Assembly (NCBI GenBank): GCA_963733095.1 | Contig: CAVTBV010000012.1 | Span: 224,001-288,000, forward strand | Direction of reading: 5' to 3' | DNA: 64,000 nt | From: Candidatus Bathyarchaeota archaeon | GTDB lineage: Archaea; Thermoproteota; Bathyarchaeia; Bathyarchaeales; Bathycorpusculaceae | Shown here: piece by piece, positions 1 to 64,000 of the stretch | Numbering within the stretch: the stretch's first letter is position 1 | Layout of the letters: every line of letters starts with the position of its first letter | Notes under the pieces: generated by a model | Told to the model about the DNA's origin: nothing | The model's input: only the letters and a program-made list of their open reading frames with translations | Database searches by the model: none | Made by a program: the position numbers and the translations under genes

Positions 1-2005
1 CTTCCAAGTCATTTTCATTGATAGATAGAACAGAATACATAATTGCACAGGCCGCTCCAAATTCCAAGCCGCTGGTGTCAACCCCATGTTTTTGAGCTAA
101 ATGGATTGTGCCCATTATACGTTCTCCACTTTGAAGTTTTCTGAGAGGATCTCTCCCAACCCTTGAACACTTGTCCTTAAAAGAAGCGCGGCACCGTTTA
201 AGAAAATCTGAAGCTATAGAATTAATGTATTTTTTTGAAGCAGGATTTTCAATTAACAGTGCAGGCACAATTTCACCTTTAATTATGTATTCAGCAAGCT
301 TCGATACTCTTGAATCACCCATACCTTGACCGATGGTTTTATACCCCAGAAGTGCAGAGTACCAAGCTATTATTGCATGTGTTCCATTTGAAAGTTTATT
401 TTTTATTTCTTGCATCGATCTTATGTTGTCAACCGTCACCACCTGTCTTAATCGCTCCAAAAGGGGGCTTCCTTTGCTGGCGTAAATCGGCATTTCAGGT
501 TCACTACTGAATAGGGTAACATTTAGCTTTGATAGTTGGTTAGCAAATTTGGTTACAGACGATACATAGTCAGCAACGTGAATTGTTTGGTAAATTGCTT
601 GGTTTTCGTTTTTTGCGGATTTATGACGTTTAGGGGATTTGTTTTCTGAAAAATAGGCATGTGAAAACTCTAAAACTTCCTCCATTTTCCCAGAATATTC
701 CAAGATACTTTTGTGCATTTTATATAATTCGTTCTGCAAGTTTGAAAGAATAACGTCATCAGGTATTTTTGAAACCATTCTATTGACAACTGTTTCTGTG
801 AAAAATGTGCTTTCAACAATTTTTTTGGCTTTTTCTTCGCCAGCTAACTGGGCAATCACATTCTCAATATGATTTCTTACAAATTTAGCTGAATTAATCT
901 TATTCATGACAATAAGCAACGTTAGGTCTTTACCGCCGCTCTCGTATCTTTCTATCAAGCCCTTAGCAATCATTTTCGCTTGAGACCTAATGGCGTATTC
1001 TGGAAGAGACAACCCTATTATTTGCGCTTTCTTATACATCTCGATTATCTGTTCTTCATCGTTCATATCAATAATTTTTACGTTTGAAATCGTTTGAAAG
1101 TACGCAAGACTCTCGTATTTCACATTATATTTTCCAAGCGCGTTTACCAGTTGACGTTTAAGGCTGTCGTTTGTAGCAGCGATTATTTTACGCGGTCTAG
1201 TATATCCGTCCCAATGAGAAAAAATTTGGGCAAGGTACCCACCGCCCATAGCACCAAACCCGTGTATTCCCACAACTGTGTAACCTACACTCTGTGGAAA
1301 ATGCTCATTAAGGGTCGGTACTGGCATCTTTGGCATCTGCAGAATAAGCTCATCCAAAAAATCAGTCATTTTTTCGTAAGATCGATAAGCCAGCGCCTTA
1401 ACTTCGGAATAGGGTTCTTTTATGTCCTTAATGAAAATCGGTATACCGCCTGCAGCGCTTGCAGATAGAAGACCGTTTTGTGAATCTTCAAAGATAAAGC
1501 AGTTGCTTGGTTCACAGTTTAGTTCGCTTGCTGCTTTAAGGAATATTTCGGGGTTAGGTTTTCCTTTTTCTACATCTTCGCCACATACTACTACGTCGAA
1601 GAATCTGAGTACCCGTGCGTTGAGCAAGTATTCTTCGGCGATTTCTCTTCGGCTTGATGTAGCTAAAGCGATAAGCACTCCATTTTTCTTGAATCGTTCA
1701 AGTAAGTTATATAGACCCCTCTTAATCGGCACCCCATTTTCTCGCACGTACCCTCTTTCCAACGCATCTGCGCGTTCTCTTATTTTTTTATACGGATAGT
1801 CATCACCATAACATTCTTTTGCAAGTTTTTCAGCAGTTACAGCGCTCACTCCAAGAGAATCGTAGAGGATTTGGTCTGAAATTTCTTGTCCAAAGATTTC
1901 CTTAGAAGCCTGTTTAAGCATCTTGAAACGCAGGCGTTCGGTATCAAACATCGTGCCATCCATGTCGAAAATGACAGCATCTAAGGTCTTGTTCTGAAAA
2001 ATCAT
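1..2005 (-). CDS. mtlD: Bifunctional mannitol-1-phosphate dehydrogenase/phosphatase (HAD + MtlD domain), 3' end runs off the window
   Basis: Not in ORF track (no stop in window). Manual translation from ATG 2005 gives MIFQNKTLDAVIFDMDGTMFDTERLRF (HAD motif I), GKPNPEIF, FEDS, then GIHGFGAMGGGYLAQIFSHWDGYTRP and FKDKCSRVGRDPLRKL, matching the recalled Acinetobacter MtlD architecture. Confidence 0.85.
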   Translation of the reverse strand, partial: MIFQNKTLDAVIFDMDGTMFDTERLRFKMLKQASKEIFGQEISDQILYDSLGVSAVTAEKLAKECYGDDYPYKKIRERADALERGYVRENGVPIKRGLYNLLERFKKNGVLIALATSSRREIAEEYLLNARVLRFFDVVVCGEDVEKGKPNPEIFLKAASELNCEPSNCFIFEDSQNGLLSASAAGGIPIFIKDIKEPYSEVKALAYRSYEKMTDFLDELILQMPKMPVPTLNEHFPQSVGYTVVGIHGFGAMGGGYLAQIFSHWDGYTRPRKIIAATNDSLKRQLVNALGKYNVKYESLAYFQTISNVKIIDMNDEEQIIEMYKKAQIIGLSLPEYAIRSQAKMIAKGLIERYESGGKDLTLLIVMNKINSAKFVRNHIENVIAQLAGEEKAKKIVESTFFTETVVNRMVSKIPDDVILSNLQNELYKMHKSILEYSGKMEEVLEFSHAYFSENKSPKRHKSAKNENQAIYQTIHVADYVSSVTKFANQLSKLNVTLFSSEPEMPIYASKGSPLLERLRQVVTVDNIRSMQEIKNKLSNGTHAIIAWYSALLGYKTIGQGMGDSRVSKLAEYIIKGEIVPALLIENPASKKYINSIASDFLKRCRASFKDKCSRVGRDPLRKLQSGERIMGTIHLAQKHGVDTSGLEFGAACAIMYSVLSINENDLE

Positions 2006-2309
2006 TCCTTGTTCCCCTTATTTTCTGTTATACTGTAAAGCTTTTCTTATAAGTTTTTTTACAGAAATTTGCGAAAATAGTCAAATTTTTACGTGAAAAA
2101 ATGTGTGTTTATGCATAGTTTACTAAAATACGCCATCAACAGTGCATCCTTATGAAGAAAAAAGTTTTTAAGGGCGAATTGTTCTGCGAAACAATAGAAG
2201 GAAACCAATCCTTGAAAAATAACGTTTAAGAGGGATTCAGGTCTGTATCGAGTTTTCAAGGGCATTAAAATATCGAAAAGCAGTGCTCAGAAGAACCGTA
2301 GCCAACGAA

Positions 2310-2567
2310 TTAAGCCTGCTCAACAACGTCCATAACGTTGACTGTTGAGGTTATCCATCGCAAGTAAGCGTTCAAAGTTGCCCGCAAGGCAACCGTGTCC
2401 TCTGCCTCAACATTTAACACGAGAAATAAGCCGTCCTCTTCAAGCTTTATGCTGGCGCGTTTGGTTGGTGGGGCGTTGGCTTCAGGCGTTAAAGCGCTAA
2501 GGATAGTGGAGATTTGTTTTTGTGATGCGAACTTTAGACGTATGTTAGCTTTTGTTTTGGCTGACAT
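2310..2567 (-). CDS. pcc1: KEOPS complex subunit Pcc1
   Basis: 85 aa with AEDTVALRATLNAYLRW motif; usual position after rpl37Ae in the exosome superoperon. Confidence 0.85.
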   Translation of the reverse strand: MSAKTKANIRLKFASQKQISTILSALTPEANAPPTKRASIKLEEDGLFLVLNVEAEDTVALRATLNAYLRWITSTVNVMDVVEQA

Positions 2568-2652
2568 TTGAGGGTCCGTATGTTAACAGGATCTCCAAGG
2601 TAATAAACAGAAACTAAAAAATTAACAAAAATTAAAGAAGGAAAAGAAAGGT

Positions 2653-2976
2653 TTACTCAGTGGTTTCTTCTTCAGTTGCCGACTCAACAGCTGTGACAAC
2701 TTGGGTGGTTTCTTCGACTGGCGCACCTTTAGCTGCACGTTTGGCCACAACACCCAGCTTCGTTATAGGTGTGTATGCTCCGCCTGCAAAAGTGTACTCG
2801 CATTTGCTGCATTTCCAGATACCGACGCTTTGGCGTTTAACGCGAGTAAAGCCGCATTGAGGGCATCTGTGGGGCTTCTTGAGTTCAGTGATTACTTTAA
2901 TGTAGCGCTTTCTGACGGTGGAGCCGTAGCGGACTCCTAAACCTCGTGTTGGACCAACTTTCTTCATTTTGGGCAA
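2653..2976 (-). CDS. rpl37ae: 50S ribosomal protein L37Ae (eL43)
   Basis: GVRYGSTVRK, CPQC...GIWKCSKC, FAGGAYTP. Confidence 0.95.
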   Translation of the reverse strand: MPKMKKVGPTRGLGVRYGSTVRKRYIKVITELKKPHRCPQCGFTRVKRQSVGIWKCSKCEYTFAGGAYTPITKLGVVAKRAAKGAPVEETTQVVTAVESATEEETTE

Positions 2977-2984
2977 CTTTTATC

Positions 2985-3776
2985 TCACCAATCTAGTTTC
3001 TTGCGCAGTTCTGCTGCTTTGTCCAGAGCAATCTTTGAGGCTTCTAAAATCTGTTGCGGTGAGAAATAGCCTGACCCGCCCTTTTGTATGGCGCAGATGG
3101 TTCCGTCTTCTTTGGTTGCGAAGGTGATGCGTGAATCCATGACTTGCTCTTCTTCGGCTTGAGGGTCTATTATTAGGTGGTTGTTTATTTTGCCTGTGGT
3201 GACTGTTATAGGGTGGTTTTTTACGGGTAGTGGTGTGTAGCCTTGTTTGATTTTGAGTTCGCCGTCTTTGATTTCGTAGTTGGGCATCTTTGTGTTGAGA
3301 AGTGCAGCCATGGCAGCTAATGCGGCTGCGTCAATCAGGTTTCCATCATGGTTGAGCACGTAAACGTCGACGAAGACTACGAAGACTTTTTTGCCTGGTT
3401 CAATGCAGAGTTTTTCGTTGTCGATGCATTTGGATTCTCTGATGCCTCTGTCGACTACGCGGGCGAGTTCGATGCTGTTTTCGTCTGGTGGTCCTGGTTC
3501 AAAGTGTGGTGAAGCAACGGGAACGAGTTCTGCATTTACGGTTAAGACACCTTCGTTTGGTGTGTCTGGGAAGGGTTCGCCTAATCCTACTTTGACGCCG
3601 ACGAGAATCTCTGTTTTGCCGAGGTAGACTCTTGCGGAGCCTTCAGCTTTCTCGATTAGGCCTTGTTCGATTTTGATTTCGCGGGTATCGAGTAAGCCTC
3701 TGTCGTCTAGGCGTTTGCCTTTCTCGATTAGTTGTTCGATTTGTCTTAGTCTAACTTTTGTTACAAGGGATGACAT
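2985..3776 (-). CDS. rrp42: Exosome complex component Rrp42
   Basis: RNase PH fold; KAEGSA, FEPGPPDENSIELARVVDRGIRES. Confidence 0.95.
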   Translation of the reverse strand: MSSLVTKVRLRQIEQLIEKGKRLDDRGLLDTREIKIEQGLIEKAEGSARVYLGKTEILVGVKVGLGEPFPDTPNEGVLTVNAELVPVASPHFEPGPPDENSIELARVVDRGIRESKCIDNEKLCIEPGKKVFVVFVDVYVLNHDGNLIDAAALAAMAALLNTKMPNYEIKDGELKIKQGYTPLPVKNHPITVTTGKINNHLIIDPQAEEEQVMDSRITFATKEDGTICAIQKGGSGYFSPQQILEASKIALDKAAELRKKLDW

Positions 3777-4510
3777 TATTCTTCAACCTCTTTAACGACC
3801 ATGTATTTGGTCTTTAATGCTTCTTTTTGCATCTCGTAGATTTTCTTGCAGCCTTCCATCGCCATGTTCACGGCTTTTTCGAATTCTGCGGGCTCTAAGA
3901 TTCCGTCCATTTGTAGCAATGTAATTGCGTTTAGGGCAGGCATGTATGCTACTGGAACGTCTGCGGCGCCGAGTTTGTCTTCTGCATCGTATAGGTCAAG
4001 GACAACTGTGTCGTCAACTTTTCCTGCTGCGCATCCTACGACTAAGTCGCGCATTGGAACGCCTGCGTCTGCGATGGCTAGTGCGGCTGCGGTGATGGCT
4101 GCGCATCTTGTTCCTCCGTCGGCTTGCAAGACTTCAACGAAGACGTCAACGCCTGTACGGGGGTATAGTTCAAGGAATAGGGCTGGTTCTAATGATTCTT
4201 TTATGACTTTTGAGAGTTCAACTTCTCTTCGTGATGGTGCAGGGGACTTTCGTTCCTGTACAGAGAAGGGTGCCATGTGGTAGCGAACTTTTAGAACCAT
4301 GCGGTCAGCTTGCATGAGGTGTTTTGGGTGCACTTCTCTTGGACCGAATGCTGCGGCTAAAATCTTGTTTTTACCGTGTTCAATATAGGCTGATCCGTCG
4401 GCGTTTGAGAGTACGCCTACCTGAAGTTTTAAGGGGCGAAGTTCATCCGCTTTTCTACCGTCTAGTCGGATGCCTTTCTTGTCGATTAATTTATCGGGTT
4501 TTTCATTCAA
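3776..4510 (-). CDS. rrp41: Exosome complex exonuclease Rrp41
   Basis: [27 protein letters not shown]. Confidence 0.95.
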
Positions 4511-5216
4511 CTTTGTTTTCCTCCACTTTACCTATTTTCTTTTCTTTTAGCAACTGTGTTATGCGATCAGTAAGACCGCTTGTGTGGGATTCTGCTTCGA
4601 TTTTTCGAATCACGCTTATGGCAAGTTCCTCTTCTTCTAAGGTTTTGCCTGTGACCAATATGACTCCGTTTAATCCGAGGATGATTTGGCAGTTGGTTTC
4701 TTGTTTAATCATGGAAATCATCGAGCCTTTGCGTCCGATGATCCTAGGAATCTTTGTCGGGGTCACTTGAAGGATTTGGCCTCGAGTAATCTTGCCCAAG
4801 CCGGGTTCGCCGACGGTTAGTTGAGGGTCGTGTGCTCGGTCGAAGGATGCTATTTTGGCAACGATTAAGTCGCCTGCGGTTAAGACTGCTGATAATTCGT
4901 CGTTTTGAGGCTTAAAGGGGCGGCTTAGCACGTCTGATGCACGCAGCATTGCTGTGTAGGGTGCTTTGATGTCGACGGTCCAGCCGTTGAATCCTACTTC
5001 AGTGACTGTTCCAATGACTATGTCACCCATTTTCGGCACGTAAAAAGCCCTAAGTGCAACAACGTTTACTTTTTTATTATCGCTGTCTACGAGTCCAATC
5101 CTTGAGGCATAAATCTTGCCTGCTTCCACATACGTGTTTTCGCCAGGTAAATAGTCGCCTTCAGCGAGCATTTCTCCAGGCGTAACAAGCTGTTTTTTTT
5201 CAAAGAATGTTGGCAT
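4503..5216 (-). CDS. rrp4: Exosome RNA-binding protein Rrp4
   Basis: VTPGE N-terminus, S1 domain, KH motif [11 protein letters not shown]. Confidence 0.95.
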
Positions 5217-5244
5217 AAAATCACCTATATCATTTTTTCCATTA

Positions 5245-5934
5245 CTAAGAGATTATTTTTGCTTCTCCTGTTCCCTTGGTTGCGTCGCCAAGTTTGTTTA
5301 TCAGCGAAGCATATGATCCTGCGGGTAATTCGAGTTCACCATACCATGAGCCGTCACCGCGCCATTCCTCCCGTTTGATGGTGCCCAAAGTTTTGACCGT
5401 GCCGTAGGCTCTGGCTGCGTATTGCGTGGGAATCTTTACTGCAACTGTGACCTGCTCAATTTTCAGCGGCAAGATTGGTCGGAGCAGTTTAACTATGTCT
5501 TTGGCTTGTTCCTCAATTGGTTTGTATGGATCAATTGGATAGTGAATTTGCTCCATTGCGTTTTCGATGCGTGCTGGCGGATGGGGCAGATTTGTTTTGG
5601 GATCTACTGCTTGATGAGAAATAAAGTCGATAACTTGCCTTTTTTTGTCTTCAACCATTCTGCGTCTTTGGTCGGTTGTCAGTTGCAGGGTTCCTTTTTT
5701 TAGGATTTCATCTGCAATCTTTAACGGGTCAGTTGTCTTGAAGGCTTTTTTCATAGCTTCTTCAGAAACTTTGGTGCCTTTGTTGGCATCTGCGAAAATC
5801 ATTTCAGCGGCTAAAACCTCGGTTATTCCCGCGATTTTGCCGTTTCGGTAGTCGAGCGCTTTTTGGGGCTTAACTAATATTTCAAAATGTTCATTTTCTC
5901 TTGTTAAGCGTGCGACGGTGAACTTTTCGCTCAT
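5245..5934 (-). CDS. sdo1: Ribosome maturation factor SBDS/Sdo1
   Basis: HFEILV, LQLTTDQRR, DPKTNLPHPPARIE. Confidence 0.93.
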   Translation of the reverse strand: MSEKFTVARLTRENEHFEILVKPQKALDYRNGKIAGITEVLAAEMIFADANKGTKVSEEAMKKAFKTTDPLKIADEILKKGTLQLTTDQRRRMVEDKKRQVIDFISHQAVDPKTNLPHPPARIENAMEQIHYPIDPYKPIEEQAKDIVKLLRPILPLKIEQVTVAVKIPTQYAARAYGTVKTLGTIKREEWRGDGSWYGELELPAGSYASLINKLGDATKGTGEAKIIS

Positions 5935-5941
5935 TAGTTTT

Positions 5942-6670
5942 TCACTTGCTTGAACCCAGCTCTTTGATATAACCTTCCACTGTGTTGTCGTTTAACATTT
6001 CCATTTTCTGTGTTGCTGCTGGGATGATTGCGATTTTTATTCTGGCGGGTAGTTGGCGTGCTTCGAGCGCTTTGACTAGGCATTTGACTGTAAGTTTTAT
6101 GCTGTTGTCAAGGGTGAGGTCTTCTTTGTATTCTTCTTTTAGGATACCGAGAACTGTTTCTCTTCCTGCGCCAAGGGCAGTGGCTTTGTATCCACGGTAG
6201 GTTCCGCTTGGGTGGGTACCGAAGACGCGTGTTCCTGTTTTGTCGACTCCGCCGAAGATTATGGAGACTCCGAAGGGTCGGACACCTGCATGCTGCGTGT
6301 ACATCTGCTGGATGTCACATATGCGTTTAGTTACGACTTCCACGTCTATGGGTTCGTCGTATGTTAGTTTGTTGCTTTGAGCATAGATTCTTGCTTGGTC
6401 AATTAGGATTCTTGCGTCGGAACTTAACCCGACAATGGCTGCGCCAATATGATCGTCTACTCGGAAGATTTTCCATGAGTACCCTGCTTCTTCAAGGGGT
6501 TCGATGTTTTCTTCTGAACCGAGAACTAGTCCTTCTGAAGATTGGATGCCTATAATGGTGGCTCCACGGTTCACTAATTCCATCGCGTATTCTACTTGGA
6601 AGAGTCGTCCATCAGGCGAGAAAACGGTAATGGCACGGTCATATGCTCCTGGTGCTGCAAATACAGACAT
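5942..6670 (-). CDS. psmA: Proteasome subunit alpha
   Basis: YDRAITVFSPDGRLFQVEYA signature. Confidence 0.97.
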   Translation of the reverse strand: MSVFAAPGAYDRAITVFSPDGRLFQVEYAMELVNRGATIIGIQSSEGLVLGSEENIEPLEEAGYSWKIFRVDDHIGAAIVGLSSDARILIDQARIYAQSNKLTYDEPIDVEVVTKRICDIQQMYTQHAGVRPFGVSIIFGGVDKTGTRVFGTHPSGTYRGYKATALGAGRETVLGILKEEYKEDLTLDNSIKLTVKCLVKALEARQLPARIKIAIIPAATQKMEMLNDNTVEGYIKELGSSK

Positions 6671-7059
6671 AATGTTAACCTCACTTTACACTATACACTT
6701 TTTCACAGTCTCATATAATAACTACACTAAAAACCTTTCCTATAAAAGCAAAAGCTAAACCAATCATGGTTTAATAGTATTGGCAAGATTCAAACGGCAA
6801 AAGACATAAAGAAACATATTAAGCTATCCAGTTACCAGCGCAAATTCCGCCGACTTAGTGCCAAACGTTAAGCCGCTTCGCTGCCAAACCCAAGGTTTGA
6901 TTATTAATGGTTGCTCGGATAGATGACAAATAACCAGACTAGTTGTTACAAAGTATTAGCGCATGTTACGGATTTTCTCTTTAAACCTGATGTTTGTCAT
7001 TTTATACGCAAACTTAAAAGCAGACTAACCCCTCAAGCGCTAATAGAAGAGGACATGGA

Positions 7060-9156
7060 TTGGCAGTCAACAGAATATTAACGGTCATACTTTGTTCTTT
7101 ATTATGCATCAGTTTGGCAACAGCATTAACAAACTCTATCACTTTTGTCAAGGCACAATCGGTCGGTTGGCAAGCAGACTCAAATCTCACTAAGGGTTTG
7201 CCCCCACTTGGTTGGATAGGCGAGAACTGTCAATGCTTTGTATACAGCCTCAGGGGTGATGGTCAATGGAGCCTAATAATCGGTCGCGCTAATGGTTGGA
7301 CCGTCAACCAATTCCCATTCACGGGGTATGATTGGGATGGGTCAAAATGGGTAAGCGATGACAGTATTGTTCAAGGATTATCCGCATACGCAAACGGAAA
7401 TGATCCTACAGCTGGCTTCAATATAACTGGTGAGGGTACTTATGATATGATAATTGCTGGAAACGCCTACTCAGCAAGTTTAGAACCAATGGCTGGACGC
7501 GGCTGGATAGGATATTCCTGGCATGATTCACATTGGGTAGAGAATCCCAAGTTAATAGAAGGATTGCCAAACTTTAACGAGAACGGTGGTGGAGTTAACT
7601 TTGCAACCCTATCCTACAACCTTACTGGCAGCGGCAAATGGGATTTAGTTGCCGATAATTATGATAATAAGGGATACTTAGGTTTTGAGTGGAACGGAAC
7701 AGGCTGGGGCACTCAAAATAATTTAGTCAACGGTTTACCTTTCAAAGAAGCATTTGGTCCAGATTGTACATTTCCTGTTCCTTGTGTTGCTCAAGGCTTC
7801 GAAGGGGGCACGGTTCTTTTTGTTGGGTTGGCAGGTGGAGTGCATGGTAGTCTGGAATGTTTTAAGTGGAATGGGGCTGGCTGGACTGCTGATGACTCGT
7901 ATTCCTATGGGATTGATAATTTGTTGCCATGGCCAAACACGCCCACGATCGCTTACAATGTGACTGGTAACAATCAATGGGCTTTACTTATTGGCTCAGC
8001 CTCTGGCTTTGTCAATAGAACCGACTATTACAGTGGCTACTACTGGACAGGTAAAACCCCAGTCACAATCTCACCGCTTTCAAAAACGGTAAATTGGGGA
8101 CAACCAGTAACTTACACAGCAACCGTAACGGGAAACACGGCACCCTATACCTATCAATGGTACGTAGATGACCGCTTAGAATACAGTGTCAATTCGTCTT
8201 CCAACACTAATTCTTGGACATATTCACCGACAGTTGACATGACTTCATTTGTCTACGTTAAAGTTACGGATACCAACGGGGTTGTTGCTGAATCAATAAA
8301 ATCGACGTTAACTTCTACTTTAGCCGGCGGTGTGCTGCCAATTGGGGGATTGGGAACTGAACATTCGTCTATTCCCCAGCTTTCTGTTTACTGCAGAAGC
8401 TATACAATTGATGGTGTCTTCAAATTGGATATCACCGGTAACTTAACAGATGCAGGCGGGGGTTTAACAGATCAACCCGTAACGCTCTCGTTTAGTGCTG
8501 ACGGCGGAGGCTCTTGGAGCCAAATCACTACAGTTAACACAGCTACCCTCGGAGACTTTATTGTAACTTGGATACCTTCAGTTACTGGTAATTGCCTCTT
8601 GAAAGCTGATTACCCAGGAAACACAACGTATCTACCAACCAGCACGATAGTCAACTTTGCAACAACCACTACTAATTTGCAGCCGACTCTTTTTGCCATT
8701 CAGACAAACTCTACCATTACAGCGTTCTCAGTCGATCCCACAAGCAAGCAATTGAGCTTTAGCGTTTCTGGACCAGAAGGATCAACTGGATACATCCAAG
8801 TATTTATTTCAAGAACCCTAATCACTGATGCTTCTGAGCTGCAAATTTTGCTTGATGGCGAACCCTTGAACATTGACTCTGCCTCTATAGGTGACGCTTG
8901 GCTTGTAGTTTGCACCTATCATCACAGTACACATTCGGTTTCAATAGACTTGGATTCAAACGTAACAGAAACGGCGTCATCCAATGAAATATTGAAATGG
9001 GTAACTCTGACATCTGTAACAACAATAGCTGCCGCAGTCATCATTGCCGTCACGGTAGTCTTTCGGAAAAGACGAAACAAAAGACTATCATTTAATGTAT
9101 TATTCCACTCCGGTAGCAATCAAATGCCAACCGTTGATTGTTCTGCCACTGTGTAA
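7060..9156 (+). CDS. Secreted membrane-anchored surface protein with repeat (probable beta-propeller) and PKD/Ig-like domains
   Basis: N-terminal signal peptide; repeated G(Y/F)xWxGxxW...GL units; YTYQWY PKD-like motif; C-terminal TM followed by RKRRNK. Confidence 0.7.
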   Translation: MAVNRILTVILCSLLCISLATALTNSITFVKAQSVGWQADSNLTKGLPPLGWIGENCQCFVYSLRGDGQWSLIIGRANGWTVNQFPFTGYDWDGSKWVSDDSIVQGLSAYANGNDPTAGFNITGEGTYDMIIAGNAYSASLEPMAGRGWIGYSWHDSHWVENPKLIEGLPNFNENGGGVNFATLSYNLTGSGKWDLVADNYDNKGYLGFEWNGTGWGTQNNLVNGLPFKEAFGPDCTFPVPCVAQGFEGGTVLFVGLAGGVHGSLECFKWNGAGWTADDSYSYGIDNLLPWPNTPTIAYNVTGNNQWALLIGSASGFVNRTDYYSGYYWTGKTPVTISPLSKTVNWGQPVTYTATVTGNTAPYTYQWYVDDRLEYSVNSSSNTNSWTYSPTVDMTSFVYVKVTDTNGVVAESIKSTLTSTLAGGVLPIGGLGTEHSSIPQLSVYCRSYTIDGVFKLDITGNLTDAGGGLTDQPVTLSFSADGGGSWSQITTVNTATLGDFIVTWIPSVTGNCLLKADYPGNTTYLPTSTIVNFATTTTNLQPTLFAIQTNSTITAFSVDPTSKQLSFSVSGPEGSTGYIQVFISRTLITDASELQILLDGEPLNIDSASIGDAWLVVCTYHHSTHSVSIDLDSNVTETASSNEILKWVTLTSVTTIAAAVIIAVTVVFRKRRNKRLSFNVLFHSGSNQMPTVDCSATV

Positions 9157-9515
9157 ACTGCTCTGCCGTCGTGGAGTTTTGGGTTTCCATAACCGTTCGC
9201 GGGCAATCGGCTTGTTGCCGTTTCTGCTCATCCAGCATTGCCGCGATTTGCTTTTAGAGGGCCCTCAGAAACTCCGACGTCTTTCAGAGCAAAATAAGCT
9301 GAAACTGTATAGAAGAGGATTCTGACTTTGTTAACCTGAAGATACTTGTCGATAAAATAGCGGGGGTTGGTTTAATCTACGCATCAAAAAGTTACTGCCC
9401 ACCATCCAAGAGCAAAACAACCATGTTCAAGTGATCCTCAAGCAACAAAATTAGATCTTGGAGCGTAGCCACGATATTGCTACATCGTGTGTTTAATCAA
9501 GAGCATGCCTACAAG

Positions 9516-9570
9516 TGTTCCAGCTTTGGAACAACCCGTTGATTAACTGTTCCCTGAATAGAACTATAAG
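9516..9570 (+). promoter_or_regulatory. Promoter module: TGTTCCA-N4-TGGAACA palindrome followed by CTGTTCCCTGAATAGAACTATAAG (TATA-like)
   Basis: Homologous module at 17312-17365 (-) in front of another PEF-CTERM gene. Confidence 0.6.
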
Positions 9571-9602
9571 TTAACTTCGTTACTAATTATAACAGGAAGT
9601 CC

Positions 9603-10610
9603 TTGACTTTGATGAAAAAACCAACAAGCACTATCCTAATTCTGCTTTCACTTATAATTTTAGGGACTAATTGCCTTGAACCTGTTTGTGCGCAATCAAC
9701 TAAACCCTCAGAACCAAAGTTTTCTATACAATTCCCAAATGACAGCTCAATACAGATAGTTATAGAAAATCAAGCATTCACTAGCAGTAGCTCTGTTAAC
9801 TCAATAGTTTACTATTATAGAGTCAAAGACCATAACTCATACCAATGGATACGAATGGGTGATTATCAGCTTCAATCTGACTCACAAACTACTCTTATCA
9901 CAATACCACCATACCCATGCGACCTTAGAGATTACCTTTTTCGTCCATCCATGAATAATCCTCTTAACAATAGTACTTTGCTCGATTTTCAAGTTCAAGC
10001 AATAACCGGTTACTATGCTATAACTCAAAAGCCAGGCTACATGCCAGGTATTCCACCTGTAGGACCTGGGGATGGTTATACAGAGATTACTTTTAATGAT
10101 ACAGAATCAAGCGACTGGAGCAACCCAATAACTGTTAACATAGTTGACAAAATTACGTTATCACCAAGTCAAATCTCGTCACTTAATCCAACACCCGGTC
10201 CGACTTCGTTCCAGTTTAATGTTTCAGTTGAAGACAAAACCTACCCGGTTATCGCTGATAGCAACTCAACCGTTACTGATTTAACGTTTAATCCTGCCAC
10301 AAAAGAGCTAAACTTCAAAGCAAACGGACAAACTGGAACAACAGGGTACTGCAGGATCACTATCCCAGCTACCCTTGTAGAGGGAGAACTATCAATCTAC
10401 AAAGATGAAACATTACTGGTAAAAGATGCAGATTACACTCAATCTAACGATGGAACAAACAATATTCTACAAATAAACTACAGTCACAGCACTCATAATT
10501 TCAAGATTGTTGGCACACAAGCAATCCCAGAGCTCCCCATCTTAGGAATCTTGCCTTTGTTTGTAATCATGTCCTTGATAACAACCAAAGTTCTAAGGAG
10601 AAGAATGTGA
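9603..10610 (+). CDS. Surface protein with PEF-CTERM-like sorting signal
   Basis: Signal peptide; SSDWS motif; PT linker; C-terminal IPEL + TM + RRR. Confidence 0.75.
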   Translation: MTLMKKPTSTILILLSLIILGTNCLEPVCAQSTKPSEPKFSIQFPNDSSIQIVIENQAFTSSSSVNSIVYYYRVKDHNSYQWIRMGDYQLQSDSQTTLITIPPYPCDLRDYLFRPSMNNPLNNSTLLDFQVQAITGYYAITQKPGYMPGIPPVGPGDGYTEITFNDTESSDWSNPITVNIVDKITLSPSQISSLNPTPGPTSFQFNVSVEDKTYPVIADSNSTVTDLTFNPATKELNFKANGQTGTTGYCRITIPATLVEGELSIYKDETLLVKDADYTQSNDGTNNILQINYSHSTHNFKIVGTQAIPELPILGILPLFVIMSLITTKVLRRRM

Positions 10611-11224
10611 CTAAGATGGACAAAATCAGGAAAGCTTTCACATTATTCCTAATCCTTATTATCGCTATGTTAAGTCTAACCTTCCTAACTGTTAAGGCAG
10701 ATTCAAATCAGCCAATCACTTTCTCTTCGGGACTTACCCTATATTCACCAATAAATACAACATACAATTCTAACGTTGTAGAATGCAACGGTACGTTCAA
10801 TTGGCCAAAGCCTTCCCAAGTCTCCTTAAATTACAGTATTGACGGCGAAGACCAAGGTGCCTTACTTTGGAGCCTTGATGTGAATTCCATTTCTATCCCA
10901 GAATATTCTACGATAGCTGGGTCATTTCAGTTACCCCAACTGCCAAATGGGCCACATCAATTAAGCGTTGGAATTGACGAAGAACTCTATAATAACACTG
11001 GTTCAGCGCACGAATTAATTAACCAAACCACTTGGGTTAATACAGTCTATTTTACAATAAGTGCAAATCAACCCACGCCAACCCCAACTCCTACTGTTCC
11101 AGAACTAACTTATTGCACACTTCCAAGTGTAGTCATTTTTGGAATCATAACCGCATTATCCTTAGTTTTCAAAAAAGTAGGTCATCCTTTTGAAGGTCAA
11201 GATGCGTGCGCCGATGGCGCTTAA
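10607..11224 (+). CDS. Surface protein whose PEF-CTERM tail is interrupted by the integrated element (chimeric C-terminus)
   Basis: Signal peptide, Ig-like domain, PTPTPTVPE then element-derived sequence; native tail found in frame at 25539-25634. Confidence 0.75.
   Translation: MTKMDKIRKAFTLFLILIIAMLSLTFLTVKADSNQPITFSSGLTLYSPINTTYNSNVVECNGTFNWPKPSQVSLNYSIDGEDQGALLWSLDVNSISIPEYSTIAGSFQLPQLPNGPHQLSVGIDEELYNNTGSAHELINQTTWVNTVYFTISANQPTPTPTPTVPELTYCTLPSVVIFGIITALSLVFKKVGHPFEGQDACADGA
11096..11103 (+). repeat. Left 8-bp direct repeat GTTCCAGA (attL core / target duplication)
   Basis: Identical to 25539-25546; joining the two copies restores an intact VPEF-TM-basic tail. Confidence 0.7.
11108..11123 (+). 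repeat. Subterminal repeat ACTTATTGCACACTTC
   Basis: 16/16 identical to 25484-25499; core TTGCACACTT occurs three times at the right end. Confidence 0.8.
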
Positions 11225-11331
11225 AGGGTACCCACGTCTTTTGAGGTAGTTGGCAATTTAAAAGCGGACAAATCACTGCGGTTCTTTAGTTTCCTCAAAA
11301 CTTTTAAATAAGTCAGCCAAGAGTAAGCCGT

Positions 11332-11766
11332 ATGGGTACAATAATAGGTGCAGTTTTTCCTGTTTCTGAGGAGCATGCGAGACGAATATTTGATGAAAAA
11401 CGAAACATTTTTGCGAAATATACAAAGATGATTTGTCTCAGCAAGAAATCAAAAATAGTTTTCTATGTTACTGGAGGTGGCGGCATAATTGGTGAAGGTA
11501 CCGTAGAAAATACAGAGAAGCTTGAACCAGAACTTGCATGGAAAACTTATAGAGAACGACTCTTTCTTGATTTGAATGAATACGAGCAATACACTTTGCT
11601 ATCGCCCATTAGCAAAAGAACGAGGACTTCCCCACAAATCACAATTTTTGTTTTGAATCAAATTAAAAAGTATAAGCAGAGCAGTCGTCCAAACTTTAGC
11701 GTCACACCTTCGGGGAAATATCTTACAAGAGAGGAATATCTTGAAGTTACGAGAACAAAACCCTGA
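11332..11766 (+). CDS. DUF365/ASCH-like PUA-fold protein
   Basis: GAVFPV...KIVFYVTG...IIGEG...LFLD..EY pattern typical of archaeal DUF365. Confidence 0.65.
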   Translation: MGTIIGAVFPVSEEHARRIFDEKRNIFAKYTKMICLSKKSKIVFYVTGGGGIIGEGTVENTEKLEPELAWKTYRERLFLDLNEYEQYTLLSPISKRTRTSPQITIFVLNQIKKYKQSSRPNFSVTPSGKYLTREEYLEVTRTKP

Positions 11767-11780
11767 CTAGTTAGAATGGA

Positions 11781-14700
11781 CTAACCTTCTTCCATTCTCT
11801 TGATAATTTTAGTAGTTTCCAAGCTCACGGTAACTACTTTTTGTATTAATTCAATAACATATCCTTTGTAGTCTTCAAAACTGTAATTGTTGAAGTTTTT
11901 ACGAAGAGTCTCGCTCTTAGGAGTTTTCTCCTTATATTGGTCAAGAATCCATTCAACAGCTGTTCGGTTTCTAATTTTGTAAGCCCAAGTTTGTTTAGGT
12001 ATGCCTTTCAAGGTAGTTATGTCATCTATTGCTATTTCACCCTTATTTCTGTTTGCCAAGAGTCTGGGTTTATTGTTTTGGATATTTTTTGTTTCTTTGT
12101 CAATTCTTTCAAGCGGATAGATAGGGGCGTTTTCAAAATCGATATGAAGGTTAATCAATTGTTGACCCCAATTTTCCCATTTCCAAAAGTCTTTCATAAG
12201 GGGAATTCTTGGCAATTGCCTTTTCAAGTCAGCATCGTATTTTTGACAGTACTTAGGCGAATGAAGAATTGCGTAAACATAATTAAAAATTGAGTCACTA
12301 CTGATTTCATCGTCCTTGTATTGTTCTCTAAAAACTCTTATCGCCCATTCTGTAACGTTCTTGCTCCATTTTTTACCATTGTTAAAGAAATAAGGTACTG
12401 CCTGAGTGTTCTCAACGAGGTCTTTGCTAAAAAGACGATTTGATATAAGCACTGAGAAGGGCGTCGATGAACCAACACCTGAGAAACAAATTACCTTGTT
12501 ATTTCTGTTTAAATCATCCCCGAAAATTTTGTAATGGTTTCTAGTCAGAAAGTCCGATAAATCTTTGTCGGAATAATACAATTTCTTAACATACGGGCGG
12601 TAGTTAAATTCAATTATCGATTTTCCGTCAAAATTAAGGCTAACTCTGCGAGGAATTTTATCCTTAAGCGCTCTGCTCCATTGAATATCATATTTTAGAG
12701 CATTGCCTAAATTCTCTGGTTTAACATCTCTCAATCGTTTGAGTTGCGAATTGTATGATTCTACAAAATATTGAATTTTGTCAGCAATGTTTGACTCGTC
12801 AAAATCAAAAACCCATTCATCCCTATTTGTAGATACTCCAATGGTGTAAAAAGTGAAAATTGACAAGTCATTATCTTTTTCAGGGACTAACGGAAGCAAA
12901 TCATCAAAGTCATTATCCTGAATATTTAGCCAGTTCCCTTTCTTGTCGGGCGTTATATGAACAAACGGAACATTTTCAACTTTATTACTTGCAAACCATC
13001 TCAGCTTCTCTTCCCTTCGCTGCTCATCCTCTAATGCAAAATATTGAATCATGCAAGGTTTTTTTAACGACTCTTTGCGAACAAGAAACATTATAGCAAT
13101 GCCTAATTGTATGCCAAAAACATTATGGACAGTGCCTGACAGTTTTGGGTTTTCACGAATATCACTTTTTGTATCAATGATATATTGCATAATCAAATTC
13201 ATTTGCAATGTGCTTTCTAAAGCCATCATATGTATAGCTATCAATAAATGACCTGTTTGTTATGAAAGCGATAATTCCATTATTGCCAATTCGGTCAGAT
13301 GCCCAACGATAGAACCTTGCATAAGGGTCATAAACTTTAGTTTTCGTTGCTCGGCTGTCTTTGACATAAGTTTCTTTTATTCTTTTATCTATAAACGGGT
13401 ATTTACGGTTTGGATTATTTTCGTTAACCACGGATTGGTTAGCGTTGTAGGGGGGGTTACCTATTATCACTGAAATCTTTTTCTTATTTTGTCTTTTAAT
13501 TCGCTCAATGTTTTCTTCTCCAATATTATACAAGCTCACCTGCTTGTTTTTGAAGTGAAAACCTGTATTGTCAAGCGTATCGACAAAGCAAATATTCTCA
13601 AACGGTTCATATTTTTGAGTTTTTTGCTTATAGGTAAATTCGATATTAAGATTGGCTATATAATAAGGAAGTATTTCAACTTCATTGCAATGAATCTCGT
13701 TTTTATACTTGTATTCTAAAGCCGCTGTTGGTATTTGTTCAATTAATTCAGTGATGAAAGTGCCTGTTCCCGTTGCGGGGTCAAGTATCTCGACGTTGGA
13801 ATCGGATAATACTCTTCCGAAGTGTGTACAGAGAAGGTGGTCTGCAGTCCTAATCATAAACTGCACAATTTCATTAGGCGTGTATATGATGCCTAGGCGG
13901 TCAGCTGCTTTGGGGTTGTATGTCTTGTAAAATAATTCATATAGAAGTTTTAAGAATTTTTGCTTTTCATGATGGTCTTCAATATTTGAAGCTGCTGCCT
14001 TTATCGCAAGGTAGTAATGGTCAATAAGTCCTAAGGTATTTTTCTTTATTTTTCCAAAGAAGAACGTGTCTGAGACTTTTTCGAGTTCTTTGGCTATTGT
14101 GTTTTCTTTGTGAAATTGAGATTCATTAAAAATAGTAATGAAGATTTCTTCTGTGAGAATGTGCTGGATAAGCATTTCCCTAACATCTGAACAAGTGATT
14201 TTTGGATTAATCGTTAGTTGACAGAGTGCAAGCAGGTCATCCCTTGCTTTCTTAAAGACTGGATTCTTTTTCGCTTCAGAGTCAATTAATTCTCTGAGGG
14301 CGTCCAAGATAGGCGGCAAATCTTCTTTGAATTTTTCTATGGCTCTATGGAAGTCGGCAATCTCGGGGCGTTCGTAATCAACAAAGCGTTGGAGAATCTG
14401 GTCTAACTTAGCTGGGTCTTTCATTGAAACGCGATTTCTTTCAAAACCCTGCTGGATTAGTACAATAGTCTGTGAATCTTCGAAGATAATGTTTGAGGTC
14501 GGGTATCCTTTCCCAATCTTCTTTTCAATTTCTTTGTCTAAATCGTCATATTCATCTTTGCTTTCCCAATAGCCTACATCTAAGCGCAATGCATCTTTGA
14601 CTGTTCCATCTGGTGTAACTGTATTTCCTTTTTTTGACTTGTAGTCAATTTCGGGTATCAACAAGAGATTTTTCGATTTGCAGTAATAATTAAGGAGATT

Positions 14701-14820
14701 CGCAAATTCTGAACGCAGAGACATTTCTCTCTTACTGCCGCTATACTGTTTGACCTTATCAACGGCGTTATAATATTCTTCAATTAGATGCATGGTCATC
14801 GGCATCAGACTGCTTGGCAA
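11781..14820 (-). pseudogene. Single-chain restriction-modification enzyme (Type IIG/ISP-like: PD-(D/E)xK nuclease + N6-adenine MTase + target-recognition domain), split by a frameshift near 13185
   Basis: PDG...WESKD, DPATGTGTF, IGNPPY; ORF1 ends EFDYAIYH* while ORF2 frame continues YIIDTKSDIRENPK...HNVFGIQ; removing one A joins them. Confidence 0.8.
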
Positions 14821-14915
14821 TTATGTTGTGTTAGCTTTTAAGCTTTAACTTGAAACCGACTAAGACTTTGGCAAAATTTTTTAAAGAAGTCAACCAATTT
14901 TAGAGACGAATAGCT

Positions 14916-15179
14916 ATGTTGAGTGAAAGAGAAGCAAGATGCCCAGAATGCGGCTCTCCATTGGTTGTTTCAGTTGAGAAAAATAAGCGAACGGGTAAAT
15001 TACAAATAAGATTTTTCTGCGATGGAGATTATGATGATAAGTTCGATTTTGTCATACTTACGGAATTAAAAAACGAGGACTTAGATTCGCTCCTTCGAAA
15101 GAAGGGAAAGGTCGTATCGCAGTCTGTGGGCTTAAAGCTTCTTGATAGAAAAAGCGACCCTGAAATTGAACTGGCTTAA
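14916..15179 (+). CDS. Small Zn-ribbon protein
   Basis: CPECG N-terminal motif; TATA-like TTTTTTAAA upstream. Confidence 0.55.
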   Translation: MLSEREARCPECGSPLVVSVEKNKRTGKLQIRFFCDGDYDDKFDFVILTELKNEDLDSLLRKKGKVVSQSVGLKLLDRKSDPEIELA

Positions 15180-15333
15180 CCCCGCATGGTGACTGATTCG
15201 TCATTGTAGAGTTGCTTTTTTCCCTTTGTTGTCTGAGAGAAGCATATTTGCATTTTCCAGCTTACGGTTGACATTGGCGTTGCAATTAAAGTATTAAATA
15301 GGTAGAACTGTGATACCAGCCTATTAGGTCTGA

Positions 15334-16098
15334 TTGATGAGCGACGCTTCCAGCCCGCTTTCTGTTGTGGGCGTAATTTCAGAACCAGTAAAAGCTTTGA
15401 TTGTTTCAATAAGAAAACACAGGGAAAAGGAGCTTATTCAAAGCAGGTTTGTGAACGCCTTGGAAAGCGAAGCTTCTGCTTACTTAGCGGCAATGAACAA
15501 AATGTCGGCGTATGGAAATGAGCGAATTACGCCTAAGCTCTTGGAAATAAAGTCAATTCCAACAAAGAGACAGATAACTGAGGTAATGATAATGGCATCG
15601 GAAATACCCTTGTTTTGTAAGGAACTCCTGATTGCCTTTATCAATTTAGCAAAGGCGTGTAGCGAAATCTCCGAAAATGAAGCCTTCATGAAATCACTTC
15701 AGCAAATCCCTGAGCAATTCGATTTCATCAAGCGAATGGCAGCCATTTATGTAAAAGACAATACGGCAGCCATAAACGGGGCATACTTTCGTTATTTCAA
15801 AATCTACGGAAAACCAGTCTCAAGTCTCGAGCTATATTCGCAGGAGTCCGCCAAAATCGAAGAAATCAGGAAATCACTGGTCTTAATCAAGAAGTGGGGA
15901 GCGTTGGCAAGGAAAAATAGAGTTCGTCTGAGCAGAAAAATTGGTTTGCGATTCCTTAGGAACTTAGAGACGCTTGGAAAGATAACGGTATGTGTGAAGA
16001 TAGAAGCCTATAGCTATGTTGATTTGAATGATTATTTGCCTCCTGCTCTTGAGCCGCTACTATCTCTCGTTGATGGAATCCGCTATGGAATCAGCTAA
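15334..16098 (+). CDS. Hypothetical protein
   Basis: 254-aa ORF, no recognised motif. Confidence 0.55.
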   Translation: MMSDASSPLSVVGVISEPVKALIVSIRKHREKELIQSRFVNALESEASAYLAAMNKMSAYGNERITPKLLEIKSIPTKRQITEVMIMASEIPLFCKELLIAFINLAKACSEISENEAFMKSLQQIPEQFDFIKRMAAIYVKDNTAAINGAYFRYFKIYGKPVSSLELYSQESAKIEEIRKSLVLIKKWGALARKNRVRLSRKIGLRFLRNLETLGKITVCVKIEAYSYVDLNDYLPPALEPLLSLVDGIRYGIS

Positions 16099-16141
16099 CT
16101 GTCAACAGAGCTATCGTTGGTTTTTCTAAAAGTTGGGTCTG

Positions 16142-16300
16142 GGGATTAAAATTTAATCTTTCTCTCTCTCTCGAACTCAAACTCTACGACTACGACTGAC
16201 TAATTCTTTATCACTAACTAACACACACTCTTTCGTTAGCTCGTTAGTTCGTTCGTTAGTTAGCTCGTTCGCTCGCTAACAGACAAACAGACAAACAAAA
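16142..16300 (+). repeat. Left terminal inverted repeat (~155 bp)
   Basis: 16142-16171 matches reverse complement of 21900-21929 at 29/30; 16206-16230 is a perfect 25-bp inverted copy of 21817-21841. Confidence 0.92.
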
Positions 16301-16308
16301 GAAACTTG

Positions 16309-17274
16309 TCAACGAGTTTTTCTCTTGAAAATTGAGACTGCTAATGTCAATACCGCCATTATGATTGCTATGACAATGATGAAAGGAAACTCTGGAACTG
16401 AAGAAATAGGTGTTGGCAAAGGTGTTGACGTAAAAATAGATGCTTGACTCATTTGAGGAAAATGGTCTATGTTAGTCCCGTTTATAACGTAAGGTGTGTT
16501 TCCTATTCCCGAACTATCAACCATAGTAGCATTAGGGTATTTTGATTGGTAGTCACTCCAATAGTTGCCAACCTTGCCGTTATCCCAAGTGTTAACAGAA
16601 TCCGAATCGACTTCTGCTCCATGGTCATTGTTTATGAAGTTATTATCATAGATAGAGTTGCTTGAAGAAGTTTCTAAAATAATCCCTGCACTATAATAGC
16701 CCCAACCATTCGAATTGTCGGTTAAGTAGTTCTGAACAATCGAGTTATGATGGCTTTCTGACAGTAATATGCCAAACATACCACTCTTAATAGTATTCCT
16801 GACAATCGTTACTGAACTGCTATTCTCAATCAAAATTCCACCGATCATTCCAAAGGGCGTGACGGCACTTGTTATAGTTGTATTTGTAATTTCTATATCA
16901 GATGTATCATTTAAGACAATAATAATTGACCCTGTGTTTGTAATTGATAAGTTTTGAACTGTAACGTTTGTCACTGAAAGCATGGAAATCTGTCCGTTAG
17001 TAAGAATATGACTGTCACCGTCAATTATTATGTTACTTTTTTGAACTGTAAATACAGTTGTGTCCATGTCACTTGTGAAAGTATAGATGTTACCTGTTTG
17101 CTTAATTAGAGGTGTTGAGGGACTTACGTTTCCATCTGCATTTATTATAAAAAAGCTTTGAGTTTGAGCGTTTGTAGGTTTAACTACCAGCAAGGTCAAA
17201 CATGATGTAGCGATAATGAGAATTAGGAATAATACGAAAGTCTGGCTGATTCTACTCTTGCTTATTTTTTGCAT
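16309..17274 (-). CDS. NosD/CASH right-handed beta-helix surface protein with PEF-CTERM tail
   Basis: Signal peptide, parallel beta-helix repeats, NTWDNGKVGNYWSDY motif, SVPEFPF-TM-KRKTR. Confidence 0.85.
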   Translation of the reverse strand: MQKISKSRISQTFVLFLILIIATSCLTLLVVKPTNAQTQSFFIINADGNVSPSTPLIKQTGNIYTFTSDMDTTVFTVQKSNIIIDGDSHILTNGQISMLSVTNVTVQNLSITNTGSIIIVLNDTSDIEITNTTITSAVTPFGMIGGILIENSSSVTIVRNTIKSGMFGILLSESHHNSIVQNYLTDNSNGWGYYSAGIILETSSSNSIYDNNFINNDHGAEVDSDSVNTWDNGKVGNYWSDYQSKYPNATMVDSSGIGNTPYVINGTNIDHFPQMSQASIFTSTPLPTPISSVPEFPFIIVIAIIMAVLTLAVSIFKRKTR

Positions 17275-17311
17275 TGTCTACCTTCATCTAAACAATTAAC
17301 AGAGGCAACGG

Positions 17312-17365
17312 CTTATAGTTCTATTCAAAGAACAGACAAATAGTGGTTTGTTCCAAAATGGAACA
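17312..17365 (-). promoter_or_regulatory. Promoter module with TGTTCCA-N3-TGGAACA palindrome and TGAATAGAACTATAAG
   Basis: Homologous to 9516-9570. Confidence 0.6.
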
Positions 17366-17387
17366 GTCTTACAACAAAGTTTCTTGA

Positions 17388-18446
17388 CTAACTCGACTTA
17401 TATTGGATTTGACTGATTATTCTTGGTACCCATTCTTTCTTTTCGTTTCTCAGATACTTCGCAAACGACAGAGCCTCTTCGCTAATCAACGTATCAATCG
17501 TTTGTCTTTTTCCAACTTTAATTCGTTCAACGTTAACCATTCGGTCAAACAAGGCGTTCAAATCTTCAGCTAAACTGTCAGTCTCATACTCTTTCAAGTG
17601 AATTTTCTTACCCATCTTGAGGTGCATCATGAAATCTGTGACAAGAACAAAGTCTTTCTTTCTGAGTTTTTGACAGCGTTCAATCAGGAAGCCATCAATC
17701 AGATAGCGGTAGAGTTCTTGGAAATCGCATACTAAACTTGGTTTACCATGTTGGACGGAATGCAAGAATCCTAAATACGGTTCTAATTTTGCTTTCAATA
17801 ATGCTTTGTGTACTCTGCACTCTAAAACGTAATAGGCAAAGTTGAAAACATTATTCAATCCATCATAAGCCTTGTATGTTTCTCTGCTTTCAGGTCTAAT
17901 GCTTTCAGGGAAAAGTTGGAAAATCTTCGAGAAATAATCTTGTGCGCTTCTTCCTTCAATTCCTGTGAGTTTTTGCCTTGTCTGTTTCAAATTAGAAAAT
18001 TCCAATCTTGTAATTTCGCTTAGGTAAAACGAGTTTTTAGAATAGTCGAGTCCATACTTTTTTAGAACAGCGATTTCTCCTTTGATTTTGGCAATGACAA
18101 ACTGTTTAGCTATGTCGATGCATTTTTCTTCATCAAGAACTGCTTGATATTGGCTTAGTCTTGTTTCAACGTGAGAATCATCTTCAACATTTTTGAGCAA
18201 GGCTACAACTCGGTTTCTTCTTGTCACTATGTATGTGTCGATATTCCAGAGTGCAAGATCAACCAACGCGTCAACGCTGACGTAGGAACCGCTTTTGAGG
18301 ACAGCTTCGCCTATTTCCTTTTTGAAATGTGGGTAGCGTTCTGTTTTTCCAGTTTTTTCTCTAACTTCAAAACATCCTTCAGCTCTACCAAGATAAGAAC
18401 CATAGTTTGATAGTTCAACCTTCAAAGTTTTAGAACCCTGAACCAT
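17388..18446 (-). CDS. cas1: Solo Cas1 endonuclease/integrase (putative casposase)
   Basis: YGSYLG N-terminus; catalytic E in LTGIEG, N..FNFAY, H in EPYLGFLH, acidic residues in SLVCDFQELYR; no obvious C-terminal HTH. Confidence 0.93.
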   Translation of the reverse strand: MVQGSKTLKVELSNYGSYLGRAEGCFEVREKTGKTERYPHFKKEIGEAVLKSGSYVSVDALVDLALWNIDTYIVTRRNRVVALLKNVEDDSHVETRLSQYQAVLDEEKCIDIAKQFVIAKIKGEIAVLKKYGLDYSKNSFYLSEITRLEFSNLKQTRQKLTGIEGRSAQDYFSKIFQLFPESIRPESRETYKAYDGLNNVFNFAYYVLECRVHKALLKAKLEPYLGFLHSVQHGKPSLVCDFQELYRYLIDGFLIERCQKLRKKDFVLVTDFMMHLKMGKKIHLKEYETDSLAEDLNALFDRMVNVERIKVGKRQTIDTLISEEALSFAKYLRNEKKEWVPRIISQIQYKSS

Positions 18447-19102
18447 TAAGCATTCCTCTTTTCTACTTCTTTTATAAACCTGTTAAGAATATTCACATAT
18501 CTGCTAGAGTTTTCTCTTTCTGCAATGAACTGCTTTCTAAGGTTTCTTAGCATGCCAACTTGTGACTGTCCAACATATTTTTCTTTTAATTTGGTAGCCT
18601 TTGCTTTAAGCACTGATTCTTTTTGAGTACTCTGTTTTTTTATTTGCTCAAGAAGAGCTTCTGCGAATGAGATATTGAATATTCTGTTAAAGTAATTTTC
18701 ATCGAAGAATTTTGTGTTAATCTTATGCCTCATTCTTAAGAGTGTATCCGCAAAAATAATATCGATATGAGTTTCTGACAAAAATGAAGGAGGCAAATCT
18801 TCGTAACCTTTGCTTAACTCTTTTTCCATCGCCTTGATTAATTCGTCCTTTTGCAGGTCTCCGTCAATTATGAGAATCGCTAATCCTTTAGCTGATAATT
18901 CAGGTTTAGCGGTTCCTCTTGCATCTTGTTGCCCATTCTTTCTGGCACCACATCGCGACTTCAAGATGCCCTCTTTTTGCATTTTTTTTATGTGACGATA
19001 AACAGTTGCATAATTTGTCCCATTCAATGATTTTTCTAGGCTATACATGCTTTTTTTAGAGCTTAGAAGCGAAATGAGGATTTCTTTATCGATTCTATTC
19101 AT
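18446..19102 (-). CDS. Winged-helix (ArsR-like) DNA-binding protein translationally coupled to cas1
   Basis: EILISL...SMYSLEK...YATVYRHIKKMQKEGIL; TAATG stop/start overlap with cas1. Confidence 0.75.
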   Translation of the reverse strand: MNRIDKEILISLLSSKKSMYSLEKSLNGTNYATVYRHIKKMQKEGILKSRCGARKNGQQDARGTAKPELSAKGLAILIIDGDLQKDELIKAMEKELSKGYEDLPPSFLSETHIDIIFADTLLRMRHKINTKFFDENYFNRIFNISFAEALLEQIKKQSTQKESVLKAKATKLKEKYVGQSQVGMLRNLRKQFIAERENSSRYVNILNRFIKEVEKRNA

Positions 19103-19115
19103 TTTTTACGCCTTT

Positions 19116-19179
19116 TTGAATATATTCAATTCACGACATGAATATATTCATAAGATGTATATATGCTTTGTTACAAAGC
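19116..19179. promoter_or_regulatory. Operator-like palindromes in the divergent promoter
   Basis: TTGAATATATTCAA (19116-19129), ATGAATATATTCAT (19138-19151), GCTTTGTTACAAAGC (19165-19179). Confidence 0.65.
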
Positions 19180-19196
19180 TAAGTCTGTGAAAAAAC

Positions 19197-19343
19197 ATGA
19201 AAACAATCCATCAAACCTTCACAGATGAAGAGTTCGAAAAGTTACATTCTGCGAAGGGACAAAAAAGTTGGCATGACTTCGTTATGAAGTTAGCCAAAAC
19301 AAAATACAATAGTTTTTTGCCTAAAAAGGAGAATAAAAAATGA
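19197..19343 (+). CDS. Small ribbon-helix-helix-like protein (48 aa, below ORF-track cut-off)
   Basis: MKTIHQTFTDEEFEKLHSAKGQKSWHDFVMKL; ATGA overlap with next gene. Confidence 0.6.
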   Translation: MKTIHQTFTDEEFEKLHSAKGQKSWHDFVMKLAKTKYNSFLPKKENKK

Positions 19344-19720
19344 ATGAATACAGAAAACGCTCGGGTTCAACACTAAGGGAATACAACATTAACGTTGTTG
19401 TGGAAAAACTGAGACATGGCATGAACGAAACTGACGTATTAAATGAATTAGCAATGGCGTTCTGTCCCGATACAAGAATAGATTATTTGAACACAGCAAA
19501 AGAAAAATTGAAAATGGAAACTCAAAACTCGACCAAATCTGAATCCCCTAACAATATGGAACCTGAATCATCTGAATCATTCATGGAATACGCTAAGAAG
19601 CATCCGCACACAACAAGCACATGTAAAAATTGCGGTAAACCTACGCCTGAAAATACAACTTTCTGCTCTAAAGCATGCGTAGAACAATACAAAGCTAAAG
19701 CGGAGACTGACAAAACATGA
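19340..19720 (+). CDS. Hypothetical protein with C-terminal Zn finger (DUF2116-like)
   Basis: CKNCGKPTPENTTFCSKAC. Confidence 0.65.
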   Translation: MNEYRKRSGSTLREYNINVVVEKLRHGMNETDVLNELAMAFCPDTRIDYLNTAKEKLKMETQNSTKSESPNNMEPESSESFMEYAKKHPHTTSTCKNCGKPTPENTTFCSKACVEQYKAKAETDKT

Positions 19721-20301
19721 CGGTGTATTCAAGTTTACCCAAAATAGGAATTATAGATTTCTTAGCTAATATGAGCAAAAAGAGGTTCAATTTCAGAGTT
19801 ACAACAAGCCGTTTTACATTCTTTGCAATGTTAAGCAGAAGCCAAAAAATAGAAGGCATGACAAGCAGAGTTTACGACGAAAACGGAAAACCAACTAACA
19901 AACATTATGTATTTTTTGATATTGAAGGTATATCTTTAGAAGAAGCTAAAAAAAAACTTAAAAAAATTCAAAAAAAATACGGCTTAAGCAATATTTACTT
20001 AACAACAGACAACAACGGCAAAACTTATCGAGGATGGTGCTGGAGCATTGTTACTTTTTCAACTTACCGTAAAATTCTCATTGACAGCGAGAACATTATA
20101 GACAATGGGTTTGATTTTTACACAAATAAAAGGAAAGAAGCCACTTTGAGACTTAGCCAAAAAGAAGGCAGACCTTTCCAAACTTGTACCGATGTTATTG
20201 AATCGTTTTTTGTTCCCTTTCCAACTGGGAAGATACGACGAATTATCTACTATACTGGATGCGAAAAGAAAGGTACAACACTTAATTTAGGAGTTGATTA
20301 G
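19717..20301 (+). CDS. Putative minimal archaeo-eukaryotic primase (AEP)-like protein
   Basis: hhhDhE motif VFFDIE; motif-II-like IYLTTDNNGKTYRGW (His position is Arg); IID; TLRL. Confidence 0.45.
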   Translation: MTVYSSLPKIGIIDFLANMSKKRFNFRVTTSRFTFFAMLSRSQKIEGMTSRVYDENGKPTNKHYVFFDIEGISLEEAKKKLKKIQKKYGLSNIYLTTDNNGKTYRGWCWSIVTFSTYRKILIDSENIIDNGFDFYTNKRKEATLRLSQKEGRPFQTCTDVIESFFVPFPTGKIRRIIYYTGCEKKGTTLNLGVD

Positions 20302-20710
20302 TACGGATAAATTTCCTGAGGCTTTTAGACGATTCAAGCAAGATGTTCCTACACGACAAATTAAGACTTTTAGACAGCTAACTTTAGCTTTCGGTTCTTG
20401 GGCTGGTGAAAAATGGAGAGGCACAAACAGACAGATGGATGCTTTGGCTGTTCAAGCAAAAAGATTAGGGATTCCACTTGAGGATTGCCGTATGAAACGG
20501 CAACAGGTTAGAGCTATATTTTGTAGGGCTTCGCGACAGACTGGAATTCAAGGGAGAGAGAAGTTTTCAAGAAGTTATAGTAATTTTCACCAGTGGCAAA
20601 GCAAGACTGCAAGAACAACAGCATACGAGAGAAGAATCATTAATTACATTAGGAATCATCCGAATGCAAGTTTAGCGGAGGCGCGAGGTCATAGAGCAAA
20701 GAGGTCTTAA
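20294..20710 (+). CDS. Highly basic hypothetical protein (possible DNA-binding)
   Basis: Arg/Lys-rich; C-terminal YERRI...HPNASLAEARGH; overlaps previous gene. Confidence 0.6.
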   Translation: MISTDKFPEAFRRFKQDVPTRQIKTFRQLTLAFGSWAGEKWRGTNRQMDALAVQAKRLGIPLEDCRMKRQQVRAIFCRASRQTGIQGREKFSRSYSNFHQWQSKTARTTAYERRIINYIRNHPNASLAEARGHRAKRS

Positions 20711-20764
20711 CAAGACCTCAATTTTTTTTGTGCAATATTTGGTCATCACAATTAGCAAAACTAT

Positions 20765-21715
20765 TTGTATTTTTGCTGTTCATACATCAATAACATGGTT
20801 GAATTAAGAAACGATATCTTCATTAATTTAAAGGATAACACAAGGCAAACAACTATTGAAAAATATTATGTTGATGAAGCATTCGAAGCAATGGGACACT
20901 TATTTGACAACAAGGACAAATTCGTTGATTACCTGAACTCCATCAAGAACCCTGCTGATGCAGAGCTATTTGTCAGGATGAGTTCGTTTTACTTAATCGC
21001 TAAGAAATATGAAAAGTCTATTCCCGCTAAACTGATTATGATTATTTCTATTATTGAGAGAATATCTAACAAAAACAGAGATTTCATTACAATGGATAAT
21101 TGGATAATTAATCAAGATAATAAAATTAGAGAGTATCTTTCTAAGTACGAAGAAGTTAGCATGGAGCAGTTCAAAGAAGTTTTTGAATTGCTCAGGGAAG
21201 ATTACTTTAAAATTTTTGGTTCTCAAAGAAATTTTTTCGCCTTTTTTAAGACGGTTTCTTTAGATGACAAGATTAAAATCATAAAATCTTTTAAGACTCA
21301 AAGAGTAAAAATTGTTGAAGGCGTTTTTGCTAAGTATTTTGAGGAACGGCTTAAACCATTTACAACGATAGATGAATTTGAAATTGCAGAAAAAAGAAAA
21401 CTTAAGCATGCACAAATGCCAGAATGTTACCACTGGAAATCATGTTATCTTGGCTATGGTCAGTGTTCTGATAAAATTAGTTGTTGGTTACATGATAATC
21501 CTGATGAGGTGGACTCGTATCTTAAGAAAACTATCAGATTAATTTATCAGATGAGAAGTAATTTTGTCCATAATGCTAAGTTATTCCTCTTGAATGAAAA
21601 AGACTCAATTTTTCTCGCCGATAGTATTGATGGTGATACCGTTTTTATAGAACTTACCGTAGAAGATTTTCAGGATATTTTCGAGAGAACATTTAAAAAG
21701 TATTTCCATACCTAA
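20765..21715 (+). CDS. HEPN-domain protein (ApeA-like, putative defence RNase); start probably ATG 20795
   Basis: LIMIISIIE helix and RxxxxH motif MRSNFVH. Confidence 0.65.
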   Translation: MYFCCSYINNMVELRNDIFINLKDNTRQTTIEKYYVDEAFEAMGHLFDNKDKFVDYLNSIKNPADAELFVRMSSFYLIAKKYEKSIPAKLIMIISIIERISNKNRDFITMDNWIINQDNKIREYLSKYEEVSMEQFKEVFELLREDYFKIFGSQRNFFAFFKTVSLDDKIKIIKSFKTQRVKIVEGVFAKYFEERLKPFTTIDEFEIAEKRKLKHAQMPECYHWKSCYLGYGQCSDKISCWLHDNPDEVDSYLKKTIRLIYQMRSNFVHNAKLFLLNEKDSIFLADSIDGDTVFIELTVEDFQDIFERTFKKYFHT

Positions 21716-21737
21716 TGCCAACCGCAACAAATCCCAT

Positions 21738-21929
21738 CTTTCTGTCTGTTTGTTGTCCGAGCGAGCTAACGAGCTAACTAAAGCGAGCTAACGAACGAAT
21801 GAGCTAACTAACGAGCGAGTGTGTGTTAGTTAGTGATAAAGGTCGTAATGGTAAGGTAGTCAGTCGTAGCGTGGTCGTCGCAGTCGTAGTTTGAGAAGTA
21901 GAGAGAGAGAAAGATTAAAATTTAATCCC
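21738..21929 (-). repeat. Right terminal inverted repeat (~190 bp)
   Basis: Inverted copy of 16142-16300 with the same module order but different repeat counts. Confidence 0.92.
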
Positions 21930-21974
21930 ATCAAATCTATCGTAATTTTTGCGACCATCTTTTCAGCTATTACG

Positions 21975-22700
21975 TCACCTATCGCCTAACTCGAAAGCGT
22001 CAAATCCATTAGAGTTCCCCCAATCAACTCTATTAGCTCCGTGAAAAGTGCGTCGAGCATTTCCAACATTATTCCTTGCTTTCTCAGCTTCTACCTCTAT
22101 CAGCATCCTCTCTTTAAGAGCATCAGTCCTAATTCGTTCCCTTTCTCTGAGTTTTGCAAGTTCATCATTTTTCACCAACCTTGCAGGTTTTTCACTTACT
22201 TTTACTGGTTCATTTTGGGCTTGAGTTTTCCCTTTGAAAAAGCGTTGCGTCTCACAATTAGCGTAAATTGTAGGTTGAGCTTGGAAACAAGTCTCGCATG
22301 CTTTAGGATTATAAAGTCCTTTACTTCGTGGACAGAGGGGAATCTTGGTTTTTTGAGGAAGTTTCCATAAATGAATTTTACATTTATTACACTCTTCCTT
22401 AGCTACCAACAAACGATGCCGCCCATAAGATTCATAAACGCAATACAACTTTTTGTTTGAACCACAAAGGAGAAATTCGCAATCTGATTGAGAGTTTTCC
22501 TGTTTTTCATCATCTTGAGGAATCCCTCGATAGCGGTTGAAAATAACGTGTAAGCCCTCTTTTCGACTCATAAGAGAGTTTTCCTTAATAACTTGGTCAA
22601 GAAGTTCAAAATCGCTCGGATAAATGTCTGAGTTGAGTTTTACCGCTTTTTCGTTACCCATTTTTTTCACCTCAAAAAAAAGAAATGGGTTATTAGGCAA
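21975..22700 (-). CDS. Cys-rich hypothetical protein, third gene of the RHH-integrase operon
   Basis: Several CxxC/C pairs and coiled-coil-like C-terminus; directly follows the integrase. Confidence 0.55.
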   Translation of the reverse strand: MPNNPFLFFEVKKMGNEKAVKLNSDIYPSDFELLDQVIKENSLMSRKEGLHVIFNRYRGIPQDDEKQENSQSDCEFLLCGSNKKLYCVYESYGRHRLLVAKEECNKCKIHLWKLPQKTKIPLCPRSKGLYNPKACETCFQAQPTIYANCETQRFFKGKTQAQNEPVKVSEKPARLVKNDELAKLRERERIRTDALKERMLIEVEAEKARNNVGNARRTFHGANRVDWGNSNGFDAFELGDR

Positions 22701-24234
22701 CCTCAGCCATTACGGCTTCTTCTTGCGCGATTACTTTAAGGTCTACAGCTGTTTTGCTTTGGCTTATTAGCTCGTTGTATCGCTTCGCGTATAGAGGGTT
22801 CACAAATCGATGTATCCAATCCTTCCATGGTTCAAAAGTTTTTTCGCCTAAGATTACTGAGCGAAGTTTGTCACCTAAAGTTCCATGGTAGAAGTCGCGA
22901 ATTGTTGTGGGGTCTGTTCCGCATTGCTCTGCACAGTCGTCTAAGCTCAAGCCATGAAGCCCTGCAAGGCTTACGAAAGTGTGTTTCATTGTTGTGTGTG
23001 TTGTTGTCATTTTTCCCTCGGTTAGCCATTGTTTCTTATAACCCTGTGTCCCTTTCAGGTTGTTGCTTACGGCTTTTAATCGATAGACATGCCCATTAGC
23101 TGAGACTTTTTCTCCTTTTGCAAGTTCCTGTCCCTTCTGCGCCGTCTTAAAGCGCCAGATTCCCGCTCGATAACCCGCGGCTTTGATACTACTGCTATAG
23201 CTCTCATAGTTGTGACTGTCTGATTCCCATCGTTTGAACCAAGCGCCCTTGATGTCAAAGTCGTCTACGTATCTTTTGAAAAATGCCATAGTTTCAGCAA
23301 CGAAGTATCGTTTCACTTTGCCGCCTATCTTGGATTCCTCGACTTTTGGCTCAAACATCGCTATTGCGTTTAAATCCCAAAAGGGTTGGCAAAGATAGCC
23401 GTTTGGCGTTTTTTTACCCATATACAGTTGACTGCTAATTCTACCGCCGCCTTCAAAACCGAGCCTATGAAGAACTAGTGTGTCTACCTCGTTGATGTTT
23501 TCAACAAAGAGTTTGAGTTCGTTTTCTTGGAGGTAGTCGTCTTTTTTTCCGCCAATGTTTTTCTTTCCTGATGTATCCCACTCATCGCCCTCAAGGAACT
23601 GGAAATGTCTTTTTGATAGTGGTGAGTCTTCTATTTGCAATGCCACAAATTGCATTATGCATCTTAGTTTTGATAACGGGTCGAATTTGATTTTTCCCTG
23701 CTCGTTGTAGAAGTGCGCGTCTTTTTTGGCTTCCTGAAAATCTTCTAAGGAAAATAGTGCGGGGTCTTTTTGATTGAATTTTGCATAAAGGTATTTTCCC
23801 ATTGCCTCGACCATTTTGCCTTGGTCTGACCATTCGCCTGTTATGCGGTTTTGGTAGTGTTTCGCCAAGTATCGGTGACATAGTGTTTTGTTGTATTCGG
23901 AGACTTTGGCGTTTGCAAGGGTTTTGGAGTTTGTTGGAGAGCCGTTTGGAAAATCCTCATAGATTAGGTACAGGAAGCTTCTTTTTGAGATGTTAAGGTA
24001 GTCTGCGTATTGCATACCGTTCTTTATGGTTACTTCAATGTCATGATGGAGTGGGCTTTGGTGGAATTCACCGCGAATTATTCCTTTAAAGGGTTTTAGT
24101 TTCCATGGGTTTGTTTTTGGGTTTGCTGGTTCTGGTTTATCTTTGATTAAGTGCTGAAACAATCGGTTGATATCGGCGTCTGTTGTTATTTCGCCTCGCC
24201 TTTGTTTTGGCGAAGCGAGTATTCTATTGCTCAA
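22693..24234 (-). CDS. Divergent tyrosine recombinase/integrase (513 aa)
   Basis: DYLQENEL, GFEGGGRISS (box I Arg), EPK (Lys), HTTMKHTF (HxxR-like), GLSLDDCAEQCGTD..TIRDFY (Tyr). Confidence 0.65.
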   Translation of the reverse strand: MSNRILASPKQRRGEITTDADINRLFQHLIKDKPEPANPKTNPWKLKPFKGIIRGEFHQSPLHHDIEVTIKNGMQYADYLNISKRSFLYLIYEDFPNGSPTNSKTLANAKVSEYNKTLCHRYLAKHYQNRITGEWSDQGKMVEAMGKYLYAKFNQKDPALFSLEDFQEAKKDAHFYNEQGKIKFDPLSKLRCIMQFVALQIEDSPLSKRHFQFLEGDEWDTSGKKNIGGKKDDYLQENELKLFVENINEVDTLVLHRLGFEGGGRISSQLYMGKKTPNGYLCQPFWDLNAIAMFEPKVEESKIGGKVKRYFVAETMAFFKRYVDDFDIKGAWFKRWESDSHNYESYSSSIKAAGYRAGIWRFKTAQKGQELAKGEKVSANGHVYRLKAVSNNLKGTQGYKKQWLTEGKMTTTHTTMKHTFVSLAGLHGLSLDDCAEQCGTDPTTIRDFYHGTLGDKLRSVILGEKTFEPWKDWIHRFVNPLYAKRYNELISQSKTAVDLKVIAQEEAVMAEVA

Positions 24235-24277
24235 AGTTATTACTTTCTGAGGAATTGGATAGTGAAATAAGCCTCTA

Positions 24278-24952
24278 CTAAAACAGGCTTACGGCACTTT
24301 TGCTATCCAATTCAGCCGCATTCGAGCTGTCCTCGGTTTTGGCTGACTCCGAATTTGTTGAGGTTGGGGTAGGGAAGACAGCGGGTCTTTGTTCCCTCAA
24401 CTTGGCGAGTGCATCTGCACCAATTTTTGAAGCTAAGTAAGCTATTTGAAGAGGTGTTTGAACTGCCCGCATCTCATTGGCAATGGTGTATTCATTATAG
24501 CCTTTAGCGGTACGTGCTTTCTCAAGAATCCTATCAACTTCTTGGATTGCTTTTGATGGCTCAGTCAATTCTAATGCTTCGAATGTTCTGCGTCTATCCG
24601 CGTCGTCTTTCAGTTTTTGCCACATGTAGGTTACTTGGTAGGCGCTGTATCCACCAGCTTTATTGCCGAGCATGGTTTTCACAGTTGTCAAGTCTCTTTC
24701 AAAAAGGTAATTGCTCGTCGCTTGTATCATCCTATCAATGTCTGACGTGTTTCTGTATTTTGTAAGCAGGTCGGCTATTGATTCATCTATTAAAGAGGTC
24801 ATAGTGACCGTCCTCTCGTTTGAAAGTTCTGAGAGGCTGTCAAGATTTAGTTTTAGAAGGTTAACGCTAGTTTTTTCACGTTTGCCTTCAATGCTTTTAA
24901 TGTCGGATATTATATTAGCCATATTTTGCCCGACCAAGCGGTATGATAACAA
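24278..24952 (-). CDS. Protein with N-terminal ribbon-helix-helix domain; start probably ATG 24922
   Basis: REKTSVNL..L..L..LS.ER.VTMTSLIDESIADLLTKY RHH pattern. Confidence 0.6.
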   Translation of the reverse strand: MLSYRLVGQNMANIISDIKSIEGKREKTSVNLLKLNLDSLSELSNERTVTMTSLIDESIADLLTKYRNTSDIDRMIQATSNYLFERDLTTVKTMLGNKAGGYSAYQVTYMWQKLKDDADRRRTFEALELTEPSKAIQEVDRILEKARTAKGYNEYTIANEMRAVQTPLQIAYLASKIGADALAKLREQRPAVFPTPTSTNSESAKTEDSSNAAELDSKSAVSLF

Positions 24953-24999
24953 AAAATACCTTATAAGTTTTGTGTTTTACTCAGAAATTAGCATTTTTA

Positions 25000-25147
25000 T
25001 TGTAATAATTACAAAATTATTGTAATTTCTGAAATTTTTATCATTTCCCCTCACCACTAAAAATTAAAAAAGGGGTCATATTATTGTAATTTTTTCAAAG
25101 GCGTAGCAAACGGTTTATCACTAGTCCACTTTTTTTTGATTTGTAAT
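25000..25147. promoter_or_regulatory. Iterated TTGTAAT sites upstream of the RHH-integrase operon
   Basis: Palindrome TTGTAATAATTACAA 25000-25014 plus copies at 25020, 25084 and 25141; TATA-like CTTATAAG at 24960-24967. Confidence 0.45.
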
Positions 25148-25402
25148 CGAGAAATAAATTTAGTGCAAAAAGTAACCTCGTTTGAGTTAGTTACTGACAA
25201 GACAATTAATTACTTGCCATTTTTCACAATTATTCACAGGCACTCCTATGGAAAAAACCAGAACGAGTTGAAAACGGGTAAAAAATAAATCCCAATTCAC
25301 CGCCTTAACTGTGTTTGCCCTGAGAAATAAGCCGTTTACAGTAAAAGCACTAAAATTAACTTTCTTGCTGGTTTTCGCATGGTGACACTGAGACCGTGCA
25401 AT

Positions 25403-25511
25403 TAACACCATAAATCCATACTGAATAACACCATCAATAACACCATAAAATAGCAGTTAATCGGTTGTTGCACACTTCACCATACTTATTGCACACTTCT
25501 ATTGCACACTT
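25403..25511 (+). repeat. Right-end subterminal repeats: 3x TAACACCAT and 3x TTGCACACTT
   Basis: TAACACCAT at 25403, 25426, 25438; TTGCACACTT at 25468, 25489, 25502. Confidence 0.8.
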
Positions 25512-25538
25512 TCCCATGCTTTCACGGCTTTATTGCAA

Positions 25539-25634
25539 GTTCCAGAGTTTTCGTCGTTAGCAATTTTCCCCTTGCTTGCCTCTATGCTCTTGGTTGCAAT
25601 GGCAACAAGACGATTCAAGCGCATATCAACTTAG
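25539..25634 (+). pseudogene. Displaced native PEF-CTERM tail of gene 10607 (starts with right direct repeat GTTCCAGA 25539-25546)
   Basis: Translates VPEFSSLAIFPLLASMLLVAMATRRFKRIST* with no upstream gene body; in frame with 10607 when joined at GTTCCAGA. Confidence 0.8.
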
Positions 25635-26187
25635 TTTTAAACCGAGCAAGAGTAACCACAATAAATCCTAGATTTTTGGCTCGAGCCACTGCATGCTTTT
25701 GAACGTGTCTGCCTATCTTCATCTCGACACTATACTGCCATTGTTGGTCCTTCACCAAACACTAAGCCTGGGACAGTGGTACTTGCAAGAATGGTCCGTG
25801 TCTGCCCTCGGTGTTTCCTTATGGTTCCAGCTGGTGACTACGGTAATTTGGAGTCGGTGGAGAAGTTGTTGTTGTTGCTGCTGCTGCAACTGCATTCTGC
25901 ACATGGGTTGCAACAACTACTCTTTCAAAGTTAAACTCCCTAAGCAGATTGACGAGCAGATTGACTCAGAAGTCTTTCAGATGGCGTGTTAATGTTGCTG
26001 TTTATTGTTTTGAATTGTTGAAGATTTGGCAACTTTATCCTTAGGTAGAACAAGGTGGTCATGAAAAAATTTGAACAAAAAAGAAGATTTTGGCTCAATT
26101 GATATTTATAGTCTGCAAACCATACTTGTGGCTGAGTTTTCCAGACGGGGAAAAGCATGACAGATCAGACAGCGGTGGAGACAGACA

Positions 26188-28131
26188 ATGATTAAGTTAC
26201 CCAGCCAAGTCGCCGAATACTTTCCCTACGATAGTGTAAGACCTCACCAAGACGAATTCATCAGTACAGTCTACAACGCCGTAGCCAACCGACGCTCCGT
26301 TCTAATTGAAGGTAGCAACGGCTTAGGAAAAACAATCAGCGCACTCGCCGCCGTCTTGCCAGTGGCTATCGAGAAAAAACTCAAAATCCTCTATGTCGCC
26401 CGCACTCACCGCCAGCACGACCGCGTGATAGAAGAATTGCGAGCAGTCTTCCGAAAGCACCAGATTTCAGGACTCTCCATTCGCGGGCGAAACGAAATGT
26501 GCCTAAACGTCTTCGCTGCAAGAGGTGCTTTCGACTCTAAGTCACTTATGGAAGTCTGCGAACTTCTCAAAGCCAAAAGCAGATGCCCCTACTACTCAAA
26601 CGTTGAAGAACGCACCTACGATTACATGCAGCTTCAACAGCAAGTCGCAAGCCGCCCCTACATGGGCTCCGAAATCCAGCGAATCTGCAAGAAAAAAGAA
26701 GTCTGCCCCTACGAACTCGTAAAAGCAGGACTCTCAGACGTCCAAGTTATAGCGTTAAGCTACCTCTACGTCTTCGACCCCGTAATCCGCACAGCTTTCC
26801 TCAAGAACCTGGAAACGGAACTGCAAAAAATCATCCTCATCGTAGACGAAGCCCACAACTTACCAGAAACAGCCATCAGCATCTCAGGAAGCACACTCTC
26901 ACTGTTCGTCATGAGGGCGGCGGAAACGGAAGCCAACCGCTTCGGCAACAAAAACATTGAAGAATTCGCCCATTTCTTCCGAACAGAAGTGGAAAAAATA
27001 ACTGATAAAATAAGCCGCGAAGAAATAATCCCGGCAAAAAACATAATCGACATCATCCAAAAACAGGGAAACATTCCGCACCCCAGAGAATTCTTCGAAC
27101 ATATGCACGAAGCGGGCTCGGGCATCAAGAAAACTTTGCTGGCTGAGGGAAAGAACCCAAGATCGTATATTCATGCAATGAGTGAGTTTCTGCTAAAGTG
27201 GAATGACACTTTAGAGGATGATTCCTTCATCAACGTTGCAAGCCGATACTTCAACAAAGAAAACAACAAGACAGCAAAGCTGGAAATTGTGGCGCTTGAC
27301 CCCTCAAAAGTGACACAGCCAGTTTTCTCATCAACCTACGCCAACGTGATTATGTCTGGAACGCTTCAACCGCTTGAAGCATTTGCGCGCATAACACACT
27401 TGCCTGAAAGCACAGTAAAGTTTGTTGCACCCTCGCCGTTTCCAAAAGAACATGTGTTCTCAGCGGTTTGCCTCGGAGTAACAACGTCGATGGATAAAAG
27501 AACCCCGCAAATGTACCAAACTATGGTTGAACGTATAAACGAAGTTGTAAACAGCACCCCAACCAACATAGGCGTCTTTGCAGCATCATTCCAAGTCCTA
27601 AACTCCCTGCTAGAGGAAGGCTTAGAAAACGCGCTCCTAAAACCCCTCTTCCACGAACGCAAAGGCATGACCTCGAAAGCTAACGAGAAAATGGTCCAAG
27701 ATTTCAAAGCCTGCGGCGAAAAAGGCGGCGCAGTTTTCCTCGGTGTTCAGGGCGGCAGGACATCAGAGGGAGTGGATTTTCCAGGTAACCAGATGAACTC
27801 GGTGGTAGTTGTTGGTGTACCTTATGCCGAGCCAACACCCAGAATTAAAGCTCAAATCGAATACTACGACAAACGTTTTCCAGGATACGGACGCGAATAC
27901 GGCTACGTTTTGCCCGCCATGAAAAAAGCCCAACAAGCCGCAGGCAGACCTATAAGAACGCTCGATGACCGAGGCGCCATAATATTCTTAGATTTCCGAT
28001 TCGCAACAAACTACTGCAAAAACTTCCTTCCCAATTGGGTAACCAACGGAATGAAGGTGTTACCAGACAAAAAAGATGTCTTAGCAGTGGAAGTTAGCAA
28101 TTTTTTTAGAGCTCAAGCCTCAACTTCTTGA
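26188..28131 (+). CDS. xpd: XPD/Rad3 (DinG family) Fe-S DNA helicase
   Basis: Q motif RPHQ, GSNGLGKT, Fe-S cysteines, DEAHNL, SEGVDF, QQAAGRPIR. Confidence 0.9.
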   Translation: MIKLPSQVAEYFPYDSVRPHQDEFISTVYNAVANRRSVLIEGSNGLGKTISALAAVLPVAIEKKLKILYVARTHRQHDRVIEELRAVFRKHQISGLSIRGRNEMCLNVFAARGAFDSKSLMEVCELLKAKSRCPYYSNVEERTYDYMQLQQQVASRPYMGSEIQRICKKKEVCPYELVKAGLSDVQVIALSYLYVFDPVIRTAFLKNLETELQKIILIVDEAHNLPETAISISGSTLSLFVMRAAETEANRFGNKNIEEFAHFFRTEVEKITDKISREEIIPAKNIIDIIQKQGNIPHPREFFEHMHEAGSGIKKTLLAEGKNPRSYIHAMSEFLLKWNDTLEDDSFINVASRYFNKENNKTAKLEIVALDPSKVTQPVFSSTYANVIMSGTLQPLEAFARITHLPESTVKFVAPSPFPKEHVFSAVCLGVTTSMDKRTPQMYQTMVERINEVVNSTPTNIGVFAASFQVLNSLLEEGLENALLKPLFHERKGMTSKANEKMVQDFKACGEKGGAVFLGVQGGRTSEGVDFPGNQMNSVVVVGVPYAEPTPRIKAQIEYYDKRFPGYGREYGYVLPAMKKAQQAAGRPIRTLDDRGAIIFLDFRFATNYCKNFLPNWVTNGMKVLPDKKDVLAVEVSNFFRAQASTS

Positions 28132-29198
28132 AGTTTCTGGTTCACAACGACTTTTCCGATGACTATCTTTTTTGGTATAGCTGAAATTGAAGTTTGCACT
28201 TTGAGGGTTTTTCGAACCTGATTAATCTCACGCAGTACACCGATGCCTAAAAACCTGGTTCCTTTACCGTAGATGCCGAGGAGGATGCCTTTTTCTGGTT
28301 CTTGATTTTTTGGTAGGGCGCTTCTGGGCTCGATTGTGACTTGACTCTTAGGGACGCATAGCAGCTTTGCATTTTTGAGGTATCTTAGATAAGTCATTTC
28401 TCGGAGAACCTTTCGTTTTTCGGGCGGTCTCTGTTTGAGAGCGAAAGATGGTTCAACCACCATTACGGGGGTTTCTAATGCTGCAATCAAAGGTGCAAGT
28501 TCATCTTGCGTTTGAATTCCTACAATAACGTCAGGTTTTAGCGCCTTGACCAAGTCAGATTTGTATTTAGCCGCAACCTCACCACTAACTAAGCCATCGG
28601 TATTAATCAAGACAAAATCGACTTGGCTACGCAGGATTTCTGCTTCCATAGCAGCTAAGCCCTCAATCGTTTTAGACATAGCTGTCACGGGCGAGGTAAC
28701 TCCAACAAAAAAAGCATTCTTCAGCTTCAAATTGTACAGTTGCGGTATGCGCTTAGAGGCAATTCCATAGCCAACAGTGGAAGATGGACCGATATCAGAT
28801 TGACCCACGTCACCATCTAAAACCGCAACTCTGCATTTTCCATCAACCAACTTATTAAACAAGTAAGTGCACAAGCTGCTTTTGCCGCAGTCAGCAGCTC
28901 CCAAAATTAAGGCAACCACAGGACGTTTTTGCACAGCCGAAATGGCTTCGACAGGTTTATCCCAAGAAGACGGATTTGTGTTACCCGTAGTTTCAGCTAA
29001 ACCTGAATTGGCGCCCAAGGAAACCTCAAATGTGGATTGTTCATTGATAAAAAAAGGCAGGCGCTTTCCTTCTCGAACGAGAACCCTCTGAGATTCTTTC
29101 AGGGGGTAGCCGAAAACTTCTGCCTTTCCTGAAACTAGCCTCACCGACGCTGGACCATCAACTAGCATGGTTTTATTGGCTTCTATTGTGTGCTGCAA
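28113..29198 (-). CDS. Clp1/Grc3-family polynucleotide 5'-hydroxyl kinase
   Basis: GAADCGKS, DGDVGQSDIGP, INTDG. Confidence 0.85.
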   Translation of the reverse strand: MQHTIEANKTMLVDGPASVRLVSGKAEVFGYPLKESQRVLVREGKRLPFFINEQSTFEVSLGANSGLAETTGNTNPSSWDKPVEAISAVQKRPVVALILGAADCGKSSLCTYLFNKLVDGKCRVAVLDGDVGQSDIGPSSTVGYGIASKRIPQLYNLKLKNAFFVGVTSPVTAMSKTIEGLAAMEAEILRSQVDFVLINTDGLVSGEVAAKYKSDLVKALKPDVIVGIQTQDELAPLIAALETPVMVVEPSFALKQRPPEKRKVLREMTYLRYLKNAKLLCVPKSQVTIEPRSALPKNQEPEKGILLGIYGKGTRFLGIGVLREINQVRKTLKVQTSISAIPKKIVIGKVVVNQKLQEVEA

Positions 29199-29829
29199 TT
29201 AGTTTTCTCCTTGGGGCAATTTTTCCAGTTCTTCCAGCTATGCGTGTGGCTGAGGAAATATGCCTGACTCCTCTGCTACGCTTGTTTTCTTTTAAAGGTT
29301 TGTTAGTTCCCGCCTCGCTCACAACTTCCAACACCACTTGAAGTGGCAAGCCATCATCCAGGTCTTCGAGCAGCTCCTTGTAAACTGGTACACCATTTCC
29401 AATCTTTAGGAAGACGCGGGTTACTGCAAGGTCAACGTTTTTGAGGACCTTAAGTATGCTGTCAATTACTTCTTTATTGCTAAAGCAGTTCCCTTCCTCA
29501 ATAACTTTTCCATCAGCCAACCCAACCAACCCTACTGCAACTCCAGGGTCTACGCCGAACACTATTTGTTTGTAGGCGTTCTTGCCCAAAAGTAGCACCT
29601 TAACCTGTTCAACTAAACCGTCAAGCGCATCTTCGCCTTTGAAAACCAAGATTCTCTTGTGAACCATCAAGTCTTTTTCTTGTTCAGTCGTTATGACCAA
29701 CATTATTTTGGCAGGTACTGATTCTCCAGGAACTAAACTGATGAAAGGAATGTTTTGTTCTTGTAATTTGTTGACTATGAGGAAGTAGGCTTTGCCTTGC
29801 ACTGTGGCGACAGCAACTTTTTCTTTCAT
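29173..29829 (-). CDS. Conserved hypothetical protein with RNase H-like (GVDPG) domain
   Basis: FGVDPG...G motif, KIGNG, VSEAGT. Confidence 0.6.
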   Translation of the reverse strand: MKEKVAVATVQGKAYFLIVNKLQEQNIPFISLVPGESVPAKIMLVITTEQEKDLMVHKRILVFKGEDALDGLVEQVKVLLLGKNAYKQIVFGVDPGVAVGLVGLADGKVIEEGNCFSNKEVIDSILKVLKNVDLAVTRVFLKIGNGVPVYKELLEDLDDGLPLQVVLEVVSEAGTNKPLKENKRSRGVRHISSATRIAGRTGKIAPRRKLIAAHNRSQ

Positions 29830-29905
29830 AAAGCAACCTTAAAGTATACGTTTAAGTGCAAAACACATTACTAGATTCAAGTTAATAATCCTTGACGTGT
29901 AGAGC

Positions 29906-30604
29906 ATGGTTAAAATCCCGACAGGTAGCAAATGCATCGACACAAACATCGGCGGAGGTATCTCACCTGAAACGGTCACGTTGATTTACGGTGAGCCTGA
30001 AAGTGGAAAATCAACACTTGCCATGCAGTGCGCTGTCAACTGCGCCGTCCAAAACTTCAAGGTGCTTTTTGTTGACTGTGACAACACTTTCTATGCTAAG
30101 AGGCTATCTCAGGTTTCAGGCGACCGCTTCGATGAGGTTGCTGAACGAATAATTTTAGTTAAACCAAAGGATTTCTGTGAGCAAACAGCACTCGTGGACC
30201 AAATCCAAGACTACACAAGCAACGTCGGTTTAGTCATCATCGACACTTTCACCTCGCTCTACGGCGCTAAAGTCTGTGAATCATCCGGCAAAGCCAAAGC
30301 ATTCGGCGTTAACCGCGAATTGAACAGGCAGTTGGCGATTTTGGCGCAGATCACAAAAATCCAGAAAATCCCAATTATAATAACAAGCCAAGTACGAAGC
30401 GTCTTCAACGACCAGAGCACAAGCGTTAGACCTGTCGCGACTAGGGTTTTGAAGTTCTGGGCAGACACTATAATCGCCCTAAAACCCACCCAGATTCCCC
30501 AAACAATCAAGGCCACGCTGGAGAAGGCACGGGAAATCCAAGCGGAAACAACATGTTATGTACAAATAGGAGAAAAGGGAATACAGGATACACAATTCCA
30601 ATGA
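29906..30604 (+). CDS. radB: DNA repair and recombination protein RadB
   Basis: IPTG...D..GGG, YGEPESGKST, IIDT; short RecA-family protein without N-terminal domain. Confidence 0.85.
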   Translation: MVKIPTGSKCIDTNIGGGISPETVTLIYGEPESGKSTLAMQCAVNCAVQNFKVLFVDCDNTFYAKRLSQVSGDRFDEVAERIILVKPKDFCEQTALVDQIQDYTSNVGLVIIDTFTSLYGAKVCESSGKAKAFGVNRELNRQLAILAQITKIQKIPIIITSQVRSVFNDQSTSVRPVATRVLKFWADTIIALKPTQIPQTIKATLEKAREIQAETTCYVQIGEKGIQDTQFQ

Positions 30605-30611
30605 CTAATGG

Positions 30612-31148
30612 TTGAACCCGATGGATATAGCTCTGCTGATAGTTGAAGTGATAAAGTTTATTTTCCCAGCCTACTGTGCCAACGCTACACCTGTGCTTGC
30701 TGGAGGTGGAACAAAGATGGATTTCGGCAGAAACTTTGCAGATGGCAAACGCATCTTTGGCAACAACAAAACTTTCCGAGGTTTCTTTTTCGGCTGGGGC
30801 GTCGGCATCGGTGTCGGGTTAGCAGAGGGCTTAGCTTTTGGTTTTCAAAGTTTTCCAGTTCTTTTCAGTTTGCTTATTCCTCTGGGTGCCCTTTTGGGCG
30901 ATTTGACGGGTGCTTTCATAAAACGCAGAATCGACATCGCACCAGGCGGTTTACTACCTATCGTTGACCAAATCGACTTTGTTGTGGGCGCGGTTGTGTT
31001 TTCGCTACCTTTAGCATTGACGGGTTGGCAACTGGGAGTGACACCGTTCTGGCAGATAGCAATCACAGCATTATTGATTACTCCACCTATCCATTTGTTC
31101 ACTAACTTCTTAGCCTACAAAATGAAGCTGAAGAAAAATCCATGGTAA
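30612..31148 (+). CDS. carS: CDP-archaeol synthase
   Basis: PAYCANATP, DGKRIFGNNKTFRG, GDLTGAFIKRR, DQIDF. Confidence 0.92.
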   Translation: MNPMDIALLIVEVIKFIFPAYCANATPVLAGGGTKMDFGRNFADGKRIFGNNKTFRGFFFGWGVGIGVGLAEGLAFGFQSFPVLFSLLIPLGALLGDLTGAFIKRRIDIAPGGLLPIVDQIDFVVGAVVFSLPLALTGWQLGVTPFWQIAITALLITPPIHLFTNFLAYKMKLKKNPW

Positions 31149-31200
31149 AATTAAAACATAGCAAAAATTTAAAAATGAAGAAAAATTTAGCGGTAAAAAA

Positions 31201-31656
31201 TTATTGTCCGCCACTTGCCTTGAAAGATATTGAGCCTTCCAAGAATATGTAAGATAACAGTAAGAACGTAACGCCTATGACTAACAGCATGTATGCTTGG
31301 CGTGGTTTATACGCGCTCTTTGTGCTCTGGTAAATAGCCAATAACCCAACGAAACCCAATGAATAGAGAATGACTGAAATTATAGTGTCTGAGATAAATT
31401 GATGGCTTATGTCGGGGTACAGGAAGTAAAAACGATTATTAACGTATGCTGAGGGTTGGTGAGCTGCGGCGTCGGGTCCGATGAGAGTATAGAGGCCTCC
31501 GCCGAAGAGAAAGATTGCATAGGCTAAACCCACAGTAGTAATTATGAATGCTGTAGGAGCGTTTGTGGTGATTTTGCGGAACCATCGGCTAAGCGAAAAC
31601 GACATGGATGAAGAACTTTTCTTTAGTTTACTTGTCATCTTTGGTCTCATCCTCAA
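31201..31656 (-). CDS. OST3/OST6-family (OSTC/DC2-like) oligosaccharyltransferase accessory subunit; start probably ATG 31638
   Basis: Three TM helices; FLFGGGLYTLI, FLYP..SHQFISD, LYSLGFVGL, MLLVIGVTFLLLSY resemble recalled DC2/OSTC pattern; near aglB. Confidence 0.6.
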   Translation of the reverse strand: MRMRPKMTSKLKKSSSSMSFSLSRWFRKITTNAPTAFIITTVGLAYAIFLFGGGLYTLIGPDAAAHQPSAYVNNRFYFLYPDISHQFISDTIISVILYSLGFVGLLAIYQSTKSAYKPRQAYMLLVIGVTFLLLSYIFLEGSISFKASGGQ

Positions 31657-31852
31657 TTAGGTACTTTGCTACATCTTTAGCCCATACTCCAGTTAATGAA
31701 TTTTTCTGAATCTCCACCAAATACTCCATCCAAGAAAACTCAGAGGCAGCACTCCATACCTCGAATTTCTCAAGCACATTGACGTAAGCCTGCAAATGCA
31801 ACTGGCAAAAACCATTCTTTTCTTCTTGCCTGCTACAAATTTTGCAAGTCAC
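31628..31852 (-). CDS. Small Zn-binding hypothetical protein
   Basis: CKIC...FCQLH; overlaps topA stop and next start (operonic). Confidence 0.65.
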   Translation of the reverse strand: MTCKICSRQEEKNGFCQLHLQAYVNVLEKFEVWSAASEFSWMEYLVEIQKNSLTGVWAKDVAKYLIEDETKDDK

Positions 31853-33936
31853 AGCTTAAGCGCTCCTTTGGTTGGGCAACTCGGACTTAGGCAAAGTTTC
31901 CAAGGTCGCCTACCCCGCAGATAAACGGCTATTACTGGTGAGCCACAGCTTTTGCAAACATTACTCAAGGGTTTAACCGTGCCAGTCTGCGGCAACGGAA
32001 AAGTAGTGTTGCATTTGCTTTCAAAATAATTCGTGCAACCCACGAAGCGTTTTCCAGTTTTTTTGGAGCGCAAAATCACCAGTTTCCCATCGCTGCATTT
32101 TGGGCATGAGCCGACGGTTCGTTCGTCGAGCCTATTTTTCTGGAGCGGTTGAGTTAGTTGGGCACCTATTTCTGCTTCTTTTTCCTTAAGCTCAGATGTG
32201 ACTATTTTTAGGGTTTCAGTAGCATTTTGCAACACATTTTGTTTTGTTTCTTTTCCTTGCTGGATTGCCTCCATTTTTTCTTCGAGTGCTCGAGTCATTT
32301 CTGAAGAGACTATTGTTGGGCAGTATTTTGTGAGGACTTCGATGACTTCGAAGCCCAAGTCGCTGACCGAGAGATTGTCTGTTCCGCGCAGGTATTTGCG
32401 GTCGTAGAGTGTTTGGATAGTAGCTGCCCGAGTGGCTTTAGTGCCTATTTCTTCTCTTTCCATTTTCAACAGTAAGCTACGAGGGTTGTATCGAGCCGGC
32501 GGTTTAGTGAAATGGGCCCTTAAAACGACTCGTTTAACGGCGACTTTTTGCCCTTGAATCAGGGGCGGCAGCGAAGCCTCTTTTGAGTGCACGTAGGGTT
32601 TGTAAAATCGCATCCACCCGTCCATCAACGTTCGCACGGCATTTAGAATGAAAAAGTTCCCGTTGATGTTGATTTTCACGTTGATGCTTTGTTGAATTGC
32701 TGGTTCGCCGAAAACCGCTAAAAAGCGTTTAACAATCAAATCCAAGATGTTTCTTTCCGCGGAGTCAAGGGGTTTTTCAGGCAGATTCCCTGTGGGGTAG
32801 ATGGCAGGGTGGGCGGGGTCATATTTTTTGCCCTCGTTAGGTTTCAAGGCAGGTTTGGAGAGGAGTTCAGCAGCGTGTTTAGCGTATACGGGTGCTTTTC
32901 CAAGTTTTTTGAGGATGTTTTTGTAGCCGATTGAGGGCGGAATCTTTTGGCTACTGGTTCTTGGGTAAGAAATCAAAGCATTCAGGTAAAGTCTTTGTGC
33001 GATACTTGAGGTACGCATGGGAGTGTACTTGAAGATGCGGTATGCTTCACTCTGTAGGGCGCCAAGGTCGAAGGGCACAGGGGGATTCTGCAAAAACTCT
33101 TTCACATCCACCGTTTCTATTTGACCTTCTTTTGTTTTGCACGAATCCTTTAATGCCATAGCTTGGGTTTTGTTTTCGAGGGTTTTTTGGTATTCAACGT
33201 CGAAATCGGAGTCGCCTATAGTTATTTTTGCGGTCAGAATCCAGTAGGGTGTGGGCACAAAGCAGTTTATGGTTTTTTCGCGGATTTCAACGAATCTCAA
33301 CGTGGGTCCTTGCACTCTTCCCGTGCTAAGGGTCGCATATTTTCCGCTGCAGTTTTTTGCTGCGGTGGTTAGGGCTCGTGAAAGGTTTATGCCGTATAAC
33401 CAATCAACTTCATGGCGGGTTAATCCTGCTTCGATTTGCGCAAAATCCAAAGTTGGCAACAGATGACTGTAGGATTCTTGGAGTTCTTCGCGGGTAAGGG
33501 TTGAGTACTTCATTCGTTTAGCCGACGCTTCTTTGTTGCCGCAGGCATACTTTAGGATGGTGTAGCCGATGATGCTGCCTTCAATATCAAAGTCGCAGGC
33601 ATCCACAAATCCTTCTGCATCAACAGCAAGCTGCGCGATGACTTTTAACCAAACCCGAATCCTTGAGACTCCGCGCTCAGCCAGATACCTTGGAACCCAC
33701 TGGTAATCTAACACTGGATAACCTCGTCCCTTCTGTTTGCTTGTAATTGTGTAAAGGTGTCCCAGCGCTGGAACTACTACTAAGTTGCAGTCTCGATATG
33801 CTTGGTAGTAGGGTACGCCGTTGCTGACCTTTTTTTGGGGTTTACCTTCAGCATCTAGCGCGGTTGCTATTCGGTTTGCCGCATCAGGTTTTTCAGTTAT
33901 GATCAAAGTGTATTTTCCCACTACTCTTAGCCACAC
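31849..33936 (-). CDS. topA: DNA topoisomerase I (type IA) with C-terminal Zn ribbons
   Basis: ITEKP, DFDIEG, GRVQGPTL, ISYPRT, IGTKATRA. Confidence 0.95.
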   Translation of the reverse strand: MWLRVVGKYTLIITEKPDAANRIATALDAEGKPQKKVSNGVPYYQAYRDCNLVVVPALGHLYTITSKQKGRGYPVLDYQWVPRYLAERGVSRIRVWLKVIAQLAVDAEGFVDACDFDIEGSIIGYTILKYACGNKEASAKRMKYSTLTREELQESYSHLLPTLDFAQIEAGLTRHEVDWLYGINLSRALTTAAKNCSGKYATLSTGRVQGPTLRFVEIREKTINCFVPTPYWILTAKITIGDSDFDVEYQKTLENKTQAMALKDSCKTKEGQIETVDVKEFLQNPPVPFDLGALQSEAYRIFKYTPMRTSSIAQRLYLNALISYPRTSSQKIPPSIGYKNILKKLGKAPVYAKHAAELLSKPALKPNEGKKYDPAHPAIYPTGNLPEKPLDSAERNILDLIVKRFLAVFGEPAIQQSINVKININGNFFILNAVRTLMDGWMRFYKPYVHSKEASLPPLIQGQKVAVKRVVLRAHFTKPPARYNPRSLLLKMEREEIGTKATRAATIQTLYDRKYLRGTDNLSVSDLGFEVIEVLTKYCPTIVSSEMTRALEEKMEAIQQGKETKQNVLQNATETLKIVTSELKEKEAEIGAQLTQPLQKNRLDERTVGSCPKCSDGKLVILRSKKTGKRFVGCTNYFESKCNTTFPLPQTGTVKPLSNVCKSCGSPVIAVYLRGRRPWKLCLSPSCPTKGALKL

Positions 33937-34057
33937 CTTAACAGTCCAAAGAGGATTTGCTGTTTAAAGGTTTACAGTAACATGTGATAAGCTGGGTTTT
34001 ATAATTTTTTAGCAACCATTAAATATACCACATCTATGTAAATACTGGGGAATTTGG

Positions 34058-34228
34058 GTGCCACAACGAGTTATTTGCCACGGTTGCAACCACATTTTAT
34101 ATGAAGGCAAAGACCTAAAACCACCAGACGAAATTATTACGCTGCATGGTGGAAAATGCCCGAAATGTAACAGAAAACTATCATTGTTACCCATGGATGT
34201 GGAAGTTAAACCTTTAAACAAACGTTGA
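34058..34228 (+). CDS. Small Zn-ribbon protein (56 aa, below ORF-track cut-off)
   Basis: GTG start; MPQRVICHGCNHILYEG..LKPPDEII...GGKCPKCNRKL. Confidence 0.7.
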   Translation: MPQRVICHGCNHILYEGKDLKPPDEIITLHGGKCPKCNRKLSLLPMDVEVKPLNKR

Positions 34229-34469
34229 GAACAACTTTTATGCTTCAAAGAGTTACGACCTAGTTTATTATTCTCAGAGTTGTTTTTAATTCACACAACT
34301 TAATTGAGTGACTTATATGCTGCAAATTCTTATTTAGGGCAACTCTGTGCCACGGTTCACGTAACTTAAGGCTTGAAGTCATCCTGGGGGGTTTTGGAAA
34401 GCCATAAATAAATCACCCATGTGTAAAATAGTACAATTGCAATATACGTTTGGAAGAGAGATGTCTTAA

Positions 34470-36761
34470 ATGGGCGAAGGAATTAAGGAAAGACTCGGTA
34501 GCTTATCAGTTTTTAGCAGGCTAAGACTTCAGGTAAGCCACAGTTCAATTATAGCTTTTGCAGCAATAATCATTATTCTGTTTGTTGCTTTTACAGTTCG
34601 TATTTTACCCCTACGCTGGGAAAACCTTACACAAGGAACTGCACTCCTAAACGAGTTTGACCCCTACTACCAATTCAGCATCACCCAACACATGGTACAA
34701 CACGGTTTACTTTCACCCTACTGGCCAACCCACTGGGTAAACACGATGAAATGGTATCCAGACGGATTAGACATGTCCACTTCGCTACCAGCCTTACCCA
34801 TGACAGCTGCGGTACTCTACCAAATTGTCTCATTCTTCGGCGCAAACATCGACTTAATGACATTCACCTCAATACTTCCAGCCGCCATAGCAGTTGTCTC
34901 CTGCCTCATTCTCTACTTCATCGGCAAAGACATGGGCGGAAAAACAGTTGGCTTATTCGCAGCGTTGTTCCTCGCGTTAGCGCCATCATTTTTACAGAGA
35001 AGCTCATTGGGATTCTTCGATACAGAAGTGCCCGGTGTTCTTGGATTGGTACTTTTCATATTCTTGTTCCTAAGGTCACTAGACGCCAACAGGTCCCTGC
35101 GCGGATCAATATTTTACTCTCTTGGTGCAGCGGCGGCTTTGGGTTATTTCATCGCAGGTTGGGGAGCAGCATACTACCTAATTGCCCTATCAGTCCTGTT
35201 CGTGTTTGTCCTAGTTCTACTAAAGAGATACACCCCAAGAATGCTGATTAACTACAGCATAACCTTCGGCTTAGCACTGTTTATCGGAACAAAAGTGCCC
35301 TACATCTCGCTTAGCTATCTGATTTCAGGTGCAGTCGTTCCAGTAGCCGCAGTGTTTATTGTGCTTGTAGTCGCAGAGATTCTGCGAAACAACGTATCCA
35401 TAAAAACCAAACTGTCAATGGCGATCGGAACATTGATAGTGGTTGTAGGCGGAATTACTGTTTTAGCATTAACCGATAAACTTGGCGGAATAACTGGAAA
35501 ATTCGTGACGGTATTAGATCCCTTCATCAGAGCTGCTTCGCCCCTCGTCGATTCAGTCGCAGAACAAAGAATCACGGCATGGGGAAACCTCTACCTTGAA
35601 TTCGGCGTAGCCATACTATTCTTCCTATTAGGAATGTACTTTGTTCTGAGAAACCCCACTAACAGAAACATCTTCTTGCTCCTATTCGCAGTAACTGGAC
35701 TCTACTTCGCAGCTTCAATGATTCGACTACTGGTCCTCTTCGCTCCAGCATTCGCCATAATAGCAGGCATCGGCATCATCAGCCTACTAAAGCCATTCTT
35801 CACCCTGCTGCAGGAAGCACCAAAAACTCTTGCCAAATCAAAGCGGAGAATGGCACGGGTAAGCAAGGAGTACAGCGGCGTTGCCGTATTCATCATCCTA
35901 ATGATTATGGTAACGAACTTGGCGTTTTCGCCACAAACAGGCGGAATGCCAAGAGCAATAGAGCAAGCTTATGTACCAACAGCAATCAGCGCTTCAAGCC
36001 TTCCAGTAGGCGGAGCAAGCCTAACAGGACCAGTAACCGCATGGCGCGAGGCACTACAGTGGATGCAAACTAACGTTGGCTCAACTAATGCTGTTGTAAT
36101 GTGGTGGGACTATGGAAACTGGTTAAGTGACCTTGGAAACGTAACTAGTTTAGCTGATAACACCACCACAAACGCCACCCAAATAGAGAACGTAGGGTTC
36201 ATATTCATGGGCAACGAGAACCAATCGATGACAATGCTCAGCAGTTATGGCCAGTCACGTGTACAGTACATCGCCGTCTTTGAAGTCCTCGGAATATCTC
36301 AATCCAGCAGCGGATCTTCATCATACGTTGCGAGCCCAGCAGGATACGGAGACGAAGGCAAATGGGTATGGATGGCAAGAATCTCGGGACAAGCAAAAGA
36401 CAGATTGATAAACGAAGGCTTCATGAATCCAGGAACAGCATGGACAGATGAAACTCAATTCGGCTCCAGCGACCCAACAACGGGCAGATGGCAATGGAAC
36501 GATCAAGGCTTAAACTGCACCGTATTCGAACTGCTCAACTTCGCAGAAGTAGACTACTGCAACACAATTACCGCCGCTACAAACAACCAAATCACCGTTA
36601 CCCCAGACCAAACAACCACCCTGCCAACCTACTTCCAAAAAGCATACTTCGCAGGCGAAAACATATCCCCAGGCCAATACGGCGGCTTAGTCCCCATAAT
36701 TGCAATCTACAAGATTGACTGGGCATCATACGACGCACAGATGGGCATAACTCCGCCCTAA
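34470..36761 (+). CDS. aglB: Oligosaccharyltransferase AglB (STT3 family)
   Basis: EFDPYY, GFFDTE, SVAEQ, WWDYG, DEGK motifs; many TMs. Confidence 0.95.
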   Translation: MGEGIKERLGSLSVFSRLRLQVSHSSIIAFAAIIIILFVAFTVRILPLRWENLTQGTALLNEFDPYYQFSITQHMVQHGLLSPYWPTHWVNTMKWYPDGLDMSTSLPALPMTAAVLYQIVSFFGANIDLMTFTSILPAAIAVVSCLILYFIGKDMGGKTVGLFAALFLALAPSFLQRSSLGFFDTEVPGVLGLVLFIFLFLRSLDANRSLRGSIFYSLGAAAALGYFIAGWGAAYYLIALSVLFVFVLVLLKRYTPRMLINYSITFGLALFIGTKVPYISLSYLISGAVVPVAAVFIVLVVAEILRNNVSIKTKLSMAIGTLIVVVGGITVLALTDKLGGITGKFVTVLDPFIRAASPLVDSVAEQRITAWGNLYLEFGVAILFFLLGMYFVLRNPTNRNIFLLLFAVTGLYFAASMIRLLVLFAPAFAIIAGIGIISLLKPFFTLLQEAPKTLAKSKRRMARVSKEYSGVAVFIILMIMVTNLAFSPQTGGMPRAIEQAYVPTAISASSLPVGGASLTGPVTAWREALQWMQTNVGSTNAVVMWWDYGNWLSDLGNVTSLADNTTTNATQIENVGFIFMGNENQSMTMLSSYGQSRVQYIAVFEVLGISQSSSGSSSYVASPAGYGDEGKWVWMARISGQAKDRLINEGFMNPGTAWTDETQFGSSDPTTGRWQWNDQGLNCTVFELLNFAEVDYCNTITAATNNQITVTPDQTTTLPTYFQKAYFAGENISPGQYGGLVPIIAIYKIDWASYDAQMGITPP

Positions 36762-36776
36762 GCAGGAAGCGCTACA

Positions 36777-37667
36777 GTGTTCCCAAAGGTCCCAGACCAG
36801 CATAAAGTTGGCCGACCTTTAATCCCCAACGGTTTAGGCGTTCTTTTTGTCCTAACCACCACCGTTTACCTTTTTTCGATTTACTTCTCAAACAGAGTCT
36901 TCAATCTAGGCTTGGATACATCGGTTAGCGGCGTCTCTGCTGCTTTGACCTTGGCAGTTTGCGTACTTTTCGGTGGATTCATGGGACTTCTCGACGATTT
37001 TATGGATTTGAAGTGGCGTTACAAGGCTTTCATGCCCCTGATTGCGGCATTGCCTTTAATGTACTACGTGTTTGAAGGTTTACAGATTGGCGCCATCCGA
37101 ACATCCATAGCGCTTCCTTTCGCTGGGTCTTTACATTTCGGCGCATATTACGTATTCCTCATTGTTCCGTTCATCGTCATGATTGTCACAAACACAGTTA
37201 ACCAGCTTGGTGGCTTAAACGGGCTTGAAACCGTTTGTCCTGCCATAGTTATATTGGGCTTGATGGCTTTTTCCCCTTCTTACATCCTAATGGTTGGACC
37301 CCTATTCTTCTGGCTAATCTTGGCTTTCTTCAATGTGCGAGGCAAGATTTTCGTAGGCAACGCAGGCTCATTTGCTATCGGAATAACAATAGCTTCATTC
37401 GCTGTGATTTCAGACCTAAAAGTAGACTTGTTAATTTCCATCTTGCCATTCATCTTTAACTCATCAATCATCCTCCTCGCTGTATTCTTCACGAAGAAAC
37501 GTGCAAAAGTCAAATTCGACGGAGTAAAACTCAGCTCCGACGCAAGAAAAAGTTTAGTTACAATAATCTGTTACCATCGCCCCTTAACCGAGAGACAGAT
37601 TGTTCAAATAATTGCAGTTATAGTTGCCCTCTTCACATTGTTGGGGGCACTAATCCAGTTTTTTTAA
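36777..37667 (+). CDS. UDP-GlcNAc:dolichyl-phosphate GlcNAc-1-phosphotransferase-like (MraY/GPT family)
   Basis: GLLDD, NTVNQLGGLNGL, IFVGNAGS; directly after aglB. Confidence 0.8.
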   Translation: MFPKVPDQHKVGRPLIPNGLGVLFVLTTTVYLFSIYFSNRVFNLGLDTSVSGVSAALTLAVCVLFGGFMGLLDDFMDLKWRYKAFMPLIAALPLMYYVFEGLQIGAIRTSIALPFAGSLHFGAYYVFLIVPFIVMIVTNTVNQLGGLNGLETVCPAIVILGLMAFSPSYILMVGPLFFWLILAFFNVRGKIFVGNAGSFAIGITIASFAVISDLKVDLLISILPFIFNSSIILLAVFFTKKRAKVKFDGVKLSSDARKSLVTIICYHRPLTERQIVQIIAVIVALFTLLGALIQFF

Positions 37668-37670
37668 TAA

Positions 37671-40400
37671 TTAAGCCCCAAGGAAACTTTCAAGCCTTGT
37701 TAACCCAATAATTTCCTCAAAATTCAAGCCCAAAGCATCCAAAACCTGGTCAAAGGTCGATTGTAAATACGCGATGTACTTGTCAACGTCTACTTCATTT
37801 CTTGAGGCTAACTCGACGGGTTTTACGCGGTCTTTGTTACTATTAACTTTAACAAAGCTAATGAGGTCGCCTGCGCGAAGTTCCTTTCCGCTTGCCTGCA
37901 AAATCTTGGCGGCTTTCACATGCTGCGGCGTCGTTTTGGTGTAACTCGCAACCTCATCGCCCAGCACAACGTGGAAGGCAAGGTCGCTCATTTCACCCCA
38001 TTCTCGGCGTTTGAGGATGTTGTAGCGTTCGCGAACGATAGCAGCGATATCTTTTCTTGCTTTTTCGAAGTCTTCAGGATTCTTAACTTTTGCAAGCCGC
38101 TCTTTCATCTGGTTGAAGGCGTCTTTTATGAATATGGGGATGTGTTTTTTCTTGCCAGTTAACCCTTTAACGTCGACGGTGCCGTCCTCGAGAACTCCGA
38201 GGTAGTTCTTTTTGCGGGAACTAAACACTGCGTACCGGTAGGTTTTTTCCATGTCGATGCCCATGTTTAGCTCGTGTTCGGTGTAGCGGATGACTTCTTC
38301 AATTTGTTCTTTAGTGGGGTTTTTGAGGAAAAGGCTATCTGTGTCACCGTAGAGAACCTTGACGCCTACTGTTTCGGCATGCTTTAAGATTTGAGTGATG
38401 GAGTATCTTCCGATGGCTGCTGTTGCTTCTGCCACTGGTGGGCAATAGAGGTCAAAGCTGTCAGCTCCAAAAACTCCGTAACTGGCGTTCAAAATGACTT
38501 TAAGCGCACCCTGAGCGATACTGTACCAACTGCGCAACTCAGGCGGCAGGGTTTTATCTTTGGCGCGACTTTTGTACCATCGGACACGCAAATCGCGCAG
38601 GGAACCGATGAGAAGACTTTCGAGCGCTCGTTTTTCTGTGCAGACCCAATGTGGTGTATCAGGGATCATGTGTCCTTTACAATTAGGGTGGCTACAGCAT
38701 ATGGATTGGTACCCAAGATTCCAAACTTTAATGATAGAGGGGTACAGACTCGGAAAATCCATAACCGCTACGTTAAAGTGCACGCCGGGCGTCGGCTCAA
38801 CTACGATGGCGCCCTTGTATTTTTTGCCCTTAATTACGGCGGTTGAGGTGGTTTTGCCTTTCTTAGTCAGGATATCTTCGGCGTTTGGGATAAGGTAGTT
38901 ACGTTTGCGGTGTTCGCGGTGCATGAAGTTGCGTATCCAGCGGCTCACACCCTGTCGGCTAACGTCTTCCATGGGCATGCTGCTTATGCGGGCAAGGACC
39001 AGAATGAGTTTCATTGCAGAATCATTATCAAAACTTGTCAGCTTGTAGGTTATTTCTGAATCTCTCAGGCAATATGCTGCAAGTTCGCTGTAGTTGAGGT
39101 CGCCGAAGGCTTTTTCAAGGTGCATTTTTTGTGTGCCGATTAAGGCGGTGCCGACGTCGTCTAGACTGACGTCTTTGTAGCGGTTGCCGTATGCGTAGAT
39201 TTGTACGCTGCGGTTGAAGAAGAACTTGTAGAGGTCAATGTGTACACCGTACCGAAGGAGGCAGACTCGCTTACCGATTTCTATTGGGATATCGCGTTTG
39301 CTAAAGCCCAAGTTTGCAGCCCGATGGGCTAGGTATCTGAGGTCAAAGTCGTCGCCGTTAAACGTTAAGATGAAGGGATAATCGTATAGGACATCGAAAA
39401 CTTTTCTGAGTAACTCCTCTTCAGTTTCGCAGTACTCTACGTCGATGCCTGATGTCAAGGCGGCGTCGCCCCTTTGCATTCCTTCGCGCTTAAGAACAAG
39501 CACCTTTTTTTCTCCGTCGGAACTGTACACTGAGCATGCAATTACCGGGCAGGCACCTTCACGCGCGTCAGGAACTCTTGTGGAGAGAGGCGAGTAAACT
39601 TCTATGTCTATGGCTGCCCGACGGAACTTTGGGGCAGGGTACTCGAGAAGTTTAGCCCACATCTCAGCATAATCGCGTTCCTCGGCGCTGCATTCTTGGA
39701 AGAGGCTCTTGATCTTGTTGAGGTTCTCGGTTGCTTCTTCAAGCACTTTAGGCACAAGGTTGCCGTCCTTCACCTCATAGATCATGCCTGGCAAAAGTTT
39801 TTGGTCGTAGATGTAGGTTTGGTAGTATTTTATTTTTGATTCCCAAACTTTAGTGTCACTGTCATGAATTCCACATCCGAAAACCCGCGGGTAATCTTCA
39901 GGAATAATGTCTCTGATAGTGCCTGCTGGTCTTCCGCCAATGGCTAAAGGGTCTTTAGCTATGATTTTAGTTACTTTGACGTTTTCGTTCTTTAAAGGAT
40001 CAAACTTTATTTCTTCCACAAAACTGTCAAAGCCCTCATGATTTACGATGCGACCGAATCTCTTCAAATCACCCGTAGACAAGTTGGTTAGACAATAAGG
40101 TTTGTGACCCGTGTTATCATACCAGAAATAAAGGTTTCCAGAGACAGGCTCATAGAGTTTAACCACCACCTTCTTTTGGCGCCCATCATAGAAGGCCGAG
40201 ACAAAGTAGGAGGGAGGCAGGTTTGGCGGGGCGATTGGGGGGAACGGTTGTCTCGGTCTTTTTTTGGGCTCGATAACTTGAACTTCTTGCACTTCGCTTG
40301 GTGTGAGTTCGGCTGGCGCTTGCGCTTTAGCCTCCTCTGTAACAGGCGGCTTAGGTTGTTCGCTTATGCAGAAATCTAAGAGAGTACGCGCCATCCCCAT
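37671..40400 (-). CDS. polB1: Family B DNA polymerase (PolB1-type)
   Basis: DIEV, FNGDDFD, DFPSLYPS, KVILNASYG, YGDTDS, KKNY; TACK PolB1-type N-terminus. Confidence 0.93.
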   Translation of the reverse strand: MGMARTLLDFCISEQPKPPVTEEAKAQAPAELTPSEVQEVQVIEPKKRPRQPFPPIAPPNLPPSYFVSAFYDGRQKKVVVKLYEPVSGNLYFWYDNTGHKPYCLTNLSTGDLKRFGRIVNHEGFDSFVEEIKFDPLKNENVKVTKIIAKDPLAIGGRPAGTIRDIIPEDYPRVFGCGIHDSDTKVWESKIKYYQTYIYDQKLLPGMIYEVKDGNLVPKVLEEATENLNKIKSLFQECSAEERDYAEMWAKLLEYPAPKFRRAAIDIEVYSPLSTRVPDAREGACPVIACSVYSSDGEKKVLVLKREGMQRGDAALTSGIDVEYCETEEELLRKVFDVLYDYPFILTFNGDDFDLRYLAHRAANLGFSKRDIPIEIGKRVCLLRYGVHIDLYKFFFNRSVQIYAYGNRYKDVSLDDVGTALIGTQKMHLEKAFGDLNYSELAAYCLRDSEITYKLTSFDNDSAMKLILVLARISSMPMEDVSRQGVSRWIRNFMHREHRKRNYLIPNAEDILTKKGKTTSTAVIKGKKYKGAIVVEPTPGVHFNVAVMDFPSLYPSIIKVWNLGYQSICCSHPNCKGHMIPDTPHWVCTEKRALESLLIGSLRDLRVRWYKSRAKDKTLPPELRSWYSIAQGALKVILNASYGVFGADSFDLYCPPVAEATAAIGRYSITQILKHAETVGVKVLYGDTDSLFLKNPTKEQIEEVIRYTEHELNMGIDMEKTYRYAVFSSRKKNYLGVLEDGTVDVKGLTGKKKHIPIFIKDAFNQMKERLAKVKNPEDFEKARKDIAAIVRERYNILKRREWGEMSDLAFHVVLGDEVASYTKTTPQHVKAAKILQASGKELRAGDLISFVKVNSNKDRVKPVELASRNEVDVDKYIAYLQSTFDQVLDALGLNFEEIIGLTRLESFLGA

Positions 40401-40507
40401 TTAACCTTAGCCAACTATGGTACAGGGAGACTAAAATGTTTAGTGACTAAAATCTAACAAAATAACCCTTGAGGTTTCTACATCAAAAACAGTGACAAAA
40501 AGAAAAA

Positions 40508-40651
40508 CTATGCATTGAGGAAGGTTTCATGCCTACTTCGAAGGTGGCTGTCTACTTCTTTTTTGGTGTCAAATATTTTTCCGCATTCAGAGCACATGTA
40601 TTGCCCAGCACGGGTTTGCGGAGTGCTTCTGCGTTTGACGATTTCCTTCAT
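40508..40651 (-). CDS. Stand-alone C2H2 zinc-finger protein (47 aa)
   Basis: YMCSECGKIFDTKKEVDSHLRSRH. Confidence 0.7.
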   Translation of the reverse strand: MKEIVKRRSTPQTRAGQYMCSECGKIFDTKKEVDSHLRSRHETFLNA

Positions 40652-40711
40652 TTTTCTCACTCTAATAAGAAATGGCGAAGGCCGCTTATGCTGGTGTGTG
40701 CGATAGTTTTG

Positions 40712-40866
40712 TTACGCACCTATTTCGTCTTCGTGTTGCTTTCCTTCCTCGATGAGTTTACGTACTCGTGGACCACCCTGTGCACCACCCAACCTTCCTT
40801 CCTCTTGACAGTCATCTTTCCTTTATTCGAGTCCGTGTTCTCGTTTCGATTTCGCCTTCTTGACAA
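40712..40866 (-). pseudogene. KGG/GsiB-like small stress protein with one frameshift
   Basis: KGKMTVK then, in a shifted frame, EEGRLGGAQGGPRVRKLIEEGKQHE. Confidence 0.45.
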
Positions 40867-40933
40867 AGACTGCACCCTTCCATAATTGATGGTTTATGGG
40901 ATGGTCTAGCATGGATGAATTACTCATAAGGAT

Positions 40934-42367
40934 ATGTGGCTGTTAACATGCAGTAACATAGCTGCCAGGTTTGAATTCTTATTAAGTTCCCCGTGTTTTC
41001 ATTGCTGTGAACCAGATTTGTTACGTGACGCTTGGACTGTTGCCCTAGAGACTCTCAGTTGGATAGAAATGCGCCGACTCAACGAGCGTTCAGCTTTGAT
41101 GCGGACGGTAAAACAGCTAGGCATCAAGGACCCAAGCGCTATACGTTTTGCTTACGGGTTAGTGATTGAAACAGAAAGAAGAAAAAACCTCATAGACAAA
41201 TTCATCAACGAAGTGGTTTCGCCCAAAAAAATCGGTGAGTACACCATGGGCCTACAGGCTTTTTTGCGACTCTACGTTTACCAGACGCGTGTCGTTAAAA
41301 ACTGGGAAAGAATCAGCCTAAAAGAAGCCGAAAGTATCGCAAGCATGGGCAGAGCCATACTAGGCTGGCAAACCATGCGCGAGGTAGAAGGGATTTTGGG
41401 CTTTTTACTTACCAAACAGTTGGCGCCAATCATCCAAGCAGCAAGCGACGTAGAGAAGGTTAGCCTGCATACTTTCCATCCCCAGTGGCTTGTGGAGTAC
41501 TGTTTTAAGCTCTTTGGAGAGAACGATGCCATCGCGTTCTTGAACGGTAGCATGACGCCGCCTCCCATCTACATCCGAGCCAACACCTTAGCCGCAATCG
41601 AAGAATCAACCCTGCAAAAACTCAAAGAAGAAGGGGTGGAACTGGAAAAAACCTCGTCGCTAAATTACACCTACAAGGTTTTATCATCCAAAAAACCGTT
41701 AAATGCTCTACCAAGCTACGCAGAAGGCTTATTCTATGTACAAGACAAAGCAAGCTGCTTTGCCACCCAAGCCGCCGCACCCAAACCCGGCAACACAGTG
41801 TTTGATGTTTGTGCTGCTCCAGGCGCCAAAACAACCTTCATAGCTCAACTAATGCAGAACCAAGGTGCAATTTACTCAGTCGATTTCTCGGCTAAACGCA
41901 TGAAAACATGGATAAAAGAGACACGCCGCATGGGCGCCAAAATTGCGGAACCTTTAGTTGCGGATGCCCGACTCTCAGTGCCGCTGCTGGGTAAAGCGGA
42001 CCTTCTGATTCTGGATCCGCCTTGCACCAGCACAGGTGTTTTTGCCAAGCAACCCTCGTCGAAGTGGCGTTTGAGCCCCAACTCGATTAGGAACATGTCG
42101 GAGCTTCAGTGGCAAATGATTAACAACGCTGCAGAAAAAGTCACCGCTGGCGGCATCTTAGCCTATTCAACCTGCAGCATAACCCTCGAAGAAAACGAAG
42201 GAATAATCGAGCGGTTCCTAAAAGAACACCCAGAATTCACTCTGATGGATATCGAACCCAAAATCGGTATGCCAGGACTAAATGGCTTAACCAAATGCCA
42301 ACGCCTCTACCCACACATCCACCAATGCAACGGCTTCTTCATAGCAAAACTACAAAAAACAAGCTAA
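40934..42367 (+). CDS. RsmB/NOP2 (Fmu/Sun) RNA m5C methyltransferase; true start probably ~41018
   Basis: VQDKAS, DVCAAPGAKT, LDPPCTSTG, YSTCS..EENE. Confidence 0.92.
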   Translation: MWLLTCSNIAARFEFLLSSPCFHCCEPDLLRDAWTVALETLSWIEMRRLNERSALMRTVKQLGIKDPSAIRFAYGLVIETERRKNLIDKFINEVVSPKKIGEYTMGLQAFLRLYVYQTRVVKNWERISLKEAESIASMGRAILGWQTMREVEGILGFLLTKQLAPIIQAASDVEKVSLHTFHPQWLVEYCFKLFGENDAIAFLNGSMTPPPIYIRANTLAAIEESTLQKLKEEGVELEKTSSLNYTYKVLSSKKPLNALPSYAEGLFYVQDKASCFATQAAAPKPGNTVFDVCAAPGAKTTFIAQLMQNQGAIYSVDFSAKRMKTWIKETRRMGAKIAEPLVADARLSVPLLGKADLLILDPPCTSTGVFAKQPSSKWRLSPNSIRNMSELQWQMINNAAEKVTAGGILAYSTCSITLEENEGIIERFLKEHPEFTLMDIEPKIGMPGLNGLTKCQRLYPHIHQCNGFFIAKLQKTS

Positions 42368-42435
42368 ATATCAGTTGCCAGTTGTAACAAACTAAAAAAC
42401 CTCCCTTGCTTATTTATCTATAAAGGTCTTTTTTT

Positions 42436-42651
42436 ATGCAAAATCCTAAATTAATCATATTTATCGTCTCGCTTGCAGGCGCAGTGGGCGGAATCTACTT
42501 TACCGCAATAGCAAACCCACCTGAAGATTTCCCGAATTGGATAGGATTGTTTGCAATCCTTGGAGTAATAGCTGCAAACCTGATATTTCTAGTAATATAC
42601 GAAATAGCAAAGACCACTGAGCCGCCCGAAAAAGCGTCAGAAATCGCTTAG
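42436..42651 (+). CDS. Small two-TM membrane protein
   Basis: Two hydrophobic segments. Confidence 0.5.
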   Translation: MQNPKLIIFIVSLAGAVGGIYFTAIANPPEDFPNWIGLFAILGVIAANLIFLVIYEIAKTTEPPEKASEIA

Positions 42652-43218
42652 AGTTCTTTGAGGGGTCTCTTTAATGAATAGTGGGTAAGTTATTTTTGTT
42701 CCTTCGATGTGAGCAAGTTCGTTGAGTTCGTGATTGATGGCGCTGTCTTTACTGATTATATGTTCGACTTTTACGTGGTGCACTACTAATGCGTCGGAGA
42801 GGAGGTTTCGGTGGCACCGCCAAGGCAGCGCTTCCGCACACATCAACACCAAACGGTTCTCCCTTGCCAACGCCACAATTTTCAGTAAATGAACGTTGAA
42901 TTCTGGGGTCTGCATATAGTCGGCATAACCGCGAAAGCCGCTGTTTTTCCATGCGGTGTTGATAGAATCGTGTTTGGGGTGACGTAAGCCGCCGATTTCG
43001 GGCATATAGATGTATTTTACGCCATAGTGTTTGAGGGTGTCTGGCAGGGTTTCCTTGTTGAATTGCGGGTTGTGTCTACTGCGGGGAACCGATCGCACAT
43101 CAACAAGCAAAGTTACGTCGTAGGCCTCAAGTAACTGGATGAATTCTTCGAGGGTTCGGGTTGAGTGCCCAATCGTTAGAACCACCGCTACTTCTGATGC
43201 TTTAGTCAAGTCGCTCAA
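42637..43218 (-). CDS. DUF488 family protein
   Basis: TIGHS, LVDVRSVPRSR, LMCAE..WRCHR. Confidence 0.88.
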   Translation of the reverse strand: MSDLTKASEVAVVLTIGHSTRTLEEFIQLLEAYDVTLLVDVRSVPRSRHNPQFNKETLPDTLKHYGVKYIYMPEIGGLRHPKHDSINTAWKNSGFRGYADYMQTPEFNVHLLKIVALARENRLVLMCAEALPWRCHRNLLSDALVVHHVKVEHIISKDSAINHELNELAHIEGTKITYPLFIKETPQRTLSDF

Positions 43219-43298
43219 CCCTCAAACATATTATGTTCGGTAAAATATAAGAATCCAAGCTTCCTGCCAACTAAAGCCAGTCAGATTTTTCCCCAACC

Positions 43299-43314
43299 TA
43301 TTAGGATCCTAATA
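43299..43314. other. Perfect 16-bp palindrome at the left edge of island 2
   Basis: TATTAGGATCCTAATA, located where composition turns AT-rich. Confidence 0.5.
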
Positions 43315-43535
43315 TCATATCATTGCAGAAACTATAGAGGGGATCTACTTCCCTAAAGAGGGTAGGTCGTATTAGCAGAAAACAAGCGCATTAGCAGGTT
43401 GAAAGCTGTACCGAAGAAATAGACATGACACAAACTCCGTAAACATCAAACCTTTGGTTTTGAGCAAATACATTAAATTTATTAGTGATAATACTCAGAG
43501 TATTGTTTATATTCAACTCTGAACAGTAATATCTA

Positions 43536-44675
43536 ATGAGAGAGATGATAAGTATGAATATCTTGGAAGAGCCAACGATCAAGGAATGGCTTAACAGTTT
43601 TAGCAAGCGAAGTACTTACAATCAATACAGTAGTAGAATAAAGAAATTCTTTGATGACATAGGCAAAACTCCACAAGACATTCAAGCGATGAATGTTAAA
43701 GACCTTAAAAATCTGGTCCTACAATATCAATCAGATCAGCGTAAACAAGGATTAACCAATAACAGCATTCTCGGTGAAATTACAACAATTAGAAGCTATT
43801 TAATCTCAATAGAGAAGCCTTTAGCTTTTAGAAGAGGTCAATTACTTAATCTCGAAGCTGACAACAGTAGCCATGTTTTCACCAACGGAGACCTTAAGAT
43901 GCTCTTTGAGGTTGGCAATACATTCGAGAAAGCTTTACTAGCTACTGCTGTTAGCGAAGGTTGGGAAATATCTGCATTCTTAGACCAAGACAGAGAGATT
44001 ATACAAAACAGAATAGCTCATGCCAAACAGAATAATGAGAAGTTTATTTTCTTCACTAACACAAGACAAAAAACAGGAGTAGCGAGATTCTGTGTTCTTA
44101 ACCCCTTAGCGATAGAGTGGTTAAGCAAATACTTGGAGACAAGGAAAGACAAGAGTGATAGATTATTCCCAATTACTCAAGATGGCGTACAAAAGATGCT
44201 TCAACGATTAGCTAAACAGTCAGGGCTAAAAACTACAGGGAACCTGAGATTTCACAATATTAGAAAGTGGCTCATGTCTCGATTAAGTAGATGTGGATTT
44301 AACGAGTTTCAAATTAAGTACTTAATGGGTAAAAGCATAGGGGTATCAGATGGCACTTACTTGCAGACGTTGCAGATAGAAATAGAAGAAAAGTATCCCA
44401 AGGTCTACAACGATTATCTTAACATCTATTTTCAAGGGACAGAAAGCAGCAAAGAACAGGTAAAGAAACTTAGTGAATTAGAATCTAAGTTTAATGACAT
44501 GCAAAAGGAAATGGAAAAGAAGTATCTCCATGCCGATTTAGTTTCGTATGCCTTAATTTCCACATTTAAAAAACGGAAACTATTACCAGAAGATTTCAAT
44601 GCAGAGGAATTTTTGTCTGAGTGGAAGCAACAAGAGGAAGAAGAACAATCACGACTTGACGAAGGGAATCAGTAG
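43536..44675 (+). CDS. Tyrosine recombinase/integrase with atypical box I
   Basis: SAM-like N-terminus, SEGWEISAFL (Arg position is Glu), RQKTG, LRFHNIRKW, LMGKS, DGTYL. Confidence 0.8.
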   Translation: MREMISMNILEEPTIKEWLNSFSKRSTYNQYSSRIKKFFDDIGKTPQDIQAMNVKDLKNLVLQYQSDQRKQGLTNNSILGEITTIRSYLISIEKPLAFRRGQLLNLEADNSSHVFTNGDLKMLFEVGNTFEKALLATAVSEGWEISAFLDQDREIIQNRIAHAKQNNEKFIFFTNTRQKTGVARFCVLNPLAIEWLSKYLETRKDKSDRLFPITQDGVQKMLQRLAKQSGLKTTGNLRFHNIRKWLMSRLSRCGFNEFQIKYLMGKSIGVSDGTYLQTLQIEIEEKYPKVYNDYLNIYFQGTESSKEQVKKLSELESKFNDMQKEMEKKYLHADLVSYALISTFKKRKLLPEDFNAEEFLSEWKQQEEEEQSRLDEGNQ

Positions 44676-44676
44676 A

Positions 44677-45027
44677 ATGGTAAACTTTGATAAGTTTAGT
44701 CTACTTTATAAGAAGAGGTCTAAAGAGCAGAAAGAAAAAGAGATCTCTGGGACATTCGAAACACCTAACAACATAACTGTTTTCGATCTTAGAAATGTGG
44801 AAGAAACTTTGACTCACGAAATAGAACACTCATTACTGTATGATCTAACAGTAAAAGTGGGATGTAATGAAAAAACAGCCAAGTTTGCTTATTTCTTTGT
44901 AAGTGACCCTTCCAATGGAGATCTAGACGCAATTAATGTTTCATTAGCCCTTGAAGGTGTACACTGGAAGAGAAGGCAGAAGATAATTAACACATTCAAA
45001 GTCTCACCTTTCAAGTTAGTATATTAG
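44677..45027 (+). CDS. Small HEXXH (zincin-like) protein
   Basis: TLTHEIEH; ATG immediately after integrase stop. Confidence 0.5.
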   Translation: MVNFDKFSLLYKKRSKEQKEKEISGTFETPNNITVFDLRNVEETLTHEIEHSLLYDLTVKVGCNEKTAKFAYFFVSDPSNGDLDAINVSLALEGVHWKRRQKIINTFKVSPFKLVY

Positions 45028-45895
45028 GATTATAACGTAACTGAAAAATCAGCTTCTATACTATTACTAGCACCTACTGTCCCTTCTCGTTTTGCTGATT
45101 GCTCTAAGGAACGGTGCTAGATTTTTATGCTAAAGGTAACTGTGGGAACTTCGACTTTACTACGACTTTATTCAATTACTATTCCATGCTAATTTTTGGA
45201 ACCTTATAAAATGATGCAATTAAGGTTAAGATTTCTTCACAAGCAGTTCTTACTATTGGATTAGAGATTTTCAAAGGTGTTAAGCATTCATTTCCCACCT
45301 CATTATTCAAGGTTGATTATGGATAATTATCTATCTTGGTATTGATACTACCTAATATCGAGATAGCAGGTATTGAAATATAAACTTAGTATTCGTCAAA
45401 GTTTCCTCATGAATTCTTTGAAGAGTGCCCACACGAATTATTTCATTGTGAAGAGAATTATTGTTATTTTGCCAATACGAACCTGAATTAGCCTCATCTC
45501 TATGGAAAGTATGTATGCTGTGAAACCCTAAAACTAAGTTATCCATCGAATAACCTCGAAGCACCAGCACTATTTAAACGATTTAAACAATTGTTCAATA
45601 GTCATACATCTTAATCGCTATAGTACTATACATATGTTCACTTTTTTAAATATTCATTCGATATCCAAAAACAATGCTCAATCGAACAGTGACGAAAATC
45701 CTACTATATAAAATAATAATTATACTTCATTGTACTTGATTAATAAAAATAGTCCTTTAGAATAGTGATTTTATTTGCTATATGGTAAAAAGGGTACCCA
45801 TCAAACTTGGGTTATATTATGAATTATTTCCCCTTACCCCAGAAGGTACCATACGCATCGGAGATATTTAGAATAATTTTCTCTCAGGGTTTTAA

Positions 45896-46348
45896 CTAGT
45901 CCTTCCAACCAATAACTTGTTTGGGTTCTTCTTTTTTTTCAATAGGAATATCTTGATAGCCTATCTCTTCTAGCTCAACATGCTCGATCTCTAAGTATCT
46001 TAACATAAACTCTACATTGTGATAGTAAGAGTAAATCAATCGTTTCCTGAATGTTCTCTTGTCTCCTTTAGCTCTAAGTTCTCTCTCTAGTTTCTTCCAA
46101 TGTCTTTTGTAGCCATTTAATTTACCAATATTGAGATAACTATTTTCATTCCAGTTAGTAATTTCCAATCCTATTACCACATAGATGTTTTCAGCTATCA
46201 TGTCGATGTTCTCGGGATCTGAGATATCAAAGACTGTAACCTTGTACCCTAACATCTCAAGCCATTTCTTGATTTTGTTAACCCTGACCTCTGCCTTCCT
46301 CAAATTCTCAGTGGGGTATTCATTATCAGAAGCATAACCACTTCTCAA
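45896..46348 (-). CDS. Hypothetical protein, possible PD-(D/E)xK fold
   Basis: LEMLGYKV...IDMIA...IGLEITN pattern. Confidence 0.45.
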   Translation of the reverse strand: MRSGYASDNEYPTENLRKAEVRVNKIKKWLEMLGYKVTVFDISDPENIDMIAENIYVVIGLEITNWNENSYLNIGKLNGYKRHWKKLERELRAKGDKRTFRKRLIYSYYHNVEFMLRYLEIEHVELEEIGYQDIPIEKKEEPKQVIGWKD

Positions 46349-46821
46349 AATAAATAACCCCTAAAAGAGCTTCTTCTTACTATAGGACTATTATAATTAA
46401 ATGGTATACACGTATGAATGATAAAATAATTCTTATTCAGTTTAGAAAAATATTGATAAACAGATTTACTAGATTTATGTTGTTCACACGATTTTAGGTT
46501 TAAACAATGATTTTTCATTTTAGACGACTCTTCTAATTCGACTCTAAGTAGCATGAAATCAATACAGGGTTGAGCTGGAGTCGAAGCAGCTTACCTGTAA
46601 TGAATCAGACTAATTAGTTACTTATTATATATGAACTAGACCTATTAATAATGTTTTCGAAGTAGCGTACACGATGTTACATTATGGAAAACATATGGGA
46701 TTTAGTACTAACTCGAAGAAACTCTTCGAAATATTGACCCTAATCCTTATTAACTACATACCTACCTAATATATTCCTATAAGAATATTCAGCTCATAAA
46801 TTATTCACGTTGGAATATTAA

Positions 46822-46974
46822 ATGATTGTTAACGAAGTAATAGAACCTGAGAAAATATCATGTAAATGTGGAAGTTCCCACATCATTAAGGCAGGAAAAC
46901 AGATCACGAGGCAAGGAAAACGTCAAAGATTTCTTTGTTGCTGTTGTGGTCGCATAATTCTAGAGGAGCAATAA
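46822..46974 (+). CDS. Small InsA-like Zn-ribbon protein (50 aa)
   Basis: CKCGSSHIIKAG...GKRQRFLCCCCGR. Confidence 0.55.
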   Translation: MIVNEVIEPEKISCKCGSSHIIKAGKQITRQGKRQRFLCCCCGRIILEEQ

Positions 46975-46976
46975 TT

Positions 46977-47363
46977 ATGGGTAGAAAAGCTCACTGGAAA
47001 GACGCTTCAGAAAAACAGTCAGCATATAGATCTAGAATAAAAGATAAAGCTGAAAAACTTAGACTGTTGAAACTTTCATTCGATGATTATCTCGATGAGC
47101 AGTTAAGCATAGAGGACTCAAAAAGACAAGACAGAAGTAAGTGTATTTGGGATGCCGAAATCGCTTATTCTGAAAAGCAAATCAAGATTAATTATTTAAA
47201 AGCGATAAACCATGAACCTTTAGATTTCGGTATGTCTTATGCAAGGTTTGTATACCTTAGCTCTAAAAATGCATGGATTTGCATAGGCGATAACTGCAAT
47301 ATTGTAAATTTTCGTTTTGAAGAAAAATGCATTGGTTGTGGGAGCAAGAATCATCATGCCTAA
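46977..47363 (+). CDS. Hypothetical protein with C-terminal RanBP2-type Zn finger
   Basis: N-terminal SEKQSAYRSR; WICIGDNCNIVNFRFEEKCIGC. Confidence 0.55.
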   Translation: MGRKAHWKDASEKQSAYRSRIKDKAEKLRLLKLSFDDYLDEQLSIEDSKRQDRSKCIWDAEIAYSEKQIKINYLKAINHEPLDFGMSYARFVYLSSKNAWICIGDNCNIVNFRFEEKCIGCGSKNHHA

Positions 47364-47508
47364 ATGCGAAAGGTGCAACGAATTGTTCATTCCAAGTAAG
47401 CATGCTGGTAAAAATCAGAAATATTGCAGCTATGTATGTTGTTCTAAAATGTGCCATAAAATACAGAGGGCAAGAAAAGATGAATATCAAATTTCATGTG
47501 GGATTTAA
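47356..47508 (+). CDS. Small Zn-finger protein
   Basis: MPKCERCNELF...QKYCSYVC. Confidence 0.5.
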   Translation: MPKCERCNELFIPSKHAGKNQKYCSYVCCSKMCHKIQRARKDEYQISCGI

Positions 47509-47510
47509 TT

Positions 47511-47843
47511 ATGGGTGAGAAACCAGTAACCGAAATTGAAGAACTTTTCTTCGATAAAGAAATACTTGAAAATGAACGCAAAAGAATCAATCAGAAAGTG
47601 ATGGATACTTATCTTGCAAGCATCGAGACAGCAATAGAGTCTATAGAGTTTTCAGCGAATTTGCTTGAAAAATCTCTCGGAATTATGAAGGTTAGGGCAG
47701 AACTTCAATTAGATGTGAATCAGCAAAAGAAAGTTCATTCAGCAATTAAATTGGTAGTCGATCACTTTAAAAAAATAATACATGATGCCGAATATACCAC
47801 TCTTTACCTAACTGAAAATAACAGTCATGAATATACTCGGTGA
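47511..47843 (+). CDS. Hypothetical protein
   Basis: Operonic ORF, helical. Confidence 0.45.
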   Translation: MGEKPVTEIEELFFDKEILENERKRINQKVMDTYLASIETAIESIEFSANLLEKSLGIMKVRAELQLDVNQQKKVHSAIKLVVDHFKKIIHDAEYTTLYLTENNSHEYTR

Positions 47844-47992
47844 TTCCTAAAATGTTGGAAAGAAAACTTTGTGAAATATCTTTTGAGAGAAGGCTAACAA
47901 GAGGAGAAAAAATTATGGAAGAAATGAGATATGATTCCAGAGAGTCTCTTAATTTTAATGAAGTAATTAGTCAAAAAGGAAGAAAGTAAAAT

Positions 47993-48538
47993 ATGTCAAG
48001 TATAGAAAACAATAATCGAAGAGTAGAAATACAAAAAAGAATTGTTAGTTTAGCCGATAAACTGAATAGAGTAAAAGCCGATTTATATCAGGATACAAAA
48101 AAAGAGATTAAAGTATTAGAAGATGAACTCAAAAGTCTTCCACCAGTAACTTTGGAAGGTGGAAACGTCTATCTAAAAACCAAGATTTCTTATGCAAATG
48201 ATAGGTACAAAGTTGTCAATTTCAAAGGAAAATTCCACTTCTATGATGATACAGAATGCCTTTCTTCTCAGGTAATCGTTGATGAAAATGGTAAACCATG
48301 CAAGGCTATAGTGAGTAGAATTAACTCTGAAACTCACGGAGAACTTGTAAACATTGTTTATAATCTAAAGATCGATGCCGAGGAGCCAAAAGCACCTGTG
48401 GGTAAACCTATCAGATTAAAATTTGGTAGACCAGATGATTGGAAATGTCCTCTCTGCTTATTTGAAAACCCAGTTGAATATGATGCTTGTTTTGGATGCA
48501 GACATCCAAGACCAGAAAACTTGGCAATAAAACTGTAA
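47993..48538 (+). CDS. Hypothetical protein with C-terminal RanBP2/NZF-type Zn finger
   Basis: DDWKCPLCLFENPVEYDACFGCRHPRP. Confidence 0.6.
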   Translation: MSSIENNNRRVEIQKRIVSLADKLNRVKADLYQDTKKEIKVLEDELKSLPPVTLEGGNVYLKTKISYANDRYKVVNFKGKFHFYDDTECLSSQVIVDENGKPCKAIVSRINSETHGELVNIVYNLKIDAEEPKAPVGKPIRLKFGRPDDWKCPLCLFENPVEYDACFGCRHPRPENLAIKL

Positions 48539-48573
48539 TTGATAATTTGTGATTACTTAAGGTGGTGATTGTT

Positions 48574-48687
48574 TTGGATAAAGCTATTATTGCAATAGGT
48601 AAGGATACTCAAGCAAAATTAAATGATCTAAAGACTAACAAAGCAGAGCACTATGATGTAGTTATTCAAAGACTACTCAAAAAATAA
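48574..48687 (+). CDS. Tiny RHH/antitoxin-like protein (37 aa)
   Basis: SD-like AGGTGGTGA; MDKAIIAIGKDTQAKLNDLK...HYDVVIQRLL. Confidence 0.5.
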   Translation: MDKAIIAIGKDTQAKLNDLKTNKAEHYDVVIQRLLKK

Positions 48688-48963
48688 GTCAAGTTTCTTT
48701 TGTTTAATTGGATGGAGTATTAGGGTTCTCTTAACTCACCTTTGTGCTTCCATCCCAAAATAAATCTAATTTTTAGACAAGTTCTCTTATCTTCTTTTTA
48801 TGTGACAAACAGTATATGAAGAATCAATAAACCTTAAATGAATGTTTGATGGTTTTTCTTATTGTTTGCCCGATGAAGGGTTTCCCCTTCTACCCGTCCC
48901 CTATCTCTCTAAAAGAACCCTGAGAGCAGACTGCTCACAGACATTTTCTTTTCTTATTGTTTC

Positions 48964-49227
48964 TTAAGGCTTGAAAATAACTAAGTATTTTCTTTCTTTA
49001 TCCTCTTCAAGCTTTAAGCCATGTTTTTTAGCAAACATTTCTATTTCTTTATTATAATCACATTTAATCTGAATCTGGTAATCATCAAGTTTTCTCAGTG
49101 AGACATGAATATATGTTGGCTCTACAAGATTGTTAGCCACTAATTCTTTTAGCATCGACATAGCTTCTAGCCGATTCAAGTGTAAATTCCCCCTAAACCG
49201 AGTTAACGCTATTATAGGATTTAACAT
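48964..49227 (-). CDS. Hypothetical protein
   Basis: NRLEAMSMLKEL...YQIQIKC...FAKKHGL; protein-like composition. Confidence 0.5.
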   Translation of the reverse strand: MLNPIIALTRFRGNLHLNRLEAMSMLKELVANNLVEPTYIHVSLRKLDDYQIQIKCDYNKEIEMFAKKHGLKLEEDKERKYLVIFKP

Positions 49228-49605
49228 TTCTTAAAAATGAACTATTAAGATTCAGCGTTGAACATAAAAGCAAGAGAGCAAAATATTCACGGAAAACGCA
49301 ATAATATTCTTAAGCAAGTTAGTAATCTAAGGAAGATTATAGCGGTGTTATAATTGGTTCAATGTGAAAACTCTTTAGGTAAAGAGCAGTGCGATGGCGA
49401 ACTGATATTTGACCGACAGATAAAAATGTACAAGTGCCCAAAGTGCGAATATCTTTATGACATAGAATGGTATGAACGTTTGTTAGACCAACATTTCGAA
49501 ATTTAAGTTCAGACACTTTGCATTCCATCGAGGAAAAGCTAAGAGAATCTTCTTTCCTCTCTTTTTTTGAAAAAATCGGTTAATGAGAACTAAAGCAAAA
49601 AAAAC

Positions 49606-50208
49606 TTATGATAGAGCATTGATTGCTTCATTTATAATCGCTATAACTTTATCAACGGTGTGAACAAAAACAACTGCTTCAAAAGTGTCGAGCATAATGT
49701 ATCCTCTTGGGTCATCTTTATTATTAATATTCAATTCCTTGATATGCACATATGCCTTGTTTAGAGATGCAAGACTCTTAGGTTTTAGCGATGAAGCAAG
49801 TTCAACCTTCAAACAATCATAAGCATCACAAACAAAAGGAAAATTATTAGTTGAAACCGTGTATATATCTCCCTCTTTTTTAGCATTTAATAGGCTATCC
49901 TTGACGACTTTAAGTTCATTACTTACCGCTTTCTTAGCTTGTCGTTTACGATTTCGACTTTTAATAAAATCGGTAAGTTGTGAGAGTGTAAATCCTACTA
50001 CGACACCAACAATAGCTCCAACAATTGCAAATATTGAGGTTAGAGGTATCTCACTCATGTCTATTACATGCTCTTCAATCATCGGTTTTATCTTTAATAT
50101 CTTTGGGAGAAGAAGGATATGGCAAAAAAGCGGAAGAGAGAGAAAGCAAAAATCTAATAGCTGGATTACCTGAATATAGAAAACGGTTGTGATAATTATG
50201 GAAAACAA
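49606..50208 (-). CDS. Hypothetical protein with N-terminal TM; true start probably downstream
   Basis: AIVGAIVGVVVGF TM followed by basic RNRKR. Confidence 0.5.
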   Translation of the reverse strand: MFSIIITTVFYIQVIQLLDFCFLSLPLFCHILLLPKILKIKPMIEEHVIDMSEIPLTSIFAIVGAIVGVVVGFTLSQLTDFIKSRNRKRQAKKAVSNELKVVKDSLLNAKKEGDIYTVSTNNFPFVCDAYDCLKVELASSLKPKSLASLNKAYVHIKELNINNKDDPRGYIMLDTFEAVVFVHTVDKVIAIINEAINALS

Positions 50209-50437
50209 AGAAGTTTATAAAGGCAAGATTATTGAGACGGAAACTTTAGCAGGTAAAACTCTTTATCTTGATATGCCCCGTAAAGCTGAAGATGATGCTT
50301 TTCCCTTATTTGGTGCATTTGGTACTCTGACTATGGACAAAATATTCAAGCCATATCTAGGAAAAGATATTAGCATAACAATTGAAAAGAAAGAAGGAAA
50401 AGTACACGATATTATTATCCAAGAGGAACAAAAATGA
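50189..50437 (+). CDS. Hypothetical protein
   Basis: 82-aa ORF. Confidence 0.4.
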   Translation: MIIMENKEVYKGKIIETETLAGKTLYLDMPRKAEDDAFPLFGAFGTLTMDKIFKPYLGKDISITIEKKEGKVHDIIIQEEQK

Positions 50438-50758
50438 GCTCAAGGGAAGAAACTAAACAATTATTAACGGATGAAGAAATTCATATGAAATACATAAGAT
50501 TTTAAGAAGTCGAATAGAAAAAGCGATTGAGAACAAGTTCAATGGAATCCCTTTGCGTAATGATGAGGGAATATTCTATATTGCCCAAAGTCAAATAGCG
50601 AATCCATCTCAGGTAATTAATGATATTGTCAATTACCTAATAGACGAGCTATCCGAGAAAGCCATCTTATTGAATGACCCAGAGCCAATAAAACGACAGA
50701 GTAAGCCTAAAGTTGGATATTCAGGACAAGTATTCTAATAATTCAAATCTTTCAGACG

Positions 50759-51220
50759 ATGGCAAAACTTAAAACCTCATTGAGTAGAAATAGCTTAAGC
50801 ATGGCTAATGAAAAACAAAAAGATGTGGTTGTCGATAGCGAGATAGAGATACAAAGAGTCCAGGCTTTAATGAGCTATTTTCAAACAAGGGTGAACATAT
50901 CTTATTCGATTCGTTACGGTTTTATCGTTGGATATCTTATTTTTCTTGCAACTTTATTTTTTCAGGGAACAATATATTCACAATTAATTAATTTAAAAGC
51001 TAGTTCCGAATTAGCAAGTATTCTAAATCTTTTTATTTTTATGATATTGGCTTATACCCTTGTTTATTTTATGAAGCCTAGAATAATACAGCTAAATGCG
51101 CAGAGAGATAACTGCCTAAAAATAGTTGATGAATTATTTCAAAAAATAAATCAAGGCATTCCGATACCTTCTTTGATAGAATTAAAAGAATGCCAATATC
51201 CAGCTCAAAACAACAAATAA
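50759..51220 (+). CDS. Two-TM hypothetical protein
   Basis: Two hydrophobic helices. Confidence 0.5.
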   Translation: MAKLKTSLSRNSLSMANEKQKDVVVDSEIEIQRVQALMSYFQTRVNISYSIRYGFIVGYLIFLATLFFQGTIYSQLINLKASSELASILNLFIFMILAYTLVYFMKPRIIQLNAQRDNCLKIVDELFQKINQGIPIPSLIELKECQYPAQNNK

Positions 51221-51690
51221 TGAAAACTATTAGTTTCTTAGTCTTTGAAGACTACAAGAACATGGAAACAAGGGAAACTACGGTTAAAAATAATCTTGAA
51301 GTATCTACGACTTTTTCTGGATTTAGAAATTTAGCATCAAATATCAATAATTCACCATTAAATTGGTCGACAGCTTTATCAGCATTCCAAGTATTATTTC
51401 ATATACTGAATGTTCCAATAAATGATGGTGGCGAGGATTTGAATCCTACAGCCACTATGGAACATTAACATAAAATGTTACTCTAACCTAGTAACAAAAA
51501 ACTAACTAACATGATTTTTAAGAACTAAAAACTCGTATGCTTACAATTTTTTATGTCAGGTACAAGCTAGACTCAGCCCCGAACGTCACGGTTTGAAGCG
51601 TAAAATAAATCAAAATCAGAAATTAGATTTCCCCCACAATAATCATTTCCAGCATAACACGGAGTAAACCTATGTTTTGGAATTAAAGGC

Positions 51691-51840
51691 AAACTGCTAG
51701 TTAGTTGCTAGGTAGTGACATACAGAAATGGTATAAAGCATACTGCGAACATCGAAGCACTCTCCATGTATTAATAAAGAGAAAACTTAGCCATTTACTA
51801 CATTGAAATTTGAAGCTGTATTCACAAAGATAACTCTTAA
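51691..51840 (+). repeat. ~150-bp non-coding module, copy 1
   Basis: GCTAGTTAGTTGCTAGGTAGTGA...CATCGAAGCA...TTCACA shared with 52767-52922. Confidence 0.75.
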
Positions 51841-51868
51841 ATCTGCATAGCATAGAAATAGACTAAAC

Positions 51869-52766
51869 ATGAGAGAGAACCAACCCATCAAGAAATTAAG
51901 TTCCTCAAAATTCTGAGGAAAATGAATACCAAATAGGTTTCTGGATAAAGGGATTATCTACACCAGAAGAAAAAATAGTTTTTAATGATGCGCTTATTGT
52001 TAAAGGAGAACCTAAGAAAGCAGTAACTAAAATATTTTTTAAAACTACAAATAAAAATACTAAAGATAAATTTGAAATCAAAGAGAAGAAAATTCTAGGG
52101 AATATTTTTCAGATATATGGATTAGTCTCCAATAGTAGTATTGAAGTGCCATCAGGTTATTGCGCTTCTCCAATTACAAAGGATATTCCATTTGGAACCA
52201 TGAAGTTTACGTTTATTACTTCTGAAGATATACCTGATGAAAAAAGGAAACAAAGAAACAAGTCATTTATTGAAAAGGCAGTTATAAAATATTACGCTTT
52301 AAGCAGTATCTTTGAAAACAAAGATAGAGTATTCTTGAGAAATTCTATTGATTATTATAACCGTTCTTTAAAAGACGATAGATTGGAAGAAAAGCTAATC
52401 GATCTTATGATTGCTCTAGAATCTTTAGTTTCTAACAATGAGAAAGATGAATTAGCCTTGAGATATTCGCTTAGAATTGCATTTCTTGTAAGCGTTGGAA
52501 ATGAGACTAATCGCCCAGAAATTTTCAAGATGGTTAAAACACTATATGATAAACGAAGCAAAATCGTTCATGGAGAGAGTGAAGTGAAATTGGATTTTAC
52601 TGAAGTATATGCATTCCAAGAAATAATTAATCGCGCTATACGAAGGCTCATCTACATTAAACAGTCAAAAGATGATTTCTATAAACTATTAGATCAAGCA
52701 ATTTATGATCAAAGTAAAAAACAAGTTTTTGATGAAGTGGTCAAAGAAGCTATTAGGCAATGGTAA
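51869..52766 (+). CDS. ApeA-like HEPN protein; frame open from 51900, 5' frameshift near 51898 (ORF track starts at 52146)
   Basis: LMIALESL, LRYSLRIAFL, YDKRSKIVHG (RxxxxH); 82 stop-free codons upstream of GTG 52146. Confidence 0.75.
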
Positions 52767-52922
52767 AAACTCGCTAGTTAGTTCCTAGGTAGTGATATGT
52801 ATAGTAGTGCTATGGGCAGTACTTCGAGGCATCGAAGCATCAATCCACGTATAGATAAATGGGAAACTTTGCTTATTTCAGCATAGATTTGAGATTACTT
52901 TCACAGAGCATAAACGCTTTAA
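52767..52922 (+). repeat. ~150-bp non-coding module, copy 2
   Basis: GCTAGTTAGTTCCTAGGTAGTGA...CATCGAAGCA...TTCACA; begins right after the HEPN stop codon. Confidence 0.75.
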
Positions 52923-52957
52923 GCAAACGATAGACTAAGAATGAGGTTGAGTAAGGC

Positions 52958-53404
52958 ATGTCTCTAATCGATGCATTAACTATCTCTGTGGCTGTAGCCA
53001 GTGGAATAATTATACCAGTAGCTTTAGCGTATAGACCAGAGGACATTCCCTTTAAACTCATAAGGCACGATAGCTCAGTGGACAAACCCATTAAGAGCAA
53101 AACAGCCATTGAAGTTTCTCACCCAGATAAAGCCATAACAAAATGTAGGGTACTCTACAAAGGGCATGCGCTTTTGTGTGATGAAAGTAATCAGCTATAC
53201 GTCACTGTTTTAGCTCAGGGATCAGCACTTTTCCGTATCCCATTAAACTTAGAGGATAATGAAGCAAAGATTATAGTGAAAAATGGAAGGCATGTTTTAA
53301 GAAAAGAAAAACTGAAAAACTTAGAGAAAATAGTGGAGCCGATAAAACCAGAGCCTAAGAAACCAAAGATCGGAAGATCACCATATCAAGGGATTGTATT
53401 TTAA
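52958..53404 (+). CDS. Hypothetical protein with N-terminal TM
   Basis: Hydrophobic N-terminus; follows repeat copy 2. Confidence 0.5.
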   Translation: MSLIDALTISVAVASGIIIPVALAYRPEDIPFKLIRHDSSVDKPIKSKTAIEVSHPDKAITKCRVLYKGHALLCDESNQLYVTVLAQGSALFRIPLNLEDNEAKIIVKNGRHVLRKEKLKNLEKIVEPIKPEPKKPKIGRSPYQGIVF

Positions 53405-53726
53405 ACTGATCTATCTTTGGTCCCTAATCTAAATTAAAAAACTAGATGTGGGCATTTTGAGTGTATTTTTCCAATATTCAAATACATACCTGAAACGATC
53501 ATTTTACTGCCTCACACTCAATTCCGAGTATATAAGAACATAGACTTTAAGCAAGAAAAAACTACAGTTAGCTATCAAGTTGAAAGAGAGAGTATTTATT
53601 AGCAACAGGTTAGTATTTTGCTTAATTAAACAGTATAATTAGTCAATGAGTAGTAAAGATTTCAATACTGAGGTTCTTACTACTTATTAATTAAACCCAT
53701 ACTGCATAAGGTAAAGGCGAACAACT

Positions 53727-54068
53727 GTGTCCATAGCAACCAAACTAAAAACCTTCAAGACTCTCGAACTGGCATCCTTAGCCTTCTTTGCCCTCTCAGG
53801 CTTAATCCTGCTGGTTTCACTACCCCTTACAAGTTATCCACCGCACCTTGCCTTCTTGGGAATCCTAAGCTTGATAACCGCTTACTGCCTCTTCACCAAA
53901 CGGGCGTGGGCACCCTGGTTAGTCGCCATCCTGTTAATCACCAACACCGCATTTTCGCTAGACATCCTGATTTCAGCGGGCTTTAGCAACATTCTTGTTG
54001 GGTTAAGTATGATAGCTTACGCTGTTTTAACATGGATAGTTACGGCTTATCTGCTACTGAAAAGATAA
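53727..54068 (+). CDS. Four-TM membrane protein
   Basis: Hydrophobic; host-like composition. Confidence 0.6.
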   Translation: MSIATKLKTFKTLELASLAFFALSGLILLVSLPLTSYPPHLAFLGILSLITAYCLFTKRAWAPWLVAILLITNTAFSLDILISAGFSNILVGLSMIAYAVLTWIVTAYLLLKR

Positions 54069-54069
54069 G

Positions 54070-55320
54070 CTAAGTTTTAGCGACGGCCCCCCGAAAGAGC
54101 ACGACCGCTACTTCTTGGTCCGAATCTACGAACTGCTCGTTTTCAGCTATCTCCACAAACCCATCAGCGTTAGCTAAAGTGGTAATTGCACCTGAAGCCC
54201 CAACCTCCAGAGGCTGCGCAATTAAGCGGCATTCTTTATCAAACTCTAAACGCACCATCACAAAGGTTCGCCTGCCCTTGGCACTAAACATTCGCAACCC
54301 GGCAAACGCCCTAACCACCTTCATGGCGCCTGCAGGTCTACCTGCTAACCTTTGAATCAGTGGTCTTGCAAGCAAATAGAAAATCAGCAAAGCCGACGTA
54401 GGGTGACCAGGCAACGAAAACACTGGTTTGCCGTCGACGAATCCGACGGTTGTGGGTTTGCCAGGCTTCACCGCTATACCATAAACAACGATGCCGGGCT
54501 TGCCAAGCGAATCCACAATTTGGGGAGTATAGTCGCGGGGACCAACTGAGACTCCGCCCGAGGTAATCAGCATATCCGCTGAAGCTACCGCCGTGTGCAA
54601 AGCTTTAGCCAATGCGGCTTTGTCGTCGGGGACCACGCCGAAGTAGACGGGTTTTCCGCCGCTTTCGATGACGGCGGTGCTTATGCTGTAGGCGTTGATG
54701 TCGTAGATTTTTCCTGGCGGCAAAGGTTTGCCAGGCTCCGTGACTTCCCCACCAGTTGACAACACCGCGACTATCGGGATTTTCAGAACTTTAACTTGAG
54801 TCAAGCCCAAAGCGGCTAAAACCCCAATTTCAGAAGAACCCAAAACCTGCCCCTTCTTTAGCACCACGGAGCCCTTCTTGAGGTCTGAGCCCTTCTTCAT
54901 AACATTCTCGTTTGCCGTAACCGCGCCAAAAACCTGCAAATCTGCATCTTCCCGCTCAGTATCCTCCACCATGACCACCGCGTCTGCACCCTCAGGAATC
55001 GGAGCACCAGTAGCGATTTCAACCGCCTCACCCTTAGCCACTTTAACGTTGGGTTGCTCACCAGCAATGACGGCGCCAGAAATCTTGAGGATTACAGGCT
55101 GGTTTTCGTCTGCTCCAAACGTATCCCCAGCTCTCACGGCGTAGCCATCCACGGTTGAACGGTTAAACGGCGGAATATCCAGCAACGAAACCACATCCTC
55201 ACTTAGCACGCGGTTGTAAGCTTCCAAAAGCACCGCCTCTTCTTCACCCAAAAAAACCGGCTTAAACTCCTCATCTATCTTTCTTTTGGCTTCATCAAAA
55301 GTCATGAGTTTTCTAAACAT
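54070..55320 (-). CDS. moeA: Molybdopterin molybdotransferase MoeA
   Basis: PPFNRSTVDGYAV, ATGAPIPEGADAVVMVE, SGGVSVG, KPGKP. Confidence 0.93.
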   Translation of the reverse strand: MFRKLMTFDEAKRKIDEEFKPVFLGEEEAVLLEAYNRVLSEDVVSLLDIPPFNRSTVDGYAVRAGDTFGADENQPVILKISGAVIAGEQPNVKVAKGEAVEIATGAPIPEGADAVVMVEDTEREDADLQVFGAVTANENVMKKGSDLKKGSVVLKKGQVLGSSEIGVLAALGLTQVKVLKIPIVAVLSTGGEVTEPGKPLPPGKIYDINAYSISTAVIESGGKPVYFGVVPDDKAALAKALHTAVASADMLITSGGVSVGPRDYTPQIVDSLGKPGIVVYGIAVKPGKPTTVGFVDGKPVFSLPGHPTSALLIFYLLARPLIQRLAGRPAGAMKVVRAFAGLRMFSAKGRRTFVMVRLEFDKECRLIAQPLEVGASGAITTLANADGFVEIAENEQFVDSDQEVAVVLFRGAVAKT

Positions 55321-56560
55321 CGTTTGTTTCCCCTAAACTGCCGAACATTTGCACAATTACAGCTTCGCCTTCCAATATGCCCTCGCGGTTTTCAGGAACA
55401 ACCACGTAACCGTTGCTCTGCGTCATTGTGGAAATAGAACCCGACCCCTTCGCACTGACTGGTTCAGCAACCAACTCACCATTTTTCATAGCAACCCGAA
55501 CACGGACGTAGGTTTTTCTTCCCAAAACACTCGTAATTCTTCTCGCCAAAACTGCTTTAACGATTGGTCTTGGCTCGGTTTGGCTCATTCCAAGCATCTT
55601 GCAGATTAGGGGTCTACCGAAGACTTCAAAGCCGATAACAGCAGCCACAGGATTGCCCGACAAAATCAAAACAGGCTTACTCTCCAACACGCCGACAGCA
55701 GTAGGCATCGCAGGACGCAACGCAACGCCATGAATGACGACGCCTGGTTTCCCAAGCCCATCTACCACATCGGGCACCAAGTCAAATCCACCAACACTTG
55801 TTCCACCCGTGGTGATGACAATATCATGGTTTTCGAGACCATTCTGGATTTTTTGGGAGATCTCGTCGGTGTTGTCTTTGGCTATTCCAAGGTCAGTTGT
55901 TTGGGCACCAAGTTCATTGCACATGGCCGATACCATGGTTTTGTTTGAATCGTAAATTTGATTTTTCGCACGTTCTGTGCCGACTTCAGCTATTTCGTTG
56001 CCTGTTGCTATGATGGCGATTTTGGGTTTTTCTGCGACTTTTAACTGGGTGTGTCCCAGTGCTGCAGCTAAACCTAAATGGTATGGGTTTAAGCGCGTAC
56101 CCCCTTTAACAATGAGGTTGCCCTCTTTGATGTCTTCACCTACCTTGGAAACGTTGGTCCAAGGTGCAAGTTGACTCCAAACCTCCAATTGCTCATCTAT
56201 CTTCTGTGTTTTTTCAATCATAACAACTACATCTGCACCGTCAGGGATTGGATGTCCAGTCCAAATTTGCTTGGCTTGTCCAAAGTTAATCTGGTCTGCT
56301 TGAGTTAGTTGAAGAATTACTGGCTTAGATTGGGAAGCACCCATTAAATCGGCTGATTTTACAGCATAGCCATCCATGGCCGACTTGTCAAAGCGCGGCA
56401 ATGCCTCTTGAGCCGTAAGGTCTTCGGTTAAGACGCGTCCGAGTGCGTCCTGCAGACTTACCAGAGTTTCTTTGGGTTTGCCAATCTGCAGGACACTAAA
56501 CCAAGTTTGTAGGGCTTGGTCAGTTAATGTTAGTTTTTGGAATCCTTTGAGTTTCACCAA
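55313..56560 (-). CDS. moeA: Molybdopterin molybdotransferase MoeA (second paralogue)
   Basis: PRFDKSAMDGYAV, TGGTSVG, SGNPV. Confidence 0.92.
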   Translation of the reverse strand: MVKLKGFQKLTLTDQALQTWFSVLQIGKPKETLVSLQDALGRVLTEDLTAQEALPRFDKSAMDGYAVKSADLMGASQSKPVILQLTQADQINFGQAKQIWTGHPIPDGADVVVMIEKTQKIDEQLEVWSQLAPWTNVSKVGEDIKEGNLIVKGGTRLNPYHLGLAAALGHTQLKVAEKPKIAIIATGNEIAEVGTERAKNQIYDSNKTMVSAMCNELGAQTTDLGIAKDNTDEISQKIQNGLENHDIVITTGGTSVGGFDLVPDVVDGLGKPGVVIHGVALRPAMPTAVGVLESKPVLILSGNPVAAVIGFEVFGRPLICKMLGMSQTEPRPIVKAVLARRITSVLGRKTYVRVRVAMKNGELVAEPVSAKGSGSISTMTQSNGYVVVPENREGILEGEAVIVQMFGSLGETNDV

Positions 56561-56696
56561 AACGGTTCCCTTAACAAAGCACTAGCGAATTAACGTAAAA
56601 AAACATATCGAACCAAAAACACCGTAAACATCAGGTTTTAGAAAAGCCCATTACGTGGAGCCTTCAGCAGTTGTTTTCTTCACTTTCTAAAAAGAA

Positions 56697-58001
56697 TTAA
56701 CCAGAAGTTGTGGGTCCAACAACTGTCGCTGAACTTTCAGTCAAGGATAAAAGCCAAGCTGAAACCACCAAGCAAGCGGCAGAAATGATGAAGGTGATAT
56801 AGAACCCCAAGTAGAATGAAAGGAACCCCGACAAGAATGAACCCATCATCGCTGCTGCACCAGCCAAAGCGCTGTAGACGCCTAAGGATGAACCGTTACG
56901 TCTTGGACTAAGTGAATTAAAAACCATGGTGTTTGATGCGGTATAGTAAATTGAATAAGCAATGCCTGAAGCTAAGGGATAAAAAATTAAAACTGGAAGT
57001 AAAAACCAAAACCCAGTTAAAAAGTAGGCAAAGACACCCATCATTCCGTATGCACCAGCTCGGAGTACTAATCCCCAAATGGCGCTTTTAACAGGCGACT
57101 TTTTCTCAGTGTACGGTCCAGCAAACTTAAAAGAAATTATCTGCACAACCATTCCCAGCATTATGACCGAAAAAATCAGCAAGTTAGAAATCCCAATGGC
57201 ATCCAAAGCGGGTACCAATGAAGTGTTGAAGATCCCCGAAGATAAGAAAAAGGCAAAAATGGCGAGGTAAAGCAGGGCAGTGTGCCGGATAAGTTCATGC
57301 CGAAGGCTTCTAAATAAGCGCTCAAAATCGTTTGGATGCGGAATTTTCAAAAACAAGTAGGGAGATTGCCGGAGTCTGTGGAAGAAACCTTGCTTGTGCA
57401 TAACTAAAACTTGGCGTTCGAAAACAATTTGTGGTTCTTTAATCAGAAATGTTGCTAGCCCGGCTGAAATCAACGATGAAACAGCTAAAGGAATTACCAA
57501 AAAGTCCAGAGGAATGTAAAATGACCAGACCATGCCCAAGAGTAAGCCAAGTGTTTGTCCGACACTGGATATCATAGAAAACTTGGCAAACGCTGAAGCC
57601 CACTTAGGTTTCTGCTCAGTCTCCATAACCAGCAAGTTAAGCGGCGTAGTTGAAGCTGTGGTCGCGAAAGAAAATAGTGCATACAGAAAAGAAAGCCAAT
57701 AGCCTGTTCTTGCAAACAAAAACAACGCGAGAAGTAAGGGTGTTACCAGAAAACTAGCCAGAATCAGGGGGCGGCGTTGCTGGAAACGGTCCGTTACAAA
57801 GCCCCAGAATAATGCTGCAGGAACACTTACAGCGTTAAACAAGGTCAATGCTAGTCCGACTTCCACGACGGTTCCGTTGAAATTCAAGATTAGCAGTTGA
57901 ACCAGAGTGCTTACGGGTCCCAGTGCGATGTTAAAGGGTAGAACCGAGTTTACCCACGCTGACCTGCTCCCACCCTTGGAAGTCCCAGAATTCAAGGTCA
58001 A
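56697..58001 (-). CDS. MFS transporter
   Basis: ~12 TMs; motif A-like WGFVTDRFQQRR. Confidence 0.85.
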   Translation of the reverse strand: MTLNSGTSKGGSRSAWVNSVLPFNIALGPVSTLVQLLILNFNGTVVEVGLALTLFNAVSVPAALFWGFVTDRFQQRRPLILASFLVTPLLLALFLFARTGYWLSFLYALFSFATTASTTPLNLLVMETEQKPKWASAFAKFSMISSVGQTLGLLLGMVWSFYIPLDFLVIPLAVSSLISAGLATFLIKEPQIVFERQVLVMHKQGFFHRLRQSPYLFLKIPHPNDFERLFRSLRHELIRHTALLYLAIFAFFLSSGIFNTSLVPALDAIGISNLLIFSVIMLGMVVQIISFKFAGPYTEKKSPVKSAIWGLVLRAGAYGMMGVFAYFLTGFWFLLPVLIFYPLASGIAYSIYYTASNTMVFNSLSPRRNGSSLGVYSALAGAAAMMGSFLSGFLSFYLGFYITFIISAACLVVSAWLLSLTESSATVVGPTTSG

Positions 58002-58194
58002 ATGAAAGATGTACCCTCCACAAAGAATAGGACAACTTGCTCAGTAGCTAAGACTAAATCTGAACTCATGAACAGAAACACATCTAAACAACGTAAAAAG
58101 AATTATCATCCTAATGACATTATTTTCGCATAATCAACAATTGTAGTAGGTAACCTATAGAACAGAAAGGGAATGTAGCGAACAACGAAAAAAA

Positions 58195-58707
58195 TTATTT
58201 TTTAGCTGCTTCGCTGGTCATTTTCTTGAGGAATTCTTTTATCCCATCAGGCTGACCGTAAACAACCAGGCGCCCATCTTTTTGGGGATTAACTGCGAGG
58301 TTTTGTGTCTTGGCCATTTGCAGTATTCGGTCAGTTGGCAGAGTCTGGATTGGTTCCACGCGGACCCATTTTTGGTCTCTGGGAACACCCGTGACAAATT
58401 TGTTTTCTGATTCTTCTTCGCAGATTCCAGCATTGGCTTCCTCCAGACGCCTAAGCCATGCGTCAACTTTTTCTACCCCAAAAATTTTTTGAGCTTCCGT
58501 CACTAGGAAAGCCTCCACATTTGCGGACAATTCTTCAGCTTTTTCGAGAGCGTCGCCAACGCCTATGGCTTGAGTGCAATGGAGTTTTATCATGGATTTT
58601 GCTGACCTCAAATCCCCCAGAATATTTTCTGGGACAACTACGCCTTGTTTCTTTAGGTCGATAGTCATTTCTTCAAGAAGTTTCCAATATGCCATGTTAT
58701 GACCCAT
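58195..58707 (-). CDS. DUF2096 family protein
   Basis: WKLLEEM..DL...DLRSAK; FVTGVPRDQKWVRV. Confidence 0.7.
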   Translation of the reverse strand: MGHNMAYWKLLEEMTIDLKKQGVVVPENILGDLRSAKSMIKLHCTQAIGVGDALEKAEELSANVEAFLVTEAQKIFGVEKVDAWLRRLEEANAGICEEESENKFVTGVPRDQKWVRVEPIQTLPTDRILQMAKTQNLAVNPQKDGRLVVYGQPDGIKEFLKKMTSEAAKK

Positions 58708-58858
58708 AACTGATACCTAAAGTATGTTAGGCTTTTTCGTTATTAAGGATTTTATTAGGGGTTATTGGAAAGGAATAAATCAGCTCAGTGATTTGTAATA
58801 TTTGGCGAAGTCACTTTGCCGGCAGGAACTTAGTTTTTGGGATTTTGAGGAATTGTAG

Positions 58859-60235
58859 ATGAAAGTAAAAATTGTCAAGTCTGAGGGTTTGGCCCACAAC
58901 AGTTACTTTTTAGTTGACCGGGATGAAGCGGTTGTTATTGACCCACGTCGTGATTGTGAAATTTACACGCAGCTTGCCAAAGAAGAATGCGCAAAAATAA
59001 GGTATATCCTTGAAACCCACAGAAATGAGGATTATGTGGTGGGTTCGTTTGAGCTGCAGAATATGACGGAAGCAGAAATCGGACACAGCCACAAATTGCC
59101 GTTCAAGTATGGAGAACACAACTTGGCGGACGGCGACAGCTTAAACGTGGGCAACCTCACAATCAAAGCTCTATTCACGCCGGGGCACACAAACGAATCC
59201 CTAAGCTACCCTATTTATGTACCCGGAAACAGTGAAGCTCTGATGGTTTTTATTGGTGACACTCTCTTTGCTGGCTCTGTGGGACGAACCGACCTCTACG
59301 GCAAAACAGTCCAGCCCGCACAAGCCGAAAAACTATACAGCAGCCTACACGAAAAACTACTCCCACTCGGCGATCACGTTCTCGTTTACCCCTCGCATGG
59401 AGCGGGTAGCGTTTGCGGTCATGGTATAGGTGGGATGGAGCCAACCACGTTGGGTTATGAGAAGAAAACCAATCCCTACCTGCAGCTGAGCGAGGAAAAT
59501 TTCATCAAAAAAGTGTCCGCCGAAGAGTTGGTTGTGCCTCGCTACTTCAAGAAGATGGAAGAATTCAACTTGAACGGTCCACCGCTACTAAGCGAGCTAT
59601 CTTACCCCAAACCGCTCTCGCTGCTTGAGTTTGAGGAAGAAATGCATGAACAAAACATTGTATGTATGGACACACGTTTGCCCTACGCTTTTGCAGGGTC
59701 CCACATTCCTGATTCACTTAGTATGTGGCTTGGCGGAACCAGCGTCTACCCCGGGTGGCTCCTTGACACCAACCAATACATCATCTTTATCCATGAACGC
59801 CCGAGCGACATAGATATTGTAGCTCCGAGGTTAAGGCGACTAGGGTTTGATAACATGTGTGGGTACCTTTGCGGTGGTATGAACGAGTGGCAGGAAGCAG
59901 GTAAACCCATCAGCAGTTTCGGCACAATGTCGGCGACGGAGCTCAAGGAGAAGTTGGGCAAAAACGAGGTTTTGCTTTTGGACGTGAGGGACCCGCCAGA
60001 ATGGACAGAAGACGGTTACACTAAAGAAGCGACCAGAATCTTTTTTGCTGATTTACCAGAAAAGACAGATTCTCTGCCAAAAAACAAACCGATTGCAGTG
60101 ACTTGCTCTGTGGGCAACCGCTCCAGCATCGGCGCAAGCATACTTGAGAGAAAAGGCTTCCAGAACATTAGTAATGTCCTTGGCGGAATGACTGCTTGGA
60201 ATAACCTTGGCTATCCACTAAAGAATGAACTTTAG
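58859..60235 (+). CDS. MBL-fold hydrolase fused to two rhodanese domains
   Basis: ETHRNEDY, TPGHT, GDTLF, YPSHGAGSVCG, CSVGNRS. Confidence 0.9.
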   Translation: MKVKIVKSEGLAHNSYFLVDRDEAVVIDPRRDCEIYTQLAKEECAKIRYILETHRNEDYVVGSFELQNMTEAEIGHSHKLPFKYGEHNLADGDSLNVGNLTIKALFTPGHTNESLSYPIYVPGNSEALMVFIGDTLFAGSVGRTDLYGKTVQPAQAEKLYSSLHEKLLPLGDHVLVYPSHGAGSVCGHGIGGMEPTTLGYEKKTNPYLQLSEENFIKKVSAEELVVPRYFKKMEEFNLNGPPLLSELSYPKPLSLLEFEEEMHEQNIVCMDTRLPYAFAGSHIPDSLSMWLGGTSVYPGWLLDTNQYIIFIHERPSDIDIVAPRLRRLGFDNMCGYLCGGMNEWQEAGKPISSFGTMSATELKEKLGKNEVLLLDVRDPPEWTEDGYTKEATRIFFADLPEKTDSLPKNKPIAVTCSVGNRSSIGASILERKGFQNISNVLGGMTAWNNLGYPLKNEL

Positions 60236-60945
60236 CTTTCTTCTTTGGTTTTTAGGGTTTTAGCAATTCTTTTAGAGGCTTCTTTGGGTTCCAAGAGTTC
60301 CTTCAAAAGGTTGTATTGGCGTTGGTAGATGTGGCAGTTTTTTGAATGGAAAATTAACTTTCCGGTTTTCAGTGATAGGTTGCCGCGTTCGTTTATTTCG
60401 TTTACGAAAGCTTCATTGAAAATTTGGAGCCCTGCAATGTTGGCTGGCAAACCGCCGTAGGCGTCCCAGCTGCGGAAGTAGCATGTTAGGTGCATATGGT
60501 TGTCGAGAATTTCCGTGTCGATTAGGCTTAAGCAGGGCGGTTCGCTTTTTTTGTGGTTTTCATCGAATTTTTTTATGTCACTTGGAAGCCTGATAACCAT
60601 TGTAACTTGTCGGTCTCTTTGTTCTTCGACGTATCTTTTTATGGCTTCCTCAACCTGGTTAACAGGGTGATTTAGCCTGCTGCCGTAGGTATAGGTTTCA
60701 TCCTCTTGCTTTTCCCCGCACCACAAATATTCCAACGCGTAACCCTGAACATACTTAAAATCGCATGGTGCTTTATCGCTTACAAGCGGTCGATTCGCAG
60801 GGTTTGTTATTTCGATTGTAAGATTCAGCTTTCTGGTTTCAGTCTCTTCTGAGCCAAAACCCACACGAAAAACATCGCCGTCTTTCCATATGCTGCTTAA
60901 TGTTTTGAACCATGCGTCAGGGCAATCGAAGGCTGAAATCTTCAC
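60232..60945 (-). CDS. thyA: Archaeal-type thymidylate synthase
   Basis: YTYGSRL, PPCL (catalytic Cys), FRSWD..GGLPANI, HIY. Confidence 0.8.
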   Translation of the reverse strand: MKISAFDCPDAWFKTLSSIWKDGDVFRVGFGSEETETRKLNLTIEITNPANRPLVSDKAPCDFKYVQGYALEYLWCGEKQEDETYTYGSRLNHPVNQVEEAIKRYVEEQRDRQVTMVIRLPSDIKKFDENHKKSEPPCLSLIDTEILDNHMHLTCYFRSWDAYGGLPANIAGLQIFNEAFVNEINERGNLSLKTGKLIFHSKNCHIYQRQYNLLKELLEPKEASKRIAKTLKTKEES

Positions 60946-61493
60946 GTGTTTTATTCAAATCTTCCCCGAATAATGTTACGTGTGTTCATAGTTTAATTGT
61001 TTTTGTATAAGCCCTCAATAGACTGCTTTGCGCTGTCTGGCTACTGCTACTAAATAGAATAATGTGGCAAGTTTAATCAACCAGGCTGACCTCAAAGGAT
61101 AGCGAAGAAAGGAGGGGCTACTTAAAGCAAGTAACCCTCCACAAGAAGGAAGAAATCTTGAGCGACATTATACCTAGAATAATTATTTGTGCACAAACTA
61201 AAGTTCAGAACGAACTAAAAGAGAGGGAGTCATTTGACGAAACCTCTGCGGCTGATGCTGAAGAAGCAAGATAAACTTTAAGGTAATATTGGATTTAATG
61301 GAGAGGAACCGTTTAATCAGCAGAACCCTGTGAAGACAAAGTCTTCATAACGCGGAAAGGTCGAGAAAAATCAGTTGAGAACCCAAAATCCTAAATGTCA
61401 AAGACGCTGCTTGGAAAAATTTAATAAAACTGTTACAGAAATTTGACCAGAACTTGTTTTAAAATTAAATAAAGAAAAGAAAGGTTGGGATGC

Positions 61494-63167
61494 TTAGTAG
61501 GGCATTCCGCCCATACCGCCCATTCCACCCATGCCTCCCATACCGCCCATTCCTCCTGGGGGCATTGGGGGCATCTTGCTGCCGCCTTTGATGCTGATTA
61601 AGTCGTCGATTTTCAGTATCATGTTGGTTGCTTCGGTTGCAGATTTTATGACTTGCTGTTTAACGCGGAGTGGTTCAATAACCATTTTGTCGCACATGTT
61701 TACAATTTTTCCTGTGGTTACGTCGATGCCGAAGGTTTCGCTCTTTGGCTTCTCATGTTGAGCGCGTAGAGCGACCATTATGTCTATTGGGTCTAAGCCT
61801 GCGTTCTCGGCGAGTGTTAGCGGAATTTCTTCGATTGCGTCTGCGAATGCTTCGACCGCGAGTTGTTCACGTCCGCCGACTTTCACTGCGAAAGCTCGTA
61901 GGTTTTTTGAGAGTTCTGCTTCGGGTGCGCCGCCGCCTGCAACGATTTTTCCATCTTCAATAGCGTTGCGTACTACGCAGAGCCCGTCGTGTAGGCTACG
62001 TTCTGCTTCGTCGATGACGTGGTTGGATGCTCCTCTGATAACGATGGTTACTGCTTTGGGGTTTTTGCAGTCGCGGATGTAGATTAGTTTGTCATCGCCG
62101 ATTTTGACTTCTTCCACGCGTTTAGCCTTGCCAAGAGAGTCAGGGGTCAAGTCTTTTACGCTTGCACCGATGCTGCCGCCTGTGGCACGGGAGAGTTTTT
62201 CCATGTCGCTACTGCTGACGCTCTTAACTGCTAAAACACCTGCTTTACCCAAAAAGTGTAGTACCATGTCGTCGATGCCTTTCTCGCAGAAAATAACGTT
62301 TGCGCCTGACTTAGTAATGGAGGTAACCATGTCTTTTAGCATACGTTCTTCTTCGTCGAGGAACATCTTCATCTGGTCGGGGCTTTCAATGTTGATTTTT
62401 GCGTCAAACTCTGTCTTTTCAATTTCAAGTTTAGCGTTTAACAGGGCGATTTTTGCTCCATCGACAAGTTTGGGCATGCCTGAACTTGCAACTTCCTTGT
62501 CTAAGACCATTCCTTTAACGAGTTCTGTTTCATCTAGACTCTGACCGTGCTTCTTAACGACCTTGATTAGGTCGATGTCCGCAACATATTTTTTGTCAAC
62601 TTTTTCAGAGACCTGTTTTACAGCGTCTACGATTATTTTTGCAAAGTGGTCTTCTGCTACGTTGATGCTTTTGCTTGAGATGGATGTTATTGCTACTTCC
62701 CGAAGTGTTTTTTCGTCTTCAAACGAGATGGGAATTGCGATTTTATCTAAAATTTCCTGCGCTTTCTCAGAGGCTTTCTTGTAACCCTCGATTATGACTG
62801 TTGGGTGTACGTTTTTGTCAAGTAAGCTTTCTGCTTTTGCAAGTAGTTCTCCGGCTAAGATTACTGCGGTTGTAGTGCCGTCGCCTACTTCGTTGTCTTG
62901 GGCTTTTGCTACTTCAACGAGCATCTTTGCCGCTGGATGCTGAACATCAAGCTCTTTCATGATGGTTGCGCCGTCGTTAGTTATGGCGACATCACCCATG
63001 CTGCTGACGAGCATTTTATCCATGCCGCATGGACCAAGCGTTGACTTTACAGCTTCAGCCACCATCTTTGCAGCCATGATGTTGTTTTTTTGTGCTTCGC
63101 GGCCACTTGAGCGGCCTGTACCTTCTTTTAATACTAGAACTGGAATATTTCCTCCACCTTGAGACAT
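61494..63167 (-). CDS. Thermosome (group II chaperonin) subunit
   Basis: STLGP.GMDKM, TNDGATI, GDGTTT, GGGAPE; GGM-repeat tail. Confidence 0.97.
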
Positions 63168-63302
63168 ATTTTTTCACCAAATATTTCCTGTTTGAATTAT
63201 TAGAGATTCTAAACGGAACAATCAGACATTTAGATATAAATTTTTCTCAGAGCTCAAGCCATAAATCGACCAAACAGCAACATCAGAACCACAAAAACAG
63301 GG

Positions 63303-63461
63303 TTAGCTTTCTGTTTCACCCTTTTCGCGCCTCATTCTATTGGTTGTTGCAGCGGCGATGCGTTCAGCATCTTCTTCAGATGCGCCCCGCGCAAGCTCAG
63401 ATTCCTTGATATATTCATACTGCCGTTTTCTCGCATCACTTTCAACGCCTCTCGGAGGCAA
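63303..63461 (-). CDS. Small conserved protein (52 aa) of the RQYEHIKES / AERIAAATVN type
   Basis: SD-like AGGTGGTGA; MPPRGVESDARKRQYEYIKESELARGASEEDAERIAAATTNRMRREKGE. Confidence 0.6.
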   Translation of the reverse strand: MPPRGVESDARKRQYEYIKESELARGASEEDAERIAAATTNRMRREKGETES

Positions 63462-63509
63462 ACAATCACCACCTAAAAGTATATTTTTTAAAAAAAATCT
63501 GAGATTTCA

Positions 63510-63668
63510 CCTGCCATTTGTCGGCAGATTCAGCACACCATCTGCACACTCGAGCACATTCCTTCATGAATTCTTCTTCGAACCTTTCGCAAGTGTCAGA
63601 AAACATTCATCACAAATGTCAGCGGTTATTTCGCATGTCTGCGGATAGTAGGGTGAGTTTCTTAGCAT
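63510..63668 (-). pseudogene. Remnant of four-helix-bundle Cu-binding (DUF326/Csp-like) protein
   Basis: CEITADICDEC then shifted frame CERFEEEFMKECARVCRWCAES. Confidence 0.4.
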
Positions 63669-63681
63669 AAAATCCGCGTTT

Positions 63682-63864
63682 GTGTTGCATATTTTGGCGC
63701 CCAAAGAAGATTATGAGCGCTTCGGCAAAGTCCCCAACGAAGTTTTTAGCTGTGGCAACGTGGGTTTTGGCGACCGACGCTTCGTGTATTATGGCGGACC
63801 GGACAACGATTCCTGTGCTGCCACGATAAGCATGGATAATGCTCTCTCGCTAATACAACGATAA
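63682..63864 (+). pseudogene. C-terminal fragment of GH130-like glycosidase/phosphorylase
   Basis: ILAPKEDYERFGKVPNEVFSCG...VYYGGPD; only ~60 codons. Confidence 0.5.
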
Positions 63865-63865
63865 A

Positions 63866-64000
63866 CTATTCTGCCTTGACTATGTGGTAGCCTGAAGCTT
63901 TGCGCAACCTGTTCATTACAGCCAAACCAAGCCCCTCAGAAGAGACGCCCTCCGCGATTATAACATCAACGTTTTCAGCATCAACTTCCCGCAGGAGGCG
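63866..64000 (-). CDS. sua5: Threonylcarbamoyl-AMP synthase Sua5, C-terminal end (partial)
   Basis: LREVD..NVDVIIAEG...GLGLAVMNRLRKAS. Confidence 0.8.
   Translation of the reverse strand, partial: RLLREVDAENVDVIIAEGVSSEGLGLAVMNRLRKASGYHIVKAE

What the first reader, a model, noticed from the sequence alone, without database searches (positions are those of the whole stretch)
11096..25634. Integrative element that inserts into the VPEF sorting-signal codons of a surface-protein gene
Seen: GTTCCAGA at 11096-11103 and 25539-25546 flanks 14.4 kb. Removing the interval yields in-frame ...PTPTPTVPEFSSLAIFPLLASMLLVAMATRRFKRIST*, a canonical PEF-CTERM-like tail (194-aa protein). A 16-bp repeat lies just inside both ends, and an RHH-integrase operon sits at the right end. 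Established: archaeal integrases mostly target tRNA genes. Inference: this element uses a conserved, multi-copy protein-sorting motif as its attB, giving many non-essential landing sites (another GTTCCAGA is in the VPEF codons of gene 16309-17274). I do not know of this strategy being described.
Basis: partly seen in the sequence, partly recalled or inferred. Interest (0 to 1): 0.85.

Follow-up and report, generated by a model that had tools for sequence, protein, structure and literature searches.

The report
Mobile element targeting surface-protein sorting-signal codons
A 14.4-kb mobile element in a Bathyarchaeia genome sits exactly in the codons for the Val-Pro-Glu-Phe sorting motif of a surface-protein gene, and its relatives in other genomes cut into the same short DNA word in different surface-protein genes, so the family seems to use a repeated protein-sorting motif as its landing site.

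Summary
GTTCCAGA bounds a 14,443-bp low-GC insert. Removing the insert restores a 194-aa protein with a VPEF, hydrophobic and basic tail. A 189-nt contig in a public sediment metagenome carries that exact empty site with no mismatch. The 513-aa protein has no Pfam hit, but its predicted fold matches tyrosine recombinases (XerA, IntI, Cre, lambda Int). I found the integrase-proximal junction in 13 elements of this integrase family. All 13 have the core TCCAGA, or its complement. In 7 of 13 the core is followed by an orphan PEF, membrane-helix and basic tail. Two more lie in VPEF or VPDF codons in reverse orientation, and 4 have no such coding context. At least five unrelated target genes are used, and one genome holds two copies at different sites. 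In 7 of 13 left junctions the element supplies an in-frame substitute hydrophobic and basic tail. New here: a 5.8-kb element lies nested at 16142-21929. It has long inverted repeats and encodes Cas1, but no PolB gene and no target-site duplication were found. I found no description of this targeting in the papers searched. It is a new variant of a known kind, site-specific integration by a tyrosine recombinase.

The parts
10607..11103 (+). 5' part of the interrupted surface-protein gene (signal peptide, domain, Thr/Pro linker, up to VPE)
   Evidence: ORF. The orthologue in G016 is 75% identical and ends in a native VPEF tail. Joined to 25539, the frame gives 194 aa.
11096..11103 (+). attL core GTTCCAGA (codons Val-Pro-Glu)
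   Evidence: the empty-site contig shares these 8 letters
11104..11224 (+). element-encoded in-frame substitute tail (LTYCTLPSVVIFGIITALSLVFKKVGHPF...), which includes the 16-nt arm repeat at 11108-11123
   Evidence: max 15-aa hydropathy 2.56, followed by KK. The same type of tail occurs in G020 (L006) and G023 (L058).
11332..11766 (+). cargo: DUF365 protein
   Evidence: Pfam PF04033, E 5.5e-10
11781..14820 (-). cargo: Type ISP-like methyltransferase/specificity enzyme in two overlapping ORFs (13174-14820 and 11781-13244). No nuclease or helicase part is present.
   Evidence: Pfam ISP_coupler, N6_Mtase, Eco57I; Type_ISP_C E 1e-81
14916..16098 (+). cargo: 87-aa zinc-ribbon protein (shared with L014, L015, L029) and a 254-aa ORF of unknown function
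16142..21929 (.). nested 5,788-bp element that encodes Cas1. It has inverted terminal repeats of roughly 170-200 nt (16142-16310 against 21727-21929) and the terminal palindrome GATTAAAATTTAATC.
   Evidence: inverted repeats I2 and I3; ends read; related elements in G016
16309..17274 (-). NosD/beta-helix surface protein with its own VPEF tail (inside the nested element)
   Evidence: Pfam Beta_helix and NosD; tail and GTTCCAGA
17388..18446 (-). Cas1 homologue (candidate casposase)
   Evidence: Pfam Cas_Cas1 E 1.3e-47; TIGR00287; best solved relative 6opm_A, E 4e-20
18446..21715 (.). other genes of the nested element: 218 aa (weak HTH), 126 aa Zn-ribbon, 194 aa (weak primase-polymerase lead), 138 aa, 316 aa
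21975..22700 (-). 241-aa Cys-rich protein that overlaps the integrase stop. Its N-terminal part is conserved in 10 related loci.
22693..24234 (-). 513-aa integrase, a divergent tyrosine recombinase
   Evidence: No Pfam, PHROG or NCBIfam hit. Family of 55 clusters. Invariant R265, K297, H413, K417, Y449. AF2 pLDDT 84.3. Foldseek top hits are XerA, IntI, Tn1549 Int, Cre and lambda Int.
24278..24952 (-). 224-aa protein just upstream of the integrase, possibly ribbon-helix-helix (regulator or directionality factor)
   Evidence: Pfam RHH_3 E 0.0086, below cut-off; homologues lie next to the integrase in 7 loci
25396..25538 (+). conserved integrase-proximal att arm with three TTGCACAC repeats (25468, 25489, 25502) and TTATTGCA at 25530
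   Evidence: 77-86% DNA identity to the same arm in 10 loci, ending at the core
25539..25546 (+). attR core GTTCCAGA
25539..25634 (+). orphan 3' part of the target gene: VPEFSSLAIFPLLASMLLVAMATRRFKRIST*

Best explanation
Window 11104-25546 is an integrated mobile element of a Bathyarchaeia-specific family. The element carries a divergent tyrosine recombinase (22693-24234), a small partner protein upstream of it, and an att site. The att site consists of the core (T)TCCAGA(R), a conserved integrase-proximal arm of about 140 nt that holds three TTGCACAC repeats, and one further repeat on the other arm. The recombinase exchanges strands within the 6-8-nt core, which is identical in the element and in the chromosome. 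In the chromosome that word is the codon string xTT-CCA-GAR(-TTT), which encodes the [V/I]-P-E-F motif at the start of archaeosortase-type C-terminal sorting tails. Many surface-protein genes per genome carry this string, so the family has many dispensable landing sites. About half of the elements also carry an in-frame substitute hydrophobic and basic tail at their far end, so the interrupted protein keeps a membrane anchor. Shown here: the boundaries, the empty site, the recombinase fold, the common core, the use of different target genes, and the substitute tails. Inferred: catalysis by this protein, the role of the arm repeats and of the 224-aa protein, and whether the substitute tail functions. 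Cargo here is a DUF365 gene, a split Type ISP-like methyltransferase, and a nested element that encodes Cas1.
For: The boundaries and the restored frame are shown. An empty-site contig in run X2 joins 11095 to 25539 (189 nt, depth 3.4, 0 mismatches). GC drops across the insert. The orthologue in G016 ends in a native VPEF tail. The integrase model has pLDDT 84.3, and the best Foldseek hits are tyrosine recombinases (XerA E 4e-4, probability 1.00 for the top 7). The family profile aligns its H-x3-K-H-T...Y block to the catalytic block of integrase 3nkh (E 0.03). The core TCCAGA or TCTGGA is present at 13 of 13 integrase-proximal junctions. In all 11 elements where both ends were found, it forms a 6-8-nt direct repeat. 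DNA similarity between elements stops at the core. In 7 of 13 junctions an orphan PE[FL], helix and basic tail follows the core, and 2 more lie in VPEF or VPDF codons. By a crude census only 13 of the 639 TTCCAGA sites in the own genome lie in such tails, which gives binomial P about 2e-9 for 7 of 13. Among 7 target proteins compared, only one pair is homologous, so the targets are different genes. L011 and L017 are two copies in one MAG at different sites. A substitute hydrophobic and basic tail is present at 7 of 13 forward left junctions, in four sequence versions. The genome has one exosortase/archaeosortase-family gene.
Against: Four of 13 junctions (L016, L018, L020, L028) have the core but no PEF-type coding context. 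The protein motif is therefore not required; only the DNA word is. L015 is a VPEF immediately after a signal peptide, not a C-terminal tail. L014 has a run of N beside the junction. The integrase has no Pfam PF00589 hit, and a Lys stands where the second catalytic Arg is expected. The window's tails do not hit the PEF-CTERM model, and a paralogue reaches only 13.9 bits against a cut-off of 23. The enrichment could come from selection after insertion rather than from recognition. All loci are from MAGs or metagenome contigs, and I classified the junctions by eye and with simple scripts. No circular junction was seen in the three runs laid. The run with the empty site may be related to the sample the genome was assembled from, so it may not be independent of that sample.
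Confidence: 0.85

Rival explanations
1. The recombinase recognises only the short word TTCCAGA, plus little else, anywhere in the genome. Sorting-signal codons are over-represented among surviving insertions because insertions there are nearly harmless, especially with a substitute tail, while insertions elsewhere are lost.
For: The host-side consensus is only T-TCCAGA-R-TTT. Four of 13 junctions lie outside any PEF context. The word occurs 639 times in the genome.
Against: The three bases after the core are TTT in 6 of 9 forward attB sites. This extends the match to the Phe codon. Substitute tails in 7 of 13 elements suggest long adaptation to exactly this coding context. The rival differs from the main reading only in how the bias arises, not in the outcome.
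Confidence: 0.3
2. The 8-nt repeat is a target-site duplication made by a transposase, or by the Cas1 protein inside the insert, rather than an att core.
For: 8 nt is a typical duplication length. A Cas1 gene lies inside the insert.
Against: Duplications differ from copy to copy. Here the same word bounds 11 of 11 complete elements, and it is part of the conserved element arm. The outer ends have direct repeats, not inverted ones. Cas1 lies within its own repeat-bounded 5.8-kb unit and is absent from the other 10 complete elements.
Confidence: 0.03
3. One-off insertion or assembly chimera: gene 10607 natively ends in VPELTYCTL..., and the downstream PEF tail is a relic of another gene.
For: The 205-aa ORF as it stands has a plausible hydrophobic and KK tail.
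Against: There is an empty-site contig with 0 mismatches. The G016 orthologue has a native VPEF tail. YCTL is simply the translation of the arm repeat TATTGCACACTT, which is shared by the element family.
Confidence: 0.02

Closest known systems
Archaeal integrated elements with intact (pNOB8-type) tyrosine integrases, including those inserted in the 3'-distal parts of protein-coding genes (Thaumarchaeota survey, PMC6563490; review PMC8371274)
   Same: A tyrosine-recombinase fold and short direct repeats as attL and attR. The integrase gene is not split by integration. Insertion lies near the 3' end of a protein gene, and the element brings a new stop codon. Tandem insertion is possible. In PMC6563490 I read passages found by term search: 39 of 68 elements lie in tRNA genes, 15 are intergenic and 14 are in 3'-distal parts of protein genes. 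In PMC8371274 I read section 19.
   Different: The published protein-gene targets are single-copy housekeeping or regulator genes. Here the target is a short motif shared by many unrelated surface-protein genes. The integrase family has no Pfam hit and carries Lys at the second Arg position. About half of the elements carry a substitute anchor.
Phage 21 and e14 integration into icd of E. coli, and phages or islands that rebuild the 3' end of a tRNA gene
   Same: The element carries a replacement 3' end, so the interrupted gene still gives a complete product.
   Different: In those systems the replacement copies the native sequence of one specific gene. Here it is a generic hydrophobic and basic tail of unrelated sequence, usable with any target.
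Casposons (Cas1-PolB transposons; PMC9939771 and PMC6563490, passages read)
   Same: The nested element has a Cas1 homologue, long terminal inverted repeats and relatives with the same terminal motif. Its best solved relative is 6opm, which I recall to be the Methanosarcina mazei casposase.
   Different: No PolB was found by Pfam in 3 of 3 elements examined. No target-site duplication was seen in 3 of 3. The elements are small, 5.3-8.5 kb.
Mobile elements that target repeated sequence motifs, such as IS1397/ISKpn1 in REP palindromes and integron cassettes at attC or attI (recalled)
   Same: A dispersed, multi-copy sequence is used as the landing site.
   Different: Those targets are non-coding structures. 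Here the repeat is kept constant by selection on a protein-sorting signal.

Membership tests
Tyrosine recombinase superfamily | Two-domain fold (core-binding plus catalytic domain) | tested here: met
   The AF2 model has pLDDT 84.3. Foldseek hits 1-12 and most others with E<1 are XerA, IntI, S. aureus integrase, Tn1549 Int, Cre and lambda Int. TM normalised to target is 0.47-0.56.
Tyrosine recombinase superfamily | Catalytic R-K-H-R-H/W-Y residues | tested here: inconclusive
   Invariant R265, K297, H413, K417, H418 and Y449 in 28 sequences. The profile aligns KHT to the RHS of integrase 3nkh, so Lys stands where Arg II is expected. The assignment of the other residues is by position only.
Tyrosine recombinase superfamily | Match to Pfam Phage_integrase (PF00589) | tested here: not met
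   The window protein has no Pfam family at E<=0.01. Only one distant homologue, P0048 at 33% identity, carries a precomputed PF00589 hit.
Site-specific integrative element | Identical core at both ends, empty site in relatives, element-side arms conserved up to the core | tested here: met
SSV-type (suicidal) integrase elements | att site inside the integrase gene, so the gene is split on integration | tested here: not met
   The integrase ORF is intact and lies 1.3 kb from the junction.
PEF-CTERM / archaeosortase sorting signal (target) | Match to TIGR03024 at its cut-off of 23 bits | tested here: not met
   The window tails give no hit. A paralogue with a VPEFSWL tail scores 13.9 bits, E 0.049.
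PEF-CTERM / archaeosortase sorting signal (target) | Motif, membrane helix and basic cluster at the extreme C-terminus, in many secreted proteins, with a sortase gene in the genome | tested here: met
   A crude census gives 33 tails, 21 of them [VI]PE[FL]. One exosortase/archaeosortase-family gene is present: TIGR04178 at 55 bits against a cut-off of 23. It scores best against the thaumarchaeosortase and ArtC models, but below their cut-offs. Processing itself is not testable here.
Casposon (nested element) | Cas1-family integrase and terminal inverted repeats | tested here: met
Casposon (nested element) | Family B DNA polymerase | tested here: not met
   No polymerase family by Pfam in the window element, L053 or L054.
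Casposon (nested element) | Target-site duplication of about 14-15 bp | tested here: not met
   The flanks of 3 of 3 elements show no direct repeat.

The most novel reading that the evidence does not exclude
A lineage of archaeal integrative elements has specialised on the DNA that encodes an archaeosortase sorting motif. Selection on the protein signal holds the attB word constant across dozens of genes and across species. This gives the element many neutral landing sites and allows several co-resident or tandem copies. The element also carries a generic replacement membrane anchor, so each interrupted surface protein stays on the cell while its mode of anchoring changes. The same vehicle here carries a Cas1 transposon without PolB, which may replicate with a small primase-polymerase-like protein and would then be a new kind of casposon relative.
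Probability: 0.4. Interest if true: 0.85.

Novelty: new variant of a known kind. Interest (0 to 1): 0.72.

Why it matters
Site-specific integrases usually depend on one conserved site per genome, most often a tRNA gene. This family appears to escape that limit by using a word that protein-level selection repeats in many dispensable places. That would explain multiple and tandem copies and transfer between divergent hosts. It also gives a natural example of a recombinase with a very short, defined core. The substitute tails suggest that mobile elements can rewire how archaeal surface proteins are anchored. The family has no Pfam model, so it is invisible to integrase-based element finders in Bathyarchaeia, a group whose mobilome is little known. 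The nested element bears on how far Cas1-based transposition extends beyond the classical Cas1-PolB casposons.

Tried and rejected
The 513-aa protein gave nothing in Pfam, PHROGs, NCBIfam or single-sequence PDB searches. Only the family profile and the fold search were informative.

IMG/VR viral contigs hold no relative of the integrase or of the 194-aa protein. That does not show the element is not a virus.

A search of 401 Bathyarchaeia genomes with the integrase alignment found it in 3, the own genome included.

DNA comparison of the whole element with related loci found only the integrase, the att arm and two small genes in common. No empty site for the nested Cas1 element could therefore be defined.

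No tRNA gene is present in the window.

Taking the 16-nt repeat as the true boundary was rejected, because joining there gives no sorting-type tail (by reading).

G023 (L058) holds only a solitary left end with a substitute tail. No integrase or other element gene lies in the 17 kb behind it.

No circular-junction ('goes back') joint was listed in runs X1-X3, and no contig over attL or attR was listed. Cover is about 2-4x, so this says nothing either way.

The 194-aa protein gave only weak leads: an ESM Atlas hint to AEP-like primases, a low-confidence model (pLDDT 62.6) and Foldseek hits to LigD polymerase and primase with E 0.055 or worse.

Paper searches found no description of integration into sorting-signal codons. 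I searched PEF-CTERM + integrase (1 paper, unrelated in this respect); archaeosortase + mobile genetic element + integration (5 papers); PGF-CTERM + integrase + attachment site; Bathyarchaeia/Bathyarchaeota + integrase and provirus terms; and casposon + Bathyarchaeota (1 paper). Supplementary tables of PMC6563490, which list every target gene, could not be seen and might hold a comparable case.

Full report
OBSERVATION. GTTCCAGA stands at 11096-11103 and 25539-25546. The 16-nt word ACTTATTGCACACTTC lies 4 nt inside the left copy (11108) and 39 nt inside the right copy (25484). It occurs nowhere else in the 2.84-Mb, 16-contig genome. Its 8-nt kernel TTGCACAC is repeated three times in direct order at the right end (25468, 25489, 25502). 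Joining 11095 to 25539 in a script gives a 194-aa open frame ending ...PTPTPTVPEFSSLAIFPLLASMLLVAMATRRFKRIST*. GC content is 0.33-0.43 from 11 to 26 kb against 0.40-0.48 on either side. There is no tRNA gene in the window.

THE INSERT IS REAL AND PRECISE. Three public runs of one study that share words with the left junction were laid on 9500-27000. Run X2, a freshwater sediment metagenome, holds a 189-nt contig of depth 3.4 that joins 11095 directly to 25539. It has 85 and 104 matching letters on the two sides, no mismatch, and the 8 letters shared. This is the empty site. Other contigs identical to the window occur in X1 and X2 (10817-10967, 16817-17128, 26751-26994), so the same strain or a very close one is present at about 2-4x. 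The study may be related to the sample the genome was assembled from, so the contig shows that the joined form exists but is not an independent habitat record. The closest orthologue of the interrupted gene, in same-genus genome G016 (75% identity over residues 36-164), ends natively in ...PTPTPTVPEFNSAALILVMATGVIAVTFVHLKSKRKAYL. Gene 10607 therefore did not originally end in VPELTYCTL.

THE INTEGRASE. The 513-aa product of 22693-24234 has no hit in Pfam, PHROGs, NCBIfam or, as a single sequence, the PDB. It has 55 homologous clusters. The source names that exist say Bathyarchaeota or Bathyarchaeia, and one distant member carries a precomputed PF00589 hit. In an alignment of 28 members, R265, K297, H413, K417, H418 and Y449 are invariant. 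The family profile aligns its sHtvmKHtfvS...Y block to the HxLRH...Y block of a solved integrase (3nkh, E 0.03). That places a Lys where the second catalytic Arg is expected. An AlphaFold2 model built on the alignment has mean pLDDT 84.3. The best Foldseek matches in the PDB are tyrosine recombinases: XerA (E 4e-4), the integron integrase IntI, the S. aureus integrase, Tn1549 Int, Cre and lambda Int. I take it as a divergent tyrosine recombinase. The fold is shown; catalysis is inferred. The gene stays intact on integration, so this is not the SSV type.

THE FAMILY TARGETS THE SAME WORD. Twelve loci with a homologue came from species-representative genomes, and 26, mostly short, came from metagenome contigs. 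The integrase-proximal arm, about 140 nt with the TTGCACAC repeats, is 77-86% identical between elements, and the similarity ends at the core. I located this junction in 10 of the 12 genome loci. The exceptions are L013, whose contig ends 1.4 kb upstream, and L021. I also located it in 2 of the 26 metagenome loci (L028, L031). With the window that makes 13.

All 13 have TCCAGA at the junction, or TCTGGA in L014 and L015. Both ends were found in 11 elements, and the shared direct repeat is 6-8 nt: window 8, L011 6, L012 7, L014 7, L015 7, L017 7, L018 8, L019 8, L020 8, L022 6, L028 8. Element sizes are 6.0-8.8 kb. The window's is 14,443 bp, of which 5,788 bp is a nested element.

What lies beyond the junction falls into four groups:
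- A canonical split tail, with a Thr/Pro-rich linker ending in VPE on one side and F, a membrane helix and a basic cluster on the other: the window, L012 (with a frameshift further upstream), L017, L019 and L022.
- An orphan PEF or PEL tail on the integrase-proximal side only: L011 and L031. L031's integrase is only 49% identical.
- Reverse orientation: L015, where the VPEF follows a signal peptide and is not a C-terminal tail, and L014, a VPDF followed by a short hydrophobic end next to a run of N.
- No such coding context: L016, L018 (intergenic), L020 (whose left flank resembles another element's arm, perhaps a tandem insertion) and L028.

So 7 of 13 junctions are in canonical tails and 9 of 13 are in VPEF or VPDF codons. 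In the own genome a crude census flags 33 tails, 21 of them [VI]PE[FL]. Thirteen of these contain TTCCAGA, out of 639 TTCCAGA in the genome, or 2%. Seven or more of 13 at that rate has binomial P about 2e-9. The host-side consensus is only T-TCCAGA-R-TTT, that is xTT CCA GAR TTT.

The targets are different genes. Among seven target proteins compared, only L017 and L022 are homologous to each other. Two targets, L012 and L015, are NosD-like beta-helix proteins. L011 and L017 are two copies in one MAG on different contigs. In L014 and L015 the central two bases of the core are inverted while the arms stay co-linear, and the element sits the other way round in its target. That is what an overlap-directed tyrosine recombinase would give.

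SUBSTITUTE TAILS. The peptide YCTL at the left junction is the translation of the arm repeat TATTGCACACTT. I examined 13 forward left junctions: the window, L006, L011, L012, L013, L017, L018, L019, L020, L022, L028, L029 and L058. In 7 of them the frame continues from PE into an element-encoded stretch of 33-66 aa with a strongly hydrophobic segment (maximum 15-aa hydropathy 2.5-3.1) followed by KK or RR. These tails come in four different sequence versions. Five junctions stop after 8-17 aa, and one runs on without a hydrophobic segment. The same version as in the window is found fused to an unrelated 295-aa protein in G020 (L006) and at a solitary end in G023 (L058). I infer that part of the family carries a generic replacement anchor. 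Whether it works is untested.

THE TARGET SIGNAL. The genome has one exosortase/archaeosortase-family gene. It passes the family signature model (55 bits against a cut-off of 23) and scores best against thaumarchaeosortase and archaeosortase C, but below their cut-offs. The PEF-CTERM domain model does not reach its cut-off on these tails: there is no hit on the window's tails, and a paralogue scores 13.9 bits against 23. I therefore call them PEF-CTERM-like by architecture, not members by the curated model.

CARGO AND THE NESTED CAS1 ELEMENT. Only three things recur across the family: the integrase, the 224-aa protein upstream of it (homologues in 7 loci; Pfam RHH_3 only at E 0.0086), and the N-terminal part of the 241-aa Cys-rich protein (10 loci). 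The rest is variable. Cargo here is a DUF365 gene and a Type ISP-like coupler-methyltransferase-specificity enzyme in two overlapping ORFs, without nuclease or helicase domains.

The segment holds a Cas1 homologue (Pfam E 1e-47), a NosD-like surface protein with its own VPEF tail, and five small ORFs. The genome has a second, more typical Cas1 elsewhere.

Full-length homologues in G016 (51% and 48% identity) also lie in repeat-bounded units. These are 5.3 and 8.5 kb, the latter with 305-nt repeats that are 99% complementary. Their ends carry the same terminal palindrome GATTAAAATTTAATC. None of the three elements has a polymerase family by Pfam, and none shows a target-site duplication. These elements therefore resemble casposons but fail two of their defining features.

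The 194-aa ORF belongs to a conserved family of 43 clusters. It gives only weak leads to archaeo-eukaryotic primase-polymerases. Several relatives carry only C-terminal fragments of this Cas1. The own genome also holds a decayed copy next to a cluster of three VPEFSWL-tail genes on contig C2.

WHAT IS KNOWN. In the Thaumarchaeota survey (PMC6563490, passages read), 39 of 68 integrated elements lie in tRNA genes, 15 are intergenic and 14 are in 3'-distal parts of protein genes. All the listed protein targets are single genes. The review of archaeal tyrosine recombinases (PMC8371274, section 19 read) lists similar cases and notes that none was tested. Five paper searches that combined sorting-signal terms or Bathyarchaeia with integrase terms found no description of integration into sorting-signal codons. 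Supplementary tables were closed. The Bathyarchaeia virus paper (PMC10848311, passages read) mentions integrases but no such target. Casposons are described as Cas1-PolB units with inverted repeats and duplications of about 15 bp (PMC9939771, passages read).

VERDICT. Whether the bias comes from recognition or from selection after insertion is open.

Noticed in passing
window 16142-21929: A nested 5.8-kb element with inverted terminal repeats of roughly 170-200 nt. It encodes a Cas1 homologue, a NosD-like VPEF-tail protein and five small ORFs. No PolB and no target-site duplication were found. The terminal palindrome GATTAAAATTTAATC is shared with Cas1 elements in G016 (L053 9266-14577; L054 8099-16593).
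   Followed up: partly
window 19717-20301: A 194-aa ORF of a conserved family (43 clusters, mostly on small metagenome contigs). There are weak hints of an archaeo-eukaryotic primase-polymerase fold (ESM Atlas 0.95 to an AEP-like cluster; Foldseek LigD polymerase E 0.055 on a model of pLDDT 62.6).
   Followed up: partly
relatives G001, G013, G022, G040, G042, G045 and others; own genome L023 12649-12750: Many genomes hold only C-terminal fragments (about residues 200-345, 67-86% identity) of the nested element's Cas1. Why the 3' part persists is unexplained.
   Followed up: no
L023 (G000:C2:46000-65999), 7497-16305: A cluster of three genes with VPEFSWL tails is followed by a 60-nt match to the Cas1 element's terminal repeat, a Cas1 remnant and a canonical tyrosine integrase (15082-16305). 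This looks like a second, decayed mobile region next to sorting-tail genes.
   Followed up: partly
window 11781-14820 (minus strand): A Type ISP-like enzyme reduced to coupler, methyltransferase and specificity domains. It is split into two ORFs that overlap at 13174-13244 in different frames. It lacks the nuclease and helicase parts of full Type ISP enzymes.
   Followed up: no
L014 and L015 junctions: The att core is inverted (TCTGGA) within otherwise co-linear arms, and the element lies in the opposite orientation to its target gene.
   Followed up: partly
L020 left flank; L016 right flank: The flanks resemble the arms of another element of the same family. This suggests tandem insertion into a resident element's att site.
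   Followed up: no
window 10624-10695 vs 17180-17251: The signal-peptide regions of the interrupted gene and of the NosD-like gene inside the nested element are 74% complementary over 72 nt. The two genes have similar leader sequences on opposite strands.
   Followed up: no
L053 5675-5832 vs 16082-16239: In G016 the 5.3-kb Cas1 element lies between two inverted copies of a B12-binding radical SAM gene (158-nt arms, 97% complementary).
   Followed up: no
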